A stretch of DNA of 64,000 nucleotides. It comes from an uncultured bacterium. GTDB taxonomy: Bacteria > Planctomycetota > DG-23 > CBDVDV01. How positions within the stretch are numbered: the stretch's first letter is position 1; each line of letters starts with the position of its first letter. The DNA lies in contig CBDVDV010000002.1 in assembly GCA_965372835.1 (NCBI GenBank), positions 179-64,178 of the forward strand. The letters run 5' to 3'. Positions 1 to 64,000 of the stretch are shown here, piece by piece. A program made the position numbers and the translations under genes. The notes beneath the pieces are model-generated. The model was not told the origin of the DNA. It searched no databases and saw nothing but the letters and a program-made list of their open reading frames with translations.

Positions 1-722
1 TGGGCCGCATCTTCGGCACCCGCCGACGCATCGCCGACGAACTTCGGGCCAGACTTCCCAATACCGCCATCCTGGCCCTGGCTGCCGTGGTCCTGGCCAG
101 CCTGCTGGGCGTGACCACCGGGGTGGTCAGCGCCTACTGGCGGAACTCGGTGGTGGACGCGGGGTTTCGCCTGCTGACCTTCTTCTGCATCTCTGCGCCC
201 GTCTTTTGGTTTGGGCTGATGCTCATTGTGGTTTTCGCGCTGAAGTTGGGCTGGTTCCCGGCGGCGGGTTCCGACACCTGGGCGCACCTCATCTTGCCGG
301 CCCTGGCCCTGGGACTGCGCCCGGCGGCCTTCATCGCCCGGGTGACCCGAAGCACCATGCTCGACGCCCTGGGGGAGAACTACATCCTCACGGCCCGGGC
401 CAAGGGGCTCTCGGAGCGGGTCGTGGTGCTGAAGCATGCGCTGCGCAACGTGGCCCTTCCCGTGGTCACGGTCATCGGCGGCGACCTGGGCAGCCTGATG
501 GGTGGCACCGTCATCACTGAGACCGTCTTCGGCTTCGTCGGCCTGGGTGCGTTCGCCTTGGACGCCATCCTCAACCGCTGGTACTCAGCCATCATGGCCG
601 TAGCCATGCTCTGGGCCGTCATCTTTGTGCTCGTCAACCTGGTGGTGGACCTGCTCTACGTGGTGCTTGACCCACGGGTGAGGCTGGCCGGGTCCATCGG
701 ATCCGCAGGAGAGGAAACGTGA
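1..722 (+). CDS. ABC transporter permease (DppB/OppB family), 5' end outside window
   Basis: Frame-3 ORF open from window edge to TGA at 720-722. Multi-TM protein with the EAA-like segment ILTARAKGLSERVVVLKHALRNV and a DppB-type C-terminus. Confidence 0.8.
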   Translation, partial: GRIFGTRRRIADELRARLPNTAILALAAVVLASLLGVTTGVVSAYWRNSVVDAGFRLLTFFCISAPVFWFGLMLIVVFALKLGWFPAAGSDTWAHLILPALALGLRPAAFIARVTRSTMLDALGENYILTARAKGLSERVVVLKHALRNVALPVVTVIGGDLGSLMGGTVITETVFGFVGLGAFALDAILNRWYSAIMAVAMLWAVIFVLVNLVVDLLYVVLDPRVRLAGSIGSAGEET

Positions 723-723
723 G

Positions 724-1563
724 GTGGAGGTGTTTCGACGAGTGTTTCGTCGGCCGTTGGCTGCGGTGAGCCTGGGTGTGCTTCTGGTCATCGTGGCGGT
801 AGCGGTGTTAGCGCCCTGGCTGGCCCCCTATGGCATCACCGCCGACGAGGCCGACCTCACCCAGCGCTGGCAGCGCCCCTCCTCGGAGCACCTCTTCGGG
901 ACCGACGGCCGGGGGGTAGACGTCTTGAGCCGGGTCGTCCACGGAACGCGCATCTCGCTCGGCATCGGCCTTTCGGCCAGCGCCGTCACCGTACTCATCG
1001 CCCTGACCGTGGGTGTGGTCGCCGGCTACTGGGGCGGGTGGGTGGACATGGTGCTGATGCGGGTTATCGACATGGTGTTAGCGTTCCCCGCCCTTCTCCT
1101 GGCCATCATCCTGGCCGCGGTCTTTCGCCAGGGGCTCTTCAGTGTGTTCCTAGCGTTGGCCCTGGTGAGTTGGGCCGGGGCGGCGAGGCTGGTCCGGGCG
1201 ATGGTGCTGAGCCTCCGGGAGCGGGAGTTCGTGCAAGGGGCCCTGGCCCTGGGGGCCCGGCACCTTCGGGTTATCGTCTGCCACATCCTGCCCAACGCCG
1301 CCAGCACGGTCATCGTCCTCTTCACCATGCGCATCGGAAGCATGATCTTAGCCGAGGCCAGCCTGAACTTCTTAGGGCTGGGGGCGGGGCCGGGGAGCGC
1401 CAGTTGGGGGCAGATGGTGGACGAGGGACGGGACTCGCTCGACCTCTACTGGTGGCTGTCGCTTTTCCCCGCCTCCGCCATCGCCCTGACCGTCCTCTCG
1501 CTGAACCTGTTAGGTGACGCTCTCCGCGATGCCCTCGACCCCCGCCTCCGCTTCACCGACTGA
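724..1563 (+). CDS. ABC transporter permease (DppC/OppC family)
   Basis: GTG start 1 nt after the upstream stop. 279 aa with N-terminal TM, periplasmic loop and permease core (LSLREREFVQGALALGA). Confidence 0.8.
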   Translation: MEVFRRVFRRPLAAVSLGVLLVIVAVAVLAPWLAPYGITADEADLTQRWQRPSSEHLFGTDGRGVDVLSRVVHGTRISLGIGLSASAVTVLIALTVGVVAGYWGGWVDMVLMRVIDMVLAFPALLLAIILAAVFRQGLFSVFLALALVSWAGAARLVRAMVLSLREREFVQGALALGARHLRVIVCHILPNAASTVIVLFTMRIGSMILAEASLNFLGLGAGPGSASWGQMVDEGRDSLDLYWWLSLFPASAIALTVLSLNLLGDALRDALDPRLRFTD

Positions 1564-1664
1564 GCCCGGTGGCGATGTGAGTTTTGCTTTTCTCCCCACT
1601 CGATCTGGGTTACACTGGCTGACGGGATTCACGCCTATCCAAGGTCATAAAAGGGGCCGGAGCG

Positions 1665-3086
1665 ATGAAACGATGGGGAGCAGTGGCTTTGGCGGTGGCG
1701 GTGCTGGGGCTGATGGTGGCTGCGGGAAACAACGGGGGCTGCGAGCACTTCAACCGCATGGGCATCTCACCCGACGGCAACACCGTCGCCTTCAGCCTGA
1801 ACGACGAGGGCGGCTTCGCTGTCGATGACTCGTCAGCCCTCTACAAACTGGACCTCACCACCTGCCAACTCACCCGGGTCAGCGGGGACAAGCCCCTGGC
1901 CACCTGGGCCGACATCAACGGCGAGGGCGACATCCTCTTCACCTGGCGTTCTGACGACACGGGCGACTGCGCCGAGGTGGCCGTGGCCCGGGCCGACGGC
2001 GAGGTCGAGGACCTGACCCGCAACCGCATTTCCGACGTCGTCCCCCAGTGGCTGGATGGGGAGCGCGTGCTTCTGGCCACGACGAAACCCTTGCCTGGGG
2101 AGGATGACGAGTTCGAGGTCGTGCTCACCATCCTGGAGGAGGGGAAGGGCCGCGAACTCGTGCACGAGTTCTACGCCGAGTCCAAGGAACGCGCCTACTG
2201 GAGTTCCCTGCCCGTCTGGTCAGGCAACGTGCTTGCTTATGCTGCCTTGGAAACCGAGGAGCCCCACGACGGCACACCAATCTCCCTTCAGGACGAGGAT
2301 GTGGCGGAGGATCACAGGGGGTACGTGCACATCTACCTGGTGCACCTCGAGAATGGCGAGCGTCGGGAACTGGCTGTGTTCACGGGTGCTTTTGAGGGGG
2401 CCGGGGAGGAAGGCGACGGCATGGCTGGTTACGTCGACCTGGCGTTCTCTCCCGACGGGAGGAAGTTGGCTGCCTGCTTTCTCCCCAGCGATTTCGACGA
2501 GGACCAGCACCGGTCCTGGCTCTACCTCATCGACGTGGAGACTGGCGAGAGCGAACTCGTCAAGGACGACGTCAACATGTACTACCCCCGCTTCGCCCCG
2601 AAGGGGGAGGGTGAGGCCTATCGATTGCTTTACCTCTCGGGAACTGGTGAGGAAGGTGAGGGCCGGAGCCTCCACATCCTCAACCTGGAAACCGGCGTGA
2701 GCCGGAAGGTCATCAGCCTGCCGGGCAAAATCATGACCGCCTACACCGACTGGCGCTGGCTGTGCGAACTTGAAGGTGCTGGCGAGAGTACGCCGAGGGA
2801 TCGGTTGAGGGTCTATCACCTGAGCGACCTGGGGCTCATCATCGCCGAAGTGAACGCCGACGGCTCCGACTTGATCATCCGGTACTTGGACGGGACCAAA
2901 CTTCGCCGGGCGCAACTCGTCGCCGACCTTCGCTGGGCCAAGGAGAGGTTCGAAGAAGTGGTTGGGGGAAGTTACGAGGCTTGGAAAGAGGCGGTAGAGA
3001 GATTGGCCGAGTTCGGCGAGCAGGAAGTGGAGTTCGTCACCGTGGAGGCGGTACCTCGTCCCAGCGAAGAGGGCGAACAGGAATGA
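1665..3086 (+). CDS. hypothetical lipoprotein with PD40/TolB-like beta-propeller repeats and acidic C-terminus
   Basis: ATG with upstream AAAAGGGG. Signal peptide then Cys (AAGNNGGC). Repeated SPDG motifs (GISPDGNTVAF, AFSPDGRKLA). Confidence 0.5.
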   Translation: MKRWGAVALAVAVLGLMVAAGNNGGCEHFNRMGISPDGNTVAFSLNDEGGFAVDDSSALYKLDLTTCQLTRVSGDKPLATWADINGEGDILFTWRSDDTGDCAEVAVARADGEVEDLTRNRISDVVPQWLDGERVLLATTKPLPGEDDEFEVVLTILEEGKGRELVHEFYAESKERAYWSSLPVWSGNVLAYAALETEEPHDGTPISLQDEDVAEDHRGYVHIYLVHLENGERRELAVFTGAFEGAGEEGDGMAGYVDLAFSPDGRKLAACFLPSDFDEDQHRSWLYLIDVETGESELVKDDVNMYYPRFAPKGEGEAYRLLYLSGTGEEGEGRSLHILNLETGVSRKVISLPGKIMTAYTDWRWLCELEGAGESTPRDRLRVYHLSDLGLIIAEVNADGSDLIIRYLDGTKLRRAQLVADLRWAKERFEEVVGGSYEAWKEAVERLAEFGEQEVEFVTVEAVPRPSEEGEQE

Positions 3087-4102
3087 AGTGGGTGCTCTGG
3101 GCCTTCGTCGGCGTGGTGGCGCTGAGCGCGGCTGTGGCCGGGGAGGACGCGCAGTCGTCCCTCCCGCCAGCAGAGAGCGGACCAGCAGCCACCGAGACCA
3201 CACCCGCTGAACTGACGCCCTATCAGCAGTTGCTCGTGGCTCGTGCCCCCTTGCTGTTTGAGGTGCGGATGCTCAGGGCCCGTCGGCGCGTCTTTGAGGT
3301 CGCCTCCGACCCGGAGAAGGGAGCGCAGTTGGAGCGGGACATCAAGACCGAGTTCGCCAAGGTCGTCGCCCTCTACGAGGGGTACCTCAAGGAGCACCCG
3401 GACGAGGCCCGCGCCCACTACGACCTGGGCACGCTGTACTACAAGGAAGGGCAGGACGACGCCCGGGCCCGAGCCCTCTGGCTGCGCACCATCGAACTCG
3501 ACCCGCGCTTCGACCTGGCCCATAACTCCCTGGCCGTCCACTACGCGGACTCGGCCGAGCACGAGAAAGCCCTGCTCCACATCTCTACCGCCCTGAGACT
3601 CAACCCCGACGTGGCCATGTACCACTTCAACGCCGCCACCTTCCACTTCAACTTCCGCACCACGGTGACAAAGGTATTCGGCTGGGACCTGCGGCGGGCC
3701 TGGCAGGAAGCGACCTCCGAGTACAAGGAGGCCATGCGCTTGGCCCCGAGCAACTACGTCTTTGCTCGCGACTACGCGCAGTCCTACTACTCTGCCTGCC
3801 ACTTCCAGGTGGAGCCTGATTACGTCGAGGCCCGGCGGGTCTGGGAGCACTCCCTCCCGCTTGCCCGCAGCGCGTCCGAGCGGGTAATGGTGCTGACCAA
3901 CCTGGCCCGGGTCTCCTGCTTCGCCGACGACCCCGACGCCGCCCGGGACTACCTAAAGCGGGCCCTCACCCTCAGGCCCAACAACCCCATCGCCCTCCAC
4001 CTCCAGCGCAAGGTCGAAAAGGGCGAACTCATTACGCCACCCTCTGCGTTCGGCGCGGGGCCGAAGCCGGCGACAGCCTCGAGGCGGCGAGGACAGCCGT
4101 AG
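3083..4102 (+). CDS. secreted TPR-repeat protein
   Basis: ATGA overlap with the upstream stop. Signal peptide MKWVLWAFVGVVALSAAVAG. TPR-like helices (AHYDLGTLYYKEGQDDARARALW..IELDPRF). Confidence 0.55.
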   Translation: MKWVLWAFVGVVALSAAVAGEDAQSSLPPAESGPAATETTPAELTPYQQLLVARAPLLFEVRMLRARRRVFEVASDPEKGAQLERDIKTEFAKVVALYEGYLKEHPDEARAHYDLGTLYYKEGQDDARARALWLRTIELDPRFDLAHNSLAVHYADSAEHEKALLHISTALRLNPDVAMYHFNAATFHFNFRTTVTKVFGWDLRRAWQEATSEYKEAMRLAPSNYVFARDYAQSYYSACHFQVEPDYVEARRVWEHSLPLARSASERVMVLTNLARVSCFADDPDAARDYLKRALTLRPNNPIALHLQRKVEKGELITPPSAFGAGPKPATASRRRGQP

Positions 4103-4230
4103 GCGCAGCAGGGGGTAGCGACATGCCCAACGACAGAACCCTCCGGAGGATTGAGCGGGAGATGGAGGAGAGGTGGATTGGTCGCGTTGTCCGTTTTCCT
4201 CTCAAAGGGCTGGAAGAGGGGGATTGGTAT

Positions 4231-4259
4231 TTGCGCCGCGGCCCGTGGGCGGCTATAAT
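4231..4259 (+). promoter_or_regulatory. sigma70-like promoter for the tRNA-tuf array (TTGCGC-17-TATAAT)
   Basis: Perfect -10 TATAAT at 4254-4259, -35 TTGCGC at 4231-4236, 17-nt spacer, ~20 nt upstream of the first tRNA. Confidence 0.5.
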
Positions 4260-4279
4260 TGTGGTGTTTGGGGATTCTT

Positions 4280-4354
4280 GCTAGGGTAGCTCAATGGCAG
4301 AGCCCCCGCCTTGTAAGCGGGCTGTTGCGAGTTCGAATCTCGCCCCTAGCTCCA
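4280..4354 (+). tRNA. tRNA-Thr (anticodon TGT)
   Basis: Manual cloverleaf: acceptor GCTAGGG/CCCTAGC, anticodon loop CTTGTAA, T-loop TTCGAAT, CCA encoded. Confidence 0.85.
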
Positions 4355-4441
4355 GGAGAGGTGGCTCAGCGGGACCGGCGAGAGGGGCGTTGACGCGTGG
4401 TCCCGGTGGTGCTACACTCGGTGGGTTGGTGGTTGTGTGGT

Positions 4442-4526
4442 GGGGAGATACCCAAGTGGTCAAAGGGAGCAGACTGTAAATCTGTTGGCATCGCCTTCGG
4501 GGGTTCGAATCCCTCTCTCCCCACCA
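4442..4526 (+). tRNA. tRNA-Tyr (anticodon GTA), long variable arm
   Basis: Anticodon arm CAGACTGTAAATCTG identical to bacterial tRNA-Tyr. T-loop TTCGAAT, CCA encoded. Confidence 0.85.
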
Positions 4527-4590
4527 GTCGAGGTCGCCGAAGGCGACGGCGCCGCGCGTTGCACGCTGCGTATCCGAAAGTATGCGGGAG

Positions 4591-4664
4591 GCGGGCGTAG
4601 CTCAAAGGTAGAGCCCTGGCCTTCCAAGCCAGTCGTGAGGGTTCGATTCCCTTCGCCCGCTCCA
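4591..4664 (+). tRNA. tRNA-Gly (anticodon TCC)
   Basis: Acceptor GCGGGCG/CGCCCGC, anticodon loop CTTCCAA, T-loop TTCGATT, CCA encoded. Confidence 0.85.
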
Positions 4665-4693
4665 GATTTTTGTATTTTCCCTCATTTTTTGCC

Positions 4694-4723
4694 TTGACTG
4701 GGGAGCCCTGGGAATCGTATCAT
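4694..4723 (+). promoter_or_regulatory. candidate internal promoter (TTGACT-18-TATCAT) ahead of tRNA-Thr(GGT)-tuf
   Basis: Hexamers read directly in the T-rich spacer after tRNA-Gly. Confidence 0.3.
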
Positions 4724-4778
4724 GCGGGTTTGTAGGGAATCCCTTCTCTTGCAACGCTCAGTAGGTCAGGCAGTAGTG

Positions 4779-4853
4779 GCTGCTGTAGCTCAGTGGTAGA
4801 GCGCTTCCTTGGTAAGGAAGAGGTCATGGGTTCGACCCCCATCAGCAGCTCCA
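4779..4853 (+). tRNA. tRNA-Thr (anticodon GGT)
   Basis: Acceptor GCTGCTG/CAGCAGC, anticodon loop TTGGTAA, T-arm ATGGG-TTCGACC-CCCAT, CCA encoded. Confidence 0.85.
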
Positions 4854-4901
4854 TGGTAGCCCGACGTCGTTCCGGACGTAACGGAAGGAGGAGGCCGACG
4901 G

Positions 4902-6101
4902 ATGGCCAAACAGAAGTTTGAGCGGACCAAGCCGCACATGAACATCGGCACCATTGGTCACGTGGACCACGGCAAGACGACGCTGACCAGCGCCATCACC
5001 TTGAACTTGGCCACCCGTGGGTTGGCTAAGGAGCGGTCCTTCGACTCCATTGACAACGCCCCGGAGGAACGGGAGCGCGGGCTGACCATTCAGGTGGCCC
5101 ACGTGGAGTACGAGACCGAGAAGCGCCACTACGCCCACATCGACTGTCCGGGCCACGCTGACTACATCAAGAACATGATTACCGGAGCGGCGCAGATGGA
5201 CGGAGCCGTTCTGGTGGTGGCCGCGGACGATGGTCCCATGCCCCAGACCCGAGAGCACATCCTCCTGGCCCGTCAGGTGGGCTTGCCCGCCTTGGTGGTG
5301 TTCCTCAACAAGGTGGACCTGGTGGACGACGAGGAGCTTCTGGAGTTGGTGGAGATGGAAGTGCGGGAACTGCTGAGCCGCTACGAGTTCCCCGGAGACG
5401 ACGTGCCCATCATCCGCGGCAGTGCCCTCAAGGCGATGCAGGACCCTTCCGGGGAGCCTGAGGACCCCAACGTGAAGTGCATCTTTGAGTTGATGCAGGC
5501 GGTGGACGATTACTTTCCGGAGCCGGTGCGCGACGTGGACCGGCCATTCCTGATGCCGGTGGAGGACGTGTTCTCCATCAAGGGTCGAGGGACGGTGGGC
5601 ACGGGCCGGGTCGAGCGCGGTCAGCTCCGGGTTGGCGACGAGGTGGACATTGTGGGTCTGGCTGAGACCAGGACCACGGTGGCCACGGGCGTCGAGATGT
5701 TCAACAAGACCCTGGAAGACGGCATGGCGGGTGACAACATCGGTGTGCTGTTGCGGGGGGTGGAGAAGGAGGAGTTGGAGCGGGGCATGGTGCTGGCCGC
5801 ACCGGGGTCGATCACACCCCACACCCGGTTCCGTGGACAGGTGTACGTGCTGAGCGCGGACGAGGGAGGTCGTCACACGCCCTTCTTCACCGGCTACCGG
5901 CCGCAGTTTTACTTCCGGACCACGGACGTGACCGGGTCGGTGACGCTGCCTGACGGTGTGGAGATGGTGATGCCGGGCGACAATGTGGAACTTGAGGTGC
6001 AGTTGATCAAGCCCATCGCCCTGGAAGAGGCGGTGCGGTTTGCCATCCGCGAGGGCGGCCACACGGTGGGAGCGGGCCTGGTCACCAAGGTGCTGGAATA
6101 G
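4902..6101 (+). CDS. tuf: elongation factor Tu
   Basis: 399 aa. [10 protein letters not shown]-loop, [12 protein letters not shown] motifs. GGAGGAGG RBS. Confidence 0.97.
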
Positions 6102-6118
6102 GCGGCCACGCACCGAGA

Positions 6119-6143
6119 AAGCCCGGTTTTGCCAGCCGGGCTT
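6119..6143 (+). terminator. hairpin (AAGCCCGG-loop-CCGGGCTT) between tuf and rpmG; possible attenuator
   Basis: 8-bp perfect inverted repeat 18 nt after the tuf stop. Weak U-tract. Confidence 0.3.
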
Positions 6144-6179
6144 CTCTGGTTGGTGCTGTGACGGTGTGCGGGGACGGGG

Positions 6180-6329
6180 ATGCGAGAATACGTGACTTTG
6201 CAGTGCGGCGAATGCGCCAGGTACAACTACCGGACCTCCTTCAATACCACGGGGGGCAAGCGGATATCGCTGAGCAAGTTCTGTCGTTTTTGCCGAAAGC
6301 ACACCGTGCACAAGAGTCGTCGTCGGTAG
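6180..6329 (+). CDS. rpmG: 50S ribosomal protein L33 (zinc-ribbon type)
   Basis: 49-aa ORF not in the track (below 60 aa): MREYVTLQCGECARYNYRTSFNTTGGKRISLSKFCRFCRKHTVHKSRRR with CxxC..CxxC. Canonical position between tuf and tRNA-Trp/secE. Confidence 0.8.
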   Translation: MREYVTLQCGECARYNYRTSFNTTGGKRISLSKFCRFCRKHTVHKSRRR

Positions 6330-6351
6330 TCCTGTCGTCTGTGTGTCGGGG

Positions 6352-6428
6352 AGGCCTGTAGCTCTAATTGGTAGAGCGCCGGACTCCAAATCCGGTGGTT
6401 GGGGGTTCGAATCCCTCCAGGCCTGCCA
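6352..6428 (+). tRNA. tRNA-Trp (anticodon CCA)
   Basis: Acceptor AGGCCTG/CAGGCCT, anticodon loop CTCCAAA, T-loop TTCGAAT, CCA encoded. Confidence 0.85.
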
Positions 6429-6518
6429 GTTCCACGCGAGTCCTGAAACACCGGGACCTGAGCCTCTGACCATCGGGTCCGTAGGGGTGGACATCCCGTA
6501 GTCTTTGCCACCGGGTGA

Positions 6519-6917
6519 GTGATGCCTTGGCAGTGGTATAAGCGAAACCAGGGACGCAAGGTGCGCTTGGCCGCGGTCGTGGCCCTGGCGCTGCTCGCCA
6601 TCCTGGCGGCGGGGGAGGCCTATATCGGGTTGGCCAACCCCGAGCGGTACTCTCCTCAGGTACGGCTGGGCGTTCCCGTGGTCGTGCTGGCGGTGCTTGT
6701 CGGTGCGGGGCTCTATCTGCTGAACCGGCCCCGGGTGGCGGACTTCCTTATTGAGACCCAGAGCGAGTTGGACAAGGTCTCCTGGCCCAGCAGGCAGCAG
6801 GTGCTGGGGTCCACGGGAGCGGTGCTGTTGCTGGTGCTTATGGTGGGTGTGTACCTGTACGGGGCGGACGCGGTGGTGGACTGGGTGTTTCGGGACGTAC
6901 TTCACATTTTTCGCTGA
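6519..6917 (+). CDS. secE: preprotein translocase subunit SecE (3-TM form)
   Basis: C-terminal FLIETQSELDKVSWPSRQQV..TM segment typical of SecE. Upstream of nusG. Confidence 0.85.
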   Translation: MMPWQWYKRNQGRKVRLAAVVALALLAILAAGEAYIGLANPERYSPQVRLGVPVVVLAVLVGAGLYLLNRPRVADFLIETQSELDKVSWPSRQQVLGSTGAVLLLVLMVGVYLYGADAVVDWVFRDVLHIFR

Positions 6918-6975
6918 GGGCGGTCCTGGCGGCGGTTCCCCAGCGGGGTCGTCCGCGGGTGAGGGTGCGACGGAT

Positions 6976-7530
6976 ATGACCACCTCCTGGTACGTGCTTC
7001 GTTGTCAGAGTGGGCGGGAAGACCAGGCCAGAGAAAGCCTGCTGAAGCAGGCCCGCCTCCGGGGTCTGGAGGACCGGGTGGCTGAGGTGGTCATCCCCAC
7101 CCAGAGTTTCACCGAGATGAAGGGCGGGGTCCGTCGAGTGGTCGAGCGCAAGACTTATCCGGGCTACCTGATGGTGGAACTGGCCGTGGAGGAGGAAACG
7201 GGCACGGTCGATGAGGACACCTGGTACCTCATCCGCGAGAGCCCGGGCATCGGAGACTTTGTCGGTCCCGGCCGTCAGCCCGTTCCCATGCGGCCCCACG
7301 AGGTGGAGCGCATGCTGGGCGAGGCCGCGGAGCCCGAGGGCGTCGAACCCCGACTTCACATCGAGTTCAGGGAAGGCGACGCCGTCCGCATCAAGGAAGG
7401 CCCCTTCGAAAACTTCGACGGGGTGGTCGAGGATGTCATCGCCGCCAAAGGGCTGGTGCGTGTGGTGGTGACCATCTTCGGGCGACCGACACCGGTGGAA
7501 CTGGAGTACTGGCAGGTCGAGGCCTCCTGA
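6976..7530 (+). CDS. nusG: transcription termination/antitermination factor NusG
   Basis: MTTSWYVLRCQSGRE N-terminus (NGN) and KOW C-terminus. The track ORF's N-terminal extension overlaps secE, so the ATG at 6976 was chosen. Confidence 0.9.
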   Translation: MTTSWYVLRCQSGREDQARESLLKQARLRGLEDRVAEVVIPTQSFTEMKGGVRRVVERKTYPGYLMVELAVEEETGTVDEDTWYLIRESPGIGDFVGPGRQPVPMRPHEVERMLGEAAEPEGVEPRLHIEFREGDAVRIKEGPFENFDGVVEDVIAAKGLVRVVVTIFGRPTPVELEYWQVEAS

Positions 7531-7571
7531 GCGGGGCCGCTCTGCCACACCTCAGGGAAGGATAGCTGTCG

Positions 7572-8000
7572 ATGGCGAAAGAGATATTGACCAAGATCAG
7601 ATTGCAGGTGCCGGGGGCACAGGCGACCCCGGCTCCACCGGTGGGTCCGGCCCTGGGACAGCAAGGCGTGGCTATCCCCGAGTTCATCAGCCGATTCAAC
7701 GAAGCCACCAAGGACCAGCCGGGCGTTCTCACCCCGGTGGTCATTACCGTTTACGCCGATCGCAGCTTCGACTTCGTCACCAAGAGTCCGCCGGCCTCGG
7801 TGCTACTGAAGCAGGCCGCCGGGCTGGCCAAGAGCGCCCAGGAGCCGGGTCGGGAGACCGTAGGCACGGTCACCCGGTCACAGGTGGAGCAAATCGCCCG
7901 CACCAAGATGGCCGATCTGAACGCCTCCAGCCCAGAGGCGGCTGGGCGCATCATCGCCGGCACCGCCCGCAGCATGGGCTTGGAGATCGTGGACGACTGA
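7572..8000 (+). CDS. rplK: 50S ribosomal protein L11
   Basis: 142 aa, [12 protein letters not shown] motif. Confidence 0.95.
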
Positions 8001-8026
8001 GAGGGCAAGGGGAAAGACAGCCCGTC

Positions 8027-8710
8027 ATGGCAAAGCCGAGCAAGCGTTACCAGCAGATGGTGGCCCTGGTGGACCGCCGACGACTCCACTCGGTGACCGA
8101 GGCCACGGAAGTGCTCAAGGAAGTGTCTCAGGCGCGGTTCGATGAGACCTTTGAACTGACGCTGTGTCTGGGCATCGACCCTCGACAGACCGACCAGCAG
8201 GTGCGCGGCTCGGCCAGCCTGCCCCACGGTACGGGAAAGCGCCGGCGGGTGGTTGTCTTCTGTGAGGCCGAGGACGTCCAGCAGGCGCTGGAGTTGGGTG
8301 CGGTGGCCGCTGGGAGCGACGACCTCATCGAGCGCATCCAGGGTGGGTGGCTGGACTTTGACGTGATCATCGCGGTCCCCAGCCTGATGCCCCGGGTGGG
8401 TCGGCTGGGTCGGTTGCTGGGGCCGAAGGGGCTTATGCCTTCACCCCGTACCGGTACGGTGACCAGCGATATGACTCAGGCTGTGGTCGAGTTCCAGGGT
8501 GGTCGAGTGGAGTACCGGGCTGATAGTGGTGGCGTCCTCCACGTCCCCGTGGGCAAGGTGAGTTTCCCCACGGCCCACATCGTGGAGAACGTCGAAGCCC
8601 TGCTGGAACAGGTGAGGACGGCGAGACCGGCAACGGCCAAAGGCCGCTTCATCCGCAAGGCCTTCCTGTCGACCACCATGGGACCGGCGCTGGCGCTGTC
8701 CGTGGAGTGA
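8027..8710 (+). CDS. rplA: 50S ribosomal protein L1
   Basis: 227 aa, L1 family sequence. Confidence 0.95.
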   Translation: MAKPSKRYQQMVALVDRRRLHSVTEATEVLKEVSQARFDETFELTLCLGIDPRQTDQQVRGSASLPHGTGKRRRVVVFCEAEDVQQALELGAVAAGSDDLIERIQGGWLDFDVIIAVPSLMPRVGRLGRLLGPKGLMPSPRTGTVTSDMTQAVVEFQGGRVEYRADSGGVLHVPVGKVSFPTAHIVENVEALLEQVRTARPATAKGRFIRKAFLSTTMGPALALSVE

Positions 8711-8725
8711 GGAGCGGACCAAGGC

Positions 8726-9244
8726 ATGTCGAAGCGGCTGAAAGAACTGATGGTCGATGAACTCCGCCGGCAGTACGAGGGGGTGGAGAACTGCCTGGTG
8801 GTGGACGTGCACCGGACCCCGGGAGAAGAGTCCGTGGCCCTGCGCCGCTACCTACTGGAGCGGGGGGTCGAGTTGCGGGCGGTCAAGAACTCCGTGGCCG
8901 CCAGGGCACTCACCGAACTGGGCATGGGTGAGATCCAACGCTATCTCCGGGGGCCCTGTGCCCTGGCCTCGGGCGGCGAGGGTCTCCTGAGCCTGGCTCG
9001 GGCCCTGATGGAATGCGCCCGGAAACACCCGACGGTGGAACTTCGCGGTGGCATCTGCGCCGGTCGGGCGGTGGATGCCAGGCGAGTGCAGGAACTGGCG
9101 GAGATCGGTTCGCTGGAGGCCCTGCGGGCGGTCGTCCTACGAGCGCTGCAGGCGCCCCTGCGGCAGATGGTCGGTACCGTGGCCGCTCCTTTGAGCGGGC
9201 TGGCCAACGTCCTGAGGCAGGCGGCCGAGCGGGGCGGAGAGTAA
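8726..9244 (+). CDS. rplJ: 50S ribosomal protein L10
   Basis: 172 aa, between rplA and rplL. Confidence 0.9.
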   Translation: MSKRLKELMVDELRRQYEGVENCLVVDVHRTPGEESVALRRYLLERGVELRAVKNSVAARALTELGMGEIQRYLRGPCALASGGEGLLSLARALMECARKHPTVELRGGICAGRAVDARRVQELAEIGSLEALRAVVLRALQAPLRQMVGTVAAPLSGLANVLRQAAERGGE

Positions 9245-9282
9245 CCACTTCCTTACGGACACCTGGGGTATGGGAGAAGGTC

Positions 9283-9756
9283 ATGAGCGAGACGGAAAAG
9301 GTTAGCGAGGACACCGAGCAGACGACGGCCGGGGAGAAACAGGAGGAAGAGAAGGTGAGTAAGGCGAGTGAGCCCAGCGACCAGGTCAAGGAGGTGCTCG
9401 ACCTGGTCAAACAGTTGACCGTGCTGGACCTGGCCGACTTGGTCAAGGCCCTGGAGGATGCCTTCGGAGTGTCGGCCGCGGCCCCGGTGGCGATGGTGGC
9501 CGCAGCACAAGCCCCGGCCGCGGCGGCCGAGGCCGAGGAAAAGAGCACTTTCGACGTGGTGCTGACCAACGTCGGTGACAGCAGGGTGCCGGTGATCAAG
9601 GCCATCCGGGTGGCTACCAGTCTGAGCCTGAGGGAAGCCAAGGAACTGGTGGACAAGGGGCCCGGTGTGGTCATCAGGTCCGACGTAGCCAAGGAGGAGG
9701 CCGAAGCGCTTAAGGGTCAGTTGGAAGAGGCCGGGGCTACGGTCGAGTTGACTTAG
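9283..9756 (+). CDS. rplL: 50S ribosomal protein L7/L12 with ~30-aa acidic N-terminal extension
   Basis: C-terminal domain [42 protein letters not shown] 9283 chosen (the track ORF extension overlaps rplJ). Confidence 0.9.
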
Positions 9757-9799
9757 TCCCGCGAGAACTCCATCCAGTCTCATCCTGGTGAGGGGTGAA

Positions 9800-12700
9800 A
9801 TGACGGTACCGATAGTAGAACTGCCCGTTCGTGACTTCCGCAAGGTCGGGGGGGCCGTGCCCGTTCCCGACTTGACGGCCATCCAGACCGACGCCTACGA
9901 GCGGTTCCTCCAGCGCCGGGTTACACCGAGCCGGCGAAAGAACCACGGAGTGGAGGCCATTTTCCGGGAGGCGTTTCCCATCCCCAGTTACGACGGCACC
10001 ATCCAACTGGAGTACCTGGGGTACCACCTGGATGAGCCTCGCTATTCGCCGACGGAATGTCGGCAGTTGGACCTCACCTACGGGTACCCGCTGCGCATCC
10101 GGGTTCGGCTGACCGGTGAAGAGCCGCTGGAAGAAGACGTGTATCTGGGCGACATCCCGGTGATGATCCAGGGGGGCACCTTCATCATCAACGGGGCCGA
10201 ACGGGTCATCGTCAGCCAGTTGCACCGCTCCCCGGGTGTGGACTTCCTGGAAGACAAAAAGCAAGCCGAACAGCGCTCCTTCTCCTGCCGAATCATACCC
10301 GAGCGGGGCAGTTGGGTGGAGATGAACATCTCCAAGCGGGAGGTGCTCACCGTCCGTATCGACCAGAGCGGCAAGTTCCCCGTCACCGTGCTTCTGCGGG
10401 CGGCCTCCGATAAGCTGTCCACCGCCGAGCAGTTGCTGCGCGCCTTCTACCCCACCGAGGTGGTCTCGCTCAGTCGGCGCACCTCCCCCGCCAAGCTCCT
10501 CGGTCGGCGGGTGGTCGGTGACATCCTCGACACCGAGACCGGTGAGGTGGTCCTGGAGAGCGGCCAGGAGGTCACCGAGGAAAAGGCCGAACGGCTCATC
10601 ACCAGCAACCTGAAGTCGGTGGAGGTCATCACCGAGGTCACCGACCTCCTCATCCTGAACACCCTGGCTGAGGAGCGGGGCAAGGTCAAGAACCAGGACG
10701 AAGCCCTCCTCTACATCTACCAGCGGCTCCGCCCGGGGAATCCGCCCCGGCTGGAGAAGGCCAGGGAACTCTTCAAGGAACGCTTCCACGACTCCAACCG
10801 CTACCGGCTGGGGACGGTGGGCCGGTTCCGCATCAACCGCAAACTCGGCCTGAAGACACGCCTGAGCCAGATGGTGCTGCGGGCCGAAGACCTGATGGCC
10901 TCGGTCCGTTACCTGCTGCTTCTGCGTCGGGGGGAGGGTCGGGTGGACGACATCGACCACCTGGGCAACCGCCGGGTGCGCACCCTCGACGAACTCGCCG
11001 GTGACGAACTGCGCAAGGGATGCCTCAAACTGCGCCGCACCGTCCAGGAGCGCATGAGCCTGCGTGAACGCAAGGACCTCTCACCCCGCAGCCTCATCAA
11101 CTCCCGCACCATCTCCGCCGCCATCGACTACTTCTTCGCCCGCAGCGACCTCTCCCAGGTGGTCAACCAGACCAACCCCCTGAGCCAACTCAGTCACCTG
11201 CGTCGCCTCACGGCCATGGGGCCGGGGGGACTGAACCGCAAACGGGCCGGCTTCGAGGTGCGCGATGTGCACATCAGCCACTACGGCCGCATCTGCCCCA
11301 TCGAGACCCCGGAGGGGCCGAACATCGGTCTGATCACCAACCTCAGCGTCTTTGCCACCGTGGACGAACTGGGCTTCCTGGTCACCCCCTATCAGAAGGT
11401 GCGCAAGGCCAAGCCCAGCGGCAAAGTCGTCTACCTGCGCGCCGACGAGGAGGAGGGACAGATCCTCGGCCCGGCCAAGGTCCTTCACGGACAGGCCCGC
11501 CGAGGCGACCGCCGTGAGGTCGCGGTCCGCCTCGACGGTGACTTCATCACCAAACCGGTGGGCGAACTGCAGTACGTGGACGTCTCTCCCATGCAGATCG
11601 TGGGCATCAGCACCTCCCTCATCCCCTTCCTGGAGCACGACGACGCCAACCGGGCCCTGATGGGGGCCAACATGCAGCGCCAGGCCGTCCCCCTGCTCAC
11701 CTGTGAACCCCCACTGGTGGCCACCGGGATGGAGCGGGTGGTGGCCGAGCACTCCGGCATGGTGGTCCGGGCCGAGAAGGCCGGTACGGTCACCTACGTG
11801 GATGCCGAGTCCGTGGTCGTCGGTGAGCAGAAATATCCGCTGACCAAGTTCGCCAAACTCAACGAGGGCACCTGGCTGAACCAGCGGCCCCTGGTCCGGG
11901 TCGGAGACCGGGTGAAGAAGGGCCAGGTCCTCGCCGACGGCCCCTCCACCGCCAAGGGGGAACTGGCCCTGGGCAAGAACGTGCTCGTGGCCTTCATGCC
12001 CTGGGACGGCTACAACTTCGAAGACGCCATCCTGATCTCCGAGCAACTCGTCAAGGAGGACCGGTTCACCTCGGTGCACATCGACGAGTTCGATGTCGAA
12101 ATCCGGGAGACCAAACTGGGCCGGGAGGAGTTCACCCGCGACATCCCCAACGTGAGCGAACGGCAACTCCGCAACCTGGACGAAGGCGGCGTCATTCGTG
12201 TCGGCACCCGGGTGCAGGCCGGCGACATCCTGGTCGGCAAGATCAGTCCCAAGAGCAAGAGCGAACTCTCACCGGAGGAAAAACTCCTCTACGCCATCTT
12301 CGGTCGGGCCGGCGAAGACGTGAAAAACGCCTCGCTGGAGGTGCCCAGCGGCACCGAGGGCATCGTCATCGACACCCGCCGATTCAGCCGACGGGCCCCG
12401 GCCAACGAAGAGGAGCGCCGACATCAGGAGAAGCAACTGCGGGCCGTGGCCCAGGGCTACGACGAGCGCATCGCCCGGGAGTTCCGGGGACTGCTCAGTC
12501 GCCTGGAAGAACTGGTGGACGGCGAACTGGAGCGGGTGGACGGCAGCCCGCTGGGTCGCTCAGCCGGGCTTTCCGATGCACAACTCCTGGAACTGGAAGA
12601 GACCTTCGAACTCAGTGATTTAGCGCTGTCGGCGGCCCAACGGCGGGCGGCTCGCAACCTCCTGGAGGAAGTGCAGGAGCGGATCGAGCAGCTGCGCGAC

Positions 12701-13495
12701 CGCAAGGACCGGGAACTCTCCCAACTGCGCCGCGGTGACGACCTGCCCAGTGGCGTCCTGGAGATGGTCAAGGCCTACGTGGCCACCAAGCGCCGACTGT
12801 CCGTGGGTGACAAGATGGCCGGCCGACACGGCAACAAGGGAGTCATCGCCCGCATCGTGGCCGAGGAGGACGTGCCCTTCCTGGCCGACGGGACCCCGAT
12901 GGACATGGTGCTCAACCCGCTGGGGGTGCCCAGTCGGATGAACCTGGGTCAGATCCTGGAGACCCACCTGGGTTGGGCGGCTCGTCACCTGGGCTTCCGA
13001 CCGGTCTCCGCCCCCTTCGACGGGGCCAGTGAGGATGAGATCCGTCAGTGCCTCCAGGAGGCCGGGCTGAGCCAGGACGGTCAGGTGGTCCTCTACGACG
13101 GCCGAACCGGTGAGCCCTTCGAGCAGAAGGTGACGGTGGGCTGGATGTACCTGATGAAACTGGAGCACCTGGTGGACGAGAAGGTCCACGCCCGGGCCAC
13201 CGGGCCCTACAGCCTCATCACCCAGCAGCCACTGGGCGGCAAGGCCCGGGCCGGTGGTCAGCGGTTCGGGGAGATGGAGGTCTGGGCCCTGGAGGCCTAC
13301 GGCGCCGCCTACACCCTGCAGGAGATGATCACCGTCAAGAGCGACGACGTGGACGGACGCACCAAGATCTACGAGTCCATGGTCAAGGGTGAGAACACCC
13401 TGGAAGCGGGCACCCCGGTCAGTTTCGAGGTGCTGACCAACGAAATCAAGGGCCTGGCCCTGAACCTGGAGCTGGAGAAGAAGCGTCGACTGTGA
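9800..13495 (+). CDS. rpoB: DNA-directed RNA polymerase subunit beta
   Basis: ~1231 aa with rifampicin-cluster and catalytic regions. ATG 9800 preferred over GTG 9788. Confidence 0.97.
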
Positions 13496-13542
13496 ACTCG
13501 TGGGGGCCGGAGCCTCCCTCAGTCCGCAAAGGAGCAGCCCGG

Positions 13543-16500
13543 ATGGGTGAACGGTTGGACGAACAGTCCTACGCCTACGAACGCGTCGATGACGTGGTCG
13601 CGGTGCGCATCAGCCTGGCGGCGCCGGAGATGATCCGGTCCTGGTCCTACGGCGAGGTCAAGAAGCCCGAAACCATCAACTACCGCACCTATCGGCCCGA
13701 GAAGGACGGGCTGTTCTGTGAGCGCATCTTCGGTCCGGAGCGCGACTGGGAGTGCTTCTGTGGCAAGTACAAGGGGATGAAGCACAAGGGTGTGGTCTGT
13801 GACCGCTGCGGGGTCAAGGTCACCCACAGCCGCGTCCGGCGAAAGCGCATGGGCCACATCACCCTGGCCGCCTCCGTGGTCCACATCTGGTTCTTCAAGG
13901 CCCTGCCCAACCGCCTGGGAACCCTCCTTGACATCAAGTCCACCGACCTGGAGCGGGTCGTCTACTTCCAGCAGCACGTGGTGGTGGACCCGGGGGACAC
14001 CGAGCTCAAGCCCCGCCAACTGCTCACCGAGGAGGAGTATCGGCGGGCGGTCGAGCGCTACGGTGAGGGGAGCTTCGAGACCGGCATGGGCGCCGAGGCC
14101 GTGAAAAAACTCCTCCAGCGCCTTGACCTCCGGGCCGTGGTGGAGCAACTCCGTGAGGACATCAAGGCCACCTCCAGCCAGCAGAAGAAGCGCAAACTCG
14201 CCACCCGCATGCGCCTGGCCGAGGCCATCGCCACCTCCGGCAACAAGCCCGAGTGGACGGTCCTGGACGTCATCCCCGTCATCCCACCCGACCTGCGGCC
14301 CCTGGTCCTGCTGGAAAGCGGCAACTTCGCCACCTCCGACCTCAACGACCTCTATCGCCGAATCATCAACCGCAACAACCGACTCAAGAAACTCATGGAA
14401 CTGAACGCGCCCGAGGTCATCATCCGCAACGAGAAGCGCATGCTCCAGCAGGCCGTCGACGCCCTCTTCGATAACGGCCGCTGCAAGCGCCCGGTCCTGG
14501 GCAGCTCCAACCGACCCCTCAAGAGTCTCACCGACATGATCAAGGGCAAGCAGGGCCGCTTCCGGGCCAACCTCCTGGGTAAGCGGGTGGACTACTCGGC
14601 CCGCTCGGTCATCGTGGTCGGCCCCGAACTCAAACTCCACCAGTGCGGACTGCCCAAGAAGATCGCCCTGGAACTCTTCCAGCCCTTCATCATCCGCCGA
14701 CTCAAGGAACTGGGCTACGCCGACACCATCAAGAGCGCCCGCAAAATGCTCGAACGCAAGGACGAGGAGGTCTGGGACATCCTCGAGGAGGTCATCCACA
14801 ACCACCCGGTGCTGCTCCAGCGCGCCCCCACACTGCACCGCATCGGCATCCAGGCCTTCGAACCGGTCCTGGTGGAGGGCAACGCCATCAAGATCCACCC
14901 CATGGTCTGCGAGGGCTTCAACGCCGACTTCGACGGCGACACCATGGCCGTCTTCCTCCCCCTCTCCATCGAGGCCCAGGTCGAAGCCCGCACCCTCATG
15001 CTCTCACCACACAACATCTTCCTGCCCGCTCACGGCAAGCCCATCATCCGCCCGAGCCAGGACATCGTCCTGGGCTGCTGCTACCTCACTACCGAGGTCC
15101 CCGGAGGGCCCGGCGAGGGAAAGACCTTCTCCGATACGGCTGAAGTGCTCATGGCCCTGGCCGAGCGCAAGGTGAGCATCCACGCCCGGGTGAATCTGCG
15201 CCGACCCCGGGAACGGGAGATCCTGGGCGATGAGGGCCCCCAGCAGTGGGAGCGGAGCACCTTCGAAACCACCCCGGGGCGGATCATGCTCAACGACCTG
15301 CTCCCCACCGGGATGCCCTACTACAACTTCGAACTCAGCCGCAAGGGCGTCAGCCGAATCATCGCCGACTGTCACCGCTTGCTCGGCCGCCAAGCCACCA
15401 TCAAACTCCTGGACGACATCAAAGCCCTGGGCTTCCGTCAGGCCACCCTGGCCGGGCTCAGTTTTTCCACCGAGGACCTCAAGGTCCCTCCCAGCAAGGG
15501 GCAGATACTGGCCCGGGCCGAAAAGGAGGTCGAGCGCATCCAGCGTCTCTACCGTCGTGGGGTCATCACCGACGGTGAGCGCTACAACCAGGTCATCGAG
15601 GTCTGGACCCACGCCCGGGAGGTGGTGGCGGAGGCCCTGCTGGAGGAACTCAAGAATGACCGACGGGACGGCAAGCCGTACCTGAATCCGGTGTACCTGA
15701 TGCTGGCCAGTGAGGCCAGGGGGTCGGTGGACCAGATCCGACAGATCGCGGGGATGCGGGGGCTGATGGCCAAGCCCTCCGGCCGCATCATCGAAACCCC
15801 GATCAAGAGCAACTTCCGGGAGGGTCTCGGCGTCCTGGAGTATTTCAGTTCCACCCACGGCGCCCGTAAGGGTCTGGCCGATACCGCGCTCAAGACCGCC
15901 GACAGCGGCTACCTCACCCGGAAACTGGCCGATGTGGCCCAGAACGTGGTCATCACCATGCCCGACTGTGGCACCCTGAACGGCATCACCAAAGGCATCA
16001 TGTTCAAGGGTGAGGACATCGAGGTGCCCTTGGCCGAGACCATCACCGGCCGGGTGGCCCGGGACAACATCCTGGACCTGCGCACCGACGAGGTCATCGT
16101 CCGCGAGAACGAACTCATCACCGAGGAAGCGGCCCGACGCATTGAGGAGTTGGGAGTGGAGAAGATCCGGGTGCGCTCCCCGCTGACCTGCGAGACCGGC
16201 GTCGGCCTCTGCGCCCTCTGCTACGGGATGGACCTTTCCACGGGGAGCCTGGTCGAAGAAGGTCTGGCCGTGGGGGTCATCGCCGCCCAGTCCATCGGTG
16301 AGCCCGGCACCCAACTCACCATGCGCACCTTCCACATCGGTGGAACTGCCGCCCGGGCCCTGGCCGAAAGTGAGATCCAGGCGGTCACCAGCGGCACCAT
16401 CAAGTTCGAGCAGTTGCGCTCCGTGGTCAACCCCGAAGGTGAGACGGTCATCCTCAGCCGCAACGCCGAGATCGCGGTCCTGGACGACAAGGGCCGGGAA

Positions 16501-17691
16501 CTGGAGCGCCATACCGTTCCCGCCGGGGCCGCGTTGTCCGTCCGCGAGGGCAAGACGGTCAAGAAGGGGGCGCTGCTGGTGCGCTGGGACCCGCACATGA
16601 TCCCCATCCTGGGCGAAGAGGGTGGCTTCGTCCGCTTCGAGGACATCGTCGAGGGTGAAACCATGCGCCAGGAGGTGGACCAGAGTACCGGCATCGCCCG
16701 CAAGGTCATCGTCGAGCACAAAGGCGCCCTCCACCCCCAACTCATCATCGAGGACAAAAAGGGCAAGATCCTCACCCTCTACCCCCTGCCCGAAAAGGCC
16801 AACATCGAGGTGGAGCAGGGCCAGGAGGTAGCCGCGGGGGCCCTGCTGGCCAAGACCCCGCGTGAGTTGGGTGGGACCCAGGACATCACCGCCGGGCTCC
16901 CCCGGGTGACCGAACTCTTCGAGGCCCGCCGACCCAAGGACCCGGCCGTCATCAGCGAGATCGACGGGAAGGTGGAACTGGGCGAGAAGCGCCGGGGTCG
17001 GCGAACCATCGTCGTTCGCAACCCGGAAAGCGGCATGGCCCGCGAACACCTGGTGCCCCCGGGCGCCCACCTGCGGGTGCACGCCGCCGATGTGGTGCGG
17101 GCGGGTCAGCCGCTGGTGGACGGCCCACTGGTCCCCCACGACATTCTCAAGATCAGCGGCGAGGAGGCCCTCCAACAGTACCTGCTTCGGGAGATCCAGA
17201 GCGTCTACCACAGCCAGGACGTCACCATCAGCGACCAGCACATCGAACTGATGACCGCCCAGATGATGAGGCGGGTGCGGGTCACCGACCCGGGTGACGG
17301 TGAGTTCCTCATGGGCGAGGTGGTGGACAAGTTCGCCTTTCGTCAGGCCAACCGACAACTGGAGGCCCAGGGGCTGGGGCCCGCTGCCGCCGAGCCCATC
17401 CTCCTGGGGGTGACCAAGGCCGCTCTCAGGAGTGACAGCTTCATCTCCGCCGCCAGTTTCCAGGAGACGACCAAGGTGTTGACCGAGGCGGCGTTGGCCG
17501 GTCGACGGGACCCGCTGGTGGGCCTGAAGGAGAACGTTATCCTCGGTCACCTCATCCCGGCCGGGACCGGTTTCCGCAACTACACCCGCTCCCGACTGCT
17601 GAAGTTGCTGCCTGAGGCGCCGGCTGAGGCCGAGGCTGCCGAGGCCGAGGACGAGCCGGCCTCGAAGGCCGAGAAGCCACCGGCGGCCTGA
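13543..17691 (+). CDS. rpoC: DNA-directed RNA polymerase subunit beta'
   Basis: Zn-finger CERIFGP..CFCGKYK..CDRCG and NADFDGD active site. ATG 13543 has an AAGGAG RBS 8 nt upstream and matches the conserved N-terminal spacing. The alternative is GTG 13492. Confidence 0.95.
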
Positions 17692-17713
17692 GCCGCTAAG
17701 GAGGACGTACCCT

Positions 17714-18085
17714 ATGCCCACCATGAATCAGTTGGTCCGTCGGGGACGCAAGAGCTCCAGACGCAAGACCAAGTCACCCGACCTGGAGACCTGCCCGCAG
17801 CGCCGCGGGGTCTGCATCCGGGTGATGACCCGTACGCCGAAGAAACCCAACTCGGCGCTCCGCAAGGTGGCCCGGGTGCGGCTGTCCAACGGCCGGGAGG
17901 TGACGGCTTACATCCCTGGTGAGGGACACAACCTCCAGCAGCACTCCATCGTGCTGGTGCGAGGCGGCCGGGTGCGCGACCTGCCCGGCGTCCGCTACCA
18001 CATCGTCCGGGGCACCCGCGACTCCCTGGGTGTGGAGGGACGCCGCCGGAGTCGCTCCAAGTACGGGGCCAAGCGGCCCAAGTAA
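17714..18085 (+). CDS. rpsL: 30S ribosomal protein S12
   Basis: 123 aa, [11 protein letters not shown] motif. AAGGAGG RBS. Only 22 nt after rpoC. Confidence 0.97.
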
Positions 18086-18126
18086 GCCGACCGGTCCATA
18101 CCGACCCGTATGGGGAGGACGAAGTT

Positions 18127-18603
18127 ATGGCCATGAAGCGGCCAACCGCTTCCAAGAAACAGCTGAAACCCGACCCCCGCTACAACAACCTGATGGTCAG
18201 CAAGTTCATCAACTGCATGATGTGGGGCGGGAAAAAGAGTGTGGCTCAGAACATCTTTTACGACGCCCTTGGCCTCATCGCTGAGCGAGTCAAGGACGCC
18301 GAGCCCCTGGAGGTGTTCCAGGCGGCTATCGAGAACGTGAAGCCCAAGGTGGAGGTGCGCTCGCGCCGAGTCGGCGGGGCCACGTACCAGGTACCGGTGG
18401 AGGTGAGCCGGCAGCGCCGCCAAGCCCTGGCCGTCCGCTGGATTCTCCGGGCCGCTCGGGCCCGCACCGGTCGGCCGATGTACCGTCGGCTGGCCGATGA
18501 ACTGATGGCGGCCTATCGCCGGGAGGGCGCGGCGATACAGACCCGGGAAAACATCCACCGGATGGCCGACGCCAACAAGGCCTTCGCCCACTTCGCTTGG
18601 TAG
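18127..18603 (+). CDS. rpsG: 30S ribosomal protein S7
   Basis: 158 aa S7 family. Confidence 0.95.
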
Positions 18604-18728
18604 CAAGAGGGCCGACGGAGCACGCGCCCAGCCAAGCTCACCTTCCCGGGGAACAGTTGCTGAAGAGCCTGACTGGGCGCGTACTCTTTCTTGTGGCCGG
18701 GTCGGACCCCGGCCCGGATGGTGTGGAG

Positions 18729-20804
18729 ATGAACGACAGCAACAACAACCAGGCACGGGGCGAGCGGCTGCGGAACATCGGTTTCGCCGCGCACATCGAC
18801 GCCGGCAAGACCACGGTCACCGAGCGCATCCTCTTCTACACCGGCTGCTCCCACCGCATGGGCGAGGTGCACGACGGTACCGCCACCATGGACTGGATGC
18901 CCGAGGAGCAGGAGCGGGGCATCACCATCACCTCCGCGGCCACCACCTGCCCCTGGCGCGACCAGCAGATCAACATCATCGACACCCCCGGCCACGTCGA
19001 CTTCACGGCCGAGGTGGAGCGGACCCTGCGGGTGCTGGACGGGGTCATCATCGTCTTCTGTGGGGTGGGTGGTGTGGAGGCCCAGTCGGAGACGGTCTGG
19101 CGACAGGCCGACCGCTACCGGGTTCCCCGACTGGCCTTCGTCAATAAGTTGGACCGGCCTGGGGCCGATTTCGATGCCGTGGTCGAGGAGATCCGCGGGC
19201 GGCTGGGCGCCCGTCCGGTCGCCGTCCACATGCCTTACTATGTGGGTGAGGAGTTCCGGGGGCTGGTGGACCTGGTGGAGATGAGGCTCGTCCTCTGGGC
19301 GGACGACACCCCGGACGCGGAGTTCAGCCGCCAGCCCATCCCCGAAGATCTCCTCGCTGAGGCCCGCCACCGCCACGAGGCGCTCCTGGAGCGGCTGGCC
19401 GAGACCTGCGACTGGGTCATGGAACGCTACGTCCACGACCACGAACTGGACCCCCAGAGCATTCGCCGGGCCCTCAGACAGGCCACCATCTCCCTCGACC
19501 TGGTGCCGGTGCTCTGTGGGGCGGCCCTGCGCAACAAGGGAATTCAGCCGTTGCTCGACGCCGTCTGCGACTACCTGCCCAGCCCCCTGGACCTGCCACC
19601 CGTCCAGGGCGTCCACCCCAAGACCGGAAAACCGACCGAGAGGCGGGCCAGCCCCGATGAGGCCCTGGCGGCGTTGGCCTTCAAGGTGGTGGCCGACGCC
19701 CACGGTGACCTGGTGTTCCTGCGCCTGTACTCGGGCCGACTGCGCCCCGGCGTCCGGGTCTACAACCCGGTCAAGCGCGCCTCCGAGCTGGTCACCCGCA
19801 TCTGGCGCATGCACGCCAATCAGCGCACCGCGCTGGAGGAGGCCGTTGCCGGCGACATCGTGGCCGTGGTCGGCCTCAAGCAGACCACCACCGGCGACAC
19901 CCTGTGCGACCGCAGTCACCACATCGTCCTGGAGCGTCCCGCCTTCCCCCAGACGGTCATCTCCATGGCCATCGAGCCCAGAAGTTCCGCCGACCGGAAC
20001 CGCCTGGTTGAGACCCTCAACAAACTCGCCCGCGAGGACCCCACCTTCAACTGGCGCTACAATGAGGAGACCGGGCAAGTGCTCATCTCGGGCATGGGCG
20101 AACTCCACCTGGAGGTCCTCGGCCACCGGATGCTCCAGGAGTTCAGATTGGACGCCAAGGTGGGTCGGCCCAGGGTGGCCTTCAAGGAGACGGTCAAGGC
20201 GGAGGCCACCGCCGAGGGTCGCCTTATCAAGCAGACCGGCGGCCGGGGGCAGTACGCACGAGTGACCCTCCGGGTGGCTCCAGACCCCGGCACCCTGGAC
20301 GTGCAGTTTCAGGACAAGACCCGCGGCGGCGTTATCCCCAGGCAGTTCATGCGGGCCGTTGAGCAAGGTGTCCGCGAGGCCGCGGCCTCGGGGCCCGTAT
20401 GGGGCTACCCCCTCATCGACGTGGCCGTGGTCGTGCTGGACGGAGCCTTCCACGAGGTCGATTCTTCTGACGTGGCCTTCCACGCCGCCGCCAGCCAGGC
20501 CCTGAACCAGGCCGCCGAGCAGGCCGGCGTGGTGCTGCTGGAGCCCATTATGCGCCTGGAGGTGGCGGTCCCGGAGGAGTACATGGGCGACGTTCTGGCC
20601 GACCTCAACAATCGACGGACCGAGATTACCGAGGTCAAGAGGCGAGCGAAGATGTGTTTCATCGAAGGACGGGTTCCGCTGGCCACCATGTTCGGCTACG
20701 CCACCGCCGTGCGCTCGCTGAGCCAGGGCCGAGCCACTTTCACCATGGAGCCTTGTGCCTACGCTCCCGTACCGCAGGAGATGTATGAGGAAATCCAGGT
20801 CTGA
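18729..20804 (+). CDS. fusA: elongation factor G
   Basis: [10 protein letters not shown]-loop and full five-domain EF-G. ATG 18729 chosen (the track ORF extension overlaps rpsG). Confidence 0.95.
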
Positions 20805-20841
20805 GGAGGCGTGTCGGGGGAGCGGTCAAGGAGACGAGCCG

Positions 20842-21000
20842 ATGGCCCGGGAGAACCTGGGGCGGACGAAGCCCCGCATGAACATGGGCGCTATTGGTCA
20901 CGTGGAGGACGGGCGCGGCGGGGAGCGTGAGCCTGCCTGTTGTGCCCTCCGCGAGGGCGGCCACACGGGCGGAGCCGGCCCGGGCACCGAGGTGCTGGAG
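20842..21000 (+). pseudogene. relic of a second tuf copy (str-operon tufA type) with large internal deletion
   Basis: MARENLGRTKPRMNMGAIGHVEDG matches the EF-Tu N-terminus. ALREGGHTGGAGPGTEVLE matches the EF-Tu C-terminus. ~340 codons are missing between them. RBS retained. The reading frame runs on into the S10 promoter. Confidence 0.8.
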
Positions 21001-21063
21001 CGAGGTGCGGGAATGAAAGGCCGAGAAAAGTGCGGAGAATCGGGGAAAATCCCCGGAAAAGAG

Positions 21064-21092
21064 TTGACCGAGCAGGCTCGAGGGACTATAGT
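21064..21092 (+). promoter_or_regulatory. sigma70-like S10-operon promoter (TTGACC-17-TATAGT)
   Basis: Near-consensus hexamers ~80 nt upstream of rpsJ. Preceded by the hairpin CGGGGA-AAA-TCCCCG (21041-21056). Confidence 0.5.
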
Positions 21093-21170
21093 ACAGGTTT
21101 GTGTATTTCTCGCGGCCATTGACCCTGAAGGCGCTTCTGCAGGCTGGCTGCGTCCCGGTAGAGGGTAACG

Positions 21171-21479
21171 ATGAGCGACCAAAAGATACGCATCCGCATG
21201 GAAGCCTACGACCACCGGGTGCTGGACCGCTGCGCCCGGCAGATCGTGGATACGGCTCTGCGCACGGGGGCGGTGGTCAAGGGGCCCATCCCACTGCCGA
21301 CCCGCATCGAGCGTTTCACGGTGCTCCGCGGTCCGAACATCGACAAGGAATCGCGCGAGCAGTTCGAAATCCGCACCCACAAGCGGCTTATTGACATCGC
21401 CGAGCCGACGGCCAAGACCATGGACGCCCTGGGTCGGCTGGCCCTGCCGGCCGGGGTCTTCATCAAGATCAAGGCTTGA
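21171..21479 (+). CDS. rpsJ: 30S ribosomal protein S10
   Basis: 102 aa S10. Confidence 0.97.
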
Positions 21480-21498
21480 ACTGGGGGTGGAGAGCACC

Positions 21499-22164
21499 AT
21501 GGTCAAGGCACTGTTAGGGCGAAAACTGGGCATGACTCAGGTCTATACCGAGGCTGGGGAACTGGTGCCCGTCACGGTTATAGAGGTCGGGCCCTGTCAG
21601 ATTATGCAGGTGAAGTCGACCGAGGGCAAGGATGGTTACAACGCTGTGGTCCTGGGCTTCGGGGACAAGAAGCGTCGGCGGGCCCGCCAGCCGGAACTGG
21701 GCCTGGCTCGCAAGGTGGGCACCGAGCCCAAACAGGTGCTGCGGGAGGTCCCCTGTGAGGACCCCTCAGCCTACGAGCCCGGTCAGGAACTCACCGTGGA
21801 CGTCTTTCGCGAGGTACCGGTGGTGGACGTGATCGGGGTCAGCAAGGGCCGGGGCTTCCAGGGGGTGGTCAAGCGCTGGGGAGCCCACGGGGGCCCGGCG
21901 AGTCACGGCTCCATGAGTCACCGGCGCATCGGCAGTATCGGGGCGTCCAGCGACCCGTCGCGGGTGATGAAGGGGCGCCACATGCCTGGGCGGATGGGCT
22001 CTCAGCGGGTAACCGCTCGGCACCTGCGCCTGGTGCGCGTGGATACGCGCCGGGGGCTGCTGCTGGTGGGGGGCAGTGTGCCCGGACCCGCCCGTGGGCT
22101 GGTTCTGGTGCAGGAAAGCAAGAAGACCACACGCTCCCGACACCATCATCCACATGTGGTGTAA
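21499..22164 (+). CDS. rplC: 50S ribosomal protein L3
   Basis: [16 protein letters not shown] start. The track ORF extension is upstream read-through. Confidence 0.95.
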
Positions 22165-22167
22165 GTG

Positions 22168-22794
22168 ATGAAGATTCCAGTGTACAACCAGGCCGGCGAG
22201 CAAGTCCAGGAGGAGGAACTGGACCTCGAGCGGCTGGGGCCGGTCAGGATGAAACTGTTGAAGCAGGTGGTTTTGGCCTACGAGGCCAACCGCCGGGTGG
22301 GCACCGCCTCCACCAAGCGCCGCGGCGAGATCGCCGGTTCCGGTCGCAAAATGTACCGCCAGAAGGGCACGGGCTTCGCCCGCATGGGCGGCCGCCGAAG
22401 CCCCATCCGCGTGGGTGGGAGCGTGGCCCACGGCCCCAGACCCCGCGACTATCGCCAGGCCATTCCCAAGCGGATGCGCCGAGGGGCGCTGGCCAGCGCC
22501 CTGGCCGGGAAGTTGGGTGATGGTGAAGTGGTCCTGCTCCAGGAGTTGTCACTGACCGAGCCCAAGACCAAAGCGGTGGCCGAACTGCTGGATCGGCTGG
22601 GCTGCCTGGACGGGTGTCTGCTGGTGGTGCCCGAGTACGACACCGTGGTGCTCAAGAGCACCCGTAACCTGCCCCGGGTGGCGGTAAGACAGGCCCGCAA
22701 CGTCAGTGCTTACGACCTGCTCCGCTACCAGCGGGTCGTCTTCGTGGGTGAGGCCCTGGACCGGGTGATGGAGCGGAGCCATGGCCAGAAGTAG
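22168..22794 (+). CDS. rplD: 50S ribosomal protein L4
   Basis: L4 family; ATG after GTG 22165. Confidence 0.93.
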
Positions 22795-23065
22795 GTACCA
22801 GATCGTCCTGGAACCGGTGGTCACTGAAAAGAGCGTGGCCGCCTCCGAGCGACAGAACATTTACACCTTCCGGGTGGACCCAAAGGCGACCAAGGGGCAG
22901 ATCAAGCAGGCGGTCGAGGAGATCTTCGGGGTGCAGGTGACCGCGGTGCGTACCATGACCACCCACTCCAAGCGTCGACGGGTGCGGGGACGGATGACCC
23001 GCAGCCACCTGGGCAAGAAGGCGGTGGTCAAGGTGGCCGCCGAGGACCGTATCGATATCTTCTGA
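22781..23065 (+). CDS. rplW: 50S ribosomal protein L23
   Basis: 94 aa L23. Confidence 0.95.
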   Translation: MARSRYQIVLEPVVTEKSVAASERQNIYTFRVDPKATKGQIKQAVEEIFGVQVTAVRTMTTHSKRRRVRGRMTRSHLGKKAVVKVAAEDRIDIF

Positions 23066-23122
23066 TTCGAAGCCGGGCCGGTTCCCTTTTGGAGCCTGCT
23101 CCGGGGGTAAGGAGTCAGGACG

Positions 23123-23689
23123 ATGACCGTCTCGAAGATGGCTGCACTGGGCGCGTTGATGCTGGCGTGCATCCTGCTGGTCTGGATGGTGGTGGGCTCC
23201 CGCGAGCCGGCGACCGAGACCCAGGGCGTGGCCGGCGCGGTCAAAGGCGAGACCTACGAGGACGCCGGCCTGGGCTTTGCGTTTGAGTTCCCGGCCGATT
23301 GGGTGAAGACCGATACCCCTCAGTTGGGGGCTGACGCCACCTTTTTGGGCCCCCGACGCAGCGACTTGACCATGAGCCTGGACATCCGCAGCGACGACAC
23401 CCCTACCGCGCTGGGCGTGTATGTGGATCGCTCCATCAAGAAGGTGCTGCCGGAGTACCGAACCGACTTCAGGCTGTTGGAAGAGCCGACCATGATGGAG
23501 GGCACCGTCAGTGCTATGAAGATGGCCTACAGTTATCGCGAGGGAGCGTTCGAGCTGACCAACGTCCAGGCGGTTTACGCGCTGCCGAACCGCAAGATCA
23601 TCCTGAGCTTTTGCCTGCTGAGTGAGCACTACGAAAAACTGAAGCCGGTGGTCGAGAACACCTTTAAGTCCTTCCGGCAGTTGAGGTGA
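23123..23689 (+). CDS. hypothetical secreted/membrane-anchored protein inserted in the S10 operon (possible DcrB/PsbP-like fold)
   Basis: 188 aa. N-terminal TM/signal ([19 protein letters not shown]). AAGGAG RBS. Weak resemblance to DUF1795/DcrB ([10 protein letters not shown]). Confidence 0.55.
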
Positions 23690-23705
23690 CGTAGGACGAG
23701 AGCCC

Positions 23706-24545
23706 ATGGCGCTGAAACAGTATAAACCGACCTCAGCCGGTCGCCGGTTCCTGGTCAACGTCGATTCTTCCGACATCACCAGGAAGCGACCGGAGAAGTC
23801 GCTGCTCCGCCCGTTGAAAAAGACGGGCGGCCGGAACTTCCAGGGGATCATCACCCATCACAATCGGGGCGGCGGCCACAAGCGCCGCTACCGGGTGATC
23901 GACTGGCGGCGCGACAAGGACGGTGTGCCGGGACGGGTGGCTTCCATTGAATACGATCCCAACCGGTCGGCCCGTATCGCCCTGCTCCACTACGCTGACG
24001 GCGAGAAACGCTACATCCTGGCGCCCGCGGGGCTGGCTGTGGGTGACACGGTGACCAGCGGCGAGCGGGTGGAGCCCCGTGTGGGTAACGCCATGGAACT
24101 TCGCTACATTCCCCTGGGTATGCCCGTCCACAATGTCGAACTGCAGCCTGGTCGCGGTGGACAGATGGCGCGGGGGGCGGGCACCTCGGCCACGGTCACC
24201 GCCCGGGAGCAGCGCTACGTGCAGGTAACCTTGCCCTCGGGGGAGGTCCGCCGAATCCTCGGTCGCTGCCGGGCCACCATCGGGGAACTCAGCAACCCCG
24301 ACCACAAGAACATCTCCCTGGGCAAGGCCGGCCGCAGCCGCTGGCTGGGCCGACGACCTCATGTCCGGGGAACTGCGAAGAACCCGGTCGACCACCCGAT
24401 GGGTGGTGGCGAGGGCCGGACCAAGGGCGGCCGCCACCCGGTCTCGGCCACGGGCAAGTTGGCCAAGGGAGGCAAAACCCGACCCCGGAACAAGCCTTCC
24501 AACGCCTTTATCGTGAGACGTCGTCGCCGACGACGTCGGCGGTGA
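23706..24545 (+). CDS. rplB: 50S ribosomal protein L2
   Basis: 279 aa L2 with basic C-terminal tail. Confidence 0.97.
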
Positions 24546-24573
24546 GTTCGCAGAGCCAGAGAAGGAGTCGCTG

Positions 24574-24846
24574 ATGGGGCGCTCGGTCAAGAAGGGTCCC
24601 TACGTGGACGCCAAGTTGCTCAAGAAAGTGGAGCGACAGCGGACCTCGGGCGATCGGGAGCCCATCCGCACCTGGAGTCGGGCTTCCACGGTGACCCCGG
24701 ACTTTGTCAACATGACCTTTTTGGTCCACGACGGGCGCAACTTCCGCCGGGTGTTCATCACCGAGGACATGGTGGGCCATCGGCTGGGGGAGTTCGCCCC
24801 CACGCGCACCTTCCGCGGTCACGCTCGTCAGCGCCGCCGTCCGTGA
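24574..24846 (+). CDS. rpsS: 30S ribosomal protein S19
   Basis: 90 aa S19. Confidence 0.95.
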
Positions 24847-24901
24847 GGTCGAGCGAGAGCCACAGGAGTACGAGCCGACAGTGGCGATAGTGGAGACATC
24901 G

Positions 24902-25246
24902 ATGCGGTTTCGGGCCGTTCACAGGTTTGCGCGGATTTCGCCGACCAAGGTGAGACCGACCATCGACCTCATCCGGGGTAAGCCCGTGGAGGAGGCGCTG
25001 GAGGTCCTGCAGTTCACGCCCACGCGGGCGGCCGGCTTCATCCGCAAGGTGCTCCAGTCGGCCGTGGCCAATGCCGGGCTGGATGCCGACCCCGAAAACC
25101 TGTACGTGGCCGAGGCCCTGGTGGACGGTGGCCCGACGCGCCGGGGGTACCTTCCCCGGGCTCGGGGCCGGGTGGACCGCATCCGCCACCGTACCAGCCA
25201 CATTACCGTGGTGCTCTCGGATGAGCGCCCCACCGAGGAGCAGTAG
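24902..25246 (+). CDS. rplV: 50S ribosomal protein L22
   Basis: ATG 24902 with a GGAGA RBS; the track start GTG 24881 adds 7 non-conserved residues. Confidence 0.9.
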   Translation: MRFRAVHRFARISPTKVRPTIDLIRGKPVEEALEVLQFTPTRAAGFIRKVLQSAVANAGLDADPENLYVAEALVDGGPTRRGYLPRARGRVDRIRHRTSHITVVLSDERPTEEQ

Positions 25247-25256
25247 GGGAGAACCC

Positions 25257-25931
25257 ATGGGACAGAAAGTCAGACCGACCAGCTTCCGGGTCGGTATCAC
25301 CAAGGGATGGCCCTCGCGCTGGCACGCTGACAAGGAGCATTTTGCCGACTTCGTGGTGGGGGATGCGCGGATCCGTCGCTTCATCCAGAAGAACTATCGC
25401 TACGCCGCCATCAGCCAGGTGGAGATCGAGCGCACCAAGGACAGCGTGCACCTCATCCTGCACACGGCCCGCCCGGGCATCGTCATCGGCCGCCGGGGTG
25501 TTGAGGTGGATCGGCTGCGTGGTCGCCTGGAAGAGATCACCGGCGGCCCCATCAAGATCACCATCCAGGAGGTGAGCCGACCCGAACTCAGCGCCCCACT
25601 GCTGGCCCAGAACATCGCCGAGCAGTTGGAGAAGCGGGCGTCGTTCCGCCGAACCATGCGTCGAGCAGCCGAAATGGCCCGGCAGATGGGCGCCCTGGGG
25701 GTGAAGGTGCAGGTGGCCGGTCGGCTGTCGGGTTCGGAGATGGCTCGGCGGGAAACCGTCATCGAAGGCAGCATTCCACTGCACACCCTGGATGCGGACA
25801 TCGACTTCGGCTTCGTCGAGGCCAAGACCAACAACGGACACGTCGGCATCAAGGTGTGGGTGTACCGGGGCATGATAAAGAAGGAGGAGGCGGGCGATGC
25901 CTCTGATGCCCAAACGGGTAAAGTATCGTAA
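25257..25931 (+). CDS. rpsC: 30S ribosomal protein S3
   Basis: [18 protein letters not shown] start, KH domain. Confidence 0.95.
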
Positions 25932-26316
25932 GAGCCACCGCGGTCGCTTGCGCGGTCGGGCCTCCCGGGGCAACCAGGTCGTCTTCGGCGAGTACGGCCT
26001 CCAGTCCCTGGCGTTGGGTTGGGTGACGGCTCGTCAGATTGAGGCCGGTCGGATCGCGGCGCAGCACTTCCTGGGCTCGGAGGGGAAACTGTGGATCCGC
26101 ATCTTTCCTGACAAGTCGGTGACCGCCAAGCCGGCCGAAGTGCGCATGGGGACGGGCAAGGGCGAGCCCGAGTTCTGGGTGGCTCCGGTAAAGCCCGGGA
26201 CCATCCTCTACGAGATCGGTGGGGCGCCTGAGGAGGTGGCGCGCCGAGCGCTTAACCTCACCTACCACAAGATGCCCGTCCGCTGCCGGTTCGTCGTCCG
26301 GAGGCACAAACTGTGA
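25897..26316 (+). CDS. rplP: 50S ribosomal protein L16
   Basis: 139 aa; AAGGAGGAGG RBS; overlaps the rpsC end. Confidence 0.95.
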
Positions 26317-26546
26317 AGGCGCACGAACTGAGAGAACTGAGCCGCGAGGAACTGGTGACCGAACTGGCCACCCAGCGGGAGGCCCTGTTCCACCTGCGGG
26401 TTCGCGGGGTGAGCGGGGAAGTTGCGGCCGCCAGCGAGTTTGGTCGCATTCGTCGGGATATCGCCCGCATCCTGACCGTGTTGCGCGAGCAGGAGGTGAG
26501 CCTCCCCGCCGAAGCCGCCGACCAAGGAGCCCAGGACAATGGCTGA
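26313..26546 (+). CDS. rpmC: 50S ribosomal protein L29
   Basis: GTG start, 77 aa L29. Confidence 0.9.
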
Positions 26547-26916
26547 GCAACCCCGACGGATCACCGAGGTGGGGGTGGTGACCTCCACCAAGATGCAGAA
26601 GACCATCAAGGTGCGGGTCGGGCGGAGGCGGCTGCACCCACGCTACGGGAAGTACGTGCGCCGGCGAACCGTCTACCTGGCTCACGACGAGAGGGAAGTG
26701 GCCCGGGAGGGCGACCGGGTGGAGATCATCCAGAGCCGGCCACTGAGCAAGCACAAACGCTGGCGGCTCCTGAGGGTGCTGGGAGAGCCGGTCGGCGCCG
26801 GCCCCCTCAAGGCGGAGGCACCGGTGTTGGAGGCACCCACCGGCGAGGCGGAGCGCCCTTCGGCCGATGAGGCCGAGCCGAGTGGTGAGCGCCCGGGCGG
26901 TGCCGAGATTGAGTGA
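26539..26916 (+). CDS. rpsQ: 30S ribosomal protein S17 with Pro/Ala/Glu-rich C-terminal tail
   Basis: S17 core followed by a ~40-aa tail. Confidence 0.93.
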   Translation: MAEQPRRITEVGVVTSTKMQKTIKVRVGRRRLHPRYGKYVRRRTVYLAHDEREVAREGDRVEIIQSRPLSKHKRWRLLRVLGEPVGAGPLKAEAPVLEAPTGEAERPSADEAEPSGERPGGAEIE

Positions 26917-26922
26917 CGAGCA

Positions 26923-27291
26923 ATGATCCAGGCATACACGAAATTGGACGTGGCCGACAATACCGGCGCGCGCATGGTTCGCTGCATCAAGGTGTTGGGA
27001 GGGACCCGTCGGCGTTACGCCCACATCGGTGACATTATCGTGGGGTCGGTTCGTCGAGCCATGCCCGACTCCGAGATCAAACAGGGGGAACTCGTCCGCG
27101 GTGTGGTGGTGCGCAGCAAGCGGCCGGTGCGGCGAATGGACGGTTCCTACGTCCGCTTCGACCACAACGCTATCGTGCTCATCGATGCCACCGGCAACCC
27201 CCGGGGCACCCGTGTCTTCGGAGCCGTGGCCCGGGAATTGCGACAGAAAAACTTTATGAAGATCATCTCCCTGGCCGCCGAGGTGGTCTGA
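26923..27291 (+). CDS. rplN: 50S ribosomal protein L14
   Basis: 122 aa L14. Confidence 0.97.
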
Positions 27292-27310
27292 GTGTGGGAG
27301 TGGTGAGCGT

Positions 27311-27634
27311 ATGAAGCGCATACGCAAGAACGACACCGTGGAGGTGCGCGTCGGTGAAGACGCCGGCAAGCGGGGCCGGGTGCTGCGCGTCTTTACCGGC
27401 GAGAGTCGGGTGGTGGTGGAGGGGGTGAACCTGGTCAGCCGACACGTCCGCCGGAGCGCCCAGTACCCCATGGGGGCGCGGGTCAGGCGGGAGGCCCCGC
27501 TGGCCCTGAGCAACGTCCTGGTGGTTTGCCCGCGGTGTGACCGGGGGGTGCGGGTTGGCTACCAGGGGAGCCAGGGCGAGAAGGCGCGGGTGTGCAAGCG
27601 ATGCGGGGAGACCATCCCCGTGGTGCGGGAGTGA
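27311..27634 (+). CDS. rplX: 50S ribosomal protein L24 with C-terminal CxxC-x17-CxxC zinc-ribbon extension
   Basis: KOW N-terminal domain. Tail CPRCDRGVRVGYQGSQGEKARVCKRCGE. Confidence 0.93.
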   Translation: MKRIRKNDTVEVRVGEDAGKRGRVLRVFTGESRVVVEGVNLVSRHVRRSAQYPMGARVRREAPLALSNVLVVCPRCDRGVRVGYQGSQGEKARVCKRCGETIPVVRE

Positions 27635-27640
27635 CGTTGG

Positions 27641-28240
27641 ATGGTGGCGAAAGAGAGCACGCAGGTCAGCGAAGCCGAGGAGGTGCTACCCCGGCTCATG
27701 CGTCGGTGCCGGGAGGAGATCGTACCGGCGATGGTCGAGCGCTTCGGCTACGGCAACCCCCTGGCTGTGCCCCGGCTGAAGAAGATCGTGGTCAATATGG
27801 GGGTCGGCGGCGCGGTCACCGAGCGTGGCCGCATCGAGCGGGCCGTCGAAGAACTGGGCGTGATTACCGGTCAGAAGCCCATCGTCACCCGGGCCCGCAC
27901 GTCGGTGGCCGGCTTCAAACTGCGCAAAGGCGACCCCATCGGCTGCAAGGTCACCCTGCGGGGCAGACGGATGTATGAGTTCCTGGACCGCCTGCTCAGC
28001 GTGGCCCTGCCCCGGGTCCGCGACTTCCGGGGGCTGCCGGAAACCGCCTTCGACGAGGCCGGCAACTACACGCTGGGCCTCAACGAGCAGAGCGTCTTTC
28101 CCGAGGTGGACCTGGACAAGATGGAGTTCACTCAGGGGATGGACATTACCCTGGTCATTGGTCACTCCTCTGCGGAGGAGTCACGGGAGTTGCTGCGCCT
28201 GATGGGTATGCCTTTCCGCCGCCACGAGGAGGGGCGCTGA
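27641..28240 (+). CDS. rplE: 50S ribosomal protein L5
   Basis: 199 aa L5. Confidence 0.95.
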
Positions 28241-28277
28241 AGGAGCCGCCGCCCGGGAGGAAGGTCTGAGTGAGGAC

Positions 28278-28463
28278 ATGACACGCAAAGCGCTCATGGA
28301 AAGGGCCCAGCGGGAAGCCAAGTTCTCCAGCCGGAGCCGCAACCGTTGTCGGCTGTGTGGCCGACCGCGCGGCTACATGCGGAAGTTCGGCGTCTGTCGA
28401 ATCTGTTTCCGCGAGTTAGCCAGTGACGGGCTCATCCCGGGTGTGCGCAAGGCCAGTTGGTAG
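28278..28463 (+). CDS. rpsN: 30S ribosomal protein S14, zinc-binding type Z
   Basis: 61 aa with CRLCGR...CRICFRE. Confidence 0.95.
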
Positions 28464-28499
28464 ACCCGTTAGACCGCCGACAGAGGAGTCTGAGCCACT

Positions 28500-28898
28500 A
28501 TGGTAATGACTGACCCCATTGCCGACATGCTGACCCGTATCCGCAACGCCCTGCTGCGTGGCCACCGGACGGTCAACATGCCGGCCAGCAAGATCAAAGA
28601 AGGCCTGCTGGCGGCGCTGAAGCGGGAGGGCTTTGTCGAAGACTACCGTCGCATCGAGTCCGGACCGCAGGGCATACTGCGCGTCTACCTCAAGTGGGGG
28701 CCGCACGGTGAGCGGGTCATCCAGGAAATCAAGCGGGTGAGCAAGCCCGGCCGACGCGTCTACCGAAAGGTAGAGGACATTCGGCCGGTGTTACGAGGCA
28801 TCGGTGTGGCCATCTACTCGACGCCCCAGGGCATCCTCTCGGACCGGGAATGCCGCCAGCGACGGGTGGGCGGAGAGATGCTTTGCACCGTCTGGTAG
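28500..28898 (+). CDS. rpsH: 30S ribosomal protein S8
   Basis: 132 aa S8. Confidence 0.95.
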   Translation: MVMTDPIADMLTRIRNALLRGHRTVNMPASKIKEGLLAALKREGFVEDYRRIESGPQGILRVYLKWGPHGERVIQEIKRVSKPGRRVYRKVEDIRPVLRGIGVAIYSTPQGILSDRECRQRRVGGEMLCTVW

Positions 28899-28910
28899 GA
28901 GGTGGGTCGA

Positions 28911-29483
28911 GTGAGCCGTATCGGCAGAATGCCCGTAAGTTACCCACCGGGCGTAACCGTGGTGGTGAAGGATCAGCGGGTCGAGGTGAGCGGACCCAAG
29001 GGTGAGCTCAGCCTGGAAGTGAACCCCGTCTTGGCCGTGAGCGTGGACGAGGGGCAGCGGATGCTACGGGTGGAGCGGTCCAGAGACCTGAAGTTCCACC
29101 GGGCCATTCACGGCACCACCCGCAGCCTCATCGCCAACATGGTCACCGGTGTCACCGAAGGCTACCAGAAGGTGCTGGAGGTGCACGGTGTAGGCTACCG
29201 GGTCCGGGTGGAGGACGGTGAACTCGTGCTCCAGGTGGGCTACAGTCACCCGGTGAACCTGCCCATCCCCGAGGGCCTGGAGGTGACGGCCGAGCAGGTG
29301 CGTCTGCCGGGCGGAATGGTCCAGGTCATCACCGTCTCGGGCATCGACAAGCAACAGGTGGGGGAGTTCGCCGCCGAGACCCGCCGGGTCAAGCCCCCGG
29401 AGCCGTACCTGGGCAAAGGCATCCGCTACCGGGACGAGCAGATCCGTCGCAAGGCTGGCAAGTCCTTCGTCACCGGCACCTGA
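28911..29483 (+). CDS. rplF: 50S ribosomal protein L6
   Basis: GTG 28911 after an AGGAGG RBS aligns with the canonical MSRI.. L6 start. The track start is GTG 28902. Confidence 0.92.
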   Translation: MSRIGRMPVSYPPGVTVVVKDQRVEVSGPKGELSLEVNPVLAVSVDEGQRMLRVERSRDLKFHRAIHGTTRSLIANMVTGVTEGYQKVLEVHGVGYRVRVEDGELVLQVGYSHPVNLPIPEGLEVTAEQVRLPGGMVQVITVSGIDKQQVGEFAAETRRVKPPEPYLGKGIRYRDEQIRRKAGKSFVTGT

Positions 29484-29518
29484 GGAAGGATTGAGTCCCG
29501 TAGGAACGACAAGGCGTC

Positions 29519-29884
29519 ATGGACAAGCAAGGAAAACAAGCACGGCGACGGCGGCGGCACTGGCGGGTGCGTCGGCAGGTGTTCGGCACACCGGAGCGTC
29601 CGCGGCTCTGTGTCTTCCGCAGCAACAAGCACATTGCCGGTCAGATTATCGACGACACCCAGGGCCGCACCCTGGTGGGGATCAGTTCCCTGTCGCCGGC
29701 CCTGCGCAAGAGCCTGGCTCACGGCGGCAACGTCCAGGCCGCCCAGGCCGTCGGCACCCAGCTGGCCGAACTGGCTCACCAGCGGGGCATCACCAAGGTG
29801 GCCTTTGACCGGGCGGGCTACAAGTACCACGGTCGGGTCAAGGCCCTGGCCGAAGCCGCCCGAGCCAAAGGCCTGGAGTTTTAG
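29519..29884 (+). CDS. rplR: 50S ribosomal protein L18
   Basis: 121 aa L18. Confidence 0.95.
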
Positions 29885-29896
29885 CCGGACGGGAAT

Positions 29897-30397
29897 GTGG
29901 AGGGCAGTGTGAGCGAGCAGCGCGGTTCAGACGAACTGGTAGAGATCGTTCTCCGCGACGGCATCAAGCGGGTCTCTCGGATGCAGAAGGGCGGCCGGAC
30001 CATGTCCTTCAGCGCCCTGGTCGTGGTCGGTGACCGTCGGGGGCGCGTGGGCCTGGGTTTCGGCAAGGCCCGGGAAGTGCCCATGGCCGTGGAGAAGGCG
30101 AACAAAGAGGCCCGACGAAACCTGGAGCGGGTGTCCCTGGTGGGCACCACCATCCCCCATGAGGTGTGGGGGAAGTACGAGGCGTCCAAGATCTTTCTCA
30201 GTCCGGCGGCTCCCGGCACCGGGGTGATCGCCGGGGCGACAGTGCGGGCGGTCATGCAGGCCGTCGGCATCCGCGACATCCTCACCAAGAGTTTCGGCAG
30301 TAACACCCCCATCAATCTGGCCCGGGCCACCTTCGTGGCCTTGCGCAGCCTGCGCACCAAGGAGCAGGCGGCGACCCTGAGGGGAGTGTCGTTCTGA
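29897..30397 (+). CDS. rpsE: 30S ribosomal protein S5
   Basis: 166 aa S5; GTG start; stop overlaps the rplO start. Confidence 0.93.
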
Positions 30398-30843
30398 TGA
30401 GACTGAATGACGTCAAACAGGCGGACCTGAGCAGGAAGCGGAAGAAGCGCGTCGGCCGAGGCCCGGGCTCCGGTCACGGCAAGACCAGCGGCCGGGGGCA
30501 GAAGGGGGCGGGAGCCCGCACCGGCTCCGGTGGTAAGAGCCACTTCGAGGGTGGTGGCACCCCGCTGAGTCGTCGCTTTCCCAAGCGCGGGTTCAACAAC
30601 CCCTTCGGCACACGCTACACCGTCATCAATGTGGGCGACCTGGAGGAGCGTTTCGAGTCCGGGGCCGTGGTCACGGTGGAGCGGCTCCTGGAGGCCCGTC
30701 TCATCAGCAAGGTGGGTGACGGGGTAAAGGTGCTGGGCGACGGTGAGTTGACCAAGCCGCTGACGGTCCAGGCCCACAAGTTCAGCCGGTCGGCTGTGGA
30801 GAAGATCCAGGCCGCTGGTGGCTCGGTGCGGGAACTGGCATGA
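30397..30843 (+). CDS. rplO: 50S ribosomal protein L15
   Basis: 148 aa, Gly-rich N-terminus. Directly follows rpsE with no rpmD between. Confidence 0.95.
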
Positions 30844-32162
30844 TCGATGCATTCATCAACATCTTTCGCATCCGGGAACTCCGCCGGGGGCTGCTGATTA
30901 CCCTGGGCATCCTGGCCATCTACCGAGTAGGCATGGTCATCCCGGTCCCCGGGGTGGAGATGGGGCTGCTGGACGTCTACTTGGAGAGGATGCGGCAGGG
31001 GCCTCTGGGACAGGTCCTCAACCTGGTCAACCTGCTGTCGGGGGCCAGTTGGATGCGACTGAGCGTCTTCAGCCTGGGCATTATGCCTTACATCAGCGCC
31101 ACCATCATTTTCCAGTTGCTGCTGACGGTCAGTCCCACGCTGGAAAGGCTGCACAAGGAGGGGGAAAGCGGGCGACGGAAGATTCGACAGTACGAGCGTC
31201 TGGCCACGGTGGCCATCTGTTTCTTGCAAGGCACCATGGTGGTGTCTCTGTTCTTGAAGAACATGCCCGAACATCATCGCTCCATGAGCTTCTTCCTGGG
31301 CGCGGTGCTCACCATGACCGCCGGGGGAGTCTTCCTGATGTGGCTGGGCGACCAGATCACGGCCTTCGGCGTGGGCAACGGCATCAGCCTGATCATCATG
31401 GCCGGGATTGTGGGCCGCCTGCCCGAAGCCGGCTATGACATCTTTATGAAGTGGAAGGTGGGGAACCTGGAGCCGATAACCATCGGCTTGCTGGCTGCGG
31501 GGTTCGTCGCCGCCGTCTTCGCCATCATCATGGTGACGCAGGGCCAGCGGCGGATTCCGATGCAGCAGGCCAAGCACGTACGCGGTCGGCGGGTCTACGG
31601 CGGGCAGCGTCAGTATCTGCCCATCAGTGTCAATGCGCCGGGGGTGATTCCCATCATCTTCGCTTCGTCGTTGCTCATCATGCTGTCCCAGGTGCTCAGG
31701 GCCTTGGGGGGTCTTTGGGAGCCCATCGGCGATTTCGGTGCGAGGCTCTCCTTCAGCGGCCAGTTTCCGGCGGTCATGGCCTATGCGGCCCTGATCTTCT
31801 TCTTCTGTTTCTTCTGGACCAAGGTACAGTTCCGGCCTGGGGAGATCGCCGACAACCTCAAGGAGTACGGCAGTTTCGTGCCCGGCTACCGACCCGGACG
31901 ACGAACCGCTGAGTTCCTCGAGCATGCCATCGACCGGATCACGCTGGTCGGGGCGTCGTTCCTGGTCATCGTGGCCGTGACCCCACAGTTGATGTCCCGG
32001 TTTGTTGGTCTGGGAGCCGCCGCTGGCTGGTTTGGGGGCACGGGCATCCTCATCGTGGTCGGTGTGTCACTCGACCTGATCCAGCGGATGGAGATGCAAC
32101 TGGTGACCCGTCACTACCGGGGCTTTCTGGGAGCCGCCGGCCGGGTGAGGGGACGGCGATGA
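30840..32162 (+). CDS. secY: preprotein translocase subunit SecY
   Basis: 440 aa, 10 TM; overlaps rplO and adk. Confidence 0.97.
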
Positions 32163-32812
32163 GGATGGTGTTCCTCGGTCCTCCGGGAGCCGGTAAAGGC
32201 ACGCAGGCCGTTCATCTGGCTGAGGAGCGGGCCCTGCCCCACATCTCCACCGGTGACATACTGCGGTCGGCGGGGGCCAGCGGAACACCCCTGGGGAAAC
32301 AGGTGCGAGGCTACATGGAGGCCGGAGAACTGGTGCCCGATGAGGTGATGAATGCGGTGGTCGAGGAGCACCTGGACCGGTGCGACTGCGCTCCGGGGTT
32401 CATCCTCGACGGCTTTCCCCGCACCAAACCCCAGGCCGAGGCCCTGCACCGGATGCTCAGCAACCAGGGCAGGGACCTGGACGCGGTGCTCTACGTGGAT
32501 GTGCCTCGGGAGGAACTCCTTCGCCGACTTTCCGGCCGCCGCCTCTGTTCGGACTGCGGAGCCAACCTGCACGTGGATAACTTGCCGCAGGGCGGCGCTG
32601 AGCGGTGCCCCACCTGTGGTGCCCAGGTCGTGCAGCGGAGTGACGACCGCCCCGAGACGGTGGCCAACCGACTGGAAGTCTACCACAGGACCACGGGCAC
32701 ACTGGTGAGTTATTACCAGGAGCGGGGCCTGCTGCGCCGAGTGGACGGGCTGGGCACCCCGCAAGAGGTGTACCGGCGTATCCTGGCCGTCCTGGCAGAG
32801 GAGGTCGGGTGA
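32159..32812 (+). CDS. adk: adenylate kinase (zinc-lid type)
   Basis: GPPGAGKGT P-loop; lid CSDCGANLH...CPTCG. Confidence 0.95.
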   Translation: MRMVFLGPPGAGKGTQAVHLAEERALPHISTGDILRSAGASGTPLGKQVRGYMEAGELVPDEVMNAVVEEHLDRCDCAPGFILDGFPRTKPQAEALHRMLSNQGRDLDAVLYVDVPREELLRRLSGRRLCSDCGANLHVDNLPQGGAERCPTCGAQVVQRSDDRPETVANRLEVYHRTTGTLVSYYQERGLLRRVDGLGTPQEVYRRILAVLAEEVG

Positions 32813-32829
32813 GCCCGGGGTGCGCGCAG

Positions 32830-33639
32830 ATGGTGGAGTTGAAATCGGAGCGAGAGTTGGAGCGGATGCGGGCCGCCGGTCGGCTGGTGGCTGAGGCCCT
32901 GGGCCAACTTCGGGACCTGGCCCGCCCCGGCGTCCGCACCCGGGAGTTGGAAGCGGCTTTTGAGGAGTTGCTCCGAGAGCGAGGGGCGGAGCCGGCGTTC
33001 AAAGGGTACCGGGGGTACCCGGGCAGCATCTGTACCTCAGTCAACGAAGAGGTGGTCCACGGGATTCCGGGGGCCCGGCGCCTGGCTGAGGGTGATCTTC
33101 TGAGCCTGGACGTGGGGGTCCGACTGGACGGCTACTACGGAGACGCGGCGCTGACCGTGCCGGTGGCCCGGGTCGGCCGGGCGGCCCGCCGGCTGTTGGC
33201 CGCGGGGAAGCGGGCTCTGGAAGCGGCCATCGCCGAGATGCAGCCGGGGCGTCGGCTGCGTGACGTCTCTGCTGCCATTGAGCGGACGGCTAAGTGCGAA
33301 GGCTTCTCGGTGGTCCGCCAGTTTGTCGGCCACGGTATCGGCAGGCGGATGCACGAGGACCCACAGGTGCCGAACTTTGTGGACGACGGCTCGGAGTTCG
33401 AGTTGGACCTGGTGCTTCGGCCGGGACTGGTGCTGGCGTTGGAGCCGATGGTGAACGCGGGTGCCTGGGAGGTGGAAGTTCTCGGTGACGGCTGGACGGT
33501 GGTTACCAAAGACCGTCGGCTGAGTGTACACTTTGAGCACACGGTGGCGGTGACCGAGAACGGACCCCAGGTGCTGACCTGCCCGCCCGACCGGCAGGGA
33601 AGAGGTGAGGATGCCCAAAGAAGAAGCCATCCGGACTGA
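32830..33639 (+). CDS. map: methionine aminopeptidase type I
   Basis: ATG 32830 ([17 protein letters not shown]) preferred over GTG 32809, which overlaps adk. C-terminal ~20-aa extension overlaps infA by 29 nt. Confidence 0.9.
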
Positions 33640-33826
33640 GGGAACGGTGAAGGAGGCGCTGCCCAATGCCCAGTTCCGGGTGGAACTGGACAACGGGATG
33701 CGGGTGCTGGCCCATGCCTCGGGGAAGATCCGGATGAGGTACTTCCGCATCGTTCCTGGAGACCGGGTGCGGCTGGAACTGTCTCCTTACGACCTCACCC
33801 GCGGGCGTATCGTGTACCGACTGTGA
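33611..33826 (+). CDS. infA: translation initiation factor IF-1
   Basis: [29 protein letters not shown].. S1-like fold; ATG 33611 with a GAGGTGAGG RBS. Confidence 0.93.
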
Positions 33827-33864
33827 CGACAGCCGACCGAGAGAGACGTAAAGTGGGGTGAACG

Positions 33865-33981
33865 GTGAAGGTACGACCGAGTGTCAAACGGATGTGTGAA
33901 CGGTGCAAGGTGATCCGCCGAAAAGGCGTGGTGCGGATCATCTGCACCAATCCGCGCCATAAGCAGCGCCAGGGCAAGTAG
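33865..33981 (+). CDS. rpmJ: 50S ribosomal protein L36 (zinc type)
   Basis: 38-aa ORF not in the track: (M)[37 protein letters not shown]; GTG start. Confidence 0.85.
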
Positions 33982-34002
33982 CCCGAGAAAAGGAGCACCG
34001 CC

Positions 34003-34392
34003 ATGCCTCGACTCGTTGGTGTGGACATTCCTGCGAAGAAGCACATCGTCATAGCCCTGACCTACATTCTCGGTATCGGGCACTCGACCTCCCGCCGGGC
34101 CTGCCAGGAGACCGGCATCGACCCGGAGAAGCGGGCCAACGACCTGAGCGACGACGAACTCTCATCGCTCGCCGGCTACATCGAGCGCCACCTGGTTGTG
34201 GAGGGGGCCCTGCGTCGTCAGGTGGCACAGAACGTCTCTCGGCTGCGGGAGATCGATTGCTACCGCGGCCTGAGGCACCGCCTGGGGCTGCCGGTGCGTG
34301 GCCAGCGGACCCGGACCAACGCCCGCACCCGCAAGGGACCCCGACGGACGGTGGCCGGCAAGAAGGGCGTCAAGGAAATCCGTCGGAGTTGA
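34003..34392 (+). CDS. rpsM: 30S ribosomal protein S13
   Basis: 129 aa S13. Confidence 0.97.
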
Positions 34393-34425
34393 TCCATCCC
34401 CGGGGAGATTGCAGAGGAGAGTTGT

Positions 34426-34806
34426 ATGGCCAAGGTCAAACGCCGGGCGGCCCGGCGGAACGTCCCCAGAGCCGTCGCCCACATCAAGGCGACCTTTAAC
34501 AACACCCTCATCACCATTACCGACCTGAACGGCCAGACCCTGTGCTGGGCCTCAGCCGGCACCGTCGGCTTCAAGGGGTCGCGCAAGAGCACCCCCTTCG
34601 CCGCCCAGCAGACCGCCCAGGCAGTCGCCCAGAAGGCCCTGCGCTTCGGGGTCAAGGAGTTGGAGGTCCAGGTCAAAGGGCCGGGGTCCGGACGGGAGGC
34701 GGCCATCACCGCACTCCAGGCCGCCGGCCTGGATATTAAGGCCATCGAGGACGCCACTCCCATCCCCCACAACGGGTGTAGGCCCAAGAAGAAGCGGCGG
34801 GTGTAG
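34426..34806 (+). CDS. rpsK: 30S ribosomal protein S11
   Basis: 126 aa S11. Confidence 0.97.
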
Positions 34807-34863
34807 CCCCCGGCGGACGACCGGCGGAGCGGGTAGAAAGCCGAGAGAGCGGAGCGAGACAGT

Positions 34864-35502
34864 ATGGCACGGAACACCGGAGCGAGTTGTCGGCTGTGCC
34901 GGCGGGAAGGGACGAAACTCTTCCTCAAGGGCAGCCGGTGCGAGACGGGCAAGTGTGGGTTTGTGCGCCGACCCAACCCTCCTGGTTACACGCGCCAGCG
35001 CCAGCGTCGTCGGCGGGCGCGTCAGAGCGACTACGGCGTGCGTCTGCGGGAGAAGCAGAAGGTCAAGCGTTTCTACGGCGTGCTGGAGAGGCAGTTCCGC
35101 CGGTACTTCCGGGAGGCGGGGCGCCAGTCCGGCAACACCGGTGATAACCTGCTCGTCCTGCTGGAACGTCGGCTGGATAACGTCCTTTACCGGTCGGGGC
35201 TGGCTCAGTCGCGGGCCCAGGGCCGGGTGATCATCGCCCATGGGCACATTTGCCTGAATGGTCGGCGGGCTCATGCTCCCTCCCAGCTGGTCTCTCCGGG
35301 TGATCGGATCACCCTGGCCCCGCGGGAGCGGAGTCAGAGCCTGGTGGCGGCCAACCGAGCGGCCACCCAGGATCGCCAGCCTCCTTCCTGGCTGGCCCTC
35401 AGCGCCGAACCCCTGGAGGCGCGCATGCTGACCATGCCCACCCGGGATGAAGTTGAGTTACCTGTCCAGGTCGAACTCATTGTCGAGTTCTTGGCCCGGT
35501 AG
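34864..35502 (+). CDS. rpsD: 30S ribosomal protein S4 (zinc-binding)
   Basis: CRLCRREG..CETGKC cluster, S4 domain. Confidence 0.97.
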   Translation: MARNTGASCRLCRREGTKLFLKGSRCETGKCGFVRRPNPPGYTRQRQRRRRARQSDYGVRLREKQKVKRFYGVLERQFRRYFREAGRQSGNTGDNLLVLLERRLDNVLYRSGLAQSRAQGRVIIAHGHICLNGRRAHAPSQLVSPGDRITLAPRERSQSLVAANRAATQDRQPPSWLALSAEPLEARMLTMPTRDEVELPVQVELIVEFLAR

Positions 35503-35575
35503 CGCGGGCGCGCCCTGAACAGCGCGCGTTTCGTCAGCGAAGCGAGGAACTGTTGCCCTGTGGAGGGGAGCGGCA

Positions 35576-36577
35576 ATGCGGGTGCATTGGCGAGGCTTTG
35601 AGTTACCAAGTAAGGTGGTTTTGGAGGCCGAATCGGCCACCGCCAGCTATGGCAAGTTCGTCGTCGAGCCCTTTGAGCGAGGGTACGGCATCACCGTGGG
35701 CAACGCGCTCAGGCGGGTGCTCCTGAGTGGCATCGAGGGAGCAGCCCCCGTCTGGGTGCGCATCGACGGGGTGGAACACGAGTTCGATACCATCCCAGGC
35801 GTGCTCGAAGACGTGACCGAGATCGTGCTCAACCTGAAACACCTGGTGGTGCGCATGCATACCGACGAGGCGAAGCGGCTGACCATCGATGTGAACAGGT
35901 CGGGTGAACTGACCGCCGGTGACATCCAGACCGACGGCACCGTGGAAGTGGTCAATAAGGCCCTGCACCTGGCCACCCTGTCTTCCGAGGTCTCCGTCCG
36001 GGCGGAGATGGAAGTCCGACGGGGCCGCGGCTACGTGGTGGCTGAGGAACTGGGCCTGCCCGAAGACCTGCCCATCGGTACCGTCCCTCTGGACGCCATG
36101 TTCACTCCCGTTCGACGGGTGCGCTACGAGACGGAGAACACCCGCGTCGGTCAGCGCACCAACTACGACCGGCTCATTCTGGAACTCTGGACCGACGGCT
36201 CCGTACGGCCGGACATGGCCCTGGTGGAAGCGGCCAAGATCCTGCGCAAGCACCTCAACCCCTTCGTCCAGTACCTGGACCTGGGAGCCGAACTGCCTGA
36301 AGCGGTCGGCGAGCCGGGAGTCCGAGCCGCCGGCGAGGAACTGGAGCAGAAACTCTCCCTGCCCATCACCGACCTGGACCTTTCCGTCCGGGCCCTGCAC
36401 TGTCTGGAGGGCCAGGAGATCAAGACCGTCCGTGACTTAGTTCGCTACACCCCGGCCGAGTTGCTCGACGTGCGCAACTTCGGCCGCACCTCCCTGGCCG
36501 AGGTCAAGAGCAAACTCGAAGAACTGGGGCTCTCTCTGGGGATGGAAGCCACGGCGGAGGAAGTGGGGGCGGAATGA
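35576..36577 (+). CDS. rpoA: DNA-directed RNA polymerase subunit alpha
   Basis: 333 aa with NTD and CTD. Confidence 0.97.
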   Translation: MRVHWRGFELPSKVVLEAESATASYGKFVVEPFERGYGITVGNALRRVLLSGIEGAAPVWVRIDGVEHEFDTIPGVLEDVTEIVLNLKHLVVRMHTDEAKRLTIDVNRSGELTAGDIQTDGTVEVVNKALHLATLSSEVSVRAEMEVRRGRGYVVAEELGLPEDLPIGTVPLDAMFTPVRRVRYETENTRVGQRTNYDRLILELWTDGSVRPDMALVEAAKILRKHLNPFVQYLDLGAELPEAVGEPGVRAAGEELEQKLSLPITDLDLSVRALHCLEGQEIKTVRDLVRYTPAELLDVRNFGRTSLAEVKSKLEELGLSLGMEATAEEVGAE

Positions 36578-37107
36578 GACATCGTAAACATGGTCGAAGG
36601 CTGGGACGGACGCCCGCCCACAGGGCGGCACTGCGACGGAACCTTCTGCGCAACTTCGTACGCCACGGAGTCCTGACCACCACCCTGGCCAAGGCCAAAG
36701 AGATTCAGCCTCACGTCGAGAAACTGCTTTCCCTGGGCCGCACCCGGTCCCTGACCCGCATCCGCCGAGCGCTCGCCATCTTGGGCCACGACCGGGAACT
36801 GGTGGCCAGGCTGTTCGATGAGATGGGCCCTCAGTGTGCCGACCGGCCGGGCGGCTATACCCGTGTCCTGAAGCTGGCCAAGCCCCGACTGGGCGACGCT
36901 GCGCCCCGGGCTCGGTTGGAACTGGTGACCGAGGAACTCGCCGAACGGCCGGCGCCGCGACCGCGTCTCGACAAAGAGGAACCGCAGGCCGAGGAGGAAG
37001 AGGGCCCGGCGGAAAAGCCCGAGGCTGCTGAAGAGGCACCGGAGGCCGAAGCGGACAGCGAGGAGGCGACGGTCGAGAAAGAGCAGGTCGGCGGCGACGA
37101 TGAGTGA
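36574..37107 (+). CDS. rplQ: 50S ribosomal protein L17 with ~60-aa acidic C-terminal tail
   Basis: L17 core then EEPQAEEEEGPAEKPEAAEEAPEAEADSEE. Confidence 0.93.
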   Translation: MRHRKHGRRLGRTPAHRAALRRNLLRNFVRHGVLTTTLAKAKEIQPHVEKLLSLGRTRSLTRIRRALAILGHDRELVARLFDEMGPQCADRPGGYTRVLKLAKPRLGDAAPRARLELVTEELAERPAPRPRLDKEEPQAEEEEGPAEKPEAAEEAPEAEADSEEATVEKEQVGGDDE

Positions 37108-37519
37108 ATGCATCTTCTGCAAGATTGTGGCTGATGAGATTCCCTCGGCACGGGTCCACGAGACCGACCGGGTGCTGGCCATCCTCGATACCAATCCTGT
37201 GGCGCCGGGACACACATTGCTTTTGACCAAAGAGCACGTTCCCGGACTGCTCGAGGCCGACGCCGACCTCCTGTCGGCCCTGACCGAAGCGCTTCGCCCG
37301 GTGGCTCGCGGTCTGATTGCCGCGACCGGCGCCGACGGCTGCAACGTACTGTTGAACTCGGGGCGGGCTGCCGGCCAGCTCATCCAACACCTGCACGTGC
37401 ACCTCATCCCCCGCCGAACCGGTGACGGCCTGCACCTGGAGTGGCAACCGGGCCGCTACGGCGAGGGCGAGGTCGAGAACTACCGCGACCGCATCGCCCA
37501 GGCGATCCAGCAAGTCTGA
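37100..37519 (+). CDS. HIT-family hydrolase (histidine triad)
   Basis: HLHVHLIP histidine-triad motif; overlaps the rplQ end by 8 nt. Confidence 0.85.
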   Translation: MSECIFCKIVADEIPSARVHETDRVLAILDTNPVAPGHTLLLTKEHVPGLLEADADLLSALTEALRPVARGLIAATGADGCNVLLNSGRAAGQLIQHLHVHLIPRRTGDGLHLEWQPGRYGEGEVENYRDRIAQAIQQV

Positions 37520-37725
37520 CCCCGCCACCCCTGCCCTACTCCCATCTTGCCTTACGTTCGTACTGACGGCACCAGCTGTTGCTTTCGGGTGTGTTCTTTG
37601 CCCTCAGCCGCGAAGTCTGGATAGGTCGCCTGCTGCTGACGCCGGAGGAGGGGTGGCGGTCGAGCGGAACGTAGCACCGGCAGTTGCCGACGAGACGAGA
37701 GGAGGCCTGAGCGGCCCCGCGCGCG

Positions 37726-38145
37726 TCAAGGTGGTGACTGAAGCCTCTCGCGCAACTCCCGGGCCCGGAAGATGAGCTTCTCCGGATCCGGCTTGGTCAG
37801 GGGCTGCAGGACGACCTCGTAGGGGTGGTTTTCCTCGATGGTCAGGGGCCAGAGCAGGTCAAAGAAGATGTCCAGAGGGAAGAAGGAGTGGAGGGGGGCC
37901 TCCACGACGACAGTCTGCTTGGAGGTTTGGTAACCGTCTTTTCGCAGTACCAGTTCCCGGTGGCCGTAGAAGTTGAACTCGAAGGTGCAGGGCGTTTCCC
38001 CCCGTTCGACGTCGTCCAGGTAGATCCGAGCTCCCGGCGGGTCGCTTCGGACGGTGATAGTGCGCTCCACACAGCCGGCCAGGCTCATGCCCACGGTGGC
38101 GAGCAATGCCAGAACTGTCGCTTTCTTTCTTGCCGAACTTTTCAT
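37726..38145 (-). CDS. PEGA-domain lipoprotein
   Basis: Lipobox LAGC; PEGA-like SDPPGARIYLDDVERGETP. Confidence 0.65.
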   Translation of the reverse strand: MKSSARKKATVLALLATVGMSLAGCVERTITVRSDPPGARIYLDDVERGETPCTFEFNFYGHRELVLRKDGYQTSKQTVVVEAPLHSFFPLDIFFDLLWPLTIEENHPYEVVLQPLTKPDPEKLIFRARELRERLQSPP

Positions 38146-38615
38146 AGTTCCACCAGTTCCACCTTGAGAGTCTCCAGGTCGACCAGGGCTACGGTCCCCT
38201 GCTCCGTGAGCCAGGCGCCTACCTCGCCGGGGTTGACCAGGACCGCTCGGCCTCGCCGGCCTACCTCGCTGCGATGGGTGTGTCCCACCACCACGAGATC
38301 GGCCTGCGCCAACAGCGGCTCGGTGAGGTCCCCTTCCCGGTGAGCGACCAATACCTTTCGGCCACCCGCCTCAAAAGTGTGGGGCGAGTCGTGCAGATCG
38401 GGAACGATTCTTCGCAGCCCTGCACGCTCGCCGTCGTTATTGCCGAAGACGGCCACGATGGGGCCGTCGAACTTCGCCCACGCCTTCGCCGCGAAGGGGG
38501 CGACGAAGTCGCCGGCATGAAAGAGCACTTCCGCGCCCCGCCGACCGATGACCTCGACCGCCCGCTCGATCATCGGCAGGTTGTCATGGGAATCGGCGGC
38601 GACCGCTGCGAGCAT
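38142..38615 (-). CDS. YfcE/MJ0936-family metallophosphoesterase
   Basis: AADSHDN..FHAGD..VFGNND..VVGHTH motifs. ATGA overlap with the PEGA gene. The alternative longer start is 38708. Confidence 0.75.
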   Translation of the reverse strand: MLAAVAADSHDNLPMIERAVEVIGRRGAEVLFHAGDFVAPFAAKAWAKFDGPIVAVFGNNDGERAGLRRIVPDLHDSPHTFEAGGRKVLVAHREGDLTEPLLAQADLVVVGHTHRSEVGRRGRAVLVNPGEVGAWLTEQGTVALVDLETLKVELVEL

Positions 38616-38744
38616 GGCGTCGGTGCACCCTTTCGGCTCTGGACGCCCGAATACCCCCCTCCCCTCGCGGACGCCCGAAATGGTACCGGCCGTTCGCCCT
38701 GCGGTCAACGGAAAAGCAAGGGAACCCCGGTGGTGGGGCTTGGT

Positions 38745-40046
38745 TCACCAGGCCACAGGGTCGACCCGCGCTCCCTCCGGCGGCGCCATGGGGCCCCACA
38801 GGAGGGGGTCGTTCGTCTCTGTCTGCCAGCGTTCAAGTTCGCCGCGGAGCCTCCGGTAGACCTCCTCGTATTCGGGATTGCCGATAAGGTTGTTCATCTC
38901 CAGAGGGTCGTTTTCGAGGTCGTAAAGTTCCTCTGGGGGACGAACTTGCTCGGCCTCAGGGCCAAGTGACTTGGCGCTGAGGCTTCGGGCGATGTCGGTA
39001 GGCAAGGGCAGCATCGGCCGCTCTTCATAACTGCGGATGTACTTGTGGCCTTCGGTGCGGATAGCCCGCATGGGGTCGTAGATGTCGTGATAGGTCTTCT
39101 CGGCGTAGATGCGGTCTCGCTCCTGGTAGTCGCCACCGGTTAGCATCGGCAGGAAACTTCGCCCCTCCACGTTTTCAGGTGTTGGAGGGCCCGCGGCCTC
39201 CAGGATCGTCGGGAGCATGTCGACGTTACTCACCAAGTTGCCGTATACCTTCCCGCCCTCGAAGCCCGCGGGCCAGCGCATAATGCAAGCGGTCCTGATG
39301 CCCGGGTCGTAGAGCGTCGATTTCGCCCGCGGGAAAGCAATGCCGTGGTCGGTGGTGAAGATGACCCAGGTGTTCTGGGCGAGTCCGGTCTCATCGAGCG
39401 CCTGGAGCAGTTTGCCAACGCAGGCGTCGGCGGCGTGGATGAGACCGTGGAAGTCGCCGATGTCTTCCCGCACTTCGAGGGTATCAGTAAGGTAGCCCGG
39501 CACGTGGACGTCGGCCGGGTCGTCAGGGGTGTAGACCTCGGACTTGAAGTCGCGATGCACTTCGCTCCAGCCGACCATGGCAAAAAAAGGTTCCTGCTTG
39601 CCCGACGACGCTCGCCCCTTGAGGAAGTCCACGACCAGCGGTGTCACCAAGTCGCAGCGGAACGGCCGCTGGCGCTCGCTTACCCATTGGTACCCCAAGC
39701 GGGCCGGGTCGCCGGTTTCGTGCTGGAAGCCGAAGAGCAGCGTCTCGTACCCCCCTCCGGCGAGCAGTTGAGGCAGACACCGTTCGTCCGGGTTGAGCGA
39801 GAAGCCCCGGTGAGTCAGGCCGTTGAGGCCATTGACGTGAGGATGTCGGCCGGTCATGATGCTTCCCCGGCTGGGGCTGCACAGCGGGGTGGTGCAGAAG
39901 TAGTTGTCGAACCGCACCCCTTCCTCAGCCAGTCCATCGACGTTGGTGGTGCGAAGCGACGGGTCTCCGTAACAGCCCAACTGCGTCCCCAGGTCGTGTA
40001 GGATGATGAACAGCACGTTCGGTCTCGGCACCGGTGCTCCGCCCAT
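38745..40046 (-). CDS. Cys-type sulfatase (arylsulfatase family), no signal peptide
   Basis: CSPSRGS formylglycine motif, HDLG, FTTDHG. AAGGAAGG RBS. Confidence 0.85.
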   Translation of the reverse strand: MGGAPVPRPNVLFIILHDLGTQLGCYGDPSLRTTNVDGLAEEGVRFDNYFCTTPLCSPSRGSIMTGRHPHVNGLNGLTHRGFSLNPDERCLPQLLAGGGYETLLFGFQHETGDPARLGYQWVSERQRPFRCDLVTPLVVDFLKGRASSGKQEPFFAMVGWSEVHRDFKSEVYTPDDPADVHVPGYLTDTLEVREDIGDFHGLIHAADACVGKLLQALDETGLAQNTWVIFTTDHGIAFPRAKSTLYDPGIRTACIMRWPAGFEGGKVYGNLVSNVDMLPTILEAAGPPTPENVEGRSFLPMLTGGDYQERDRIYAEKTYHDIYDPMRAIRTEGHKYIRSYEERPMLPLPTDIARSLSAKSLGPEAEQVRPPEELYDLENDPLEMNNLIGNPEYEEVYRRLRGELERWQTETNDPLLWGPMAPPEGARVDPVAW

Positions 40047-40232
40047 GGTTGCCTTCCTTTCGTCGGGTCAGTCCTCTGAGGTCGATTATCAAGACGCCCT
40101 CCTCCAGCCTGAAGCCGTCACTTGATTTATCAGCGCTTTTCCGATAGTCAAGCGCCAACTGTGTGCGTGCTGCTATGCGCGGGCTGCCGATTAGCAGACG
40201 AAGGTGTGCGAAGAACCTGAAAGGGGCCTGCC

Positions 40233-41384
40233 GTGGCTGAGGAGAAGCGACCGAGTTGTGAGTGGCAAGTGGAACGTACGGTCCGCGAGAGGTGCAAGGA
40301 GTCCTCCACGGAGACGATCCAACTGACCAGTGCGCCGGTCATCCACAGTCATATCTACCCCGAGGCCCCCATCTTTACCCCGGACAGCCGATTCTTCGTC
40401 TACGCGCGGTTCGGGGCGCTCGATCAGCCTCGCCAGTACTGGCTGTGCGAGGTGGGGAACTGGCGACTGTACCGACTGACCCACGAGTCGCCGGTGAACG
40501 GCCCTGTCATCGCTCCCGATGGGGACCACCTCTATTACGTGTGGGAGAAGCGACAAGCCGTTATTGTCCTGGTGAGGCTCAACCTGTGGAGCCTGCTTCG
40601 GGAAGAAGTGGCCGTTGCTGAGGACGTGACCCGTCCGTACCCCCTGGGGACCATGTCCCCCGACGGACGATACTACGCCACCCGCGTCTTTCTGCCCGAC
40701 GGCACAGCCGCTGTCCTTCGATTCGACATCGAGGAGCGCGAGTCCCAGGTGATTCACTCCCATCCTGAGATCTTCAATGCTCACATGCAGTGGGAGCCGG
40801 GCCAGGGAAACGACATTCTCATTCAGCACAACCGCGGTGGCTTCCGTGACCAGCGTGGTCGGCTCCTCCGACTGACCGGCCCGGAGGGCGCGACGCTGTA
40901 TCTCATCGACGCCGACGGTGGAAACGTGCGCGCGCTGCCCATCGGCACGCCCCATACCCCCCGCATCCAGGGCCATCAGTGTTGGTTCGGCCGGACTGGG
41001 AAGGTTATCGCCACCCTGGGCGGCGACTTCGAGCGCGATGGCAAGAAAGGCAATCTGGTTACCATCGCCGAAGGTGAGGGGGCGCCGACCGTACTTGCCG
41101 GCGGGCCCTGTTTTTGCCACGTGAGCGCTTCGCCCGACGGGCGCTTTTTCATCTGCGACGAAAACCCGTCGGCGGACGTCTACGTCGGTTCGGCCGAGAC
41201 GGGTGCGTACAGGCTGCTCTGCCGATCGGGAAGCGTCTTCGGCTCACCTCAGTACACTCACCCACATCCATTCTTGAGCCCGGACTGCCGATACGCGTTC
41301 TTCAACTCCGTCAAGACGGGCATACCTCAGATCTACGGCTGCACGATTCCTGAGGGTTTTCTGGAGTCGTTGGCGGCTGGTTGA
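40233..41384 (+). CDS. oligogalacturonate-lyase-like beta-propeller protein
   Basis: 383 aa, GTG start. N-terminal pattern resembles the Ogl family. Repeated SPDGR/APDGD blades. Confidence 0.5.
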   Translation: MAEEKRPSCEWQVERTVRERCKESSTETIQLTSAPVIHSHIYPEAPIFTPDSRFFVYARFGALDQPRQYWLCEVGNWRLYRLTHESPVNGPVIAPDGDHLYYVWEKRQAVIVLVRLNLWSLLREEVAVAEDVTRPYPLGTMSPDGRYYATRVFLPDGTAAVLRFDIEERESQVIHSHPEIFNAHMQWEPGQGNDILIQHNRGGFRDQRGRLLRLTGPEGATLYLIDADGGNVRALPIGTPHTPRIQGHQCWFGRTGKVIATLGGDFERDGKKGNLVTIAEGEGAPTVLAGGPCFCHVSASPDGRFFICDENPSADVYVGSAETGAYRLLCRSGSVFGSPQYTHPHPFLSPDCRYAFFNSVKTGIPQIYGCTIPEGFLESLAAG

Positions 41385-41410
41385 AGTACGCCGACAAAAG
41401 GGGAAAGCAC

Positions 41411-41504
41411 TGGCGGAGAGGCCGGGATTCGAACCCGGGGAAGAGGCTTATACCCCTTCAACGGTTTAGCAAACCGTCGCTTTCAACCACTCAGCCACCT
41501 CTCC
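41411..41504 (-). tRNA. tRNA-Ser (anticodon GCT)
   Basis: Reverse complement folds with acceptor GGAGAGG/CCTCTCC, anticodon loop TTGCTAA, long variable arm, T-loop TTCGAAT, CCA encoded. Confidence 0.8.
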
Positions 41505-41576
41505 GAGGGCCTGCGTGGTAGTCTCAGTATAACAGTCGCCATCTCTGCGGGCAAGGGCGCTTTGCCAGAAGTTCTC

Positions 41577-41668
41577 TGGCGGAGGGAGAGGGATTCGAAC
41601 CCCCGGTCCACCTTACGGCGGACAACGGTTTTCAAGACCGTCGCCTTCGTCCACTCGGCCATCCCTCC
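41577..41668 (-). tRNA. tRNA-Ser (anticodon TGA)
   Basis: Acceptor GGAGGGA/TCCCTCC, anticodon loop CTTGAAA, long variable arm, CCA encoded. Confidence 0.8.
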
Positions 41669-41952
41669 GGCCGGCGCCTGCGTCATCCCCCAAAGAGAGA
41701 CGCGCCTACACCGACAGAGGCATTCACCACGGTCTGCTTCTCCGGCCAGGGCCCGCGAGCAGACATTCTTCATATCGGCGAGCCCGCTTGCGCACCAAAT
41801 CAAAAGTATCACTCCTGGCTGCTACTGGCAACCCTTTTCCCCACCAAAGACAGCGCCGCTCAGCCTCATAATAGGAGGCTGCACGCACTCCCGTAAGGTC
41901 AGGCCCACACGCTAACCCCGTTGGCGCTCACCAGGCAGAAGTGAGTGTAAGG

Positions 41953-42969
41953 TCACCCAGTGGCCAGCGCCTTGACCACCTGCTCCAGGTTCTCACGCGG
42001 GGTGCCGGGGGAGATGTCGCAGCCACTGCTGTAGATCCAGGAGCCCTGTCCTTCGACCGCACGGCGAAGTTCGCGGGTGCTTCGGTCGATGACCTCCGGG
42101 GTGCCGAAGGCAAAGACGGCACTGGGGTCCAGGTTCCCGCGGAGCACGGCCCGCGCCCGGTTCGCTTTTAGGACCTGCGCGGGTGAGACCTGGTGGTCGA
42201 TGTCCACCAGGTTGACGCCCGTCGAAAGCACGTCCTCAAAGATGGGAAGGATGTTCCCGCAGATGTGGACTCCCACCGCCGACCAGCCCGCCTGGCAAAG
42301 TTCGCCGACGACCCGGCGATGGTGGTCGAGCACCAGGCTTCGGTAGGTCGCGGGCGGGATGAAGTTAGGTGAGCAGGTGGCTTCGCCCAGCACCACGGCA
42401 TGGGCGCCCGTCTCCCGGAAGGCGAGGCCACATTTGAGCGTGATCTCTCCGGTGAAATCGAGCACCTCAGCAAGCAGCCCCGGTGACGTCAGCGTGTCCA
42501 TGAGCACCATTTCCACCCCACGCAGTTGAGCGGCCATGAGGAAGGGACCCCGCAGCGTGACGACGACCAAAGCCTCCTTGCCGATTGTTTCCACCACCCG
42601 CTCCACAGCCCGGCGAAACATGGGGAACCGACCTCGTTGGAGAACATCGATGTCCCGCAGCCGATTCAGGTTCGCGGGGTCCGCGAGCAAGCGCTCCTGG
42701 AGCACCGGCGCGCCATCAGCAGGCTGATGGACACGGGCGCCCAGGGCTTCGGGCTCTGCGGTCACCCCAAGCGACAGTTGCACCCCGTCGTAGCCGAAGG
42801 TTCGGTAGCCCCGGATGATGGTCTCGGCCATGACCTGGGCGTCGGTGAAGAATCGGCTCAGGGGGACGCCGAACATCCGGGCCAACCCCGAGTGGACGAT
42901 GGGCACAATGGGTGTGCGGTCAGGCTGCCCACCGGCAAGGACAGCCTGCACCCGCTGGAGTCCTGTCAT
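41953..42969 (-). CDS. uroporphyrinogen decarboxylase (URO-D) family protein, paralog 1
   Basis: 338 aa. MTGLQRVQAVLAGGQPDRTP.. N-terminus and URO-D-like C-terminus. ATGA-coupled to the upstream enolase-family gene. Confidence 0.65.
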   Translation of the reverse strand: MTGLQRVQAVLAGGQPDRTPIVPIVHSGLARMFGVPLSRFFTDAQVMAETIIRGYRTFGYDGVQLSLGVTAEPEALGARVHQPADGAPVLQERLLADPANLNRLRDIDVLQRGRFPMFRRAVERVVETIGKEALVVVTLRGPFLMAAQLRGVEMVLMDTLTSPGLLAEVLDFTGEITLKCGLAFRETGAHAVVLGEATCSPNFIPPATYRSLVLDHHRRVVGELCQAGWSAVGVHICGNILPIFEDVLSTGVNLVDIDHQVSPAQVLKANRARAVLRGNLDPSAVFAFGTPEVIDRSTRELRRAVEGQGSWIYSSGCDISPGTPRENLEQVVKALATG

Positions 42970-44360
42970 TGGTTCCCCGATGAGTTGAGGGATCGACCGA
43001 TCTCGTTCCAGCGGTAGCCGACGCCCGGTCCGGTAATGGTGGTGGTGTTGATGCAGCCGTCCTGAAGTTTGAAGACCCCCGGATGCACTTTGCTTTCAGG
43101 TTCGTTGGTGGCGGGGAAGAACTGGCGCGAGTTGGCCTCCACGCCCTTGAGCGGTTTCAGATGGCCGGCCAGGGCCACGGACTGGATGAGCGCGATACCG
43201 GGGTTGGTCAGGTCCTGAATGGTGTAGTCGATACCGGCGTGCTCGGCCAGCGAGGCGAACAGCAACGCCGCCGACTGGCACTTGCAAGCCTTGAGGGCGA
43301 TCCCCGACCAGCCTAACTCCAAGGCCAGGCGGAAATCGTCCACGGTCATCAGGCTCTCGTCGATAATGACAGGTTTAATGTCCCCTAACTCATGCATATC
43401 GAACCGGTGTTCGCGCAGGTCACGCTCCGTTGGCTGCTCGATGTAAAGGAGTTCGCGCTCGGCTTGCGGGTTCCGCTCTTTGAGTCTGGCGATCATCTCG
43501 ATGATGTAGTCGGGACTTTCGCACTGCTCGTTGGTGTCAGCAGAGAAGCAGAGCCCCGTGAGGCCCAGCCTCCCGTGCTCCTCGTGAGCGATGGAGACGA
43601 CCTCATCGATTCGGCTGACGTCCCAGTCCAGGTCGGTGCCTTTGAGTTTGACCTTGAGGCAGTGAAGGTGATCGTAGCGGATCCACTGGTCCAGGCTGAC
43701 GGGGAGTCCGTCCTGCGGATCGTCGTCGGTGATCTCGCTTTCCCGAAGTTTGTCCAGCCCGCCGACGAGGTGGAAGGCAGGAATGCGCTCGGGCATCCGG
43801 GCCTGGAGGTAATCGCTGACGTACCGGCCCGTGAACTCCTCGCCCAGATAGCGGGACAGGTCGTGGTTCATGTGCTCGGGGCCGTAACAGGCATACGTCG
43901 GAAGCTCATTGACGATGCCGAAGGCGTCATGGCTGGCAGCGTCGACGGGCGAGGCGGCGACCAGTTGGCACAGGTAGGGCATCGCCTCCGCAGCGCCTTT
44001 TTCGGTGCTGACGTTGGAGGCTATCGACACGAACTCGGACTCGACCTGGTGGAAATGCTCGATGGGGTGACCGTACTCGTTCAGGTTTTCGTAAACGCGG
44101 CACAGTCGGCGGACAAACTCCTCCATGATGTCGGCCCGGAGTTCGTGAGGGACGAGGGGGCTGGGCCAGCCCCACATGTCCATGAGGAACATGGCTCCCC
44201 AGCCCGTCGCCGTTTTGCCCGCCCGGTTCTCGACGGTCATCCTCACGTGACAGAAGGCCAGCGACTCCACCACCACGGCGCCGAACTTGAGCGGCGTCCT
44301 GCAGAAGGCTTGCGGGAAGTGGGGAATCGCCTCAACCACCCGGATGTCTGTTGCTTTCAC
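42966..44360 (-). CDS. enolase-superfamily (mandelate racemase/muconate-lactonizing-enzyme subgroup) protein, putative sugar-acid dehydratase
   Basis: GTG start. KVKLKG, DTNE, IEQP, IIDES, ALKACK motifs at the expected barrel positions. Confidence 0.6.
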   Translation of the reverse strand: MKATDIRVVEAIPHFPQAFCRTPLKFGAVVVESLAFCHVRMTVENRAGKTATGWGAMFLMDMWGWPSPLVPHELRADIMEEFVRRLCRVYENLNEYGHPIEHFHQVESEFVSIASNVSTEKGAAEAMPYLCQLVAASPVDAASHDAFGIVNELPTYACYGPEHMNHDLSRYLGEEFTGRYVSDYLQARMPERIPAFHLVGGLDKLRESEITDDDPQDGLPVSLDQWIRYDHLHCLKVKLKGTDLDWDVSRIDEVVSIAHEEHGRLGLTGLCFSADTNEQCESPDYIIEMIARLKERNPQAERELLYIEQPTERDLREHRFDMHELGDIKPVIIDESLMTVDDFRLALELGWSGIALKACKCQSAALLFASLAEHAGIDYTIQDLTNPGIALIQSVALAGHLKPLKGVEANSRQFFPATNEPESKVHPGVFKLQDGCINTTTITGPGVGYRWNEIGRSLNSSGNQ

Positions 44361-44554
44361 TGCTTGTCCCTTTCTCGTTGGTCAGCTTTGAGCTTGCATT
44401 GACCGCGGGGTTCTCTTCTAACACTGGCAATGGTAGCGGAGCCGGCGAGGGGGTCAAGGCCGTTTGGCTTTCTGTTCCGGGTTGAACCTCGTCATCGTAC
44501 TGGTGTATAGACGTTCGTGCTTTGAGTTCACTCTCTGGGAACATAGGTGAGACC

Positions 44555-45817
44555 ATGACCGGACGTGAACGGTTCTTGAAGATCGCCAAAGGCCAACTTA
44601 CGGGCGAGGTCTTTCTCCCCTTCGACTTCAACTACGGTTGGTTCATGGAGGAGACGCTCGAACGGTGGAGAGGAGAGGGGCTGCCTCGAGACGTCGACCT
44701 CCTGGAGCACTTCGGGTTCGACCGGGTGGAGTTTACCGGGGGGAAGCCCTACGGCCTTGTTCCGCCCTTTGAGGAAAAGGTGCTCAGCGAAGACGAGGAA
44801 ACGGTCGTCGTCCGCGACGAAAGCGGGGTCACCAAGAGGATCTTCAAGCGCTACGCCGACTCCAGGATGCCCCAGTGGTTGGACTTTCCGGTCAAGACCC
44901 GGGCTGACTTTGAAGAACTAAAGAAGAGACTTGACCCGCATTCTGCCGAACGCTTTCCCCCGAACCTGGACCAACGGAAGAAGCGATGGCAGGAACGCGA
45001 CCACCCGTTGGGGGTGGGCCCGGGGAGTTTTTACGGCCACACGCTTCAGAAGTGGGTGGGCACCGAACACCTGTGCATGCTCTTCTACGACGACCCGACC
45101 TTCGTCCACGAGATGCTGGACTACCTGGAATGGTTCTTCCTCGAATTGCTGAAGCGACTTCTCCCGGACGCCCCGGTGGTGCGGCCGCTCCGGAAAGGCC
45201 CGCGCGATTGCTCCGAACCCCGGCTGACTTCGGAGGCCCCGCCAGACCGTCAAGACAAGCGGAGCCTGGAGGCACAGCCTCTTTCGACTGGCCCACCGGA
45301 CGCGCGCAATGAGCGTACTTTCGAAAGCCCGGCCGAAAACCAAGACAGGCGGAGCCTGTTTGATTTCGCCTCCTTCGGTGAGGACATCGCCTTCAAGGGA
45401 CGGTCCTTCATGTCGCCGGAGATGTTTCGGGAGTTCATTCAGCCTCACTACGTGAGCATCTGCGAACTCCTGAGAAGCCACGGCATTGAGGTCATCTTCG
45501 TCGATAGCGACGGCTACCTCGGGGAACTCATCCCCCTGTGGATGGAGGTGGGCATCAACGGTTTCTCGCCCTTGGAGGTCGCCGCGGGCATGGACGCCCG
45601 AGCACTCAAGAAGGAGTACGGCAAGGATATCGTGCTGGCAGGGAACGTCGACAAGCGCGCCCTCATCCGGGGCAAGGCTGAGATCGATCGGGAGATCGGG
45701 AAGGTCAAAGAACTGCTGGACCTGGGAGGCTACTTCCCGGCCGTCGACCACTCCGTCCCACCAGACGTCCCCTACCGGAACTTCCAGTACTTCCTGGAAA
45801 GGCTCAGCGAACTCTGA
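44555..45817 (+). CDS. URO-D family protein, paralog 2, with internal low-complexity insertion
   Basis: MTGRERFLKIAKGQ.. start (ATG 44555, AGGTGA RBS; the track start is TTG 44522). C-terminus ..AVDHSVPPDVPYRNFQYFLE. Confidence 0.65.
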   Translation: MTGRERFLKIAKGQLTGEVFLPFDFNYGWFMEETLERWRGEGLPRDVDLLEHFGFDRVEFTGGKPYGLVPPFEEKVLSEDEETVVVRDESGVTKRIFKRYADSRMPQWLDFPVKTRADFEELKKRLDPHSAERFPPNLDQRKKRWQERDHPLGVGPGSFYGHTLQKWVGTEHLCMLFYDDPTFVHEMLDYLEWFFLELLKRLLPDAPVVRPLRKGPRDCSEPRLTSEAPPDRQDKRSLEAQPLSTGPPDARNERTFESPAENQDRRSLFDFASFGEDIAFKGRSFMSPEMFREFIQPHYVSICELLRSHGIEVIFVDSDGYLGELIPLWMEVGINGFSPLEVAAGMDARALKKEYGKDIVLAGNVDKRALIRGKAEIDREIGKVKELLDLGGYFPAVDHSVPPDVPYRNFQYFLERLSEL

Positions 45818-45848
45818 GGTCCGACCCCTTCTTCCCGGGGCGCTCCGG

Positions 45849-48488
45849 TCATCGTTTCCTTCGGGCTTCCGGCGCTGCACAACCGGGAAGCCAGAGTACC
45901 CGCACCTGCTCCGGATCAAGCTCGGTGGAGACCTCCAATCCGTCATCGGTCTGTTTGGCGGTCAGATGGTCGCCGCTCACCAGGTCTTTAATCTCGGACG
46001 CGGTCGGGATGTCCAAGGGTTGGGTTTGGATGTGGATGACCGCCTGCCCGGGGTCGGCTGAGTCGTTGAGCAGCGTCAGGTAGAGGTCCCCCTTCGCATC
46101 GGGGCCGAAGCGCTCGACGTAGACTTTGGAGTTGCTCGAAGAGGCGTACGTTACGGGCTCCCAGCCGGCCTCGGCCACCCGTCTAATGAGTGGAATGTAG
46201 TGTTTGAAGAGATGCCTGTCCCGGTTGTACCACTTTGGGTTCTTCCAGTACGGGTCCTCTGAGGCGTTGTGGCTGAACATGCTGGGGTAGATGCCGTAGA
46301 AGAGGCTCCGCTGGAAGTACTTTTCAACCAGGTCGGGAGGGAACCCTTCAAAGCGCGTGTTCATGAGCAGAAGGTAGGGCTTCTGGTAGCACATCACCCG
46401 CTTGAAAAGAAACCAACTGTCCGAGGGAGGCCCCCACTGGCCGTTGCGAACCCAGTTGGTCTCCGTACCCATGACGTCAAGCCAGGCGCAGAGGAAGCCG
46501 AAGCGGTGAGGCACGGAGTTGGCAAACAGGAGCTTCCCCATCTTGTGCAGGTCTTCCGACAGCCACCTGGTGAACTCGTAGATGGAGAATATCTTGTGGA
46601 TGACAGGCTCCCTCGAGGAGGCGGAGAAGGTGAGCGGCACGGTGGCGTAGCGGAAGTGTCGCCGGTCGAAGTTTTCGGTCGCGGTGACGTAGGCTTCCAA
46701 CGAATCGAGGTATTCGCCATCCTGCACACCCTTGGCACCCGGTCCGTAGAGGCGCTGCTTCACCTCGTCGTTCCAGTACAGCCGGGCCTCCGACCCGCCC
46801 GGGATGAAGGGGTTGGGGTTCAGGCTGAAGACGGCGCCGTCACACCAGGGGGTGTTGCGTACCAGATACTGCAAGCGGCCACCGCTGTCGCGGGAGCCCG
46901 AGACCTCCACCGCCTGCGCCTGTCTTCGGACGGCCTTGTCGCCCGAGCGGAGACAGGTCTTGAGGTGTTCCATCACACCTTCCTCGGTGCGGGGAACGTC
47001 CTTGGGCATACGCATCCACCAGGTGGAGGGTTCCGTGTAGCGGAAACTCAGGACGGCGGCCTGGTCGTCGAGGGGGACGTTGTTGTTCCCCTCATGGTAT
47101 CTGAAGCCGAAGTCCTGCCAGCCTTCCACCGTGCTCACGTCGGTGAAGGGCATCCAGATGCCCTGCTCCTTGGAGCGGCAGACGAAGTGCTCGGGGAAGA
47201 CGGAGTAGAACTTCTTGGTCGCTGAGCGGAACCCCCACGCGGGGTCGGTCCGGTAGATGACGAGCCTGAAGGAAGCGCTGCTGGGGAAGTTCCGCGTCTC
47301 GCGGCTCAGACCGAAATCGTAGGCGATGAAGAACTGCCTGGTGCTGGCGTTGTAGCCGATGCGGAATTGAGCCGGCGAGGACATATCGAGGCCGATGGCC
47401 AGTCCCGAGACGCTGTCGGTGATGGTCGCCCACGGATAGAGGGACATCAGCCCCGTTGCCCCCGTACCGATGTTCGCCGCGTTCATGTACTCCAGCGATC
47501 CTTCGATGGTCCGCCGATGGCGGACGTCGTCGTGCCAGGCCCATCCCCGCGCGTCCACGGGAAGCGCGAAGACCAGGGTGACGGCACGGTCAGCGCCCGA
47601 GGTGTCCGTAACCGTTCCGCTGACCCCGATGTGGTCCGGATGCTCAGTGAACTCGGCAACCAGTCTGAGTTTGAGGTCCGCGCACACCCCCTTTGGGAAA
47701 CCGAAGAAGTCCGAGTCGGCGGCCACGTCGCGGACAAGAAAGCCCGAGGGAATCGAGGCCGCGTGAAGGTCCATGTCGTCCACGCGAAGAGTGGAGACGC
47801 GACCGCCCTCATAGTCATAGCCGAGCGTGAGACCGTCCTCGGTGCGGTACATGGTGCCCTCCTCGCCGTCATGGCGGCTCGGGGCCGTCGTTACTGGCAC
47901 CCCGTCGAAGGCCGTCACGTCGGCGCCCGTCATCTCGTGGGCCTGGACGTCGTCGAACCAGACGCCACCAGCGTGGTCGCGGAAGAGGCAGTAGACGTTC
48001 ATCCTGGCGATGGGCCTCTGGGGGACGACCAGGACGCTGCGCTGCTGCCAGCCATGGGTGCCTGTGTCGAAGGGCGCGTGCTGACCGTAGAGGGGATCCC
48101 CCTCTGAGAAGTACACGTCCACGTAGAGGGAGTAGTGGATGTCGGGCCGGCCGGTTACGTCGGCTGCCTTGCTCCAGGCGTGCACGAAGACGGGCGCCGG
48201 GACCGCCTGGTCCAGGTGGAGCGTCTGCCCGAGGCCACACTGCGCATTCCTGGTCCCGTGGCAATAGGCAGCGGTCGAGGCCTTCCGGCCCCGGCCGGCA
48301 GACACCTCGTACCCCTCTTCCCACGGAAACCAGTGCGGGAAGGCCCCCGATCGGACCTGCTCAAAACCACCGTTCTGGAGCAGATCGGGAAGCGAGACGT
48401 CACGCAGCACCTTCATCCGCGCCTGGTCACACCAGCCTTGAGCACAGAGTAGCGTCGCAGCCATAGCGCTAAGCCACAGGCTCTTCAT
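45849..48488 (-). CDS. large secreted protein with N-terminal CBM4/9-like domain and uncharacterized catalytic region
   Basis: Signal peptide; NGGFEQV..HWF start typical of CBM4/9/22; 879 aa. Confidence 0.5.
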   Translation of the reverse strand: MKSLWLSAMAATLLCAQGWCDQARMKVLRDVSLPDLLQNGGFEQVRSGAFPHWFPWEEGYEVSAGRGRKASTAAYCHGTRNAQCGLGQTLHLDQAVPAPVFVHAWSKAADVTGRPDIHYSLYVDVYFSEGDPLYGQHAPFDTGTHGWQQRSVLVVPQRPIARMNVYCLFRDHAGGVWFDDVQAHEMTGADVTAFDGVPVTTAPSRHDGEEGTMYRTEDGLTLGYDYEGGRVSTLRVDDMDLHAASIPSGFLVRDVAADSDFFGFPKGVCADLKLRLVAEFTEHPDHIGVSGTVTDTSGADRAVTLVFALPVDARGWAWHDDVRHRRTIEGSLEYMNAANIGTGATGLMSLYPWATITDSVSGLAIGLDMSSPAQFRIGYNASTRQFFIAYDFGLSRETRNFPSSASFRLVIYRTDPAWGFRSATKKFYSVFPEHFVCRSKEQGIWMPFTDVSTVEGWQDFGFRYHEGNNNVPLDDQAAVLSFRYTEPSTWWMRMPKDVPRTEEGVMEHLKTCLRSGDKAVRRQAQAVEVSGSRDSGGRLQYLVRNTPWCDGAVFSLNPNPFIPGGSEARLYWNDEVKQRLYGPGAKGVQDGEYLDSLEAYVTATENFDRRHFRYATVPLTFSASSREPVIHKIFSIYEFTRWLSEDLHKMGKLLFANSVPHRFGFLCAWLDVMGTETNWVRNGQWGPPSDSWFLFKRVMCYQKPYLLLMNTRFEGFPPDLVEKYFQRSLFYGIYPSMFSHNASEDPYWKNPKWYNRDRHLFKHYIPLIRRVAEAGWEPVTYASSSNSKVYVERFGPDAKGDLYLTLLNDSADPGQAVIHIQTQPLDIPTASEIKDLVSGDHLTAKQTDDGLEVSTELDPEQVRVLWLPGCAAPEARRKR

Positions 48489-48508
48489 CAGGGCCCCACC
48501 AGGCTGAC

Positions 48509-49762
48509 CTAAGTCAGCTTCCTCTCCAGGAACGACCAGAAGTTGCCGCCGAAGAGCATGGCAATGTCACGTCGGATCTCATCCTTTTTCACCGTCCAGC
48601 CGGTGGCCACGAGATCGGTGTACTTATCGCAGAGGACGCCGGCGATGATGGTCTTCACGTGCTCCCACTTGTAGATAAGCTGGTCGAGCACGCGGGCGTC
48701 AGAATGCTGAGGAACGACACTCAGGCCCAGGAGCTCAAAACGCATGCGGGTCGTTTCCTCGACCAGGCCGGGGTTGTTCAGGAACCACCAGCAGCCGAAG
48801 ACCAAGAGGTTCCTGAACTTGCGGCCGGCGACGCAGAGCTCCTGCTGGTTCTCCCGGGCCAACATGGTGACCATGAACTTGTTCCGGGGATAGTTGGCGC
48901 AGAGGTACTCGACCGTTTCGATGTCGCCCTTCCCGACGGAATCGCCGGCGAGACGGAGCCCCGGGTTGGTGAGCTTCTTCACGCCGATCATCATAGAGAA
49001 GGGCAGGTCGCGTTCATCGCAGACCGGGAGCACACACTCTTTCATGAGCGTGGCCCGGGCCGAGTCCTCCGGGAAGCGGAAGGTCGGCGGAAGCGACGCC
49101 GCCAGGTACAGGGCGCCCATGCGCTCGGCCCAGTCGCCGAGGAAGCGCCTGACCTCCGCGAAGGTCTTGTCAGTCAGCGCCTGTTCGACCTCGTAGCCCC
49201 ATTCTTCGAGGCGCGGCCAGGCCGTCTCCCAGGTGTTGAGCAACCGGTCAATTCGAAGAGCGGCCTTAAAGCGAGCGTCGCCTTCGTACCCCTTGAGCCA
49301 GAGTGGGCGCTCCAGGTCGTCAAAGGGGTCGTTGGTCATGACGACTTCTTTGACACCGGACATCTGTAAGGCGAGGTCGACGTACTCTTCGACCGTCTTT
49401 TCCGAGAAGAATTTTCGGTAAGAGGTCAGGTCCCGAGCGCCCACGTCGAGCCCCAGGCGCGCGAGCACCGTCAAGACCCCCCGGCAGGACTCGCTGATGG
49501 GGCTTCGTTCGATAAAGAGGGTCTTCCAGATGAGGTCCGCCTGCTCAGTCTTCGACATACTCCAGAAGTTGTCGTAGGACACGTCGAGCCAGCGGAAGAC
49601 TTCGGCGACCAGGTAGTGGTAAGTCAGGAGGTCATCGATCCCCCACAGCAGGAGTTCCCCGAAGCCCGGGTCGTAGATGTGGGTGTGGATGTCGGTGATG
49701 GGCACCTCGGCGATGGCCGTGTCCACGGCCGTTCTCAGGTCCTGCGGGTTCGCGATCGGCAT
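48509..49762 (-). CDS. glucuronate (uronate) isomerase-like protein
   Basis: ITDIHTHIY and GCWWFLNNPG resemble UxaC DYHCHL / WWFNDH regions. ATG 49762 preferred over the track TTG 49846. Confidence 0.55.
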   Translation of the reverse strand: MPIANPQDLRTAVDTAIAEVPITDIHTHIYDPGFGELLLWGIDDLLTYHYLVAEVFRWLDVSYDNFWSMSKTEQADLIWKTLFIERSPISESCRGVLTVLARLGLDVGARDLTSYRKFFSEKTVEEYVDLALQMSGVKEVVMTNDPFDDLERPLWLKGYEGDARFKAALRIDRLLNTWETAWPRLEEWGYEVEQALTDKTFAEVRRFLGDWAERMGALYLAASLPPTFRFPEDSARATLMKECVLPVCDERDLPFSMMIGVKKLTNPGLRLAGDSVGKGDIETVEYLCANYPRNKFMVTMLARENQQELCVAGRKFRNLLVFGCWWFLNNPGLVEETTRMRFELLGLSVVPQHSDARVLDQLIYKWEHVKTIIAGVLCDKYTDLVATGWTVKKDEIRRDIAMLFGGNFWSFLERKLT

Positions 49763-49983
49763 GTCCTTTACTCCATCGTGCAGAAGGGCGATTCCAGGGC
49801 ACTGCCAGTGTGGCTGAGAGTACCCCACGACCGACAGCGTCGGCAAGGGGAAATCGCGCTGCTCGCAATGGCCTCACTCCCGCGCAAGAGAGAGGCTGGA
49901 TTCGCCGGAGAGCAGCCTCGTGCTCTACGGAGACAGGGCCGCTCAAGGGGCGTGGCCGTCCAGCCAGACAGGTGACCACGGCT

Positions 49984-51162
49984 TCACTTCAGTTCGAAGA
50001 AGGTACCGGCGATGTGCGTTCGGCCGCCCGGCCAGGGCAGGTCGTCTTCCTCGACCTGCCAGTAGTAGGCGGTGAAGAGGCGGCCGTCTTTGAGTTCCAC
50101 GGCCACGGGGTAGCCGCCGTCCTGGTCACTTACTGGTGGCGAATCGTCGCGCAGCACTATCTCCTCCGACCAGGTCTTCCCCTCGTCCTCACTCACGATG
50201 CAGCACATGCGCATGGGAGGTTGGCAGCGGACGATGTAGACGATCACGATCCGCCCGTCCCGAAGGAGGATGGAGTACGGAGACACCGACCAGCGGTCGA
50301 TCCGCCTGGGAGGAGCCCAGGTGTTTCCCAGGTCGTCTGAGTAGGTGACGGCCGTGTAGCGAACCGCAGCCGAGCCAGCCCACATCCCCAGGCTGCAGAA
50401 GAGCCGACCCGAGGGGAGCAGGAGCACCTTCGGGTAGGAGAAGGTTTCCAGGGTGTTGGGATCGAAGTGGATGGTGGAGACGTAGTGCCAGGTGACGCCC
50501 TGGTCGGTGGACATGTAGAGCTGGGGGGCGCGCTTCATACCCAGGTTGCCTCTGAGGATGGGCCCCAGACACCCGAGGAGCCTGCCGTCGCGCAGCACCA
50601 GGTAGAAGTTGTTGAAGACGGCCACGTTGTCGCCCATCTGCGGGCGGAAGATGACGGGGTGGTCCTCCCACGTCCGTCCCCGGTCGGCTGAGCGGAGCCC
50701 CCAGATGACCCGCTCGTGGTAAACCTTGCCGCCCCGAACGCTGGGAAGGCCCACCCACGCGCCACTCGTGTAAAGCACCGAGTCCGGATGCGACATGTCG
50801 ATGTCGGGGCGCTCGACCTCGTTGTTCCTCCGGATGGGTTTGCGGGTGAAGCGGTCCAGACCCAGCCATTCCCATTGGTCCCTTAGGTGTCGGCGGTTGT
50901 CGTAAAGGTCGAACTCCTCTCCCCAGGTAGATCCGCCGTTCAGGCTGCGCTGGAAGCGGTTGGTGGCCCGCCGCCAGATGCCATGCTCACCGTGGGCCTT
51001 GTCCTGGGCGTCGGTGTACTCGCTGTGGGAATGGATGTGCCCGAGCAGGATTTCATCGTCCTCAGGCCAGTACCAGATGCCCCCGAACCGGGGCCAATGG
51101 CACACGGTGTCCTTGGCGTAGCAGATGCGGATGTGCTCCAGGTTTTTCAGGCTTTCGTCCAT
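49984..51162 (-). CDS. BNR/Asp-box repeat glycosidase (sialidase-like), no signal peptide
   Basis: Four SxDxGxTW boxes (SADRGRTW, STDQGVTW, SDDLGNTW, SEDEGKTW). AGGAGG RBS. Confidence 0.7.
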   Translation of the reverse strand: MDESLKNLEHIRICYAKDTVCHWPRFGGIWYWPEDDEILLGHIHSHSEYTDAQDKAHGEHGIWRRATNRFQRSLNGGSTWGEEFDLYDNRRHLRDQWEWLGLDRFTRKPIRRNNEVERPDIDMSHPDSVLYTSGAWVGLPSVRGGKVYHERVIWGLRSADRGRTWEDHPVIFRPQMGDNVAVFNNFYLVLRDGRLLGCLGPILRGNLGMKRAPQLYMSTDQGVTWHYVSTIHFDPNTLETFSYPKVLLLPSGRLFCSLGMWAGSAAVRYTAVTYSDDLGNTWAPPRRIDRWSVSPYSILLRDGRIVIVYIVRCQPPMRMCCIVSEDEGKTWSEEIVLRDDSPPVSDQDGGYPVAVELKDGRLFTAYYWQVEEDDLPWPGGRTHIAGTFFELK

Positions 51163-51179
51163 ACCTTGCCTCCTCGCAA

Positions 51180-52499
51180 CTACTCTTGGCCCCGCTGATA
51201 GCGTGCGTAATCGCCCATGGCTTGTTCGTAGTAGGGGGTGCGCAGCGGCCCCTCAGGGATTGGGTCGCCCACCTCTTCCATCCACTGCCACAGGCGGTTG
51301 GAGAGTTCTTCGACCAGATCGGCATATGACGTGTCTTGGCCCAGGTTCTCGTATTCGATGGAGTCCTCTTTTAGGTCGAACAACTGCACCACAGGACGGG
51401 TGCCGTCTCGACGCGGTCGTTCCACATGTTCGGCCACCGCCTGCGGGTCGACGTCGATGGGTTTGACGATGGTCCGACCGGGCTCGAAGTAGCGGATGAG
51501 TTTGTACCGGTCCGTGCGGATGCAGCGACAGGTGTTGTCGCGCAGAGGTTGGCTGACGTGCTCGGCGAAGACCGCATCGCGGATGGGCGCGTCTGATTCC
51601 CCCCGAAGGATCTTCGCCGCGCTGACTCCCTGGACGTTCTCGGGGATGGGTGCGCCAACGAGGTCGAGCAGTGTAGGCAGGAAGTCGACGTTACTCATCA
51701 GTTGGCGGTGAACCGTCCCACCGACGAGGCCACCGGCCGGCCAGCGCACGATGAGGGGGGTTTCGAGCCCCGGATCGAAGAGGCTCCACTTGGCGCCGCT
51801 GTAAGGGATGCCGTGGTCGGAGGTAAAGATGACCACGGTGTTCTCAGCCAGGCCGCTTTGCTCGAGGCCGCTCAGGATCTCACCGACGCCCGCGTCCATG
51901 AACTTGATGGCCCCCTGCAGACCCGCAAGGTCGTTTCGAATCACCTCGGTGTCAGCGAGGTAGGGCGGGACGTAGACGCCTTTTTCGCTGTCGGGCTGGA
52001 CGCCTCCGGTGTCGAACCGGCGGTGGACCTCGTGGAAGCCGACTTTGAGGAAGAAGGGAGGGTCGGTCGGCTTCTGATGCTGCAGGATTTCCACTGCCGA
52101 GGAGGCTTTCTCGGGGGCCAGTCGGCCGGCCTCGACCACATCGTGGTAACCGAGGGTGTGGGGGTCGTCCCTGGTGACGTGTTGGAAGCCGACGAGGGTC
52201 GTGTGATACCCGGCCTCTGAGAGGAGGCTGGCCAGGTGCCGTTCCCCTGGCTTAAGGGACCAGAGCCAGGGCGTATGGGTCAGCCCCATGAGCCCGTTGG
52301 TCTGGGGGTATCGGCCGGTGAGGATGCAGCCTCTGCTGGGGCTACATACGGCTGCTGCAGCGAAGTAGTTCTCGAAACGGGAGCCTTCTCGGGCGAGACG
52401 GTCGATGGAGCCGGAGTGCACGGTCTCGACGCCGTAGCAGCCCAGGTGCTGTCCCAGGTCGTGGCAGGTCATCATCAGGATGTTCGGCCGGGCGCTCAT
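51180..52499 (-). CDS. Cys-type sulfatase, paralog 2, no signal peptide
   Basis: CSPSRGC, CHDLG, TSDHG. Start M at 52499 by alignment with paralog 1; alternative GTG 52541. Confidence 0.8.
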   Translation of the reverse strand: MSARPNILMMTCHDLGQHLGCYGVETVHSGSIDRLAREGSRFENYFAAAAVCSPSRGCILTGRYPQTNGLMGLTHTPWLWSLKPGERHLASLLSEAGYHTTLVGFQHVTRDDPHTLGYHDVVEAGRLAPEKASSAVEILQHQKPTDPPFFLKVGFHEVHRRFDTGGVQPDSEKGVYVPPYLADTEVIRNDLAGLQGAIKFMDAGVGEILSGLEQSGLAENTVVIFTSDHGIPYSGAKWSLFDPGLETPLIVRWPAGGLVGGTVHRQLMSNVDFLPTLLDLVGAPIPENVQGVSAAKILRGESDAPIRDAVFAEHVSQPLRDNTCRCIRTDRYKLIRYFEPGRTIVKPIDVDPQAVAEHVERPRRDGTRPVVQLFDLKEDSIEYENLGQDTSYADLVEELSNRLWQWMEEVGDPIPEGPLRTPYYEQAMGDYARYQRGQE

Positions 52500-52603
52500 G
52501 GCACACTCACTCCTTTTCCGACCAAATTGCCGTCTTCTCACACATTCTCTTCCTCACCGGGCCACGCATGTTCCCACTGAGCGACGGCACCGTCAACAGG
52601 CCC

Positions 52604-53452
52604 TCAGCCCGGGTCAACCGGCTCCTGGCTTTCAGACGCACCGGCCGGCCCCGTCTCCGTTGCTTTCTCTCGGACCTGATCTTCCGTAGGGGCCTGGGCG
52701 TCAGCCGAAGGCTCCGGAGCCTCTTCGCCTGGGCGCAGTTGCAGCAGGATTTCGCCAAAAGGCTCCTCCTGGAAAGCCACAACCACCCGTCGGCGAATGA
52801 GTTCCAGCAGAGCCAAAAAGGTGCCCACCACGTGCATTCGGTCTCGCCGACCTTCAAAAAGCTCCCAGAAACGGACACTTGCTTCCCCGCCCATTCGTTC
52901 GACGAGCCGATGCATGAACTCACTCACCGGGATGTCGTCGTAGACGATGGTCTGCGGGAGCCGACCCATCGTCTCCTTCATCAGTTTGCGGAAGGCGGCG
53001 AATACGTCCCAGAGTTCCACCTCTTTCAGAGGCACCGCTGGCTCGCCCTCAGTGGGCGGTTCGGCCCGGGCCAGCCGCGGGAACTTCAACTGCTGCTCTG
53101 CGGCCCGGGCTTTGAGTTCCTCGGCGGCGTCGCGGAACTTCTTGTACTCCAGGAGTTCCCGCACCAGTTCCATCCGCGGGTCTTCCCCCTCGTCCTGCTC
53201 AAGCGGCGGGGGGTGAGGAAGGAGCATCCGCGACTTGATCTCCATCAGCGTGGCCGCCAGCACCACGAACTCACCGGCCAGGTTGACGTCCAGGGCCCTG
53301 ATGAGCTCCAGGTGCTCCAGGTACTGCTCGGTGATGCGGGCGATGGGGATGTCGTAGACTTCCACCTCCTCCTTGCGGATGAGGTAGAGCAAGAGATCCA
53401 TCGGCCCGTTGTAGACGTCGAGGTGTACCCGGTAGTCGTCCAAGTGCTTCAC
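52604..53452 (-). CDS. scpA: segregation and condensation protein A (kleisin)
   Basis: MDLLLYLIRKEEVEVYDIPIARITEQY N-terminal signature; GTG start; no scpB downstream. Confidence 0.8.
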   Translation of the reverse strand: MKHLDDYRVHLDVYNGPMDLLLYLIRKEEVEVYDIPIARITEQYLEHLELIRALDVNLAGEFVVLAATLMEIKSRMLLPHPPPLEQDEGEDPRMELVRELLEYKKFRDAAEELKARAAEQQLKFPRLARAEPPTEGEPAVPLKEVELWDVFAAFRKLMKETMGRLPQTIVYDDIPVSEFMHRLVERMGGEASVRFWELFEGRRDRMHVVGTFLALLELIRRRVVVAFQEEPFGEILLQLRPGEEAPEPSADAQAPTEDQVREKATETGPAGASESQEPVDPG

Positions 53453-53628
53453 TCCACGGCCCTATCCGCTCTCCTCCGCCGAGCCATCGACATTTAGATA
53501 CAGCGATTCAAGGTAGGGACGAATGCCCATCTTCCTGCCACAACTCGAGCAAGGCGGGCGCGTCGGCCTCGGCTGCTTCTCTGATATCGATTGTGGCTGC
53601 CTCCACGACCTCCGGACCTCGGAAGCAT

Positions 53629-54990
53629 TCAAGGCGTCAGGTTGGCTCCGTTGGAGGCGATGACCTCCTTGTACCAGTACGCCGAGTCTTTGAGCGTCCG
53701 CTTCTGGCTGTCGTAGTCAACATGGATAAGCCCAAAGCGCTGCCTGTAGCCCTCCGCCCACTCGAAGTTGTCCATGATGGACCAGTGGAAGTAGCCCCGC
53801 ACGTCCGCGCCATCTTCGATGGCCTTCTCCAACTGGAGCAGGTATCGGCGGGTGAAATCGATACGTTGCGGGTCGTGCACCTTGCCGTCCAGAGCCACCC
53901 AATCAAGGTTCGCTAACCCGTTCTCGGTGATGACGATGGGCAACTTGTATCGCTCATGGAAGAACCGAGGTCCCCAGCGCAGTGCCTCGGGCGTCACCGG
54001 CCAGCGGAAGGCGGTCATGGCGTACCCAGTGGGCAGGTCAACGGGCTCGGCGTTCCCGTCTGGGCCGGCCCGGACGGTCTGGCCCTGGTAGATATTGACA
54101 CCAAAGAAGTCCAACGGTTGGCACATCGTCTCCAGGTCGCCGTCACGAATCTCGGGCAGGTGTGCTGCGTAAGTCTTGAGGCCATCCTCCGGGTAGCGTC
54201 CGAGGATGACCGGGTCCATCCACCAGGTGTTGGTCCAGTAGCCCTTGGGCTCGGTAATCGAGAACATGCTTCGGCGGGCTGCTTCGATGTCCTTGGGGTC
54301 CTCTGTGGCTGGGACTCTGACAGTGCCCACCGGGGCGTAGCCCACCCTGGCTTCGCCCTTGGAATGGGTGCGGATGGCTTGCACGGCCTTGCCGTGCGCC
54401 AGCAAGACATGGCGTGTCATCCTGAGGATTTCTTTGAACGCCAACTTGTCACCGGGGGCGTGCACGCCGTCACGGTGCCCAAGGCCGACGAAGCACTGAG
54501 GCTCATTCAACGTCATCCAGTGGGTCACCCGGTCCGACAGTCTCTCCACGACGACCCCCGTGTACTCGGCAAACCAGTCGGGGCTATCCGGATTCAGCCA
54601 GCCCCCGCGGTAGTAGAGTTCCAGCGGGTAGTCCCAGTGAAAGAGGGTGAGGTACGGACTGATGTTGGCCGCGAGCAGTTCGTCGATGAGTTTGTCGTAG
54701 AAGTCCAGTCCTTTCGGGTTGACCGGACCGACGCCGGCCGGGATGACGCGAGGCCAGGAGATGGAAAGCCGGTAGCCCTTGAGCCCGATCTCTTTCCAGT
54801 GGGCAACGTCTTCTTTATAGCGATGATAGTGATCGCAGGCGACAGCACCCGACTGCCCGTTCCAGATGGTGCCTTGCTTTCGGCACATCATGTCCCAGAC
54901 CGACGGGCCCTTGCCATCCTCGTCGGCGGCGCCCTCGATCTGATAGGACGCCGTGGCCGAACCCCAGACGAAGCCTCCCGGAAATCCCAT
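53629..54990 (-). CDS. GH1 beta-glucosidase/beta-galactosidase
   Basis: TLNEP acid/base and ITENG nucleophile; 453 aa; no signal peptide. Confidence 0.9.
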   Translation of the reverse strand: MGFPGGFVWGSATASYQIEGAADEDGKGPSVWDMMCRKQGTIWNGQSGAVACDHYHRYKEDVAHWKEIGLKGYRLSISWPRVIPAGVGPVNPKGLDFYDKLIDELLAANISPYLTLFHWDYPLELYYRGGWLNPDSPDWFAEYTGVVVERLSDRVTHWMTLNEPQCFVGLGHRDGVHAPGDKLAFKEILRMTRHVLLAHGKAVQAIRTHSKGEARVGYAPVGTVRVPATEDPKDIEAARRSMFSITEPKGYWTNTWWMDPVILGRYPEDGLKTYAAHLPEIRDGDLETMCQPLDFFGVNIYQGQTVRAGPDGNAEPVDLPTGYAMTAFRWPVTPEALRWGPRFFHERYKLPIVITENGLANLDWVALDGKVHDPQRIDFTRRYLLQLEKAIEDGADVRGYFHWSIMDNFEWAEGYRQRFGLIHVDYDSQKRTLKDSAYWYKEVIASNGANLTP

Positions 54991-55079
54991 CGCACGTCCC
55001 CCTTCGCCACAGCGACGACAGGTCCCACCCCTCTGCTGCGACGCCCCGTCGCTGCAGGCCTTACCGATCTCGACAGCCC

Positions 55080-56525
<1,446 letters not shown>

Positions 56526-56546
56526 CTACCCGTGAGGCTTGCGCGC

Positions 56547-56575
56547 GCACGGGCACTCCTTTGGGGTGCCCGTGC
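56547..56575 (-). terminator. perfect 10-bp GC-rich hairpin (GCACGGGCAC/GTGCCCGTGC, 9-nt loop) between the Cys-rich ORF and GH1
   Basis: Inverted repeat read directly; no U-tract. Confidence 0.3.
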
Positions 56576-56607
56576 CACTCCCCGCCCAGGACAGCGACAT
56601 CGAGCAC

Positions 56608-56820
56608 CTATTTCAGCCTGGCGCTCCAGACCTCGATGAACTTCTGGAAGGAGCGGTCGTAGGTCTTCTCCACCTCGGGCGGGAAGCAGCAGCCGGGCAG
56701 CTGCTGCGTCGCCAGGTGGTAACTGATGCATTCGCAGCAGTTTCCCCGCCGGTCACAAGTGGTGTAGGTGCAGGCGCACCTGTCCACGTTCTTCTGCAAG
56801 TTCTCACACTGAACGGTCAT
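56608..56820 (-). CDS. small Cys-rich protein (8 Cys + His), putative metal-binding, unknown function
   Basis: MTVQCENLQKNVDRCACTYTTCDRRGNCCECISYHLATQQLPGCCF.. AGGAGG RBS 4 nt before the ATG. The track ORF 5' extension lacks an RBS. Confidence 0.55.
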   Translation of the reverse strand: MTVQCENLQKNVDRCACTYTTCDRRGNCCECISYHLATQQLPGCCFPPEVEKTYDRSFQKFIEVWSARLK

Positions 56821-56833
56821 CTTTCCTCCTTCC

Positions 56834-58948
56834 CTACTCCAGGTTAACCTCTTTGACCACTTCGTCATACGGGTGTTCGGCAGATTCGAAACGTTCCGGT
56901 ATCCTTTGCCCCGGGTCAACTAACACATGCACCCGGCGCGTGCCCGAAAGGCCAGCCACGTTCCACTTGACCGTGGCGTAGCCATACTCCCCGGCCACGA
57001 TCCTGGGTATTGCCTGGTCGGTGCCTATCTGCCTGCCTCCGGCCTTCGGGTCACCGTCGAAGAAGCGCACCACCGCGTTCTTCACCACCGCATTGCCCGG
57101 GTTCAGGCCCCAGAGGTCCCAGTTGCGCACCGCAGCGGTCAAGGTCACCACGTCCCCTTCCCGTTCAGCAGTGACGAAACTGGGGTCCAGGAGCACCAGG
57201 TTGGGCTTCTCGCTCACGATGGTGTCGATGTAGGTAGCGTTATTGCGCTCACTGTCCTCCGAAATGACCTCCTCCGGGTCCACCAACATCCACACCTGGG
57301 TCATGTCCTCGTACCAGGACTCCCTCGGCTCGGGCACCCACTTCACCTGGACCTCCTTGGTCTCCCCGGGCCCCAGCAGAGGGATGACAACGTCGTCGGC
57401 AATGGGCTTTCCGTCCTCGGTAGGTTTGCCTTGGTAGAAGCGGACCGTTACGTTCCTAGCTGGGCCTCGACCCTTGTTGGTCACCCGGCCGGTGACGATG
57501 CAGGGAAGGCCGACCCGCGGGCGCTGAGGGTCGAGGGTAATGTTCAAATCCTCCAGCCACTCGTAGGTGACGCTTGCCGAGTCCCCTTGGGGCAGTTGAC
57601 CCGCAACGGAGATGGTGTTCGTCCCCAACCTGAGCGCCGGCAAGGCCTTGGGGTAGTATTGGAGATCGGCGCGCACGCTCACCTCCGCCAGGGCGCACGC
57701 GGCGGGCGCGCTTCCGGGCTCCAGTTCCCAACGGACCAGAAAGGTGTACTTGTCGGCGGTTTCGTGGGTGACCTCCTGAGTGACGTCGCTCTGGCAGCGC
57801 AGGGACAGGTCCCCCCGCCCGGCAGCCTCCCGCAGGAGTTTCCAGGTCTGTCCCCCGTCCACGCTGACGGCGATGCGGGCCCGGGCTGCCTCCGAACCCA
57901 GACGGAACCTCCCCAATACCTGTACCCGTGGCGTAAAGTACGGGGTACGCACCCGCACCACCAGCGCCGCCGGCTGTCCCACCCTCGTGGGCCGAAGCAC
58001 CCCAGCGCCCCGGTCGAAAGCAAAGTTCTTCACCTCCTCGGCGCCCGGGAAGGTGTCGTCGATCCAGGCGGTCCGAAGATCGGGCTCGTACCGGAGGAAC
58101 CCGTTGGCATAGATGTAAGGGGGCTTCTCGCCGTGGGCTTTGCACCAGAGGCGAATGTTGTCCCAGCGACGGGTGAGCACCTCGCCCACGCGCAGCGTCA
58201 CCCTCGGATCCCACTTGGCTGACTTCCGCCAGCGGGAATCCTCCGTGACCCAGTCGTCGGAATCGTCGCCCCACATGCTGAGAGCGCCCTCCACGTCCCC
58301 ACCCCATTTCAGGGACCGGCCGACGTCGTCGTGGGTACGGGTCACCAGCCCGTTATCCAAGGCCAGGTCGTGGATGGAGGCGACGGTGCGGTTGTCCCGG
58401 CAGAGAAAGAAGTATCGGCAACTGGAATCCAGCAGGTGCCATTTCTCATCCCAGAACATCTCGGTGGTGCCATGGCTGCTCGGGTTGATGTACCGGCAGC
58501 GGACGCCCGCAGCGTCGCAGAGGGCTTCGGTGAGGACGGCCATGGGTCCGCAGTAGCTGTAGCCCCAGACGTTGGCGTACTCCAGCGGGTCGTCACAGGT
58601 GCGGCCGTCGTGGTCGTGGCACCAGGTCATGACGAAGTGCCAGATGGCCAGGGCCTTCTCTCGGTCACTCATCTCGGGCTTGATGATGCTTCTGAGCATC
58701 CCTTCCAGGCTGGTGCAGTCAATCCACCGGTCGCAGGTAACGGTGGACTCGCGGATGGGCCCATGGAGGCTGAGGGACAGCATTCGGGGTCGGGTCCCGC
58801 CACCCACGTCGACGGTGAACTGAGCAGGCAGTTCGGTCAGCACCTGGGTGTGGCTGCGGTACGTCGGCGCAACGCTGACGTCAGGCGGGGCCGCACAACC
58901 CGCGCCAAAAAGCACACAGACAAGAAGTACCCGAACCCGCTCCGCCAT
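56834..58948 (-). CDS. lipoprotein with transglutaminase-like core and C-terminal CARDB-like repeats
   Basis: Lipobox FGAGC; Cys/His/Asp-containing DCTSLEG..WCHDHDG region; repeated NKGRGPARNVTVRFY-type Ig-like modules. Confidence 0.5.
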   Translation of the reverse strand: MAERVRVLLVCVLFGAGCAAPPDVSVAPTYRSHTQVLTELPAQFTVDVGGGTRPRMLSLSLHGPIRESTVTCDRWIDCTSLEGMLRSIIKPEMSDREKALAIWHFVMTWCHDHDGRTCDDPLEYANVWGYSYCGPMAVLTEALCDAAGVRCRYINPSSHGTTEMFWDEKWHLLDSSCRYFFLCRDNRTVASIHDLALDNGLVTRTHDDVGRSLKWGGDVEGALSMWGDDSDDWVTEDSRWRKSAKWDPRVTLRVGEVLTRRWDNIRLWCKAHGEKPPYIYANGFLRYEPDLRTAWIDDTFPGAEEVKNFAFDRGAGVLRPTRVGQPAALVVRVRTPYFTPRVQVLGRFRLGSEAARARIAVSVDGGQTWKLLREAAGRGDLSLRCQSDVTQEVTHETADKYTFLVRWELEPGSAPAACALAEVSVRADLQYYPKALPALRLGTNTISVAGQLPQGDSASVTYEWLEDLNITLDPQRPRVGLPCIVTGRVTNKGRGPARNVTVRFYQGKPTEDGKPIADDVVIPLLGPGETKEVQVKWVPEPRESWYEDMTQVWMLVDPEEVISEDSERNNATYIDTIVSEKPNLVLLDPSFVTAEREGDVVTLTAAVRNWDLWGLNPGNAVVKNAVVRFFDGDPKAGGRQIGTDQAIPRIVAGEYGYATVKWNVAGLSGTRRVHVLVDPGQRIPERFESAEHPYDEVVKEVNLE

Positions 58949-58978
58949 CTCAGGTGCCCTTTCCCCTGCCGGGAACTA

Positions 58979-59968
58979 TCAGAACCCCAGGACCTGGTGG
59001 ACCAGGTCCATGGTCTCGTGCGCTTCTTCGTGGGCCCGTTGGCTCCCGGCCTCGATGATGGCTTTTAGTTCGTCCCGGTTGGCGAGCAGTTCCTGGCGAC
59101 GCTGGCGGATGGGTGTGAGCACCTCGATAAGCAGTTCGGCCAGCCGGGCCTTGCATTCGGTGCAGCCCCACTCGGCGTTCTTGCATCGGCGGGCCACTGA
59201 GTCGGCCTCTTCCTTGGTGCTGAAGACTTCGTAGTAACTGTGGACGTTGCAGTAATCGGGTCGGCCGGGGTCGGTTCGGCGGATGCGCTGGGGGTCGGTG
59301 ATCATAGACATGGTCTTCTCGCGGATGGTGTCGGGAGCATCGGCCAGGGCGATGAAGTTGCCGTAGGACTTGCTCATCTTTCGGCGGTCCAGGCCCAGGA
59401 GCCGACTCGTGGGGGCCAGCAGGTCCTGGGGGTCGGGGAACACCTGGCCGAAGAGGTGATTGAATCGTCGGCCGATCTCCCGGGTGATTTCCAGGTGGGG
59501 GAGTTGGTCGTCGCCCACGGGCACGGTGTCGGCCCGGTAGAGGAGGATGTCCGAGGCCATGAGTACGGGATAGCCTAAGAAGGCGTAGTTGGTGAGGTCG
59601 TGGTCGCGCATCTCCTGCTGCTGCTCCTTGTAGGTGGGGCAGCGCTCCAGCCAGGGGATGGGGGTGATGCAGGAGAAGACCATGTGCAGTTCCACGTGCT
59701 CGGGGACGTGGCTCTGGATGAAGATGGTGGAGCGCTCCGGGTCCAGGCCCACGGCTAGCCAGTCAGCCAGCACCTCCCAGGTGTACTGGGCAATGTTCTC
59801 AGGGGTAGCGAACTCGCTCATCAGGGCGTGCCAGTCGACGATGCAGTAGAAGCATTCGTACTCGTCCTGGAGTTTGATCCAGTTCCTGAGGGCCCCGGCC
59901 AGGTTCCCCAGATGCATCGGCCCCGTGGGCCTCATCCCCGAGAGAATCCGTCCCTTCTTCTCGGCCAC
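58979..59968 (-). CDS. trpS: tryptophan--tRNA ligase
   Basis: TGPMHLGN (HIGH) and KMSKS motifs, 329 aa. Confidence 0.93.
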   Translation of the reverse strand: MAEKKGRILSGMRPTGPMHLGNLAGALRNWIKLQDEYECFYCIVDWHALMSEFATPENIAQYTWEVLADWLAVGLDPERSTIFIQSHVPEHVELHMVFSCITPIPWLERCPTYKEQQQEMRDHDLTNYAFLGYPVLMASDILLYRADTVPVGDDQLPHLEITREIGRRFNHLFGQVFPDPQDLLAPTSRLLGLDRRKMSKSYGNFIALADAPDTIREKTMSMITDPQRIRRTDPGRPDYCNVHSYYEVFSTKEEADSVARRCKNAEWGCTECKARLAELLIEVLTPIRQRRQELLANRDELKAIIEAGSQRAHEEAHETMDLVHQVLGF

Positions 59969-60055
59969 CCGTCTTCTCCTCTACTATGGTGTCCTGTGCC
60001 TCGCTGCACGCTCGGCCTCGTCTGAGGCAATTCCCTAACCCAGGAAAAACGCAGG

Positions 60056-60682
60056 CTAATATCCCACCAGCGCCCTGGTCGAATAAGTAATCACCGCCCA
60101 GAGGACGTCGAACAGCGGGGTAAACATAATCAGAATCATGAGCAGGATGAAGCCAGTCTCGCGAAGGCTCTGGTAGGCTGCAGCGGCCTGCGGTGGCAAC
60201 AGTGCGGCGAGCACGTGTGACCCGTCAAGGGGTGGCACCGGCAGCAGATTGAAGAAGGCCAGCAGCAGATTAATCATCACCCCGTACTCCAGCGCTCGGG
60301 TTCCCACCGAGGTCGTCGCGAACACCTGCGTAGCCAGGAGGGTGCGGATCAGAACTGCCAGAACAACGGCAATGAGCAAGTTGGTGGCCACCCCCGCCAA
60401 AGACACCAGGATGTCGTCCCGCTTGGGGTTCCGGAAGTTCAACGGATTGACGGGAACCGGCTTGGCCCCACCGAAGATGAAGCCCATGAAGTACCACATG
60501 ACAAGAGGCAGAATGACTGTGCGAATCGGGTCGATGTGTGGCAGCGGGTTGAAGGTCAGCCGACCGGAGAGCTTGGCCGTCGGATCCCCGCAGAGATAGG
60601 CCACATAGCCGTGGGCCACCTCGTGGGCCATCACGGAGATCACAAAAATAGCCAAGACGGCTACGACCACAAAGGTCGACAC
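60056..60682 (-). CDS. site-2 protease family (peptidase M50) membrane metalloprotease
   Basis: HEVAH and NLLPVPPLDG motifs, multi-TM, 208 aa. Confidence 0.8.
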   Translation of the reverse strand: MSTFVVVAVLAIFVISVMAHEVAHGYVAYLCGDPTAKLSGRLTFNPLPHIDPIRTVILPLVMWYFMGFIFGGAKPVPVNPLNFRNPKRDDILVSLAGVATNLLIAVVLAVLIRTLLATQVFATTSVGTRALEYGVMINLLLAFFNLLPVPPLDGSHVLAALLPPQAAAAYQSLRETGFILLMILIMFTPLFDVLWAVITYSTRALVGY

Positions 60683-60800
60683 TGGTTCCCTCTCGCGTGC
60701 TCTTCCCGCAGCTCCCCGGTTCCACCAGTATCACGCCGAGGGCAAGGCACTGTCAAGCCCCAAGGCCTACGGGCAAGACGGGAACACCGGCAAAATCGCC

Positions 60801-60828
60801 TTGCCCCTGCGCCAGACCACCGTAGAAT
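60801..60828 (+). promoter_or_regulatory. candidate promoter TTGCCC-16-TAGAAT for the lipoprotein gene
   Basis: Hexamers ~50 nt upstream of ATG 60880. Confidence 0.3.
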
Positions 60829-60879
60829 GACCAGGCGGTCGCGCTGGCACGACAGAACAGCAGGTGCAGGAGCACCAGG

Positions 60880-61302
60880 ATGAACGAGTTCTCAGGACTG
60901 GCGGCACGGGTCTTAGCGTTGGCACTGCTCGCCCTGGCGGCGGGTTGTCAGCAGCAGGCGACCACGCTGTCGGGCTGGGTGAGCGAAGGCAGCGAGAGCA
61001 CCATTGTGCTCCTGGAGAGACCTGAGGTGGAGTTGGCTTCCGCCCCCGTCGCGGGCGCGACCGTCGGCGTCCACAAGCGGGAGCGCGGCAAGGACCGGGC
61101 CATCTGTGACGTTCAGACTGACGGGACCGGCCACTTCTCCGCCAGCATCCTCCGCCAACCGGGCGGGCGGGCCCACTGGCAACTCACCGTGGCGAAAGCC
61201 GGCTACGAATCCGCCTCCACCGGTTGGCGCCGACTCCCCGCCGGGAACGCTCTCTACTGGCGTGCCTTTCTGGCCCCCGAAACAAAAGGCAAGGGTCAGT
61301 AA
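60880..61302 (+). CDS. hypothetical lipoprotein (carboxypeptidase-regulatory-like beta-sandwich?)
   Basis: Lipobox LAAGC, 140 aa. Confidence 0.45.
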   Translation: MNEFSGLAARVLALALLALAAGCQQQATTLSGWVSEGSESTIVLLERPEVELASAPVAGATVGVHKRERGKDRAICDVQTDGTGHFSASILRQPGGRAHWQLTVAKAGYESASTGWRRLPAGNALYWRAFLAPETKGKGQ

Positions 61303-61639
61303 GGCGAAAAGCCGGGGAGTGGACACCGGCTCAAAGGCCAATGCCCACTCCCCTCATTCCCCCTGACCCGTAGGGAACGTCGGGTCGCCTCGACCACCTC
61401 CGTGGCCCCAGCGACCGCACAGGAGGGTACGACCGAAGCCGAAGACCTGTCTCTCCGACTCCACTACATTATATCAGCCCCGCAACCCCTCCTGCAGTTG
61501 GCTCAGCCCCGATTTCGTATCTCCTGGCGCCGGCTGAGGTTAAGAACTCAGATTCGTTCACTTTGCCACGCCCAAGGTGGGGCACCCAGGTTTGACCGTT
61601 GGCCGAGGAGACAGGAGCAATGGCGGGAATCTCAACGGT

Positions 61640-62839
61640 TCAGCGGTATTCGTTGATGGCCTCGTACATGGCGATGATGTTTTCCGGCGGCGTCCCAGGC
61701 TGAATGTTGTGAATGTGGCTGAAGACGAAGCCGCCTCCCGGAGCCAGGTCGTCAGTCCGTCGGCGGACTTCGTCCCGCACCTCGCCCGGCGTGCCGAACG
61801 GCAGCACCCGCTGGGTATCACAGCCCCCACCCCAGAAGGAAATGTCGCCGCCGAACTCCCTCTTCAGTTCAGCCGTGTCCATCCCCGAGGCGGTGACCTG
61901 GATGGGGTTGAGCACGTCGATGCCGACGTCGATAAAATCCGGTACGAGGCCCCGCACCGCACCATCGGTATGCAGGCAGACGTGGGCGTTCGACCTCTCC
62001 CGTATGGCTCGACACAGCACTTCCTGGCAAGGTTTGACGAACCTGCGATACATGCTGGGGCTGAGTTGCGAGGTGCGTTGGGTGCCCAGGTCATCGGCCA
62101 TGAGCACCATCTGCACGTTGTCCCCCACGGCCTCGGCAAACCGACCGAAGCGCTCGATGTGCATCTGCGTGATGCGCCAGAGAAGCTCCTCGGCCAGTCT
62201 GGGTGCGATCAGCAGGTCGGTCATGAACTTCTCGTCGCCGAAGAGCCACTGCCCGCCGGTAAAGATATGCCCACCGATATACAGAACCAGGAAGCGGTCG
62301 CTCTCACGGAAGAGCGACGCAGCCCGTTGCCCCAGGGCCTCAAAATCCGTGGGTGCATAGGAGCAGGCATCGATGGCGTCGATGTCGGCTTGGTGTTTGT
62401 CGAGGTCCGCGACCTCACGCACGTCGGCAAGGGGGAAGCGGACCTGGCGGAAGCAAGGAGCACCCTCGGCGAGTCGGGCCGTGACCTCGCCTTGGGCGTT
62501 GCGGCTCACCCAGGAGCCGTCGGGTTGTTCCTCGGGCACACACTCGACCGGCACAAGTTTCGGCACACCGTCCGGTATGGTGCTCTCGACCCAGCCACTG
62601 GGCTGGAACTCGACGGGCTCGGCGTCCGTCCGCGCCAACTCCAGCACAGGGCCCTCTATGCGTGGGAGCAGTTGGTCGGGCTGAGACAACCGTACCGGGC
62701 CGGTGAGACCCAGGCGCTCCCGGAGCGGGCGGTAGGCGCCGTAGAGTATGCTGGTCACGTCCGTGCCGCCAAGGTCCACGGGAATCTGGTCAGGCTCCTG
62801 GTGACTCAGCGCCGCGAGGATTCGTTCGCGTGAGGTCAT
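61640..62839 (-). CDS. URO-D family protein, paralog 3
   Basis: MTSRERILAALSHQEPDQIPVDLGG.. and FVFSHIHNIQPGTPPENIIAMYEA C-terminus. Confidence 0.7.
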   Translation of the reverse strand: MTSRERILAALSHQEPDQIPVDLGGTDVTSILYGAYRPLRERLGLTGPVRLSQPDQLLPRIEGPVLELARTDAEPVEFQPSGWVESTIPDGVPKLVPVECVPEEQPDGSWVSRNAQGEVTARLAEGAPCFRQVRFPLADVREVADLDKHQADIDAIDACSYAPTDFEALGQRAASLFRESDRFLVLYIGGHIFTGGQWLFGDEKFMTDLLIAPRLAEELLWRITQMHIERFGRFAEAVGDNVQMVLMADDLGTQRTSQLSPSMYRRFVKPCQEVLCRAIRERSNAHVCLHTDGAVRGLVPDFIDVGIDVLNPIQVTASGMDTAELKREFGGDISFWGGGCDTQRVLPFGTPGEVRDEVRRRTDDLAPGGGFVFSHIHNIQPGTPPENIIAMYEAINEYR

Positions 62840-62992
62840 GTCCTGTGCTCCCTGCTTGTCAGCGTCGCCGGTACTGTCCCGGCACAGATACTAACAGCCA
62901 GAGGGGCTCATTCACAACCAGCCAGTTCCGACCGGCGAGTGCGGCCATCCGGGACAGGACCCGCCGGCCGGCGGGTGCCGCCCGCGGACGCC

Positions 62993-63021
62993 TTGACCTG
63001 CCCCGGAGGTGTTGCTACCAT
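62993..63021 (+). promoter_or_regulatory. candidate promoter TTGACC-17-TACCAT for URO-D paralog 4
   Basis: Hexamers in the divergent region shared with paralog 3. Confidence 0.3.
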
Positions 63022-63069
63022 TCGGCCACAAGACGTTGCTAACGACCCAGACCGGCGAGGAGCAGCGAG

Positions 63070-64000
63070 ATGATGTCCAGCAGCGAGGTCGTCAGACGGG
63101 CCGTTCGGTTCGAGGGGCCCGAGAGGCTGCCCCGCAGCCTGCCCGAGACATACGGCTCGGATTTCTCCTGGGTTGCCATGAGCCCCTCGCCCGATTCGCG
63201 CCCAGGTAGCGGCGTGGACGAATGGGGAGCAATCTGGGAGAACATCGGCATCTCCAACATGGGCCAGGTGAAAGAGTTCCCCATCAAGACCTGGAGGGAC
63301 TTCGACAGGCTGCGGGTCCCCGACATCAAGGAACCGAGACGATGGGAGACACTGAGAGGGGCACGTGACCGCGCCGGCGACAAGTTCCTCCTTGGCGGAG
63401 GTATATCCCTCTACGAACGCGTGCACTTCATCCGCGGGCTGGAGAACACCTGGGCGGACATCTATCAGGCACCGGAGCGCCTGAACGAGTTGGTCGACAT
63501 TCTCGTCGACATGAACCTGTACGCCATCGAGAAGTATGCCGAGGAGGACGTTGACGGACTGTTCTGGTGTGACGACTGGGGGCTGCAGAATCGGCTGATG
63601 ATCAGCGCGGATTCCTGGCGCGAGATCTGGAAGCCGCGGTACGCCCGCGTCTATCAGGCGGCCCACGACGCGGGGCTGCTGACGTTCCTCCACAGCTGCG
63701 GCCACATTGTGGAGATCCTCGACGACCTCATCGAGGCCGGGCTCGACGTGATTCAATTGGACCAGCAGGAAAACATGGGGCTGGAGGTGCTGGGACGGTT
63801 CGCTAAGCGGATCACCTTCTGGTGTCCCGTGGACATCCAGAACACGATGGCTCGCGGAAACCCCGACGAGATCCGCCGCTACGTCCGCAAGATGGTCACG
63901 ACTCTCGCCAAGCCCGAAGGCGGCTTCATCTGCGGTTATTACGGCGACCCCGTGGGCGCCGGCCACACCCAGGAAGCTATCGACGTCATGTGCCAGGCGT
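63070..64000 (+). CDS. URO-D family protein, paralog 4 (3' end outside window)
   Basis: Own translation: frame-1 ORF open from ATG 63070 to the window end (MMSSSEVVRRAVRFEGPERLP...GGFICGYYGDPVGAGHTQEAIDVM). Absent from the track because it has no stop. The antisense 62908..63966 ORF is an artefact. Confidence 0.6.
   Translation, partial: MMSSSEVVRRAVRFEGPERLPRSLPETYGSDFSWVAMSPSPDSRPGSGVDEWGAIWENIGISNMGQVKEFPIKTWRDFDRLRVPDIKEPRRWETLRGARDRAGDKFLLGGGISLYERVHFIRGLENTWADIYQAPERLNELVDILVDMNLYAIEKYAEEDVDGLFWCDDWGLQNRLMISADSWREIWKPRYARVYQAAHDAGLLTFLHSCGHIVEILDDLIEAGLDVIQLDQQENMGLEVLGRFAKRITFWCPVDIQNTMARGNPDEIRRYVRKMVTTLAKPEGGFICGYYGDPVGAGHTQEAIDVMCQA

Follow-up and report, generated by a model that had tools for sequence, protein, structure and literature searches.

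A stretch of DNA of 64,000 nucleotides (here called the window) was found to carry, directly behind fusA on the plus strand, a short open frame at 20842-21003 that we regard, with a probability of about 0.93, as the non-functional remnant (pseudogene stub) of a tuf gene that formerly closed the str operon rpsL-rpsG-fusA-tuf. The remnant has each of the properties of a duplicate-gene pseudogene for which it was tested, namely homology to the parent gene, an orthologous site, disabling lesions, neutral substitution and an intact paralogue. The case is textbook differential tuf loss, in which one of two tuf copies is gone.

Genomic context

The window has the layout of the classical tufB-secE-rpoBC-str-S10 operon cluster (PMC8046335, PMC6735719). 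The only complete EF-Tu gene within it lies 16 kb upstream of the relic and is followed by rpmG, tRNA-Trp and secE. By synteny with the gene calls of close relatives, secE is followed on its 3′ side by nusG, rplKAJL and rpoB. Downstream, the order is rpoC (ending at 17691), rpsL, rpsG, fusA, relic, rpsJ, rplC and rplD. The features around the two tuf positions, given with reference to L092, a family-level relative with a complete tuf behind fusA, are as follows.

4280-4853, plus strand: four-tRNA array (tRNA-Thr(tgt), tRNA-Tyr, tRNA-Gly(tcc), tRNA-Thr(ggt)), immediately 5′ of the intact tuf
4902-6101, plus strand: intact tuf, 399 aa, in a tufB-like context
6180-6428, plus strand: rpmG (L33; 6180-6329) and tRNA-Trp (6352-6428), between the intact tuf and secE
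18729-20804, plus strand: fusA (EF-G), the final intact str-operon gene, with the likely ATG at 18729; the protein has 691 aa in close relatives and carries EF-G Pfam domains
20805-20841, plus strand: fusA-relic spacer of 37 nt, aligning with the fusA-tuf spacer of L092 and the CAAGGAGA ribosome-binding site
21004-21063, plus strand: A-rich spacer from the old tuf end to the S10 promoter, orthologous to the tuf-rpsJ spacer of L092
21064-21092, plus strand: predicted sigma-70-type promoter of the S10 operon (TTGACC, 17 nt, TATAGT)
21171-21479, plus strand: rpsJ (ribosomal protein S10; PF00338), the first gene of the S10 operon

A reading made earlier from the letters alone (the sequence-only reading) had placed the functional tuf in a tufB-like spot beside a tRNA-Thr/Tyr/Gly/Thr array, and this array does lie directly upstream of 4902-6101. 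The same reading had the relic keeping its ribosome-binding site and leading into the S10 promoter. Both elements were located: the old tuf ribosome-binding site AAGGAGA stands at 20828-20834, 7 nt 5′ of the ATG, and the promoter search returned one site on the 3′ side of the relic, TTGACC-17-TATAGT, with 0.2 expected. TTGAC is present in the fusA-rpsJ spacer of every family member. Among the near-identical relatives L001-L010 the -35 element TTGACC was invariant, the -10 element took the forms TATAGT, TAAACT, TATATT, TATAAT and TACACT, all keeping TAnnnT, and the stretch between the two was the most diverse of the region (diversity 0.14).

A search for intrinsic terminators in the fusA-rpsJ spacer gave none, and the only hits of an Rfam scan, seven tRNA genes, all lie outside this spacer. 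A structured RNA in the spacer was considered and rejected, as the segment 20790-21063 folded with z = -1.3, matched no Rfam family and held no terminator.

Two further observations concern gene calls in this part of the window. The mechanically called fusA frame opens with a TTG at 18597, 44 codons upstream of the likely ATG at 18729; in public gene calls the protein has 714 aa in the close relative L002 and 691 aa in others. Inside the S10 operon, an ORF of 188 aa with an N-terminal hydrophobic segment (23123-23689, plus strand) lies between rplW (22781-23065) and rplB (23706-24545). Wherever the close or family-level loci extend that far, the rplW-rplB site is occupied by a called gene of 188-195 aa that has no recorded Pfam hit, and the only Pfam signal of the window ORF was a sub-threshold PsbP-like match (E = 0.011). 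This is an unusual position for a conserved non-ribosomal gene.

Structure of the remnant

Translation of the window from the ATG at 20842 gives MARENLGRTKPRMNMGAIGHVEDG-RGGEREPACC-ALREGGHTGGAGPGTEVLE. The 53 codons after fusA had been described as an EF-Tu N-terminus joined to an EF-Tu C-terminus, and both the frame and the coordinates were borne out. The parts of the relic are listed below.

20842-20913, plus strand: relic 5′ fragment, tuf codons 1-24, with the P-loop degraded to GHVEDG
20914-20943, plus strand: 30-nt junction zone, not significantly similar to tuf
20944-21000, plus strand: relic 3′ fragment, tuf codons 381-399, ALREGGHTGGAGPGTEVLE
20988-21008, plus strand: site of a segregating 13-bp deletion, CGAGGTGCTGGAG (20988-21000), with the repeats CGAGGTGC at 20988-20995 and 21001-21008
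21001-21003, plus strand: old tuf stop, now CGA (TGA in L092, TAG in the intact tuf of the window)

Pairwise alignment agreed with the earlier claim of high nucleotide identity to both ends of the intact tuf. Positions 20842-20913 were the same as 4902-4973 at 55/72 nt (76%), and 20944-21000 the same as 6042-6098 at 49/57 nt (86%), both in register. The local alignment scores of the 5′ and 3′ ends were 62 and 77, as against a baseline of 19.6-19.9 ± 2.4 with a maximum of 28 in 300 shuffles. When the intact tuf was compared by blastn with the whole 64-kb window, just the two relic segments matched, the 5′ segment over 51 nt (84.3%, E = 5e-10) and the 3′ segment over 57 nt (87.7%, E = 2e-14). 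The homology is far above chance and is restricted to the two ends of the tuf gene. The 5′ fragment was also compared with the str-operon tuf of L092 and agreed with it at 54/72 nt.

The best ungapped model with a single junction places the junction after relic nt 71 and pairs the 88 nt beyond it with the final 88 nt of tuf; 118/159 positions then match. Under this model tuf codons 1-24 are joined in frame to codons ~371-399, and the net loss is 1,038 nt. The large internal deletion proposed from the sequence alone was retained, and its size corrected from ~340 codons to 346. The 30 nt at 20914-20943 would then fall on tuf codons 371-380 in register with ~13/30 matches, but scored only 21 against tuf (shuffles 17.4 ± 2.3) and had no significant match to any part of the gene. 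The internal loss may accordingly have been one in-frame event or several, the middle 30 nt not being confidently tuf. There is a possible 4-nt microhomology (CAAG) at the inferred junction, which is too decayed for this to be confirmed.

Other lesions lie on either side. In the window the P-loop GHVDHGKT has decayed to GHVEDGRG, and most relatives read GQVEDGRG there. The stop codon has been lost, so that the frame runs on over 109 codons to a TAA at 21166-21168, 2 nt before the rpsJ ATG. No Pfam family matched the relic even at E ≤ 1. Where a full-length EF-Tu has three domains (GTP_EFTU, D2 and D3) in ~394-400 aa, the relic has 24 N-terminal and ~19-29 C-terminal codons left. A functional EF-Tu gene at this site was rejected on length, P-loop, Pfam and the selection tests given below.

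Close relatives

Close relatives were collected by an exact look-up of the S10 protein. Ten contigs came out, assembled with different programs from different samples, and their EF-G is 97-100% identical to that of the window. The complete relic, with an identical junction, was present in eight of the ten; of the other two, L005 starts inside the relic yet covers the junction, and L010 starts at the last base of the relic. Repeated genes often break or mis-join metagenome assemblies, and the source of the window is probably a metagenome-assembled genome, which might suggest that two tuf copies had been collapsed or mis-joined during assembly. The identical junction in at least nine independent assemblies, made from different samples with different assemblers, rules this out, and the relic, which departs from the resident tuf at 19-24% of its positions, is thus not built from the reads of that gene; we put the probability of an assembly artefact close to nil. 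At the start of L005 (positions 1-30), ~30 nt unlike the other relatives run into relic sequence at the point equivalent to window 20909. This odd start is probably a contig-end artefact, the alternative being a rearrangement.

Among the relatives with sequence there, the ATG and the ribosome-binding site are kept in all, with the exception of one substitution in the ribosome-binding site of L007. The reading frame is not. Three of nine relatives (L002, L003 and L006) have lost the 13 bp CGAGGTGCTGGAG between the CGAGGTGC direct repeats, by which the frame is shifted and the ORF ends at 53 aa; in the other close relatives it has 108 aa and extends into the S10 leader. Relatives in which the same short ORF is conserved and expressed as a functional peptide had been named beforehand as evidence that would speak against a decayed tuf; with three of the nine frameshifted the frame is not conserved.

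Selection and age

Diversity was measured in the window and its ten close relatives, the data for the relic being few (23 segregating sites). Nucleotide diversity in the relic (0.042) was even across its three codon positions and like that at third positions of fusA (0.040) and rplC (0.049), with values at positions 1 and 2 of 0.016 and 0.012 in fusA and 0 in rpsJ. By codon position, the segregating sites in the tuf-derived parts of the relic were split 8/7/6, as against 76 at positions 1 and 2 together and 117 at position 3 in the genes (Fisher p = 0.009). A neutral 2:1 ratio fitted the relic (p = 0.82) and was rejected for the genes (p = 1e-14).

The consensus of the relic differs at 20 of the 107 sites where four intact tufs of the family agree. 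Thirteen of these changes are at positions 1 or 2; by type, 11 are AT->GC, nine G<->C and none GC->AT. The GC content of the relic (73.6%) stands between that of tuf (63.9%) and that of unconstrained third positions (86-88%), and together with the GC-ward direction of the changes this indicates a sequence drifting to the genomic equilibrium.

The Jukes-Cantor distance of the relic from its inferred intact state is ~0.21. Between the window and L092 the third-position distance is 0.39-0.51 in total, or ~0.2-0.25 per branch. The distance within the window clade is 0.043, and the divergence of the relic is several times larger. On a rough estimate from these distances, constraint would have been lost soon after the split from the L092 lineage and well ahead of the diversification of the sampled clade. 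The stub is an old, long-lived leftover that is still eroding, as in the 13-bp deletion. The sequence-only reading had called it a snapshot of tuf copy-number reduction; the loss of one copy stands, and the recency implied by the word does not, because the relic has drifted by ~0.21 substitutions per site.

These data bear on a different reading, in which the short ORF of 53 or 109 codons has been co-opted, either as a small protein or as a translated spacer that guards fusA-rpsJ read-through from termination or couples translation into rpsJ. The persistence of the ribosome-binding site and ATG described above would be expected of such an element, as would the lack of a terminator between fusA and rpsJ, the survival of so old a relic without deletion, and a frame that, in the window and five relatives, is not closed until 2 nt before the rpsJ ATG. 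However, a frame open from the old stop to rpsJ also arose in 8% of shuffles, which is not significant; the 13-bp frameshift stops the ORF ~140 nt before rpsJ in three relatives; codon positions carry no signature of selection; and past the relic the S10 operon is preceded by a conserved promoter of its own. The element is, moreover, wholly absent from six sister lineages (see below), and frame and peptide are not kept among relatives as they would be in a conserved small ORF or leader peptide. Co-option is very unlikely and a decayed tuf remains the preferred reading of the frame, although the age of the relic and its kept start signals leave a slight chance of a weak residual role.

The same site in wider relatives

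The nearest species representatives found are Planctomycetota metagenome-assembled genomes, with EF-G only 60% identical. At the tuf gene, the L171 lineage is 92% identical to the window in nucleotides. Family-level relatives (EF-G 76-82%) were obtained from a metagenome scan and protein searches, and the fusA-rpsJ interval took four forms.

L092 and L186 (family level): complete 399-codon tuf after fusA
L183: tuf after fusA with a 14-nt frameshifting deletion in codons 4-8
L091, L177, L178, L179, L181 and L184: fusA-rpsJ spacer of 164-275 bp, no more tuf-like than shuffled sequence, with the same TTGAC promoter
Window clade only: fusA-rpsJ spacer of 366 bp with the relic

The EF-G of L092 is 82% identical to that of the window, and both flanks of its tuf align with those of the relic. 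On the 5′ side the alignment covers the fusA end, the ribosome-binding site and the ATG; on the 3′ side it covers the last tuf codons, the stop position, the A-rich spacer (with the motifs AAAAGTG..GAAATC..AAAAG in common between 21004-21063 and the tuf-rpsJ spacer of L092), the promoter and the rpsJ leader. The order fusA-tuf-rpsJ was also present in the outgroups L012 and L096. That the str operon had ancestrally ended in a tuf, as proposed from the window alone, is thus supported by intact genes between fusA and rpsJ in L092, L186, L012 and L096 and by the aligned flanks of L092.

The same comparison bears on whether the relic could be a recent partial duplication, or a gene-conversion tract, copied from the tRNA-linked tuf into the fusA-rpsJ spacer. 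The relic ends are slightly nearer to the window tuf (104/129) than to the str-operon tuf of L092 (98/129), and the family tufs of the two contexts form one clade (80-92% nt identity to one another, 59% to the outgroup str-operon tufs) that is not cleanly split by context and holds no separate deep clades, both of which would suit a copied tract. However, six extra matches in 129 are not significant and are expected from past concerted evolution and shared GC pressure; the bounds of the relic are the exact bounds of the intact L092 tuf, with homologous flanks; and the sister lineage, a second lineage and the outgroups all have an intact tuf at the site. A copied tract is given extremely little weight, and decay in place of the str-operon tuf is preferred. 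Concerted evolution, as treated in PMC6053082 and PMC1780047, predicts that the tufs of two contexts are not split by context.

Number of losses

An EF-G neighbour-joining tree (586 columns, 300 bootstraps) placed L092 as sister to the window clade with 94% bootstrap support. L183 formed a separate branch, L179 was basal, and the groups L177+L178 and L184+L181+L091 each received 100%. Since the str-operon tuf is intact in L092, in the L183/L186 lineage and in the outgroups, the losses must number at least three, falling in L179, in one or two of the groups without any tuf at this site, and in the window clade. On the sequences sampled, the str-operon tuf was therefore lost at least three times in this Planctomycetota-like family, and only the window clade kept a remnant.

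Smaller tuf remnants were sought in the spacers of L091, L177, L178, L179, L181 and L184, and all were at shuffle level. In L178 (5110-5135), GGGTGCTGGGG resembles the last tuf codons GGTGCTGGAG and is too short for significance; it may be a last trace of the lost tuf. In L183 the 14 nt missing from codons 4-8 of the str-operon tuf (2789-2830 of contig Ga0452204_282056) shift the frame, so that the gene is called from Met13 (387 aa); the related contig L186 is complete there. This deletion may mark the beginning of the same kind of decay, or it may be an assembly error in one contig.

Two intact tuf genes on one contig were not found among L173/L177, L174/L178 and L175/L179, which span both positions and have the tufB-like copy only. 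No family genome with two intact copies was observed, the contigs of L092, L183 and L186 being too short to reach the tufB-like position.

Proposed origin and present role

The following course of events would account for the remnant. The ancestor would have held two tuf genes, one after fusA and the other in the position tRNA-Thr/Tyr/Gly/Thr, tuf, rpmG, tRNA-Trp, secE, and gene conversion would have kept the two alike before the loss. EF-Tu is essential, and either tuf is dispensable when two are present (PMC1780047); the str copy could thus be destroyed only while the other existed. As the alignments and diversity data show, an internal deletion removed a net 1,038 nt, leaving codons 1-24 joined to ~371-399, and the stub has since drifted neutrally toward the GC-rich composition of the genome, losing its P-loop and stop codon on the way. 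Erosion is still going on, with the 13-bp slippage deletion in some relatives.

At present the stub most likely has no function of its own and serves as a passive spacer that separates fusA from the promoter of the S10 operon. It is probably co-transcribed with fusA, and its ribosome-binding site and ATG may still direct synthesis of a junk peptide, 53 or 109 residues long. The repeated losses in the family and the unusually long survival of the stub prompt a more elaborate proposal with two parts taken jointly: that selection removes the tuf direct repeat bracketing ~16 kb of essential genes from secE to fusA, since recombination between the tuf repeats would delete them, and that the ribosome-binding site, ATG and ORF of the stub are kept because their translation protects str-to-S10 read-through transcription. 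We see only a small chance that both parts hold.

Significance

The process of differential tuf loss is well known, and the accepted model of tuf evolution is unchanged. A physical remnant does fix the ancestral position of the lost tuf and the kind of loss, an internal deletion, where earlier evidence was mostly copy counts. It also implies, by logic and so indirectly, that a Planctomycetota-like lineage once had two tuf genes; Planctomycetota are not among the phyla reported with tuf duplicates in PMC6053082. The family offers a natural series of str-operon tuf states (intact, possibly frameshifted, stub and clean loss) that could serve to trace how redundant genes with high expression disappear from the conserved ribosomal operon cluster. 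The public 'hypothetical proteins' of 53 and 108 aa at this site should be annotated as a tuf pseudogene. The literature searched contained no description of a tuf remnant in a bacterial str operon, which does not prove that there is none.

Comparison with known systems

In E. coli and Salmonella, tufA ends the str operon after fusA, in the same position as the relic, and tufB follows thrU-tyrU-glyT-thrT upstream of secE-nusG, in the same position as the intact tuf of the window. Unlike those proteobacterial genomes, the Planctomycetota-like host has one intact copy in the window, its str-operon copy being a 159-nt stub, and carries rpmG and tRNA-Trp between tuf and secE.

The disabling deletion, the lost stop, the neutral substitutions and the slippage deletions between direct repeats are those of ordinary bacterial pseudogene remnants. 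Unlike them, the stub descends from one of the most conserved and most highly expressed bacterial genes and lies inside the most conserved operon cluster. Remnants of a tufA pseudogene are present in cycad plastid genomes, where, as here, a decayed fragment stays and the functional copy is elsewhere. In the plastid case the functional gene has moved to the nucleus, whereas in the window a paralogue in the same chromosome segment took over.

A further comparison is with the model of Lathe & Bork 2001, which, as cited in PMC1780047 and PMC6053082, comprises an ancient tuf duplication, concerted evolution and lineage-specific loss. The family fits it in that one tuf position was lost in particular lineages and in that its tufs track the species tree and do not form paralogue clades. 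As represented in the citing papers, the model was inferred from presence and absence, whereas here the loss has left a physical remnant; what this family adds is at least three independent losses of the same copy.

What the first reader, a model, noticed from the sequence alone, without database searches (positions are those of the whole stretch)
23123..23689. Non-ribosomal secreted/membrane protein gene inserted between rplW and rplB in the S10 operon
The L23-L2 junction is normally uninterrupted. Here a 188-aa ORF sits between them with its own AAGGAG RBS. It has an N-terminal TM/signal segment and weak DcrB/PsbP-like features ([10 protein letters not shown]). It would be co-transcribed and stoichiometrically co-expressed with ribosomal proteins. 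It could be a lineage-specific envelope factor coupled to ribosome synthesis, or a recent insertion.
Basis: seen in the sequence. Interest (0 to 1): 0.65.

Follow-up and report, generated by a model that had tools for sequence, protein, structure and literature searches.

The report
Membrane PsbP/DcrB-like gene inside S10 operon
A real, conserved gene for a small membrane-anchored protein with a PsbP/DcrB-type domain was inserted once, long ago, between the ribosomal protein genes L23 and L2 in one group of Planctomycetota and has stayed there; its function is unknown.

Summary
Window 23123-23689 (+) is a 188-aa gene between rplW (22781-23065) and rplB (23706-24545), with an AAGGAG site 8 nt upstream.

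- **It is a real gene.** Orthologs range from 40 to 98% identity, ω is 0.29-0.50, and GC3 and codon adaptation match the ribosomal neighbours.
- **The position is conserved.** All 16 ortholog loci with both flanks visible show L23-ORF-L2.
- **The insertion marks one clade.** It is present in every examined locus of the clade whose L2 is ≥80% identical to the window's. It is absent, with 16-26 nt gaps, from the nearest outgroups (L2 71-72%), and no relative of it was found in any of the 80 GTDB loci.
- **The insertion is old and vertical.** ORF and L2 distances co-vary (Mantel r=0.63, p=0.0005), and no repeat scars flank it.
- **The protein.** It has a TM helix (residues 6-24), a disordered linker and an α/β domain of the Mog1p/PsbP fold. 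Foldseek matches CyanoP at 2.6e-8. hhalign gives 99.9% probability against bacterial PsbP_2/PsbP/DcrB lipoproteins. The window protein scores below the Pfam cut-off (PsbP 16.2 bits).
- **Not a lipoprotein or cleaved secreted protein.** The cysteine is not conserved, and Pro follows the hydrophobic segment in four of twelve orthologs.

Most likely it is an N-in/C-out anchored periplasmic binding module expressed from the S10 transcript. Co-transcription, stoichiometry and function are inferred, not shown. It is a new, divergent member of a known superfamily in an unusual but not unprecedented place.

The parts
21064..21092 (+). Promoter-like site (TTGACC-17-TATAGT) upstream of rpsJ; candidate S10-operon promoter
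   Evidence: Consensus scan, 10 of 12 matches. It is the only + strand promoter-like site in 20500-25500. Consensus match only, not evidence of function.
22781..23065 (+). rplW (ribosomal protein L23), upstream neighbour
   Evidence: Pfam Ribosomal_L23, 3.6e-27; ORF.
23073..23104 (+). GC-rich stem-loop in the 57-nt L23-ORF spacer (possible, unproven)
   Evidence: The MFE hairpin is part of a -25.4 kcal/mol fold. Comparable hairpins can be drawn in the other orthologs, but z-scores against shuffles are -2.0 to +0.5. The RNAalifold covariation term is unfavourable, with 3 of 12 pairs showing compensatory change. There is no U-tract and no Rfam match.
23109..23114 (+). Shine-Dalgarno AAGGAG of the inserted gene, 8 nt before the ATG
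   Evidence: Sequence. AAGGAG is conserved in 9 of 10 ortholog spacers; L097 has GGGAG.
23123..23689 (+). Inserted gene: 188-aa membrane-anchored PsbP/DcrB-like protein (CDS including stop)
   Evidence: ORF; homologs; dN/dS 0.29-0.50; synteny.
23138..23194 (+). Transmembrane signal-anchor segment (residues 6-24), preceded by the conserved MTxSK
   Evidence: Kyte-Doolittle mean 2.6-3.6 over 19 residues in all 12 orthologs. AF2 helix 3-24. Cys16 is not conserved, and VVG-P occurs in four of the twelve orthologs.
23195..23242 (+). Variable, low-complexity linker (residues 25-40)
   Evidence: pLDDT below 50 over residues 25-40. These columns are poorly conserved and contain indels.
23243..23686 (+). 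Mog1p/PsbP-fold α/β domain (residues 41-188)
   Evidence: pLDDT is mostly 82-93 over this domain. Foldseek PDB: CyanoP 2xb3 2.6e-8 with target-normalised TM 0.73, PNSL in 9grx 1.2e-8, DcrB 6e8a 2.6e-5, EagT6/SciW, LpqN. hhalign to PsbP_2/PsbP/DcrB relatives: 99.9% probability, E 1e-32.
23706..24545 (+). rplB (ribosomal protein L2), downstream neighbour, 16 nt after the insert's stop
   Evidence: Pfam Ribosomal_L2_N and Ribosomal_L2_C; spacer sequences.

Best explanation
The ORF is a genuine gene that entered the L23-L2 junction once, in the ancestor of a Planctomycetota clade. That clade is roughly family- to order-level in depth: EF-G is 76-82% and L2 at least 80% identical. The gene has been inherited vertically since.

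It encodes a single-pass inner-membrane protein. A short cytoplasmic N-terminus (MTxSK) is followed by an uncleaved signal-anchor helix (residues 6-24), a flexible linker of about 16 residues, and a periplasm-facing Mog1p/PsbP-fold domain. That domain is homologous to the bacterial PsbP_2/PsbP/DcrB lipoprotein group.

It is transcribed as part of the S10 operon mRNA and translated from its own AAGGAG site, so its supply follows ribosome synthesis and therefore growth rate. The domain has no catalytic signature. By analogy with characterised relatives it most likely acts as a non-enzymatic binding or scaffold module at the outer face of the cytoplasmic membrane, in envelope or membrane-protein/lipoprotein biogenesis.

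Shown: the gene is real, its fold and homology, its conserved position, its age, and the absence of a lipobox.
Inferred: topology, co-transcription, growth-coupled expression, and above all the biochemical role.
For: **Gene reality and selection.** Homologs of 40-98% identity. ω is 0.29-0.50, against 0.05-0.25 for L2. GC3 is 0.852, as in the neighbours. CAI is 0.664, within the r-protein range of 0.63-0.72 and above unrelated window genes at 0.46-0.62.

**Position.** L23-ORF-L2 holds in all 16 loci with both flanks. L098 has the ORF's C-terminus ending 3 nt before L2.

**Clade limits.** Eleven L2 clusters are at 80% identity or more, then identity drops to 72% or less. Outgroups L099 and L100 have 16- and 26-nt gaps. 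No relative of the ORF was found in any of the 80 GTDB loci, about 10 of them Planctomycetota.

**Vertical descent.** Mantel r=0.63, p=0.0005. No flanking repeats. No PHROG or PADLOC hit.

**Fold and homology.** AF2 mean pLDDT 80.5. Foldseek top hits are PsbP family, DcrB, LpqN and Eag chaperones. Pfam weak hits in 12, 11 and 8 of 13 orthologs. hhalign 99.9% to relatives that Pfam recognises.

**Outside-facing domain.** 123 of 148 top superfamily hits have an N-terminal hydrophobic or lipobox signal. hhalign aligns the ORF's TM segment with the relatives' signal peptides. An invariant K/R precedes the helix. DcrB is described as a membrane-anchored periplasmic protein of the Mog1p/PsbP family (PMC7716261) and is linked to Lgt and membrane fluidity (PMC9487459).

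**Operon membership.** Same strand, gaps of 57 and 16 nt, and no + strand promoter- or terminator-like site near the insert.
Against: - No transcript, protein or topology data exist.
- The positive-inside rule is ambiguous. The net charge of the 15 residues after the helix runs from -2 to +3 among orthologs, and is +3 in L001.
- The window protein is below the PsbP cut-off (16.2 vs 23.5 bits) and has no DcrB or PsbP_2 hit at E≤1. Functional transfer from DcrB, LpqN or CyanoP therefore rests on fold-level homology at 11-18% identity.
- The fold family is functionally heterogeneous. It includes cytoplasmic Eag chaperones and immunity proteins.
- A transporter-like gene occupies the same junction in an unrelated genome (L076). 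The position by itself therefore need not carry functional meaning.
- A possible hairpin upstream could uncouple expression from the ribosomal genes.
Confidence: 0.6

Rival explanations
1. Frozen accident. The gene has an envelope function unrelated to translation. It landed in the operon by chance and persists because clean excision from an essential operon is difficult. The location is not selected for growth-coupled expression.
For: No functional link between PsbP/DcrB-fold proteins and ribosomes is known (own knowledge). An unrelated 447-aa transporter-like gene sits at the same junction in L076, so this site can accept arbitrary cargo. Distant relatives sit in unrelated contexts. The ORF evolves 2.7 times faster than L2.
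Against: It is retained without exception in every clade locus examined, across synonymous divergence of about 1.1-1.5 for the ORF between the deepest pairs, with a conserved strong SD. Codon adaptation is at r-protein level. No second copy or ortholog was found outside this locus among 1.84 billion representatives; only 3 clusters reach E≤1e-30, and every one whose locus was examined is in this context.
Confidence: 0.3
2. Cleaved signal peptide. The protein is released as a soluble periplasmic or secreted PsbP-like protein rather than being membrane-anchored.
For: In the window protein, 'VVG|SRE' satisfies the -3/-1 rule for signal peptidase I (own reading). Many superfamily relatives have cleavable signal peptides.
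Against: The hydrophobic core is 19 residues, which is TM length. Four of the twelve orthologs compared have Pro at +1 (VVG-P), which blocks signal peptidase I (established knowledge). AF2 models one continuous helix over residues 3-24.
Confidence: 0.12
3. Inverted topology (N-out/C-in). The PsbP/DUF1795-like domain faces the cytoplasm at the membrane. There it acts with the ribosome exit site (L23) or on nascent transmembrane segments, like the Eag/SciW chaperones that hold TM helices, or it tethers ribosomes to membranes.
For: The gene lies directly after L23, the exit-tunnel docking protein (own knowledge). EagT6/SciW chaperones, which bind effector TM domains, are among the fold hits. Some orthologs have more positive charge after the helix than before it, for example L001 at +3 vs +1.
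Against: The closest sequence relatives are exported lipoproteins or signal-peptide proteins. Eag-type hits rank below PsbP and CyanoP. The charge bias is not consistent across orthologs. No T6SS or partner genes are nearby.
Confidence: 0.06
4. A recent horizontal insertion, a mobile-element remnant, or a spurious ORF in GC-rich DNA.
For: Long chance ORFs are frequent here (antisense 383-aa ORF). The window protein has no Pfam hit above threshold.
Against: Purifying selection; orthologs down to 40% identity in the same slot; distances congruent with L2; composition identical to neighbours; no flanking repeats; a confident fold.
Confidence: 0.02

Closest known systems
Bacterial PsbP-like single-domain lipoproteins or anchored proteins (Pfam PF18933 PsbP_2, overlapping PF01789 PsbP and PF08786 DcrB; Mog1p/PsbP fold)
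   Same: Homologous over the whole length: hhalign 99.9% probability, E 1e-32, 171 columns. They share the motifs Y-x-[DN]-x(2,3)-G-F-x-[FI]-x-[YF]-P-x-x-W and F-x-G-P...F-T-[MV]-x-[LI], are about 180-200 aa long, and have an N-terminal export or anchor segment.
   Different: The window protein scores below the PsbP cut-off and has no PsbP_2 or DcrB hit at E≤1. It has a TM anchor instead of a lipobox. It forms a tight orthologous clade of 3 clusters at E≤1e-30, separated from the rest, whose next best hit is at 1e-28. It is found only inside the S10 operon, whereas the one relative whose context could be read (P0028, L103) sits elsewhere; the P0031 contig was too short to tell. The family itself has no established function.
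DcrB (E. coli/Salmonella inner-membrane lipoprotein, DUF1795; PDB 6e8a)
   Same: Same fold (Foldseek E 2.6e-5). A small periplasmic domain tethered to the inner membrane (PMC7716261). No catalytic activity is known. It is linked to envelope homeostasis and Lgt-dependent lipoprotein maturation (PMC9487459, citing Mychack & Janakiraman 2021).
   Different: About 16% identity. DcrB is lipid-anchored through a lipobox Cys, whereas this protein is TM-anchored and its Cys is not conserved. DcrB is not encoded in a ribosomal operon (own knowledge).
CyanoP / PsbP / PNSL (thylakoid-lumen PsbP family; PDB 2xb3, 2lnj, 9grx)
   Same: These are the best structural matches: E 1e-8 to 3e-8, target-normalised TM 0.72-0.73. 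They give the only PDB sequence-profile hit (2lnj, E 0.54). They sit on the extracytoplasmic (lumenal) side and act as accessory or assembly subunits of membrane complexes.
   Different: 13-17% identity. There is no photosystem context; Planctomycetota are not phototrophs (own knowledge). The protein scores below the Pfam PsbP gathering cut-off.
LpqN (M. tuberculosis) and EagT6/SciW (T6SS effector chaperones)
   Same: Same fold. PDB titles describe LpqN as 'involved in cell envelope biogenesis' and SciW as bound to an effector transmembrane domain. This shows that the fold can bind hydrophobic or membrane partners.
   Different: LpqN is a lipoprotein. Eag and SciW are cytoplasmic, lack a TM segment and are encoded next to their effectors. 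None of these conditions applies here.
Non-ribosomal genes embedded in ribosomal-protein operons (secY, adk, map, infA in spc/alpha; inserted genes catalogued in PMC8046335; the transporter-like gene in L076)
   Same: A non-ribosomal, membrane-related gene co-oriented within the r-protein cluster. The window itself carries secY-, adk- and map-sized ORFs downstream in the usual order, assigned by position and size only. L076 shows an independent insertion at the very same L23-L2 junction.
   Different: secY, adk and map are near-universal and ancient. The four rearrangement events PMC8046335 analysed in detail insert genes at operon boundaries or, in one case, inside the rpoBC operon, none inside S10. 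This insertion is internal to the S10 operon and restricted to one clade.

Membership tests
Pfam PF01789 PsbP | Whole-protein score at or above the gathering cut-off (23.5 bits) | tested here: not met
   16.2 bits, E 0.011, only residues 43-88. 12 of 13 orthologs give weak hits, best E 9.4e-5.
Pfam PF01789 PsbP | Association with photosystem II or NDH in the thylakoid lumen | not testable with these tools
   No photosynthesis genes were seen in the window. The lineage is named Planctomycetes by its source. Absence of phototrophy in that phylum is own knowledge.
Pfam PF08786 DcrB (DUF1795) | Score at or above the gathering cut-off (27.2 bits) | tested here: not met
   No hit at E≤1 for the window protein. 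11 of 13 orthologs give weak hits, best 1.1e-5. P0012 carries a precomputed PF08786 hit.
Pfam PF08786 DcrB (DUF1795) | Lipobox with an invariant Cys, giving lipid anchoring | tested here: not met
   Cys16 is replaced by Ser in L001 and Gly in L008. The -1 residue is Val in L092, L006 and L093, and Ile in L094. The hydrophobic stretch continues 8 residues past the Cys.
Pfam PF18933 PsbP_2 (bacterial PsbP-like) | Score at or above the gathering cut-off (27 bits) | tested here: not met
   No hit for the window protein. 8 of 13 orthologs give weak hits, best 5.3e-5.
Pfam PF18933 PsbP_2 (bacterial PsbP-like) | Full-length profile homology to recognised members | tested here: met
   hhalign of A2 against A4 gives probability 99.9%, E 1e-32, 171 columns. 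In A4, 15 of 17 members hit PsbP_2, 15 PsbP and 13 DcrB at E≤1e-3.
Mog1p/PsbP-like fold superfamily | α/β sandwich: a central antiparallel sheet flanked by helices, superposable on solved members | tested here: met
   AF2 mean pLDDT 80.5, pTM 0.70. 49 PDB chains match at E≤1e-3, all from this fold group, with target-normalised TM up to 0.73.
Extracytoplasmic, membrane-tethered protein | N-terminal export or anchor signal with the domain outside the cytoplasm | tested here: inconclusive
   The TM segment is clear. Orientation is supported by homology, since 83% of relatives carry export signals, but the flanking-charge bias is ambiguous. No dedicated topology predictor was available.
S10 operon transcription unit | Same strand, short intergenic gaps, no internal terminator or promoter, conserved order | tested here: met
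   Gaps of 57 and 16 nt in the window, and 54-87 and 3-48 nt in orthologs. No + strand promoter- or terminator-like site was found between the rpsJ leader and 25500. The order holds in 16 of 16 loci (and others).
S10 operon transcription unit | One continuous transcript across 23065-23706 | not testable with these tools
   No RNA-seq or metatranscriptome mapping tool was available.
Eag/SciW DUF1795 T6SS chaperones | Cytoplasmic protein without a TM segment, encoded next to a TM-containing T6SS effector | tested here: not met
   This protein has a TM anchor, and its neighbours are only ribosomal genes.

The most novel reading that the evidence does not exclude
The protein is a clade-specific accessory of co-translational membrane-protein or lipoprotein biogenesis, and its dosage must track ribosome number.

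Two versions are possible. In one it is a periplasmic-side partner of Sec/YidC/Lgt, in the way DcrB relates to Lgt, encoded with the ribosome for the same reason as secY. In the other, bolder version the topology is inverted and it is a cytoplasm-facing, Eag-like holder of nascent TM helices, or a ribosome tether acting at the L23 exit site on the extensive planctomycete inner-membrane system.
Probability: 0.1. Interest if true: 0.75.

Novelty: new member of a known kind. Interest (0 to 1): 0.38.

Why it matters
The S10 operon is one of the most rigid gene arrays in prokaryotes. A non-ribosomal membrane protein held inside it in every clade locus examined is a clean natural case of a gene being recruited into ribosomal-protein co-expression.

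If the position is functional, it would point to an envelope or export factor whose amount must scale with translation capacity. It would also give a first functional handle on the large, uncharacterised bacterial PsbP_2/DcrB-like family, which gave 748 profile hits here.

If the position is a frozen accident, the value is more modest. The insertion is then a convenient synapomorphy and marker for an under-sampled Planctomycetota lineage, and a data point showing that the L23-L2 junction tolerates cargo. Either way, annotation pipelines currently leave the protein unnamed.

Tried and rejected
1. **GTDB scan with the ortholog alignment.** It found no relative. The lineage has no representative there; the best L2 identity is only 67%.
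3. **Spacer hairpin as a regulatory RNA.** Folds exist in each ortholog, but z-scores are ordinary for GC-rich sequence and covariation is not supportive. Rfam gave nothing. Left as inconclusive.
4. **Lipoprotein reading.** 'MLAC' in the window protein fits a loose lipobox, but it was rejected because the Cys and the -1 residue are not conserved.
5. **Read-through fusion of L23 with the ORF.** The two are in the same frame in the window. This was rejected because of an in-frame TAA in the spacer and spacer lengths of 54-87 nt that are not in register.
6. **Mobile-element, phage or defence origin.** No flanking repeats and no PHROG or PADLOC hit.
7. **Paralogs.** None in the window or the long loci.
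8. **Context of distant relatives.** P0031 and P0028 were uninformative.
9. **P0191.** This 335-aa L2 is an unrelated L2 with an internal duplication, not a fusion at this junction.
10. **Literature.** Two searches found no report of this insertion.
11. **PDB sequence-profile search.** It gave only CyanoP at E 0.54.

Full report
**1. The observation**

The window has a 188-aa ATG-initiated ORF at 23123..23689 on the + strand. Upstream is L23 (22781..23065, Pfam Ribosomal_L23, 3.6e-27). Downstream is L2 (23706..24545, Ribosomal_L2_N and _C). The surrounding genes run in the canonical order S10-L3-L4-L23-[ORF]-L2-S19-L22-S3-L16-L29-S17-L14.

An AAGGAG lies at 23109-23114, 8 nt before the ATG. 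The gap from L23 to the ORF is 57 nt and the gap from the ORF to L2 is 16 nt.

**2. It is a real gene**

Long chance ORFs are common in this GC-rich DNA; a 383-aa antisense ORF overlaps the region. ORF length therefore proves nothing, and the case rests on four other results.

- A search of 5.8 billion proteins returned 14 homologs at 55-98% identity. An exhaustive profile search of 1.84 billion representatives added a 40%-identical ortholog, P0015.
- Pairwise Nei-Gojobori ω is 0.29-0.50 for the ORF, 0.08-0.32 for L23 and 0.05-0.25 for L2, with dS up to about 1.5. The gene is under purifying selection but is freer than its neighbours.
- GC3 is 0.852, indistinguishable from S10, L4, L23 and S19.
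- Codon adaptation against the window's ribosomal genes is 0.664. That is inside their range of 0.63-0.72 and above unrelated genes in the window at 0.46-0.62.

**3. Position and phyletic pattern**

Every ortholog whose contig shows both flanks lies between L23 and L2. These are L001-L009, L090-L095 and L097, 16 loci besides the window. L096 and L098 are truncated but consistent.

Ranking relatives by L2 gives 11 clusters at 80% identity or more, followed by an abrupt fall to 72% or less. On the near side of that break (L2 81%) the ORF is present (L097). On the far side (71-72%) L23 abuts L2, with gaps of 16 and 26 nt (L099 and L100).

Both genes were located in 70 of the 80 GTDB loci retrieved with L2. 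In those the gap is mostly 8-110 nt. No relative of the ORF was found in any of the 80 loci, about ten of which are Planctomycetota.

Within the clade, EF-G is 76-82% and the r-proteins about 69-96% identical. This suggests roughly family- to order-level depth; that rank estimate is my inference. The only taxonomic label comes from the sources: 'Planctomycetes/Planctomycetota bacterium' for two partial orthologs. The nearest named L2 hits are Pirellulales or Planctomycetaceae. The lineage is absent from the GTDB representative set available here.

**4. Age and mode of the insertion**

- ORF and L2 pairwise distances are correlated (Mantel r=0.63, p=0.0005). The ORF evolves about 2.7 times faster.
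- No direct or inverted repeats bracket the gene.
- There is no PHROG or PADLOC match.
- No paralog exists in the window or the long loci.
- Only three 50%-identity clusters reach E≤1e-30 in the representative library. Every one whose locus was examined is in this context.

Together these indicate one ancestral insertion followed by vertical descent.

**5. The protein**

AlphaFold2 on the 14-sequence alignment gave mean pLDDT 80.5 and pTM 0.70. It models a helix over residues 3-24, a disordered stretch over residues 25-40, and a β/α domain to the C-terminus with pLDDT mostly 82-93.

Foldseek against the PDB gave 49 matches at E≤1e-3, all of the Mog1p/PsbP fold group:

| Match | PDB entry | E-value |
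|---|---|---|
| PsbP-like subunit of NDH-PSI | 9grx | 1.2e-8 |
| Cyanobacterial PsbP (target-normalised TM 0.73) | 2xb3 | 2.6e-8 |
| Jonesia protein | 3lyd | 7.8e-7 |
| SciW (first chain listed) | 6xrb | 3.2e-6 |
| EagT6 (first chain listed) | 6xrf | 6.3e-6 |
| DcrB | 6e8a | 2.6e-5 |
| LpqN | 6e5d | 3.2e-5 |
| Tsi3 (first chain listed) | 3wa5 | 1.5e-4 |

At the sequence level the window protein reaches only 16.2 bits on Pfam PsbP, against a cut-off of 23.5. However, 12, 11 and 8 of 13 orthologs give weak hits to PsbP, DcrB and PsbP_2 respectively.

The profile search found 748 relatives at E≤1e-3. The closest non-orthologs are recognised by Pfam as PsbP, PsbP_2 or DcrB. A profile-profile comparison with 17 of them gives 99.9% probability, E 1e-32, over 171 columns.

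The protein is therefore a divergent but genuine member of this superfamily. It fails the curated cut-offs of every individual Pfam family, so I do not file it as 'PsbP' or 'DcrB' proper.

**6. Anchor and topology**

All 12 orthologs compared have a conserved MTxSK, a 19-residue hydrophobic segment (Kyte-Doolittle mean 2.6-3.6) and then a variable Gly/Ala/Ser/Pro/Thr linker.

The window's 'MLAC' resembles a loose lipobox. However, the Cys is Ser in L001 and Gly in L008, the -1 residue is Val in three orthologs and Ile in a fourth, and the hydrophobic run continues past the Cys. The protein is not a lipoprotein.

In the window, 'VVG|S' could be a signal-peptidase I site. Four of the twelve orthologs have Pro at +1, which blocks cleavage (established knowledge), and the segment is TM length. 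An uncleaved signal anchor is the better reading.

Orientation is inferred. Of the 148 best superfamily hits, 123 carry N-terminal hydrophobic or lipobox signals. hhalign aligns the ORF's helix with those signals. Characterised bacterial members are extracytoplasmic (PMC7716261). All of this favours N-in/C-out. The flanking-charge balance is ambiguous, running from -2 to +3 after the helix against +1 before it, so I rate this step as probable, not shown.

**7. Expression**

The only + strand promoter-like site in 20500-25500 is upstream of S10 (21064-21092), and no + strand terminator-like site was found. Gaps are short and the order is fixed. Co-transcription is therefore the natural inference, but it was not tested.

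The L23-ORF spacer (54-87 nt in orthologs) can form a GC-rich hairpin in each ortholog. Stability is not better than shuffles (z from -2.0 to +0.5) and covariation is not supportive. I record it as a possible feature only. 'Stoichiometric' co-expression is an assumption, because the gene has its own SD and possibly this hairpin.

**8. Mechanism**

The best-supported reading is a membrane-tethered periplasmic binding or scaffold module, made from the S10 transcript so that its supply follows ribosome synthesis.

The functional analogy is to DcrB, an inner-membrane lipoprotein tied to Lgt-dependent lipoprotein maturation and membrane fluidity (PMC9487459). It also draws on LpqN, whose PDB title reads 'cell envelope biogenesis', and on CyanoP/PsbP, accessory or assembly factors of membrane complexes. 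This analogy rests on fold-level homology at 11-18% identity and is the weakest step.

The rivals are:

- a frozen accident with no link to translation, supported by the independent transporter-like insertion at the same junction in L076;
- a cleaved, soluble periplasmic form;
- an inverted, cytoplasm-facing Eag-like or ribosome-proximal role, which is the most novel reading and has low probability.

**9. Comparison with what is known, and novelty**

Non-ribosomal genes inside r-protein clusters are familiar. ORFs of secY, adk and map size sit downstream in this very window in the usual order, assigned by position and size only. The four rearrangement events analysed in detail in a systematic study of this operon cluster insert genes at operon boundaries or inside the rpoBC operon, not inside S10 (PMC8046335). 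Two literature searches found no description of a gene between rplW and rplB in Planctomycetota.

The protein is a new, divergent subfamily of a known superfamily. The context is unusual but not unique. I classify it as a new member of a known kind, with moderate interest (0.38): the finding is robust and clean, but nothing yet ties the position to a mechanism.

Noticed in passing
L076 1359-2702 (GTDB record CAVCRX010000060.1, titled 'Bacteroidaceae bacterium'): A 447-aa multi-pass membrane, transporter-like ORF sits between L23 (901-1188) and L2 (3001-3831). This is an independent insertion at the same junction in an unrelated genome.
   Followed up: partly
window 23073-23104, and the equivalent spacers of L001, L003, L008, L092 and L097: A GC-rich stem-loop can be drawn between the L23 stop and the insert's SD in every ortholog, although the sequences differ. 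Stability and covariation are not significant. It could be a processing or stability element, or just GC-rich spacer.
   Followed up: partly
window 24500-24545 (L2 C-terminus), and the same position in the clade loci: L2 ends in a run of 7-10 arginines (window: [10 protein letters not shown]). All clade members share this tail, some interrupted by G, K or H. The outgroups have shorter, mixed K/R tails.
   Followed up: partly
L099 and L100 compared with the window r-proteins: Between the clade and its nearest outgroups, L23 is the most diverged of the eight r-proteins compared: 36-37% identity, against 46-51% for L4, 51-58% for L22 and 71-72% for L2. This may simply reflect L23's usual variability. 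It was not tested for a link with the insertion next to it.
   Followed up: no
L026 2672-2985 (Candidatus Bruticola MAG); Collinsella loci L079, L081, L083-L085 and L087-L089: Unusually long ORF-less L23-L2 spacers: about 315-340 nt in L026 and about 194 nt in Collinsella, against the usual tens of nucleotides.
   Followed up: no
window 20805-21170: A 366-nt non-coding leader lies between fusA and rpsJ, with a promoter-like site at 21064-21092. No tuf copy lies between fusA and S10; a tuf-sized ORF lies at 4902-6101, after a tRNA cluster.
   Followed up: no
L101 1152-2159 (P0191, ENA ERZ27245805): A 335-aa L2 with an internal duplication of about 56 residues of the '[14 protein letters not shown]...' segment. 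It is probably an assembly chimera of two strains and is unrelated to the clade.
   Followed up: partly
P0016 (983 aa), P0017 (672 aa) and other hits: Many superfamily relatives are secreted proteins built from 2-6 tandem PsbP-like domains. This architecture was not explored further.
   Followed up: no
window 26539-26916 (S17): S17 is 125 aa with an acidic, Pro/Ala-rich C-terminal extension. Its length varies from 101 to 139 aa among clade loci.
   Followed up: no

Follow-up and report, generated by a model that had tools for sequence, protein, structure and literature searches.

Four genes of the uroporphyrinogen decarboxylase (UroD) superfamily, here called U1 to U4, are located within 26 kb of a 64-kb stretch of planctomycete DNA (the window; Table 1). 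They are members of four separate, large, uncharacterised clades of the superfamily, their products are cytoplasmic, and none of them is HemE. Because of this, and because their relatives adjoin B12 carrier proteins and sugar-uptake genes, methyl removal from sugars or glycosides is the most likely function. We tentatively propose, at somewhat short of an even chance, that two divergent Asp-type/Cys-type pairs would carry out corrinoid-dependent methyl transfer and so O-demethylate a sugar or glycoside anaerobically.

Table 1. Features of the UroD-containing region (window coordinates).
Feature	Position	Strand	Evidence and remarks
Cys-type sulfatase (CSPSR), SGSH_C domain	38745..40046	-	PF00884 132.8 bits
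PD40-type beta-propeller, distantly Ogl (PL22)-like	40233..41384	+	PF14583 34.7 bits; PDB 3pe7, 3c5m
Two tRNA-Ser genes, anticodons gct and tga	41411..41668	-	directly 3' of U1
U1, UroD superfamily, 338 aa	41953..42969	-	PF01208 200.7 bits
Enolase-superfamily-like protein, 464 aa	42966..44360	-	MR_MLE_C 52.8 bits, residues 232-453
Promoter-like TTGACC-N16-TACCAT	44430..44457	-	faces enolase-like/U1 unit
U2, UroD fold, 420 aa	44555..45817	+	PF01208 50.8 bits, C-terminal part only
Secreted protein, 879 aa	45849..48488	-	signal peptide, NGGFE-type N-terminus; convergent with U2
Bh0493-type uronate isomerase, amidohydrolase superfamily	48509..49846	-	PDB 2pnk/2q08/3hk5, E ~1e-170, residues 33-442
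BNR/sialidase-like beta-propeller	49984..51162	-	BNR_2 59.9 bits
Cys-type sulfatase (CSPSR), SGSH_C domain	51180..52541	-	PF00884 138.1 bits, PF16347 86 bits
ScpA, housekeeping	52604..53452	-	PF02616 133.2 bits; within co-directional gene run
Tandem GH1 glycosidases	53629-54990 and 55080-56423	-	PF00232 487 and 464.8 bits
Tryptophanyl-tRNA synthetase (TrpRS, trpS), housekeeping	58979..59968	-	PF00579 230.7 bits
U3, UroD fold, 399 aa	61640..62839	-	PF01208 78.5 bits; divergent from U4
Promoter-like TTGACC-N17-TACCAT	62993..63021	+	faces U4
U4, UroD superfamily	63070->64000	+	PF01208 67.8 bits; cut by window end

The initial annotation had placed four divergent UroD-family paralogs here, and the HMM search found four PF01208 genes at the same coordinates, all above the gathering score of 23.9 bits. 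One hemE per genome is the norm, and about 0.16 PF01208 paralogs are expected per 26 kb by our own estimate, which assumes a 5-Mb genome with 30 copies; four paralogs in 26 kb exceed chance. Their pairwise identity of 20-30% excludes a recent duplication. The genes are arranged as two divergently transcribed pairs, U2 against the enolase-like gene and U1, and U3 against U4. Three copies of the promoter-like pattern TTGACC/TACCAT are present in the window, where 0.01 would be expected, and the extended 9-mers GCCTTGACC and GCTACCATT are common to the site facing the enolase-like/U1 unit and the one upstream of U4.

U1 to U4 share with HemE the Pfam family PF01208 and the fold (Foldseek TM 0.5-0.7), but they are 12-19% identical to it, fail its equivalog model and have no heme pathway context. 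HemE identity is ruled out by the TIGR01464 scores (53.4, 21.1 and 18.9 bits for U1, U2 and U3, and no match for U4; cut-off 302.95) and by the missing HemE residues: the RQAGR arginines, the catalytic Asp and the Tyr, checked against a manually entered HemE reference sequence, are absent from all four families. It had been stated, correctly, that UroD-fold proteins are decarboxylases or methyltransferases, and an undescribed uronate decarboxylation had been suggested; the latter finds no support. Under this suggestion, the four proteins would decarboxylate uronates, 4-deoxy-uronates or keto-deoxy sugar acids in a cofactor-free, HemE-like manner, which would agree with the predicted UroD fold and with the co-located uronate isomerase, weak PL22-like propeller and enolase-superfamily gene. 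However, besides the failed HemE model and the absence of catalytic and substrate-binding residues, all four families keep metal-ligand-type triads at the methyltransferase zinc site, which HemE-type catalysis does not need. Moreover, uronate genes do not recur beside these families in ~169 homolog loci, and corrinoid proteins do recur, making decarboxylation highly improbable.

U1 is full-length, belongs to the MtaA-like (Mlp) type and keeps the H-x-C...C zinc triad intact. It aligns over its full length with Methanosarcina mazei MtaA (PDB 4ay7; E 4.5e-30, 26.8% identity), keeping HICGN and the GC..P.TP.EN motif, and the H-C-C triad is invariant in all 31 family members, as in MtaA. In U4, LHSCGH aligns with LHICGN of MtaA, so that the H-S-C part of the zinc motif is kept and the triad is written H-C-x. 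The window holds 310 of the ~323 codons of U4; about 14 are missing according to a 79%-identical ortholog of 323 aa. A UroD-type TIM barrel is common to these proteins, the MtaA/MtbA/MtsA methylcobamide:CoM methyltransferases and the Mlps of non-methanogens (Kountz & Balskus, PMC10418091). Unlike these, U1 scores below the TIGR01463 (MtaA/CmuA) cut-off (153.5 against 235.4 bits), no corrinoid protein, activase or tandem Mlp cluster is nearby, U2 and U3 have Asp/His in place of cysteines, and the host is a planctomycete, not a methanogen.

The enolase-like gene sits 5' of U1 in one transcription unit, its stop overlapping the U1 start by 4 bp. The enolase-superfamily gene of the initial annotation is upheld through its C-terminal barrel domain, the only recognisable part, and matches to MenC and N-acylamino-acid racemase are weak. 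This pairing is kept solely in near-identical contigs and was not found in more distant U1-family loci.

The AF2 model of U2 (pLDDT 85.3) has Foldseek matches to UroD and MtaA at TM ~0.6, with a lineage-specific insert at residues 208-264 that is disordered (pLDDT <50). At the MtaA zinc position, a D-D-H triad is found in 31/31 family members and ~90 locus copies; it is present in 133 of 142 library representatives and holds in loci down to 32% identity, in a family of 798 clusters (50% identity) at E<=1e-30. U3 (pLDDT 92.5; TM 0.58-0.70 to MtaA and UroD), with at least 5786 homologs, carries a His-Asp-His triad, which is His-Cys-His in orthologs of most other phyla. To our knowledge, Asp/His triads are not among the known zinc sites of corrinoid methyltransferases, and no description of a DDH or H(D/C)H triad exists for OdmB-type enzymes. 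Zinc is not needed by CdmB and the Moorella O-demethylase (PMC13222342).

In other genomes, a Pfam-confirmed protein with B12-binding and B12-binding_2 domains adjoins U3-like genes (14/80 genome loci) or lies immediately 5' of U2-like DDH genes (16/80 metagenome loci), and an HMM built from these corrinoid proteins found them in 32 of ~169 loci. The reductive activase RACo is present in five loci from three lineages. The gene order in L135 and L141 is GH1, corrinoid protein, U2-like gene, unknown gene and RACo, and in the related L140 the corrinoid protein and the U2-like gene are each present twice, again with RACo. As the U3-like loci with a B12 link come mainly from a single conserved Chloroflexi cluster, these counts are phylogenetically redundant; the B12-linked U2-like genes are a distant branch (33-37% identity). 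Of the multi-paralog loci, 24 of 30 from the U3 scan and 8 of 15 from the U2 scan combine Asp-type with Cys-type paralogs. The O-demethylation offered by the initial annotation as an alternative gains support from these corrinoid and RACo neighbours of U2 and U3 homologs, which are found within clusters for sugar uptake and catabolism, and the window itself has neither.

The main weakness of the corrinoid reading is that the window lacks a corrinoid protein, an activase and a B12 riboswitch. Across all 64 kb, no B12-binding protein was found by six-frame HMM search and no cobalamin riboswitch by Rfam scan, and no RACo was seen; HMM-based annotation spanned 32.8-64 kb, and the part upstream was judged from ORF sizes. 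Heme genes were not seen either, in agreement with the earlier remark that heme and corrinoid context is missing, and an HMM search of the close-ortholog loci (L084-L094) also found no B12-binding protein. Such absences would suit corrinoid-independent metalloenzymes, in which the B12-unlinked clades, including U2 and U3, have ancestry alone in common with methyltransferases and isomerise, epimerise, dehydrate or hydrolyse an imported sugar at a TIM-barrel metal site. His/Asp metal sites typify sugar isomerases and amidohydrolase-type TIM barrels, and the neighbours AP_endonuc_2, GFO_IDH_MocA, Amidohydro_2, FucI and FGGY are sugar-interconversion enzymes. However, we consider this rather unlikely: the invariant DDH is also found in copies directly 3' of a corrinoid protein and beside RACo, which argues for a single chemistry across the U2 family, and in the superfamily only HemE and MetE-type methyl transfer are known to work without a corrinoid (PMC10418091).

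According to the proposed corrinoid-dependent mechanism, Asp-type U2 (D-D-H) and U3 (H-D-H) would carry a metal where MtaA has its zinc. Through its oxygen, an O-methylated sugar or glycoside-derived compound would bind to this metal, and a Co(I) corrinoid protein, presumably encoded elsewhere in the genome, would take off the methyl group. Cys-type U1 (H-C-C, MtaA-like) and U4 (H-C-x) would then take over the methyl group from the methyl-corrinoid and pass it to an acceptor such as a thiol, the Asp-type enzymes thus having a putative methyl-removing and the Cys-type a putative methyl-delivering role. The UroD superfamily includes the substrate-demethylating methyltransferases MtvB, OdmB, VdmB, MtoB, CdmB and CmuA of O-demethylase and dehalogenase systems, as well as MtaA-type methyl-delivering enzymes and many uncharacterised clades (PMC13222342, PMC10418091). 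Compared by description, those systems (PMC13222342) share the superfamily and system logic, including a B12-binding corrinoid protein and RACo activase like those adjoining U2/U3 homologs; their known substrates are methoxylated aromatics or halomethanes. In the families studied here, by contrast, the surrounding genes encode sugar transporters, isomerases, kinases and glycoside hydrolases.

A substrate of carbohydrate nature is suggested by the neighbours of the homologs. LacI, a Peripla_BP_4 binding protein, an ABC ATPase and a permease are located directly 5' of tandem UroD paralogs, which are followed by Fucose_iso_C or AraA isomerases and FGGY kinases; GH123/CBM9, BNR_2, GH2, GH29, PL14, GH140-like, GFO_IDH_MocA and AP_endonuc_2 are further neighbours. 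This association with sugar genes recurs in several phyla and is shared by the U1, U2 and U3 families. We know of no methylated sugar shown to be the substrate of a UroD-family enzyme, and of no enzymatic route described for sugar methyl-ether removal in polysaccharide catabolism other than cytochrome P450. The P450 demethylases of 6-O-methyl-D-galactose (PMC6292453) are unrelated in fold and chemistry, the likeness being functional and hypothetical: they use oxygen-dependent oxidation, whereas U1 to U4 would rely on nucleophilic methyl abstraction by Co(I). If true, the function of U1 to U4 would be the anaerobic counterpart of P450 sugar demethylation.

The B12-linked U2-like genes accompany Opp-type ABC transporters, which may carry peptides, and a U3 homolog at 57% identity has SAM synthetase and AdoHcy hydrolase, but no glycan gene, in its vicinity. 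Both observations would fit corrinoid methyltransferases unrelated to glycans, whose position among glycan genes is incidental in this planctomycete, and which function in methyl-sulfur/methyl-selenium metabolism, methionine-type thiol methylation or demethylation of a small methylated compound. Published work suggests a methyl-sulfur or methyl-selenide role for MtaA-like proteins (PMC10418091); U1 fits their operational definition (>25% identity to a CoM methyltransferase), and the region is a patchwork with housekeeping genes. Nevertheless, a role outside glycan metabolism is unlikely, as LacI, sugar-binding, ABC, isomerase, kinase and glycoside hydrolase genes recur beside the U1-U3 families in several phyla, and the type 1 mlp cluster (several Mlps, corrinoid protein and activase) is absent here.

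Aryl O-demethylation is in our view improbable. Here, a GH1 would free the aglycone from methoxylated aromatic glycosides made by plants or algae, and the methoxy groups of this aglycone, not a methylated sugar, would be demethylated by the UroD paralogs. In L135 and L141, a GH1 directly precedes the corrinoid protein and the U2-like gene; the reading also draws on the two GH1 genes of the window and on homologs in Bathyarchaeia and Anaerolineae, which are proposed degraders of methoxylated aromatics. Besides, the characterised UroD-type O-demethylases all act on methoxylated aromatics (PMC13222342, PMC8630106). However, 8-17 kb separate the window GH1s from the paralogs, and no genes for aromatic-ring catabolism were seen. 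Among the neighbours, monosaccharide-type transporters, LacI, fucose/arabinose isomerases and sugar kinases are the commonest, so that a sugar substrate fits better than an aromatic one.

The gene content of the region agrees largely with the initial annotation, including two Cys-type sulfatases with a CSPSR motif in each, two GH1s, a BNR sialidase-like protein (with no obvious signal peptide when its N-terminus was read) and a UxaC-like isomerase, which proved to be of Bh0493 type and has no match in Pfam or NCBIfam. The propeller called Ogl-like is a propeller, and its likeness to Ogl is weak (3pe7, E 7.8e-8 over 60 residues; 3c5m, E 1.4e-6). The 879-aa product is probably what had been listed as a CBM-fronted secreted protein; it has a signal peptide, and its CBM was not confirmed, as no Pfam, NCBIfam or PDB sequence match was found. 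Contrary to the initial annotation, the region is not accessory, since scpA, trpS, the two tRNA-Ser genes and an M50 protease gene are interleaved among the glycan genes, and rpoA with a ribosomal-protein cluster is directly upstream; its GC is only ~2-3 points below that of the upstream half of the window. The proposed link to acidic or sulfated glycans is likewise not supported, given this patchwork and the lack of recurrent sulfatase or uronate neighbours. Gene order around planctomycete orthologs is poorly conserved, so U1 to U4 may lie beside the glycan genes of the window incidentally. In the locus L088 the divergent U3/U4 pair is kept: the 79%-identical U4 ortholog is divergent from a U3 ortholog and is followed by a gene for an 841-aa protein, 28% identical (paralog-type) to the 879-aa secreted protein.

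The four genes that the initial annotation assigned to the uroporphyrinogen decarboxylase (UroD) family lie where it had placed them, and all exceed the Pfam PF01208 gathering threshold of 23.9 bits; they are named here U1 to U4 in coordinate order. U4 runs past the window end, and its 79%-identical ortholog has 323 aa, suggesting that only about 14 of its codons lie beyond. Pairwise comparison gave a mutual identity of 20-30%, indicating that U1-U4 are ancient paralogs and excluding a recent duplication. No signal peptide was read from any of the four sequences. Structure models, which cover U2 and U3, contain a complete UroD/MtaA-type (beta/alpha)8 barrel (AF2; pLDDT 85.3 for U2 and 92.5 for U3). 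Their best PDB matches are MtaA (4ay7) and UroD structures (probability 1.00, target-normalised TM 0.53-0.70); the match to MtaA is about as good as that to HemE, with 12-19% identity. Searching the PDB by sequence and by fold returned MtaA, HemE and MetE only, with no newer functional homolog. U2 also carries a lineage-specific low-complexity insert of about 57 residues (208-264), which is rich in Pro, Arg, Glu and Ser and predicted to be disordered (pLDDT <50); most U2-family members are about 360 aa long and do without it.

Coordinates of the UroD-family genes and of the other features discussed
Feature	Position	Strand	Description
U1	41953-42969	-	338 aa; PF01208 200.7 bits
U2	44555-45817	+	420 aa; PF01208 50.8 bits, C-terminal third only
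U3	61640-62839	-	399 aa; PF01208 78.5 bits
U4	63070->64000	+	310 codons inside the window; PF01208 67.8 bits
Enolase-like gene	42966-44360	-	upstream of U1
U2/enolase-like intergenic region	44361-44554
U3/U4 intergenic region	62840-63069
Promoter-like TTGACC-N16/17-TACCAT	44430-44457	-	faces enolase-U1 unit
Promoter-like TTGACC-N16/17-TACCAT	62993-63021	+	faces U4
Promoter-like TTGACC-N16/17-TACCAT	38680-38708	-	metallophosphoesterase ORF start, downstream of sulfatase 1
Second promoter-like site	41554-41526		TTGCCC-N17-TATACT, TG upstream
tRNA-Ser pair (gct, tga)	41411-41504 and 41577-41668	-	between propeller gene and U1, just downstream of U1
Sulfatase 1	38745-40046	-
Sulfatase 2	51180-52541	-
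BNR protein	49984-51162
Uronate isomerase	48509-49846	-	445 aa
Secreted protein	45849-48488	-	879 aa
Four clustered tRNA genes	4280-4850	
Single tRNA gene	6352-6425	+
EF-Tu-sized ORF	4902-6101		between these tRNAs
rpoB-/rpoC-sized ORFs	9788-17691		downstream of these tRNAs

An identity of U1-U4 as HemE was rejected on two grounds. Against TIGR01464, the HemE equivalog model (cut-off 302.95 bits), U1 scored 53.4, U2 21.1 and U3 18.9 bits, and U4 gave no hit. The HemE residues are also missing: about 30 members per family were aligned with MtaA (from the PDB alignment) and with an E. coli HemE reference sequence that is to be used with care, and across the four families the columns of the substrate-binding Arg pair (RQAGR), the catalytic Asp (FSDIL) and the Tyr are occupied by hydrophobic residues, Gly or Gln, or are gapped. 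The sole departure is an Asp in the Asp column, found only in the window's U4; the alignment is gappy there, and 14 of 15 family members have Gly. The active-site residues whose conservation the initial annotation had proposed to check are therefore replaced. The HMM-annotated ORFs between 32.8 and 64 kb showed no heme-pathway gene, the part upstream of 32.8 kb being judged from ORF sizes only. Judged from sequence, none of U1-U4 is a heme enzyme, which corrects a misleading annotation. Decarboxylation, the step that had first been favoured for acidic-glycan catabolism, is highly improbable for proteins that fail the HemE model and have its residues replaced.

The zinc ligands of MtaA are a His-x-Cys motif and a distal Cys. 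At this site the U1 family carries the triad H-C-C (31/31 members) and the U2 family D-D-H (31/31, about 90 locus copies down to 32% identity, and 133 of 142 representatives of an exhaustive search). Within the U3 family, the window's clade has H-D-H and most of the orthologs found in other phyla have H-C-H; the U4 family has H-C followed by a variable G, H or N; U4 itself keeps the H-S-C of the MtaA motif, with an uncertain third ligand. From these triads U2 and U3 are labelled Asp-type and U1 and U4 Cys-type. Since Cys and Asp interchange at one position and D-D-H is strictly invariant, the triad residues behave in the alignments as would be expected of metal ligands. U1 aligns with MtaA over its full length (E 4.5e-30; 26.8% identity to the M. 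mazei protein over 343 columns) and keeps the H-x-C...C ligands, whereas U2 and U3 do not keep them, and U2-U4 give partial alignments only, at 21-25% identity. No paralog reaches the TIGR01463 (MtaA/CmuA) cut-off of 235.4 bits (U3 44.4, U4 35.8, U2 16.7), and U1 also falls short of this curated family with 153.5 bits. According to a previous study, MtaA-like proteins (Mlps) share >25% identity with a characterised CoM methyltransferase, so that U1, with its full-length match, is an MtaA-like protein sensu Kountz & Balskus (PMC10418091).

Gene neighbourhoods of homologs in other genomes and metagenomes (loci numbered with L) were then compared. Neighbours of U3-type genes were clustered over 80 genome loci, with cluster labels confirmed by Pfam. 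A ribose-type sugar ABC transporter is the main companion (ATPase in 28 loci, permease in 25, Peripla_BP_4 binding protein in 18), together with LacI (15), a corrinoid protein with B12-binding and B12-binding_2 domains (14), FGGY kinase (11), a glycyl-radical enzyme and its activase (10-11), and Fucose_iso_C-like and AraA isomerases. In Chloroflexi the genes typically run LacI, binding protein, ABC, permease, UroD(HCH), UroD(HDH), UroD(HCH); after this UroD trio come corrinoid protein, activase and glycyl-radical enzyme in one version, isomerase and kinase in the other. The corrinoid/glycyl-radical version occurs in the Chloroflexia/Anaerolineae loci L046, L048-L051, L055, L058, L061, L072 and L073; its glycyl-radical enzyme is PFL-like and missing in L072, and in L055 and L058 the cluster extends into AraA, alcohol dehydrogenase and FGGY kinase.

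Among 80 metagenome loci of the U2 type, a corrinoid protein is the commonest neighbour, and in 16 of them it directly precedes the DDH gene; such B12-linked loci often have an Opp-type ABC transporter. Loci L135 and L141 share the order GH1 beta-glycosidase, corrinoid protein, U2-like gene (D-D-H), a 437-aa protein of unknown family and the reductive activase RACo; L135 also has an Opp-type ABC transporter upstream. The related L140 has a corrinoid protein, two U2-like genes, an unknown protein, a second corrinoid protein and RACo. By gene content this is a canonical cassette for a corrinoid methyltransferase, which looks complete and goes with a glycosidase. For the four paralogs, aryl-O-demethylation of aromatic glycosides is another reading, which we regard as quite improbable. 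Closer U2 orthologs (51-79% identity) have no B12 neighbour; they lie beside an HZS-alpha-like propeller of about 960 aa, DegT, AP_endonuc_2, GFO_IDH_MocA and DUF1559, and also beside GH123/CBM9, BNR_2, an SSF transporter and AraC, or SBP_bac_1, FucI and PfkB. A GH140 apiosidase-like protein (PF13204 and DUF5060) is directly downstream of the U2-like gene in L121, L122 and L139, and upstream of it in L165 with a corrinoid protein between; GH140 acts on rhamnogalacturonan-II, which also bears 2-O-methyl sugars. U1-type genes neighbour GH2; GH29 with LacI, GFO_IDH, AP_endonuc_2 and an aldo-keto reductase; PL14 with a 3-keto-disaccharide hydrolase; or DUF4838. Overall, corrinoid proteins were found in 32 of about 169 homolog loci (HMM search, E<=1e-3) and RACo in five loci of three lineages (L076, L078, L135, L140 and L141). 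Where a locus has at least two paralogs, Asp-type and Cys-type are mixed in 24 of 30 cases in the U3 scan and 8 of 15 in the U2 scan.

Searches of the 64-kb window itself for a B12-binding protein (tblastn; HMM, E<=1e-3), a RACo/RamA-type reductive activase (tblastn) and a cobalamin riboswitch (Rfam) were negative, in agreement with the initial annotation, which had noted four genes away from any corrinoid context; the close-ortholog loci L084-L094 likewise have no B12-binding protein (HMM search, E<=1e-3). That the paralogs are corrinoid-independent sugar-modifying metalloenzymes is a rival reading, and an unlikely one in our view. The window also differs from the type 1 mlp cluster, in which several Mlps are combined with a corrinoid protein and an activase (PMC10418091). 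O-demethylation, previously mentioned in parentheses, gains from the corrinoid, RACo and sugar neighbours at the family level. The best-supported reading, which we hold tentatively, is corrinoid-dependent methyl transfer on an O-methylated sugar or glycoside-derived compound. It fits a superfamily that already spans substrate-side O-demethylase/dehalogenase enzymes and MtaA-type acceptor-side enzymes, besides many uncharacterised clades (PMC13222342, PMC10418091). The Asp-type paralogs would be substrate:corrinoid methyltransferases, whose metal would polarise the ether oxygen of the substrate; the Cys-type paralogs, using a zinc-thiolate like that of MtaA, would be methyl-corrinoid:acceptor methyltransferases. 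Genes for the corrinoid protein and the activase would lie elsewhere, outside the window.

A broader proposal, possible though unlikely, is that the large unnamed D-D-H and H-D/C-H clades with their Cys-type partners are widespread corrinoid-dependent anaerobic carbohydrate O-demethylases, enzymes that have long been missing, the window holding two Asp-type/Cys-type pairs. Candidate substrates would be 2-O-methyl-fucose or -xylose, O-methyl-rhamnose, 4-O-methyl-glucuronate and 6-O-methyl-galactose, whose methyl ethers would be stripped before isomerase/kinase catabolism in Planctomycetota, Chloroflexota, Verrucomicrobiota, Armatimonadota, Hydrogenedentota, Bathyarchaeia and others. Homologs as such are found in these six lineages and in Sumerlaeia, Lentisphaerae, Aerophobetes, Spirochaetota and Clostridia. 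There are at least 5786 homologs of U3 (E<=1e-5) and 798 clusters of the U2 type at 50% identity (E<=1e-30), under generic names such as 'uroporphyrinogen decarboxylase', 'uroporphyrinogen decarboxylase family protein', 'methyltransferase', 'MtaA/CmuA family methyltransferase' and 'hypothetical protein'.

Corrinoid methyltransferases of the UroD superfamily are already known. In the literature searched, the D-D-H and H-D/C-H clades, their pairing with Cys-type paralogs and the embedding of both types in sugar-utilisation loci appear not to have been described, and nothing relevant was found on UroD-family proteins in polysaccharide loci or on corrinoid-dependent sugar demethylation. One paper, PMC9324843, had no bearing on the subject. 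Methyl ethers impede glycoside hydrolases and sugar catabolism. Their sole described enzymatic removal from sugars is by an oxygen-dependent P450 (PMC6292453). If these proteins are corrinoid-dependent sugar or glycoside demethylases, a known enzyme system would gain a new substrate class, thousands of 'uroporphyrinogen decarboxylase family protein' entries would gain a function, and polysaccharide degradation in anoxic sediments would be tied to C1/methyl-group flow and B12 demand. Even if this fails, the triads are sequence markers for sorting the superfamily. The result is a testable lead on anaerobic carbohydrate demethylation, and an indirect one for this window.

Most of the glycan-related genes named in the initial annotation were recovered, including two sulfatases with the Cys-type CSPSR motif, two GH1s and a BNR_2 protein (Pfam), and an enolase-superfamily gene (as a C-terminal domain match). 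The Ogl-like protein is a propeller, but its likeness to Ogl/PL22 is weak. What was named a CBM-fronted secreted protein probably corresponds to the 879-aa ORF. This ORF has a signal peptide but no recognisable CBM; Pfam, NCBIfam and PDB sequence searches found no domain or family in it. The UxaC-like isomerase is a Bh0493-type uronate isomerase by PDB match (residues 33-442 against 6-415 of 2pnk/2q08, E ~1e-170; 3hk5 likewise). It drew a blank in Pfam-A and NCBIfam at E<=0.01, and enzymes of this type seem to be missed by both. Signal peptides are apparently absent from both sulfatases and the BNR protein, which suggests cytoplasmic action on imported oligosaccharides, and the window showed no sulfatase-maturating enzyme. 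Looked for beside homologs in about 169 loci, the window's own neighbours turned up rarely: a sulfatase in L015 and L018, a BNR protein in L068 and the 879-aa protein in L088. No counterpart turned up of the enolase-like gene, the uronate isomerase, GH1 or the propeller. The specific uronate/sulfated-glycan link proposed earlier is thus unsupported, and the neighbourhoods support no more than a general association with the uptake and catabolism of carbohydrates. Corrinoid methyltransferases with no relation to glycans are a rather unlikely alternative to methyl transfer on a sugar-derived compound.

The description of this region as an accessory island was rejected, since housekeeping genes and tRNAs are interleaved and the GC shift is small (2-3 points below the upstream half; window ~64%). 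The cluster of rpoA and ribosomal-protein genes extends to 36.6 kb, and a co-directional minus-strand run from 60682 down to 45849 comprises an M50 protease, TrpRS, a CARDB lipoprotein, two GH1s, ScpA, a sulfatase, the BNR protein, the uronate isomerase and the 879-aa protein. With M50 protease, TrpRS, ScpA and tRNA-Ser genes mixed among the glycan genes, the region resembles the scattered arrangement of genes that is typical of Planctomycetes, and not a dedicated locus.

U1-U4 are arranged as two divergent pairs that each combine an Asp-type with a Cys-type paralog: U2 (DDH) diverges from the unit of the enolase-like gene and U1 (HCC), and U3 (HDH) from U4 (HC-). The U3/U4 pair is kept in the Planctomycete contig L088, the 77%-identical relative that stood in for the sequence beyond 64000, while the enolase-U1 operon pairing is kept only in near-identical contigs and lost at 55-62% identity. 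In L088, an 841-aa protein (227-2752, minus strand) lies 45 bp downstream of the U4 ortholog and is 28% identical to the window's 879-aa protein, suggesting a recurrent module of a UroD paralog and a large secreted protein. A shared operator was sought in both divergent intergenic regions, and only a shared promoter-like element was found. The window has three copies of it, where shuffling predicts 0.01, and the copies facing the enolase-U1 unit and U4 have the extended 9-mers GCCTTGACC and GCTACCATT in common, which hints that these genes may be similarly expressed. A second promoter-like site lies by the tRNA-Ser pair. Five further tRNA genes near the window start accompany EF-Tu-, rpoB- and rpoC-sized ORFs, and this is core chromosomal context.

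Follow-up and report, generated by a model that had tools for sequence, protein, structure and literature searches.

A Divergent Enolase-Superfamily Gene Recurrently Paired with an MtaA-Like URO-D-Fold Gene in an Uncultured Planctomycetota Bacterium

Main Finding

In the DNA of an uncultured Planctomycetota bacterium, ORF calling placed two adjoining genes on the minus strand of the 64,000-nucleotide stretch analyzed here (referred to below as the window). The first gene of the pair, ENO (42966..44360, minus strand; GTG start, 464 amino acids [aa]), encodes a divergent enolase-superfamily enzyme, and the second, UROD1 (41953..42969, minus strand; ATG start, 338 aa), encodes a protein with an MtaA-like URO-D fold. 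We tentatively suggest, with somewhat less than even confidence, that ENO and UROD1 make up an operon of two genes that probably serves one catabolic route, and that this route is not a dehydration followed by a decarboxylation. Both families are large and well conserved, have no characterized member, and are abundant in uncultured heterotrophs of the Planctomycetota, Chloroflexota, Armatimonadota, Acidobacteriota, and Hydrogenedentota, and the recurring pair is one of the few handles on the function of either.

Organization of the Gene Pair and Its Flanks

The reverse complement of bases 42966 to 42969 reads ATGA, in which the UROD1 start codon (ATG) runs into the ENO stop codon (TGA), a 4-base overlap of the two genes on the minus strand; direct reading of the sequence thereby confirmed the overlap reported in a preliminary description of this DNA. 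Some 5 nt before the UROD1 ATG there is a purine-rich GGGGA, and the ENO GTG is preceded by AAGGGA. GC contents at the third codon position (0.82 for ENO and 0.80 for UROD1) are similar to those of other window genes. The same description took the overlap to imply stoichiometric coexpression, a conclusion that the wider context does not bear out. Four-base-pair ATGA or GTGA overlaps occur at no fewer than seven same-strand junctions in the window (six besides ENO/UROD1), including secY/adk, adk/map, and a pair of genes for 1,235-aa and 1,399-aa proteins (13492-13495), and they are common here between genes whose products form no complex. Further, the ATGA overlap is kept in one relative (L092; 88% identity) and is replaced by 12-bp gaps in three others (L087, L093, and L142), whose ENO genes are 82% identical. 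The ENO/UROD1 overlap is ordinary for this genome.

Because of the 4-bp overlap, the zero intergenic space, and a promoter-like site upstream of ENO, the two genes very probably form a single transcription unit. That site, a sigma-70-like match (TTGACC-16-TACCAT, 9 of 12 positions, a consensus match only; 44430..44457, minus strand), is located 70 to 97 nt ahead of ENO, within the intergenic region that ENO shares with a divergently oriented second URO-D-fold gene, UROD2, and two promoter-like sites were found in this region versus 0.4 expected. A 7-bp hairpin about 70 nt 3' of UROD1 was considered as a terminator and rejected (folding z-score of −1.17), and the terminator scan returned nothing on the UROD1 strand. 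An Rfam scan of positions 37500 to 50000 (E ≤ 1) detected no riboswitch or other cis-regulatory RNA, such as a cobalamin riboswitch, near the pair; its output consisted of two tRNA genes and subthreshold noise.

UROD2 (44555..45817, plus strand) is divergent from ENO and likely starts at the ATG at 44555, as judged from the encoded MTGRERF, which resembles the starts of other paralogs. It matches Pfam URO-D with 50.8 bits over its C-terminal half only and lacks the Cys ligands, having VDSDG and VDHSVP in their place. UROD2 is possibly associated with the ENO/UROD1 pair: a divergent ENO/UROD2-like arrangement as in the window was found at one other locus (L064), and at two more (L099 and L150) UROD1 is followed by a UROD2/3-like gene. 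The surroundings of the pair in the window are related to carbohydrates, with sulfatases, GH1, BNR, and an oligogalacturonate-lyase-like propeller.

ENO Carries the Predicted Catalytic Pattern of the MLE Subgroup

The assignment of the upstream gene to the enolase superfamily in the preliminary description stands. ENO matches Pfam MR_MLE_C with 52.8 bits (cutoff, 29.4), although the Pfam N-terminal domain MR_MLE_N was not detected, and all four of the motifs named earlier (KxK, DxN, IEQP, and DES) are present, as K236-V-K238, D275-T-N277, I307-E308-Q309-P310, and D334-E335-S336. Across 23 homologs (52 to 82% identity), neither these motifs nor the catalytic residues vary; the catalytic set is intact after alignment, so residue loss does not count against the enolase reading. 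In the AlphaFold2 (AF2) model (pLDDT of 93), the barrel strands end at K236/K238, D275, E308, D334, K357, D383, and E408, with D275, E308, and D334 corresponding to the three carboxylate metal ligands on strands 3, 4, and 5 that define the superfamily. Foldseek matched the model to 341 PDB structures (E ≤ 0.001), the best 50 of which are all enolase-superfamily proteins; dipeptide epimerase (3jva, the best match), muconate-lactonizing enzyme (MLE), and o-succinylbenzoate synthase (OSBS) are at the top, at 13 to 17% identity.

By sequence and structure together, ENO is closest to N-acylamino acid racemase, the dipeptide epimerases, MLE, and OSBS. The best PDB sequence matches are the N-acylamino acid racemase 2zc8 and the Bacteroides dipeptide epimerase 3iji, with marginal E values (0.0025, or 0.00026 with a profile). 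E308, D334, and K357 match residue for residue in the 2zc8 alignment, as do D275, E308, D334, and K357 in the 3iji alignment, and K357 aligns with the strand 6 Lys of both. In the MLE subgroup, the acid/base pair consists of a Lys-x-Lys that closes strand 2 and a Lys that closes strand 6. ENO has K236, K238, and K357 at these strand ends, all invariant, and alignment and model thus agree in predicting the catalytic pattern of the MLE subgroup.

The label "sugar-acid dehydratase-like" given in the preliminary description does not fit this pattern. Acid-sugar dehydratase subgroups (the mandelate racemase [MR], glucarate dehydratase [GlucD], and mannonate dehydratase [ManD] types) carry a strand 7 His and strand 6 Asp dyad or the Tyr/Arg-His pattern of ManD. 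In ENO, these positions are occupied by D383 (strand 7) and K357 (strand 6), leaving the enzyme without a His-Asp dyad, and neither the dyad nor a conserved His was found at the ends of these strands in the 23 homologs or the AF2 model. Searches of Pfam and NCBIfam likewise gave no match of ENO to a dehydratase family. Weak NCBIfam matches had suggested MenC (o-succinylbenzoate synthase), which we rejected on score and context: ENO reaches 25.6 bits with TIGR01928 (cutoff, 200.65) and 18.1 bits with TIGR01927 (cutoff, 130.55), and no men-type genes were found among the recurrent neighbors of ENO-family genes.

The family is very large. ENO has 2,633 homologs at E ≤ 0.001, and one clade of the family (clade B) has at least 8,000 matches at E ≤ 1e-50, with 72 to 81% identity across Chloroflexota, Planctomycetota, Hydrogenedentota, and Limnochordia.

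UROD1 Is Predicted To Be MtaA-Like Rather than Decarboxylase-Like

The URO-D fold proposed for the downstream protein is upheld (Pfam URO-D, 200.7 bits; AF2 pLDDT of 96). The closest solved relative is MtaA (PDB 4ay7; E value of 4.5e-30), with Foldseek TM scores of 0.88 to 0.90. H235, C237, and C317 of UROD1 are invariant in 21 homologs and align to HICGN and GC of 4ay7, that is, to the His-x-Cys...Cys residues that we take to be the zinc ligands of MtaA. UROD1 thus has the His-x-Cys and C-terminal Cys characteristic of MtaA and CmuA, a putative Zn site. Its scores with the curated MtaA/CmuA models (TIGR01463, 153.5 bits, cutoff of 235.4; NF004889, 153.3 bits, cutoff of 244; MtaA_Meth, 127.8 bits, cutoff of 400) are below the cutoffs in each case.

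The similarity to HemE is considerably lower. UROD1 scores 53.4 bits with the hemE model TIGR01464 (cutoff, 302.95), the HemE PDB alignments cover mainly residues 160 to 332 and leave the N-terminal third unaligned, and the C-terminal "nlGHGis" of HemE aligns to "ssGCDis" of UROD1, with Cys in place of His. Sequence and model together therefore suggest an MtaA-like rather than a decarboxylase-like URO-D-fold enzyme with a predicted zinc site. Since UROD1 is MtaA-like, carries the invariant His-x-Cys...Cys, and falls far under the HemE model, decarboxylation by UROD1 is unlikely, and the decarboxylase role that had been assigned to it (contrast 153 bits with MtaA/CmuA and 53 with hemE, and the Cys for the HemE His) is not sustained. 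The label "uroporphyrinogen decarboxylase family" is thus very unlikely to denote a decarboxylase here, which corrects a tempting misannotation.

We found no corrinoid protein or activase gene near UROD1 and no B12-binding family in the 40 window ORFs scanned; among the families listed (25 of 51) for the 95 immediate neighbors of UROD1 orthologs, no B12-binding family occurs in two or more neighbors. The classical MtaA-type methyl donor is therefore missing from the vicinity of UROD1, although a partner might be encoded elsewhere in the genome.

Conservation of the Pairing

An exact search with the window ENO protein gave no contig; close relatives of ENO were reached via P0002, P0006, and a metagenome scan. 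ENO and UROD1 are adjacent in relatives at four loci (L087, L092, L093, and L142), on one 4,640-bp contig (P0003/P0123), and in the NCBI accessions MCK4300589/90. A second ENO clade (40 to 46% identical) also lies beside UROD1, directly upstream at three loci (L108, L111, and L124) and nearby at a fourth (L099), and across both clades the two genes are on the same strand with spacing of 0 to 150 bp. Among the 43 UROD1-ortholog loci with enough upstream sequence, ENO is directly upstream in 5 and is the commonest immediate neighbor, with other upstream neighbors at the remaining 38; MR_MLE_C is the top Pfam family among the neighbors (6 of 95 neighbor ORFs). As gene calling was crude and ORF based, with some antisense ORFs miscalled (e.g., L092:278-1792), these neighbor counts are lower bounds. 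A convergent, canonical MR/MLE gene beside a UROD1 ortholog (L144) was rejected as support because it is not codirectional.

Seen from the ENO side, the association is far from general. At 80 GTDB loci examined, no UROD1 ortholog adjoins the ENO-family gene, and in only 6 of the 80 does any URO-D gene lie within 10 kb of one; most ENO-family genes have no URO-D neighbor. No URO-D neighbor was found at five distinct long-contig ENO loci (L002, L005, and L162 to L164), and a consistent pairing of clade B with UROD1 was rejected, since a URO-D neighbor was absent on all three long contigs inspected, each from a different phylum. One relative with an ENO 76% identical lacks UROD1 (L089). Other URO-D subfamilies occur beside ENO genes at three loci (L032, L036, and L064).

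The two families also have kinds of neighbors in common: Gfo/Idh/MocA oxidoreductases, xylose-isomerase-like TIM barrels, D-2-hydroxyacid dehydrogenases, C-N hydrolases or amidohydrolases, and glycoside hydrolases. The commonest neighbors of ENO-family genes encode oxidoreductases of the sugar type and TIM-barrel isomerases. A literature search joining URO-D/MtaA with the enolase superfamily, Planctomycetes, polysaccharide utilization, sulfatase, or fucoidan found nothing relevant.

Proposed Function and Alternatives

In the route that we tentatively favor, ENO is an enolase-superfamily (beta/alpha)7-beta barrel with D275, E308, and D334 as predicted Mg2+ ligands and K236/K238 (strand 2) and K357 (strand 6) as candidate acid/base lysines. 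By analogy with the superfamily mechanism, it would take a proton alpha to a carboxylate to give a metal-stabilized enediolate, which might then be reprotonated on the opposite face (epimerization or racemization) or expel a beta leaving group. UROD1, an MtaA-like URO-D barrel with H235, C237, and C317 as a putative zinc site, may rely on Zn2+ for activating a nucleophile or leaving group of the thiol(ate) or a similar type, as in MtaA, MetE, and epoxyalkane:CoM transferase, and so catalyze methyl or alkyl transfer without decarboxylation. Since both families recur beside the same kinds of genes, the substrate would most likely be an acid that stems from the breakdown of glycans or peptides and carries a modification (methylated, thio-, or N-substituted). 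A more specific version, in which UROD1 is a Zn-thiolate alkyltransferase of a corrinoid-independent module that removes or transfers a methyl or thio group of a glycan-derived acid and ENO, as a new enolase subgroup, then epimerizes or beta-eliminates the product, is decidedly speculative and in our judgment improbable; if true, it would give the very large and highly conserved ENO family its first functional handle.

The most serious alternative, to which we assign an appreciable though lesser probability, is that the two genes are neighbors without a common pathway, brought together by compact operon packing, with UROD1 serving, for example, a corrinoid methyltransferase system elsewhere. 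The routine 4-bp overlaps between functionally unrelated window genes (secY/adk/map) are consistent with this, as are the overwhelming lack of URO-D genes beside ENO-family genes, the highly variable contexts of the latter (ispD/ispF, Nramp, P5C reductase, and ABC transporters), and the breaking of the pair in a relative whose ENO is still 76% identical. However, packing alone does not readily account for close same-strand adjacency in two ENO clades that are only 40 to 46% identical, for the rank of ENO as the commonest UROD1-ortholog neighbor, or for the occurrence of other URO-D subfamilies beside ENO genes, and by rough reasoning chance adjacency would be expected for about 1 in 10^3 genes per genome, against the 5 of 43 seen. 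If the genes are functionally coupled, the pair would tie enolase-type carbanion chemistry to zinc-dependent alkyl transfer in the catabolism of glycans or peptides; if they are not, it is merely a compact operon of two enzymes from uncharacterized families.

It is unlikely, in our estimate, that ENO epimerizes or racemizes peptides or N-acyl amino acids (as a dipeptide-epimerase/NSAR-like enzyme) during the salvage of peptidoglycan or peptides, with UROD1 in an accessory role. The best sequence matches (N-acylamino acid racemase and Bacteroides dipeptide epimerase), the best fold match (3jva), and the genes for amidohydrolases, C-N hydrolases, M14/M20/M28 peptidases, and NamZ near ENO-family genes at several loci point in this direction, but the identities are low (13 to 17%), the E values are marginal, and the commonest neighbors are the sugar-type oxidoreductases and TIM-barrel isomerases. 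Dipeptide (L-Ala-D/L-Glu) epimerases hold the substrate ammonium group with an Asp-x-Asp at the end of strand 8; strand 8 of ENO has G-V-E408-A-N410 in place of this motif, which may count against such a role. Least probable of all, and very unlikely, is the noncanonical sugar-acid route of the preliminary description, in which ENO dehydrates an acid sugar to a 2-keto-3-deoxy acid that UROD1 decarboxylates. MLE-subgroup enzymes such as OSBS can dehydrate, the superfamily motifs of ENO are intact, UROD1 does have the URO-D fold, D-2-hydroxyacid dehydrogenases are frequent beside ENO-family genes, and the sulfatases, GH1, BNR, and oligogalacturonate-lyase-like propeller of the window would suit such a route. 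Against it are the strand ends of ENO (K357/D383 rather than an MR/GlucD/ManD-type dyad), the lack of any Pfam or NCBIfam dehydratase match, and the distance of UROD1 from HemE (53 bits against a cutoff of 303, an unaligned N-terminal third, and Cys for the HemE His alongside an MtaA-type His-x-Cys); moreover, we know of no metal-thiolate decarboxylase with a URO-D fold.

Comparison with Known Systems

UROD1 has the same fold as HemE (TM of 0.82 to 0.86) and belongs to the same Pfam family, PF01208, but it is only 16 to 21% identical, its N-terminal region does not align with the Arg-rich substrate-binding region of HemE, it has Cys for the His of NLGHGI, and its putative metal site is absent from HemE. 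With MtaA/MtbA, the methylcobamide:coenzyme M methyltransferases of methanogens (4ay7), it has in common the URO-D (beta/alpha)8 fold over a full-length alignment and the aligned His-x-Cys and C-terminal Gly-Cys. It differs from MtaA in its low identity (24% to 4ay7), scores under the curated family cutoffs, a Planctomycetota bacterial host, no corrinoid protein gene nearby, and an additional invariant GEATCSP (E196 and C199) where MtaA has ADPVASP. Bacterial MtaA-like proteins homologous to the methanogen CoM methyltransferases are encoded in type 1 mlp clusters, for which a role in methyl-sulfur or methyl-selenide metabolism has been proposed (Kountz and Balskus, PMC10418091). These clusters comprise two to three Mlp paralogs, a corrinoid protein, and a RACE activase and are confined to obligate anaerobes, with Firmicutes accounting for 73% (PMC10418091), whereas the UROD1 locus has an enolase-superfamily partner gene and no corrinoid or activase gene.

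For ENO, the best sequence and fold matches are in the MLE subgroup (MLE, OSBS/N-succinylamino-acid racemase, and dipeptide epimerases), with which it has in common the two-domain fold, the strand 2 KxK, the Asp/Glu/Asp metal ligands on strands 3 to 5, and the strand 6 Lys. At 13 to 17% identity and a query-normalized TM of 0.54 to 0.63, ENO nevertheless stands apart from that subgroup: it lacks a men, cat, or peptidoglycan-recycling operon context, it is about 100 residues longer, with an N-terminal capping domain enlarged by extra helices (around residues 72 to 120), and it belongs to a very large family of its own.

Organization of the ENO/UROD1 gene pair

ENO, a 464-aa enolase-superfamily protein (42966..44360, minus strand, GTG start), and UROD1, a 338-aa protein of the URO-D fold (41953..42969, minus strand, ATG start), are encoded by neighboring genes. 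The ATGA overlap reported in the preliminary description was confirmed by direct reading of the sequence: on the minus strand, 42966-42969 reads ATGA, so that the UROD1 start overlaps the ENO stop. Purine-rich short stretches lie 5' of both starts, a sigma-70-like consensus match (TTGACC-16-TACCAT) is located upstream of ENO at 44457-44430, and the GC3 values (0.82 for ENO and 0.80 for UROD1) are typical for genes of the window (64% GC). The arrangement is operon-like.

The overlap had also been taken to imply stoichiometric co-expression, a claim that could not be sustained. Among same-strand junctions of the window, taken from a GC3-guided gene list, seven have an exact 4-base overlap: secY/adk (ATGA), adk/map (GTGA), a pair encoding 1235-aa and 1399-aa proteins (GTGA, at 13492), rpoA and the next ORF (ATGA), 26313-26316, 38142-38145, and ENO/UROD1 itself. 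The overlap is thus not special within the window, and 4-base overlaps permit translational coupling and do not imply equal amounts of both proteins. It is kept in the related locus L092, where ENO and UROD1 are both 88% identical to those of the window, and is replaced by 12-bp gaps in L087 (with AGGAG 5' of the start), L093, and L142, where ENO is 82% and UROD1 67 to 70% identical. The translational-coupling argument is weak.

The minus strand also carries, 285 to 540 bp downstream of UROD1, a pair of tRNA-Ser genes (41411-41504 and 41577-41668; anticodons GCT and TGA), which makes the ORFs listed at 41483-41812 (minus) and 41562-41915 (plus) spurious. Beyond the divergent paralog UROD2, two large minus-strand ORFs with high GC3 (45849-48488, 879 aa; 48509-49846, 445 aa) precede the BNR and sulfatase genes; neither had a Pfam or NCBIfam match. 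Positions 87-37519 carry mainly plus-strand genes and look like a conserved ribosomal-protein/RNA-polymerase/secY-adk-map-rpoA region, in which the Pfam check covered secY, adk, map, and rpoA. The glycan-related region containing ENO/UROD1 begins immediately thereafter, so that core genes give way abruptly to accessory ones.

ENO has an MLE-type active site

Pfam identified only the C-terminal MR_MLE_C domain in ENO (52.8 bits), and NCBIfam gave only weak menC matches far under the cutoff. The closest solved sequence relatives were marginal, namely, 2zc8 (N-acylamino acid racemase; E = 0.0025) and, with the family profile, 3iji (E = 0.00026), a dipeptide epimerase from Bacteroides whose deposited name is "muconate cycloisomerase." E308, D334, and K357 are within columns aligned to 2zc8, and the 3iji alignment additionally covers D275. 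The motifs quoted previously were all found (K236-V-K238, D275-T-N277, I-E308-Q-P, and D334-E-S), and the catalytic residues proved intact after alignment, with K236, K238, D275, N277, E308, D334, E335, K357, K360, D383, E408, and N410 invariant in 23 homologs (52 to 82% identity). The AlphaFold model (pLDDT 93.3) places the catalytic residues at barrel strand ends: K236/K238 on beta2 (residues 234-238), D275 on beta3 (271-275), E308 on beta4 (304-308), D334 on beta5 (331-333), K357 on beta6 (353-356), and D383 on beta7 (378-382). In a Foldseek comparison with the PDB, the 50 best matches were all enolase-superfamily proteins; those at the head of the list were the dipeptide epimerase 3jva, then muconate-lactonizing enzymes and OSBS/NSAR, at 13 to 17% identity and a query-normalized TM of 0.54 to 0.63.

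A KxK motif together with a strand-6 Lys and no strand-7 His marks the MLE subgroup. It does not mark the mandelate-racemase, glucarate-dehydratase, and mannonate-dehydratase subgroups, to which the acid-sugar dehydratases belong. As ENO has KxK and the strand-6 Lys and lacks the strand-7 His, we consider it a catalytically intact enolase-superfamily enzyme with an MLE-type active site. The earlier superfamily assignment therefore stands, whereas "sugar-acid dehydratase-like" is not the best label for this residue pattern; beta-elimination chemistry is possible.

UROD1 is MtaA-like rather than HemE-like

UROD1 matched Pfam URO-D over its full length (200.7 bits). In NCBIfam, it scored 153 bits with MtaA/CmuA models versus 53 bits with hemE (cutoff, 303); since the MtaA/CmuA scores are under their cutoffs, UROD1 is not certified as a member of that family. 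Its closest solved relative is Methanosarcina mazei MtaA (4ay7; E = 4.5e-30, full length), whereas HemE structures matched weakly, chiefly in the C-terminal half. In the MtaA alignment, "vHICGN" is opposite "lHICGN" and "ssGCdisP" opposite "apGCgiaP"; in the HemE alignment, the Cys of "ssGCdisP" is opposite the His of "nlGHGis." All 21 homologs compared (50 to 97% identity) retain H235, C237, and C317, along with E196 and C199 (GEATCSP), D256, and D258. After a 6-residue construct offset, the first three align with the zinc ligands of MtaA (His240, Cys242, and Cys319). The AlphaFold model (pLDDT 95.8) gave a TM of 0.88 to 0.90 to MtaA versus 0.82 to 0.86 to HemE; MetE and BHMT, other zinc-thiol alkyltransferases, ranked lower. 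UROD1 thus has an MtaA-like fold with its ligand set, and the decarboxylase role previously assigned to it is very unlikely.

The other two URO-D paralogs of the window, UROD2 (44555-45817, plus) and paralog 3 (61640-62839, minus), lack the His-x-Cys/Gly-Cys ligands of UROD1 and have VDSDG/LHTDG and VDHSVP/HIHNIQP there, and so represent a different, likewise uncharacterized URO-D subfamily. UROD2 probably starts at ATG 44555 (MTGRERF) rather than TTG 44522. It carries a low-complexity insert of ~60 aa rich in Pro/Arg/Ser/Glu (residues about 213-275; PLRKGPRDCSEPRLTSEAPPDRQDKRSLEAQPLSTGPPDARNERTFESPAENQDRRS), which is absent from its closest homolog (L064, 39% identity). Relatives of these paralogs adjoin ENO or UROD1 genes in five loci (L064, L099, L150, L159, and L160).

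Distribution and recurrence of the pairing

Window ENO had 2,633 matches among 8,000 candidates scored, and relatives occur in at least 467 stretches of GTDB species-representative genomes. The best 80 of these are from Planctomycetota, Chloroflexota/Anaerolineae, Armatimonadota, Acidobacteriota, Zipacnadia, WS1, Elusimicrobia, and others, all uncultured. A sister clade, ENO-B (40 to 46% identity to window ENO), is larger, with at least 8,000 matches at E ≤ 1e-50, and is 72 to 81% identical between Anaerolineae, Hydrogenedentota, Phycisphaerae, Limnochordia, and a bin labeled Nitrospiraceae (L111, L124, L162-L164; P0262-P0381). Such conservation, in an enzyme without a characterized member, suggests that its function is important or that it is often transferred horizontally. 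UROD1 orthologs (50 to 60% identity) were found in the same phyla as the ENO family, and neighboring NCBI accessions from a Planctomycetota MAG (MCK4300589.1 and MCK4300590.1) are cluster members of the pair.

Across 67 metagenome loci surveyed from the UROD1 side, a gene of the window's own ENO clade immediately precedes UROD1 in the same orientation in L092, L093, and L142, as does ENO-B in L108, L111, and L124; in L099, ENO-B is within about 700 bp. ENO is directly upstream in 5 of the 43 loci having at least 1.4 kb upstream. The largest cluster of UROD1 neighbors is ENO, with 8 loci (the window counted) and a median gap of 4 bp; by Pfam family, MR_MLE_C ranks first among the immediate neighbors, followed by xylose-isomerase-like TIM barrels, other URO-D paralogs, GH42-like proteins, and Gfo/Idh/MocA. 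The L124 operon runs Gfo/Idh/MocA, ENO-B, UROD1, C-N hydrolase, and SAM methyltransferase.

From the ENO side (80 genome loci, flanks up to 10 kb), by contrast, the pairing is largely absent: a URO-D-family gene was present within 10 kb in only 6/80 loci and adjoining or one gene off in 3/80 (L032, L036, and L064), none of the latter neighbors being a close UROD1 ortholog. Five distinct long-contig loci (L002, L005, and L162-L164, from Brocadiia, one unnamed lineage, Hydrogenedentota, Limnochordia, and Phycisphaerae) had no URO-D neighbor, and L089 has an ENO 76% identical to the window's without UROD1. Intergenic sequence 5' of that ENO (3545-3616, minus) encodes 24 aa that are 71% identical to the UROD2 C terminus, as if a URO-D paralog had been deleted and left this remnant. 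The commonest ENO neighbors were Gfo/Idh/MocA oxidoreductases (18 loci), D-2-hydroxyacid dehydrogenases (15 loci; median gap, 427 bp), xylose-isomerase-like TIM barrels (15 + 9 loci), SDR (10 loci), Nramp (7 loci), and amidohydrolases (6 loci). The Nramp-type divalent-metal transporter genes are directly 5' of ENO-family genes (L005, L017, L023, L024, L025, L031, and L071; median gap, 27 bp), and one adjoins a UROD1 ortholog in L113; a tie to metal-cofactor supply for ENO/UROD1-type enzymes is possible.

Possible function and relation to known systems

The ENO/UROD1 association is a minority arrangement, but it was found in two separate ENO clades, which on a rough estimate (not a formal test) exceeds chance adjacency. 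It fits a functional link for which physical linkage is not required. We tentatively favor a functionally linked module of the enzyme types described above; the main rival, that the two are neighbors without a common pathway, seems somewhat doubtful to us. The route proposed in the preliminary description, in which ENO would dehydrate an acid sugar and UROD1 would decarboxylate the product, is highly improbable.

Within a linked module, ENO might convert a carboxylate substrate, via a Mg2+-stabilized enediolate, by epimerization or beta-elimination, and UROD1 might catalyze alkyl/methyl transfer, with zinc activating a thiol-type nucleophile or leaving group. The substrate may be a substituted acid out of glycan or peptide breakdown, given the neighbor types common to both families and the local gene setting, which comprises sulfatases (38745-40046 and 51180-52541), a BNR protein, two GH1 genes, and an oligogalacturonate-lyase-like propeller. 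Our confidence in this specific chemistry is low.

No corrinoid-protein gene was detected among the 40 window ORFs scanned, nor any corrinoid-protein family among the Pfam families listed (25 of 51) as common to at least 2 of 95 immediate UROD1-ortholog neighbors. The bacterial MtaA-like proteins described to date are encoded in clusters that also carry genes for a corrinoid protein and a RACE activase (Kountz & Balskus, PMC10418091), and UROD1 differs from them in standing outside such a cluster. The literature searched contained no earlier description of an ENO/UROD1-type pairing. ENO and UROD1 are new, uncharacterized families within well-known superfamilies. Although the pair does not amount to a new type of system and specialists would not be surprised by it, it corrects the "decarboxylase" reading and offers a useful enzyme-discovery lead.
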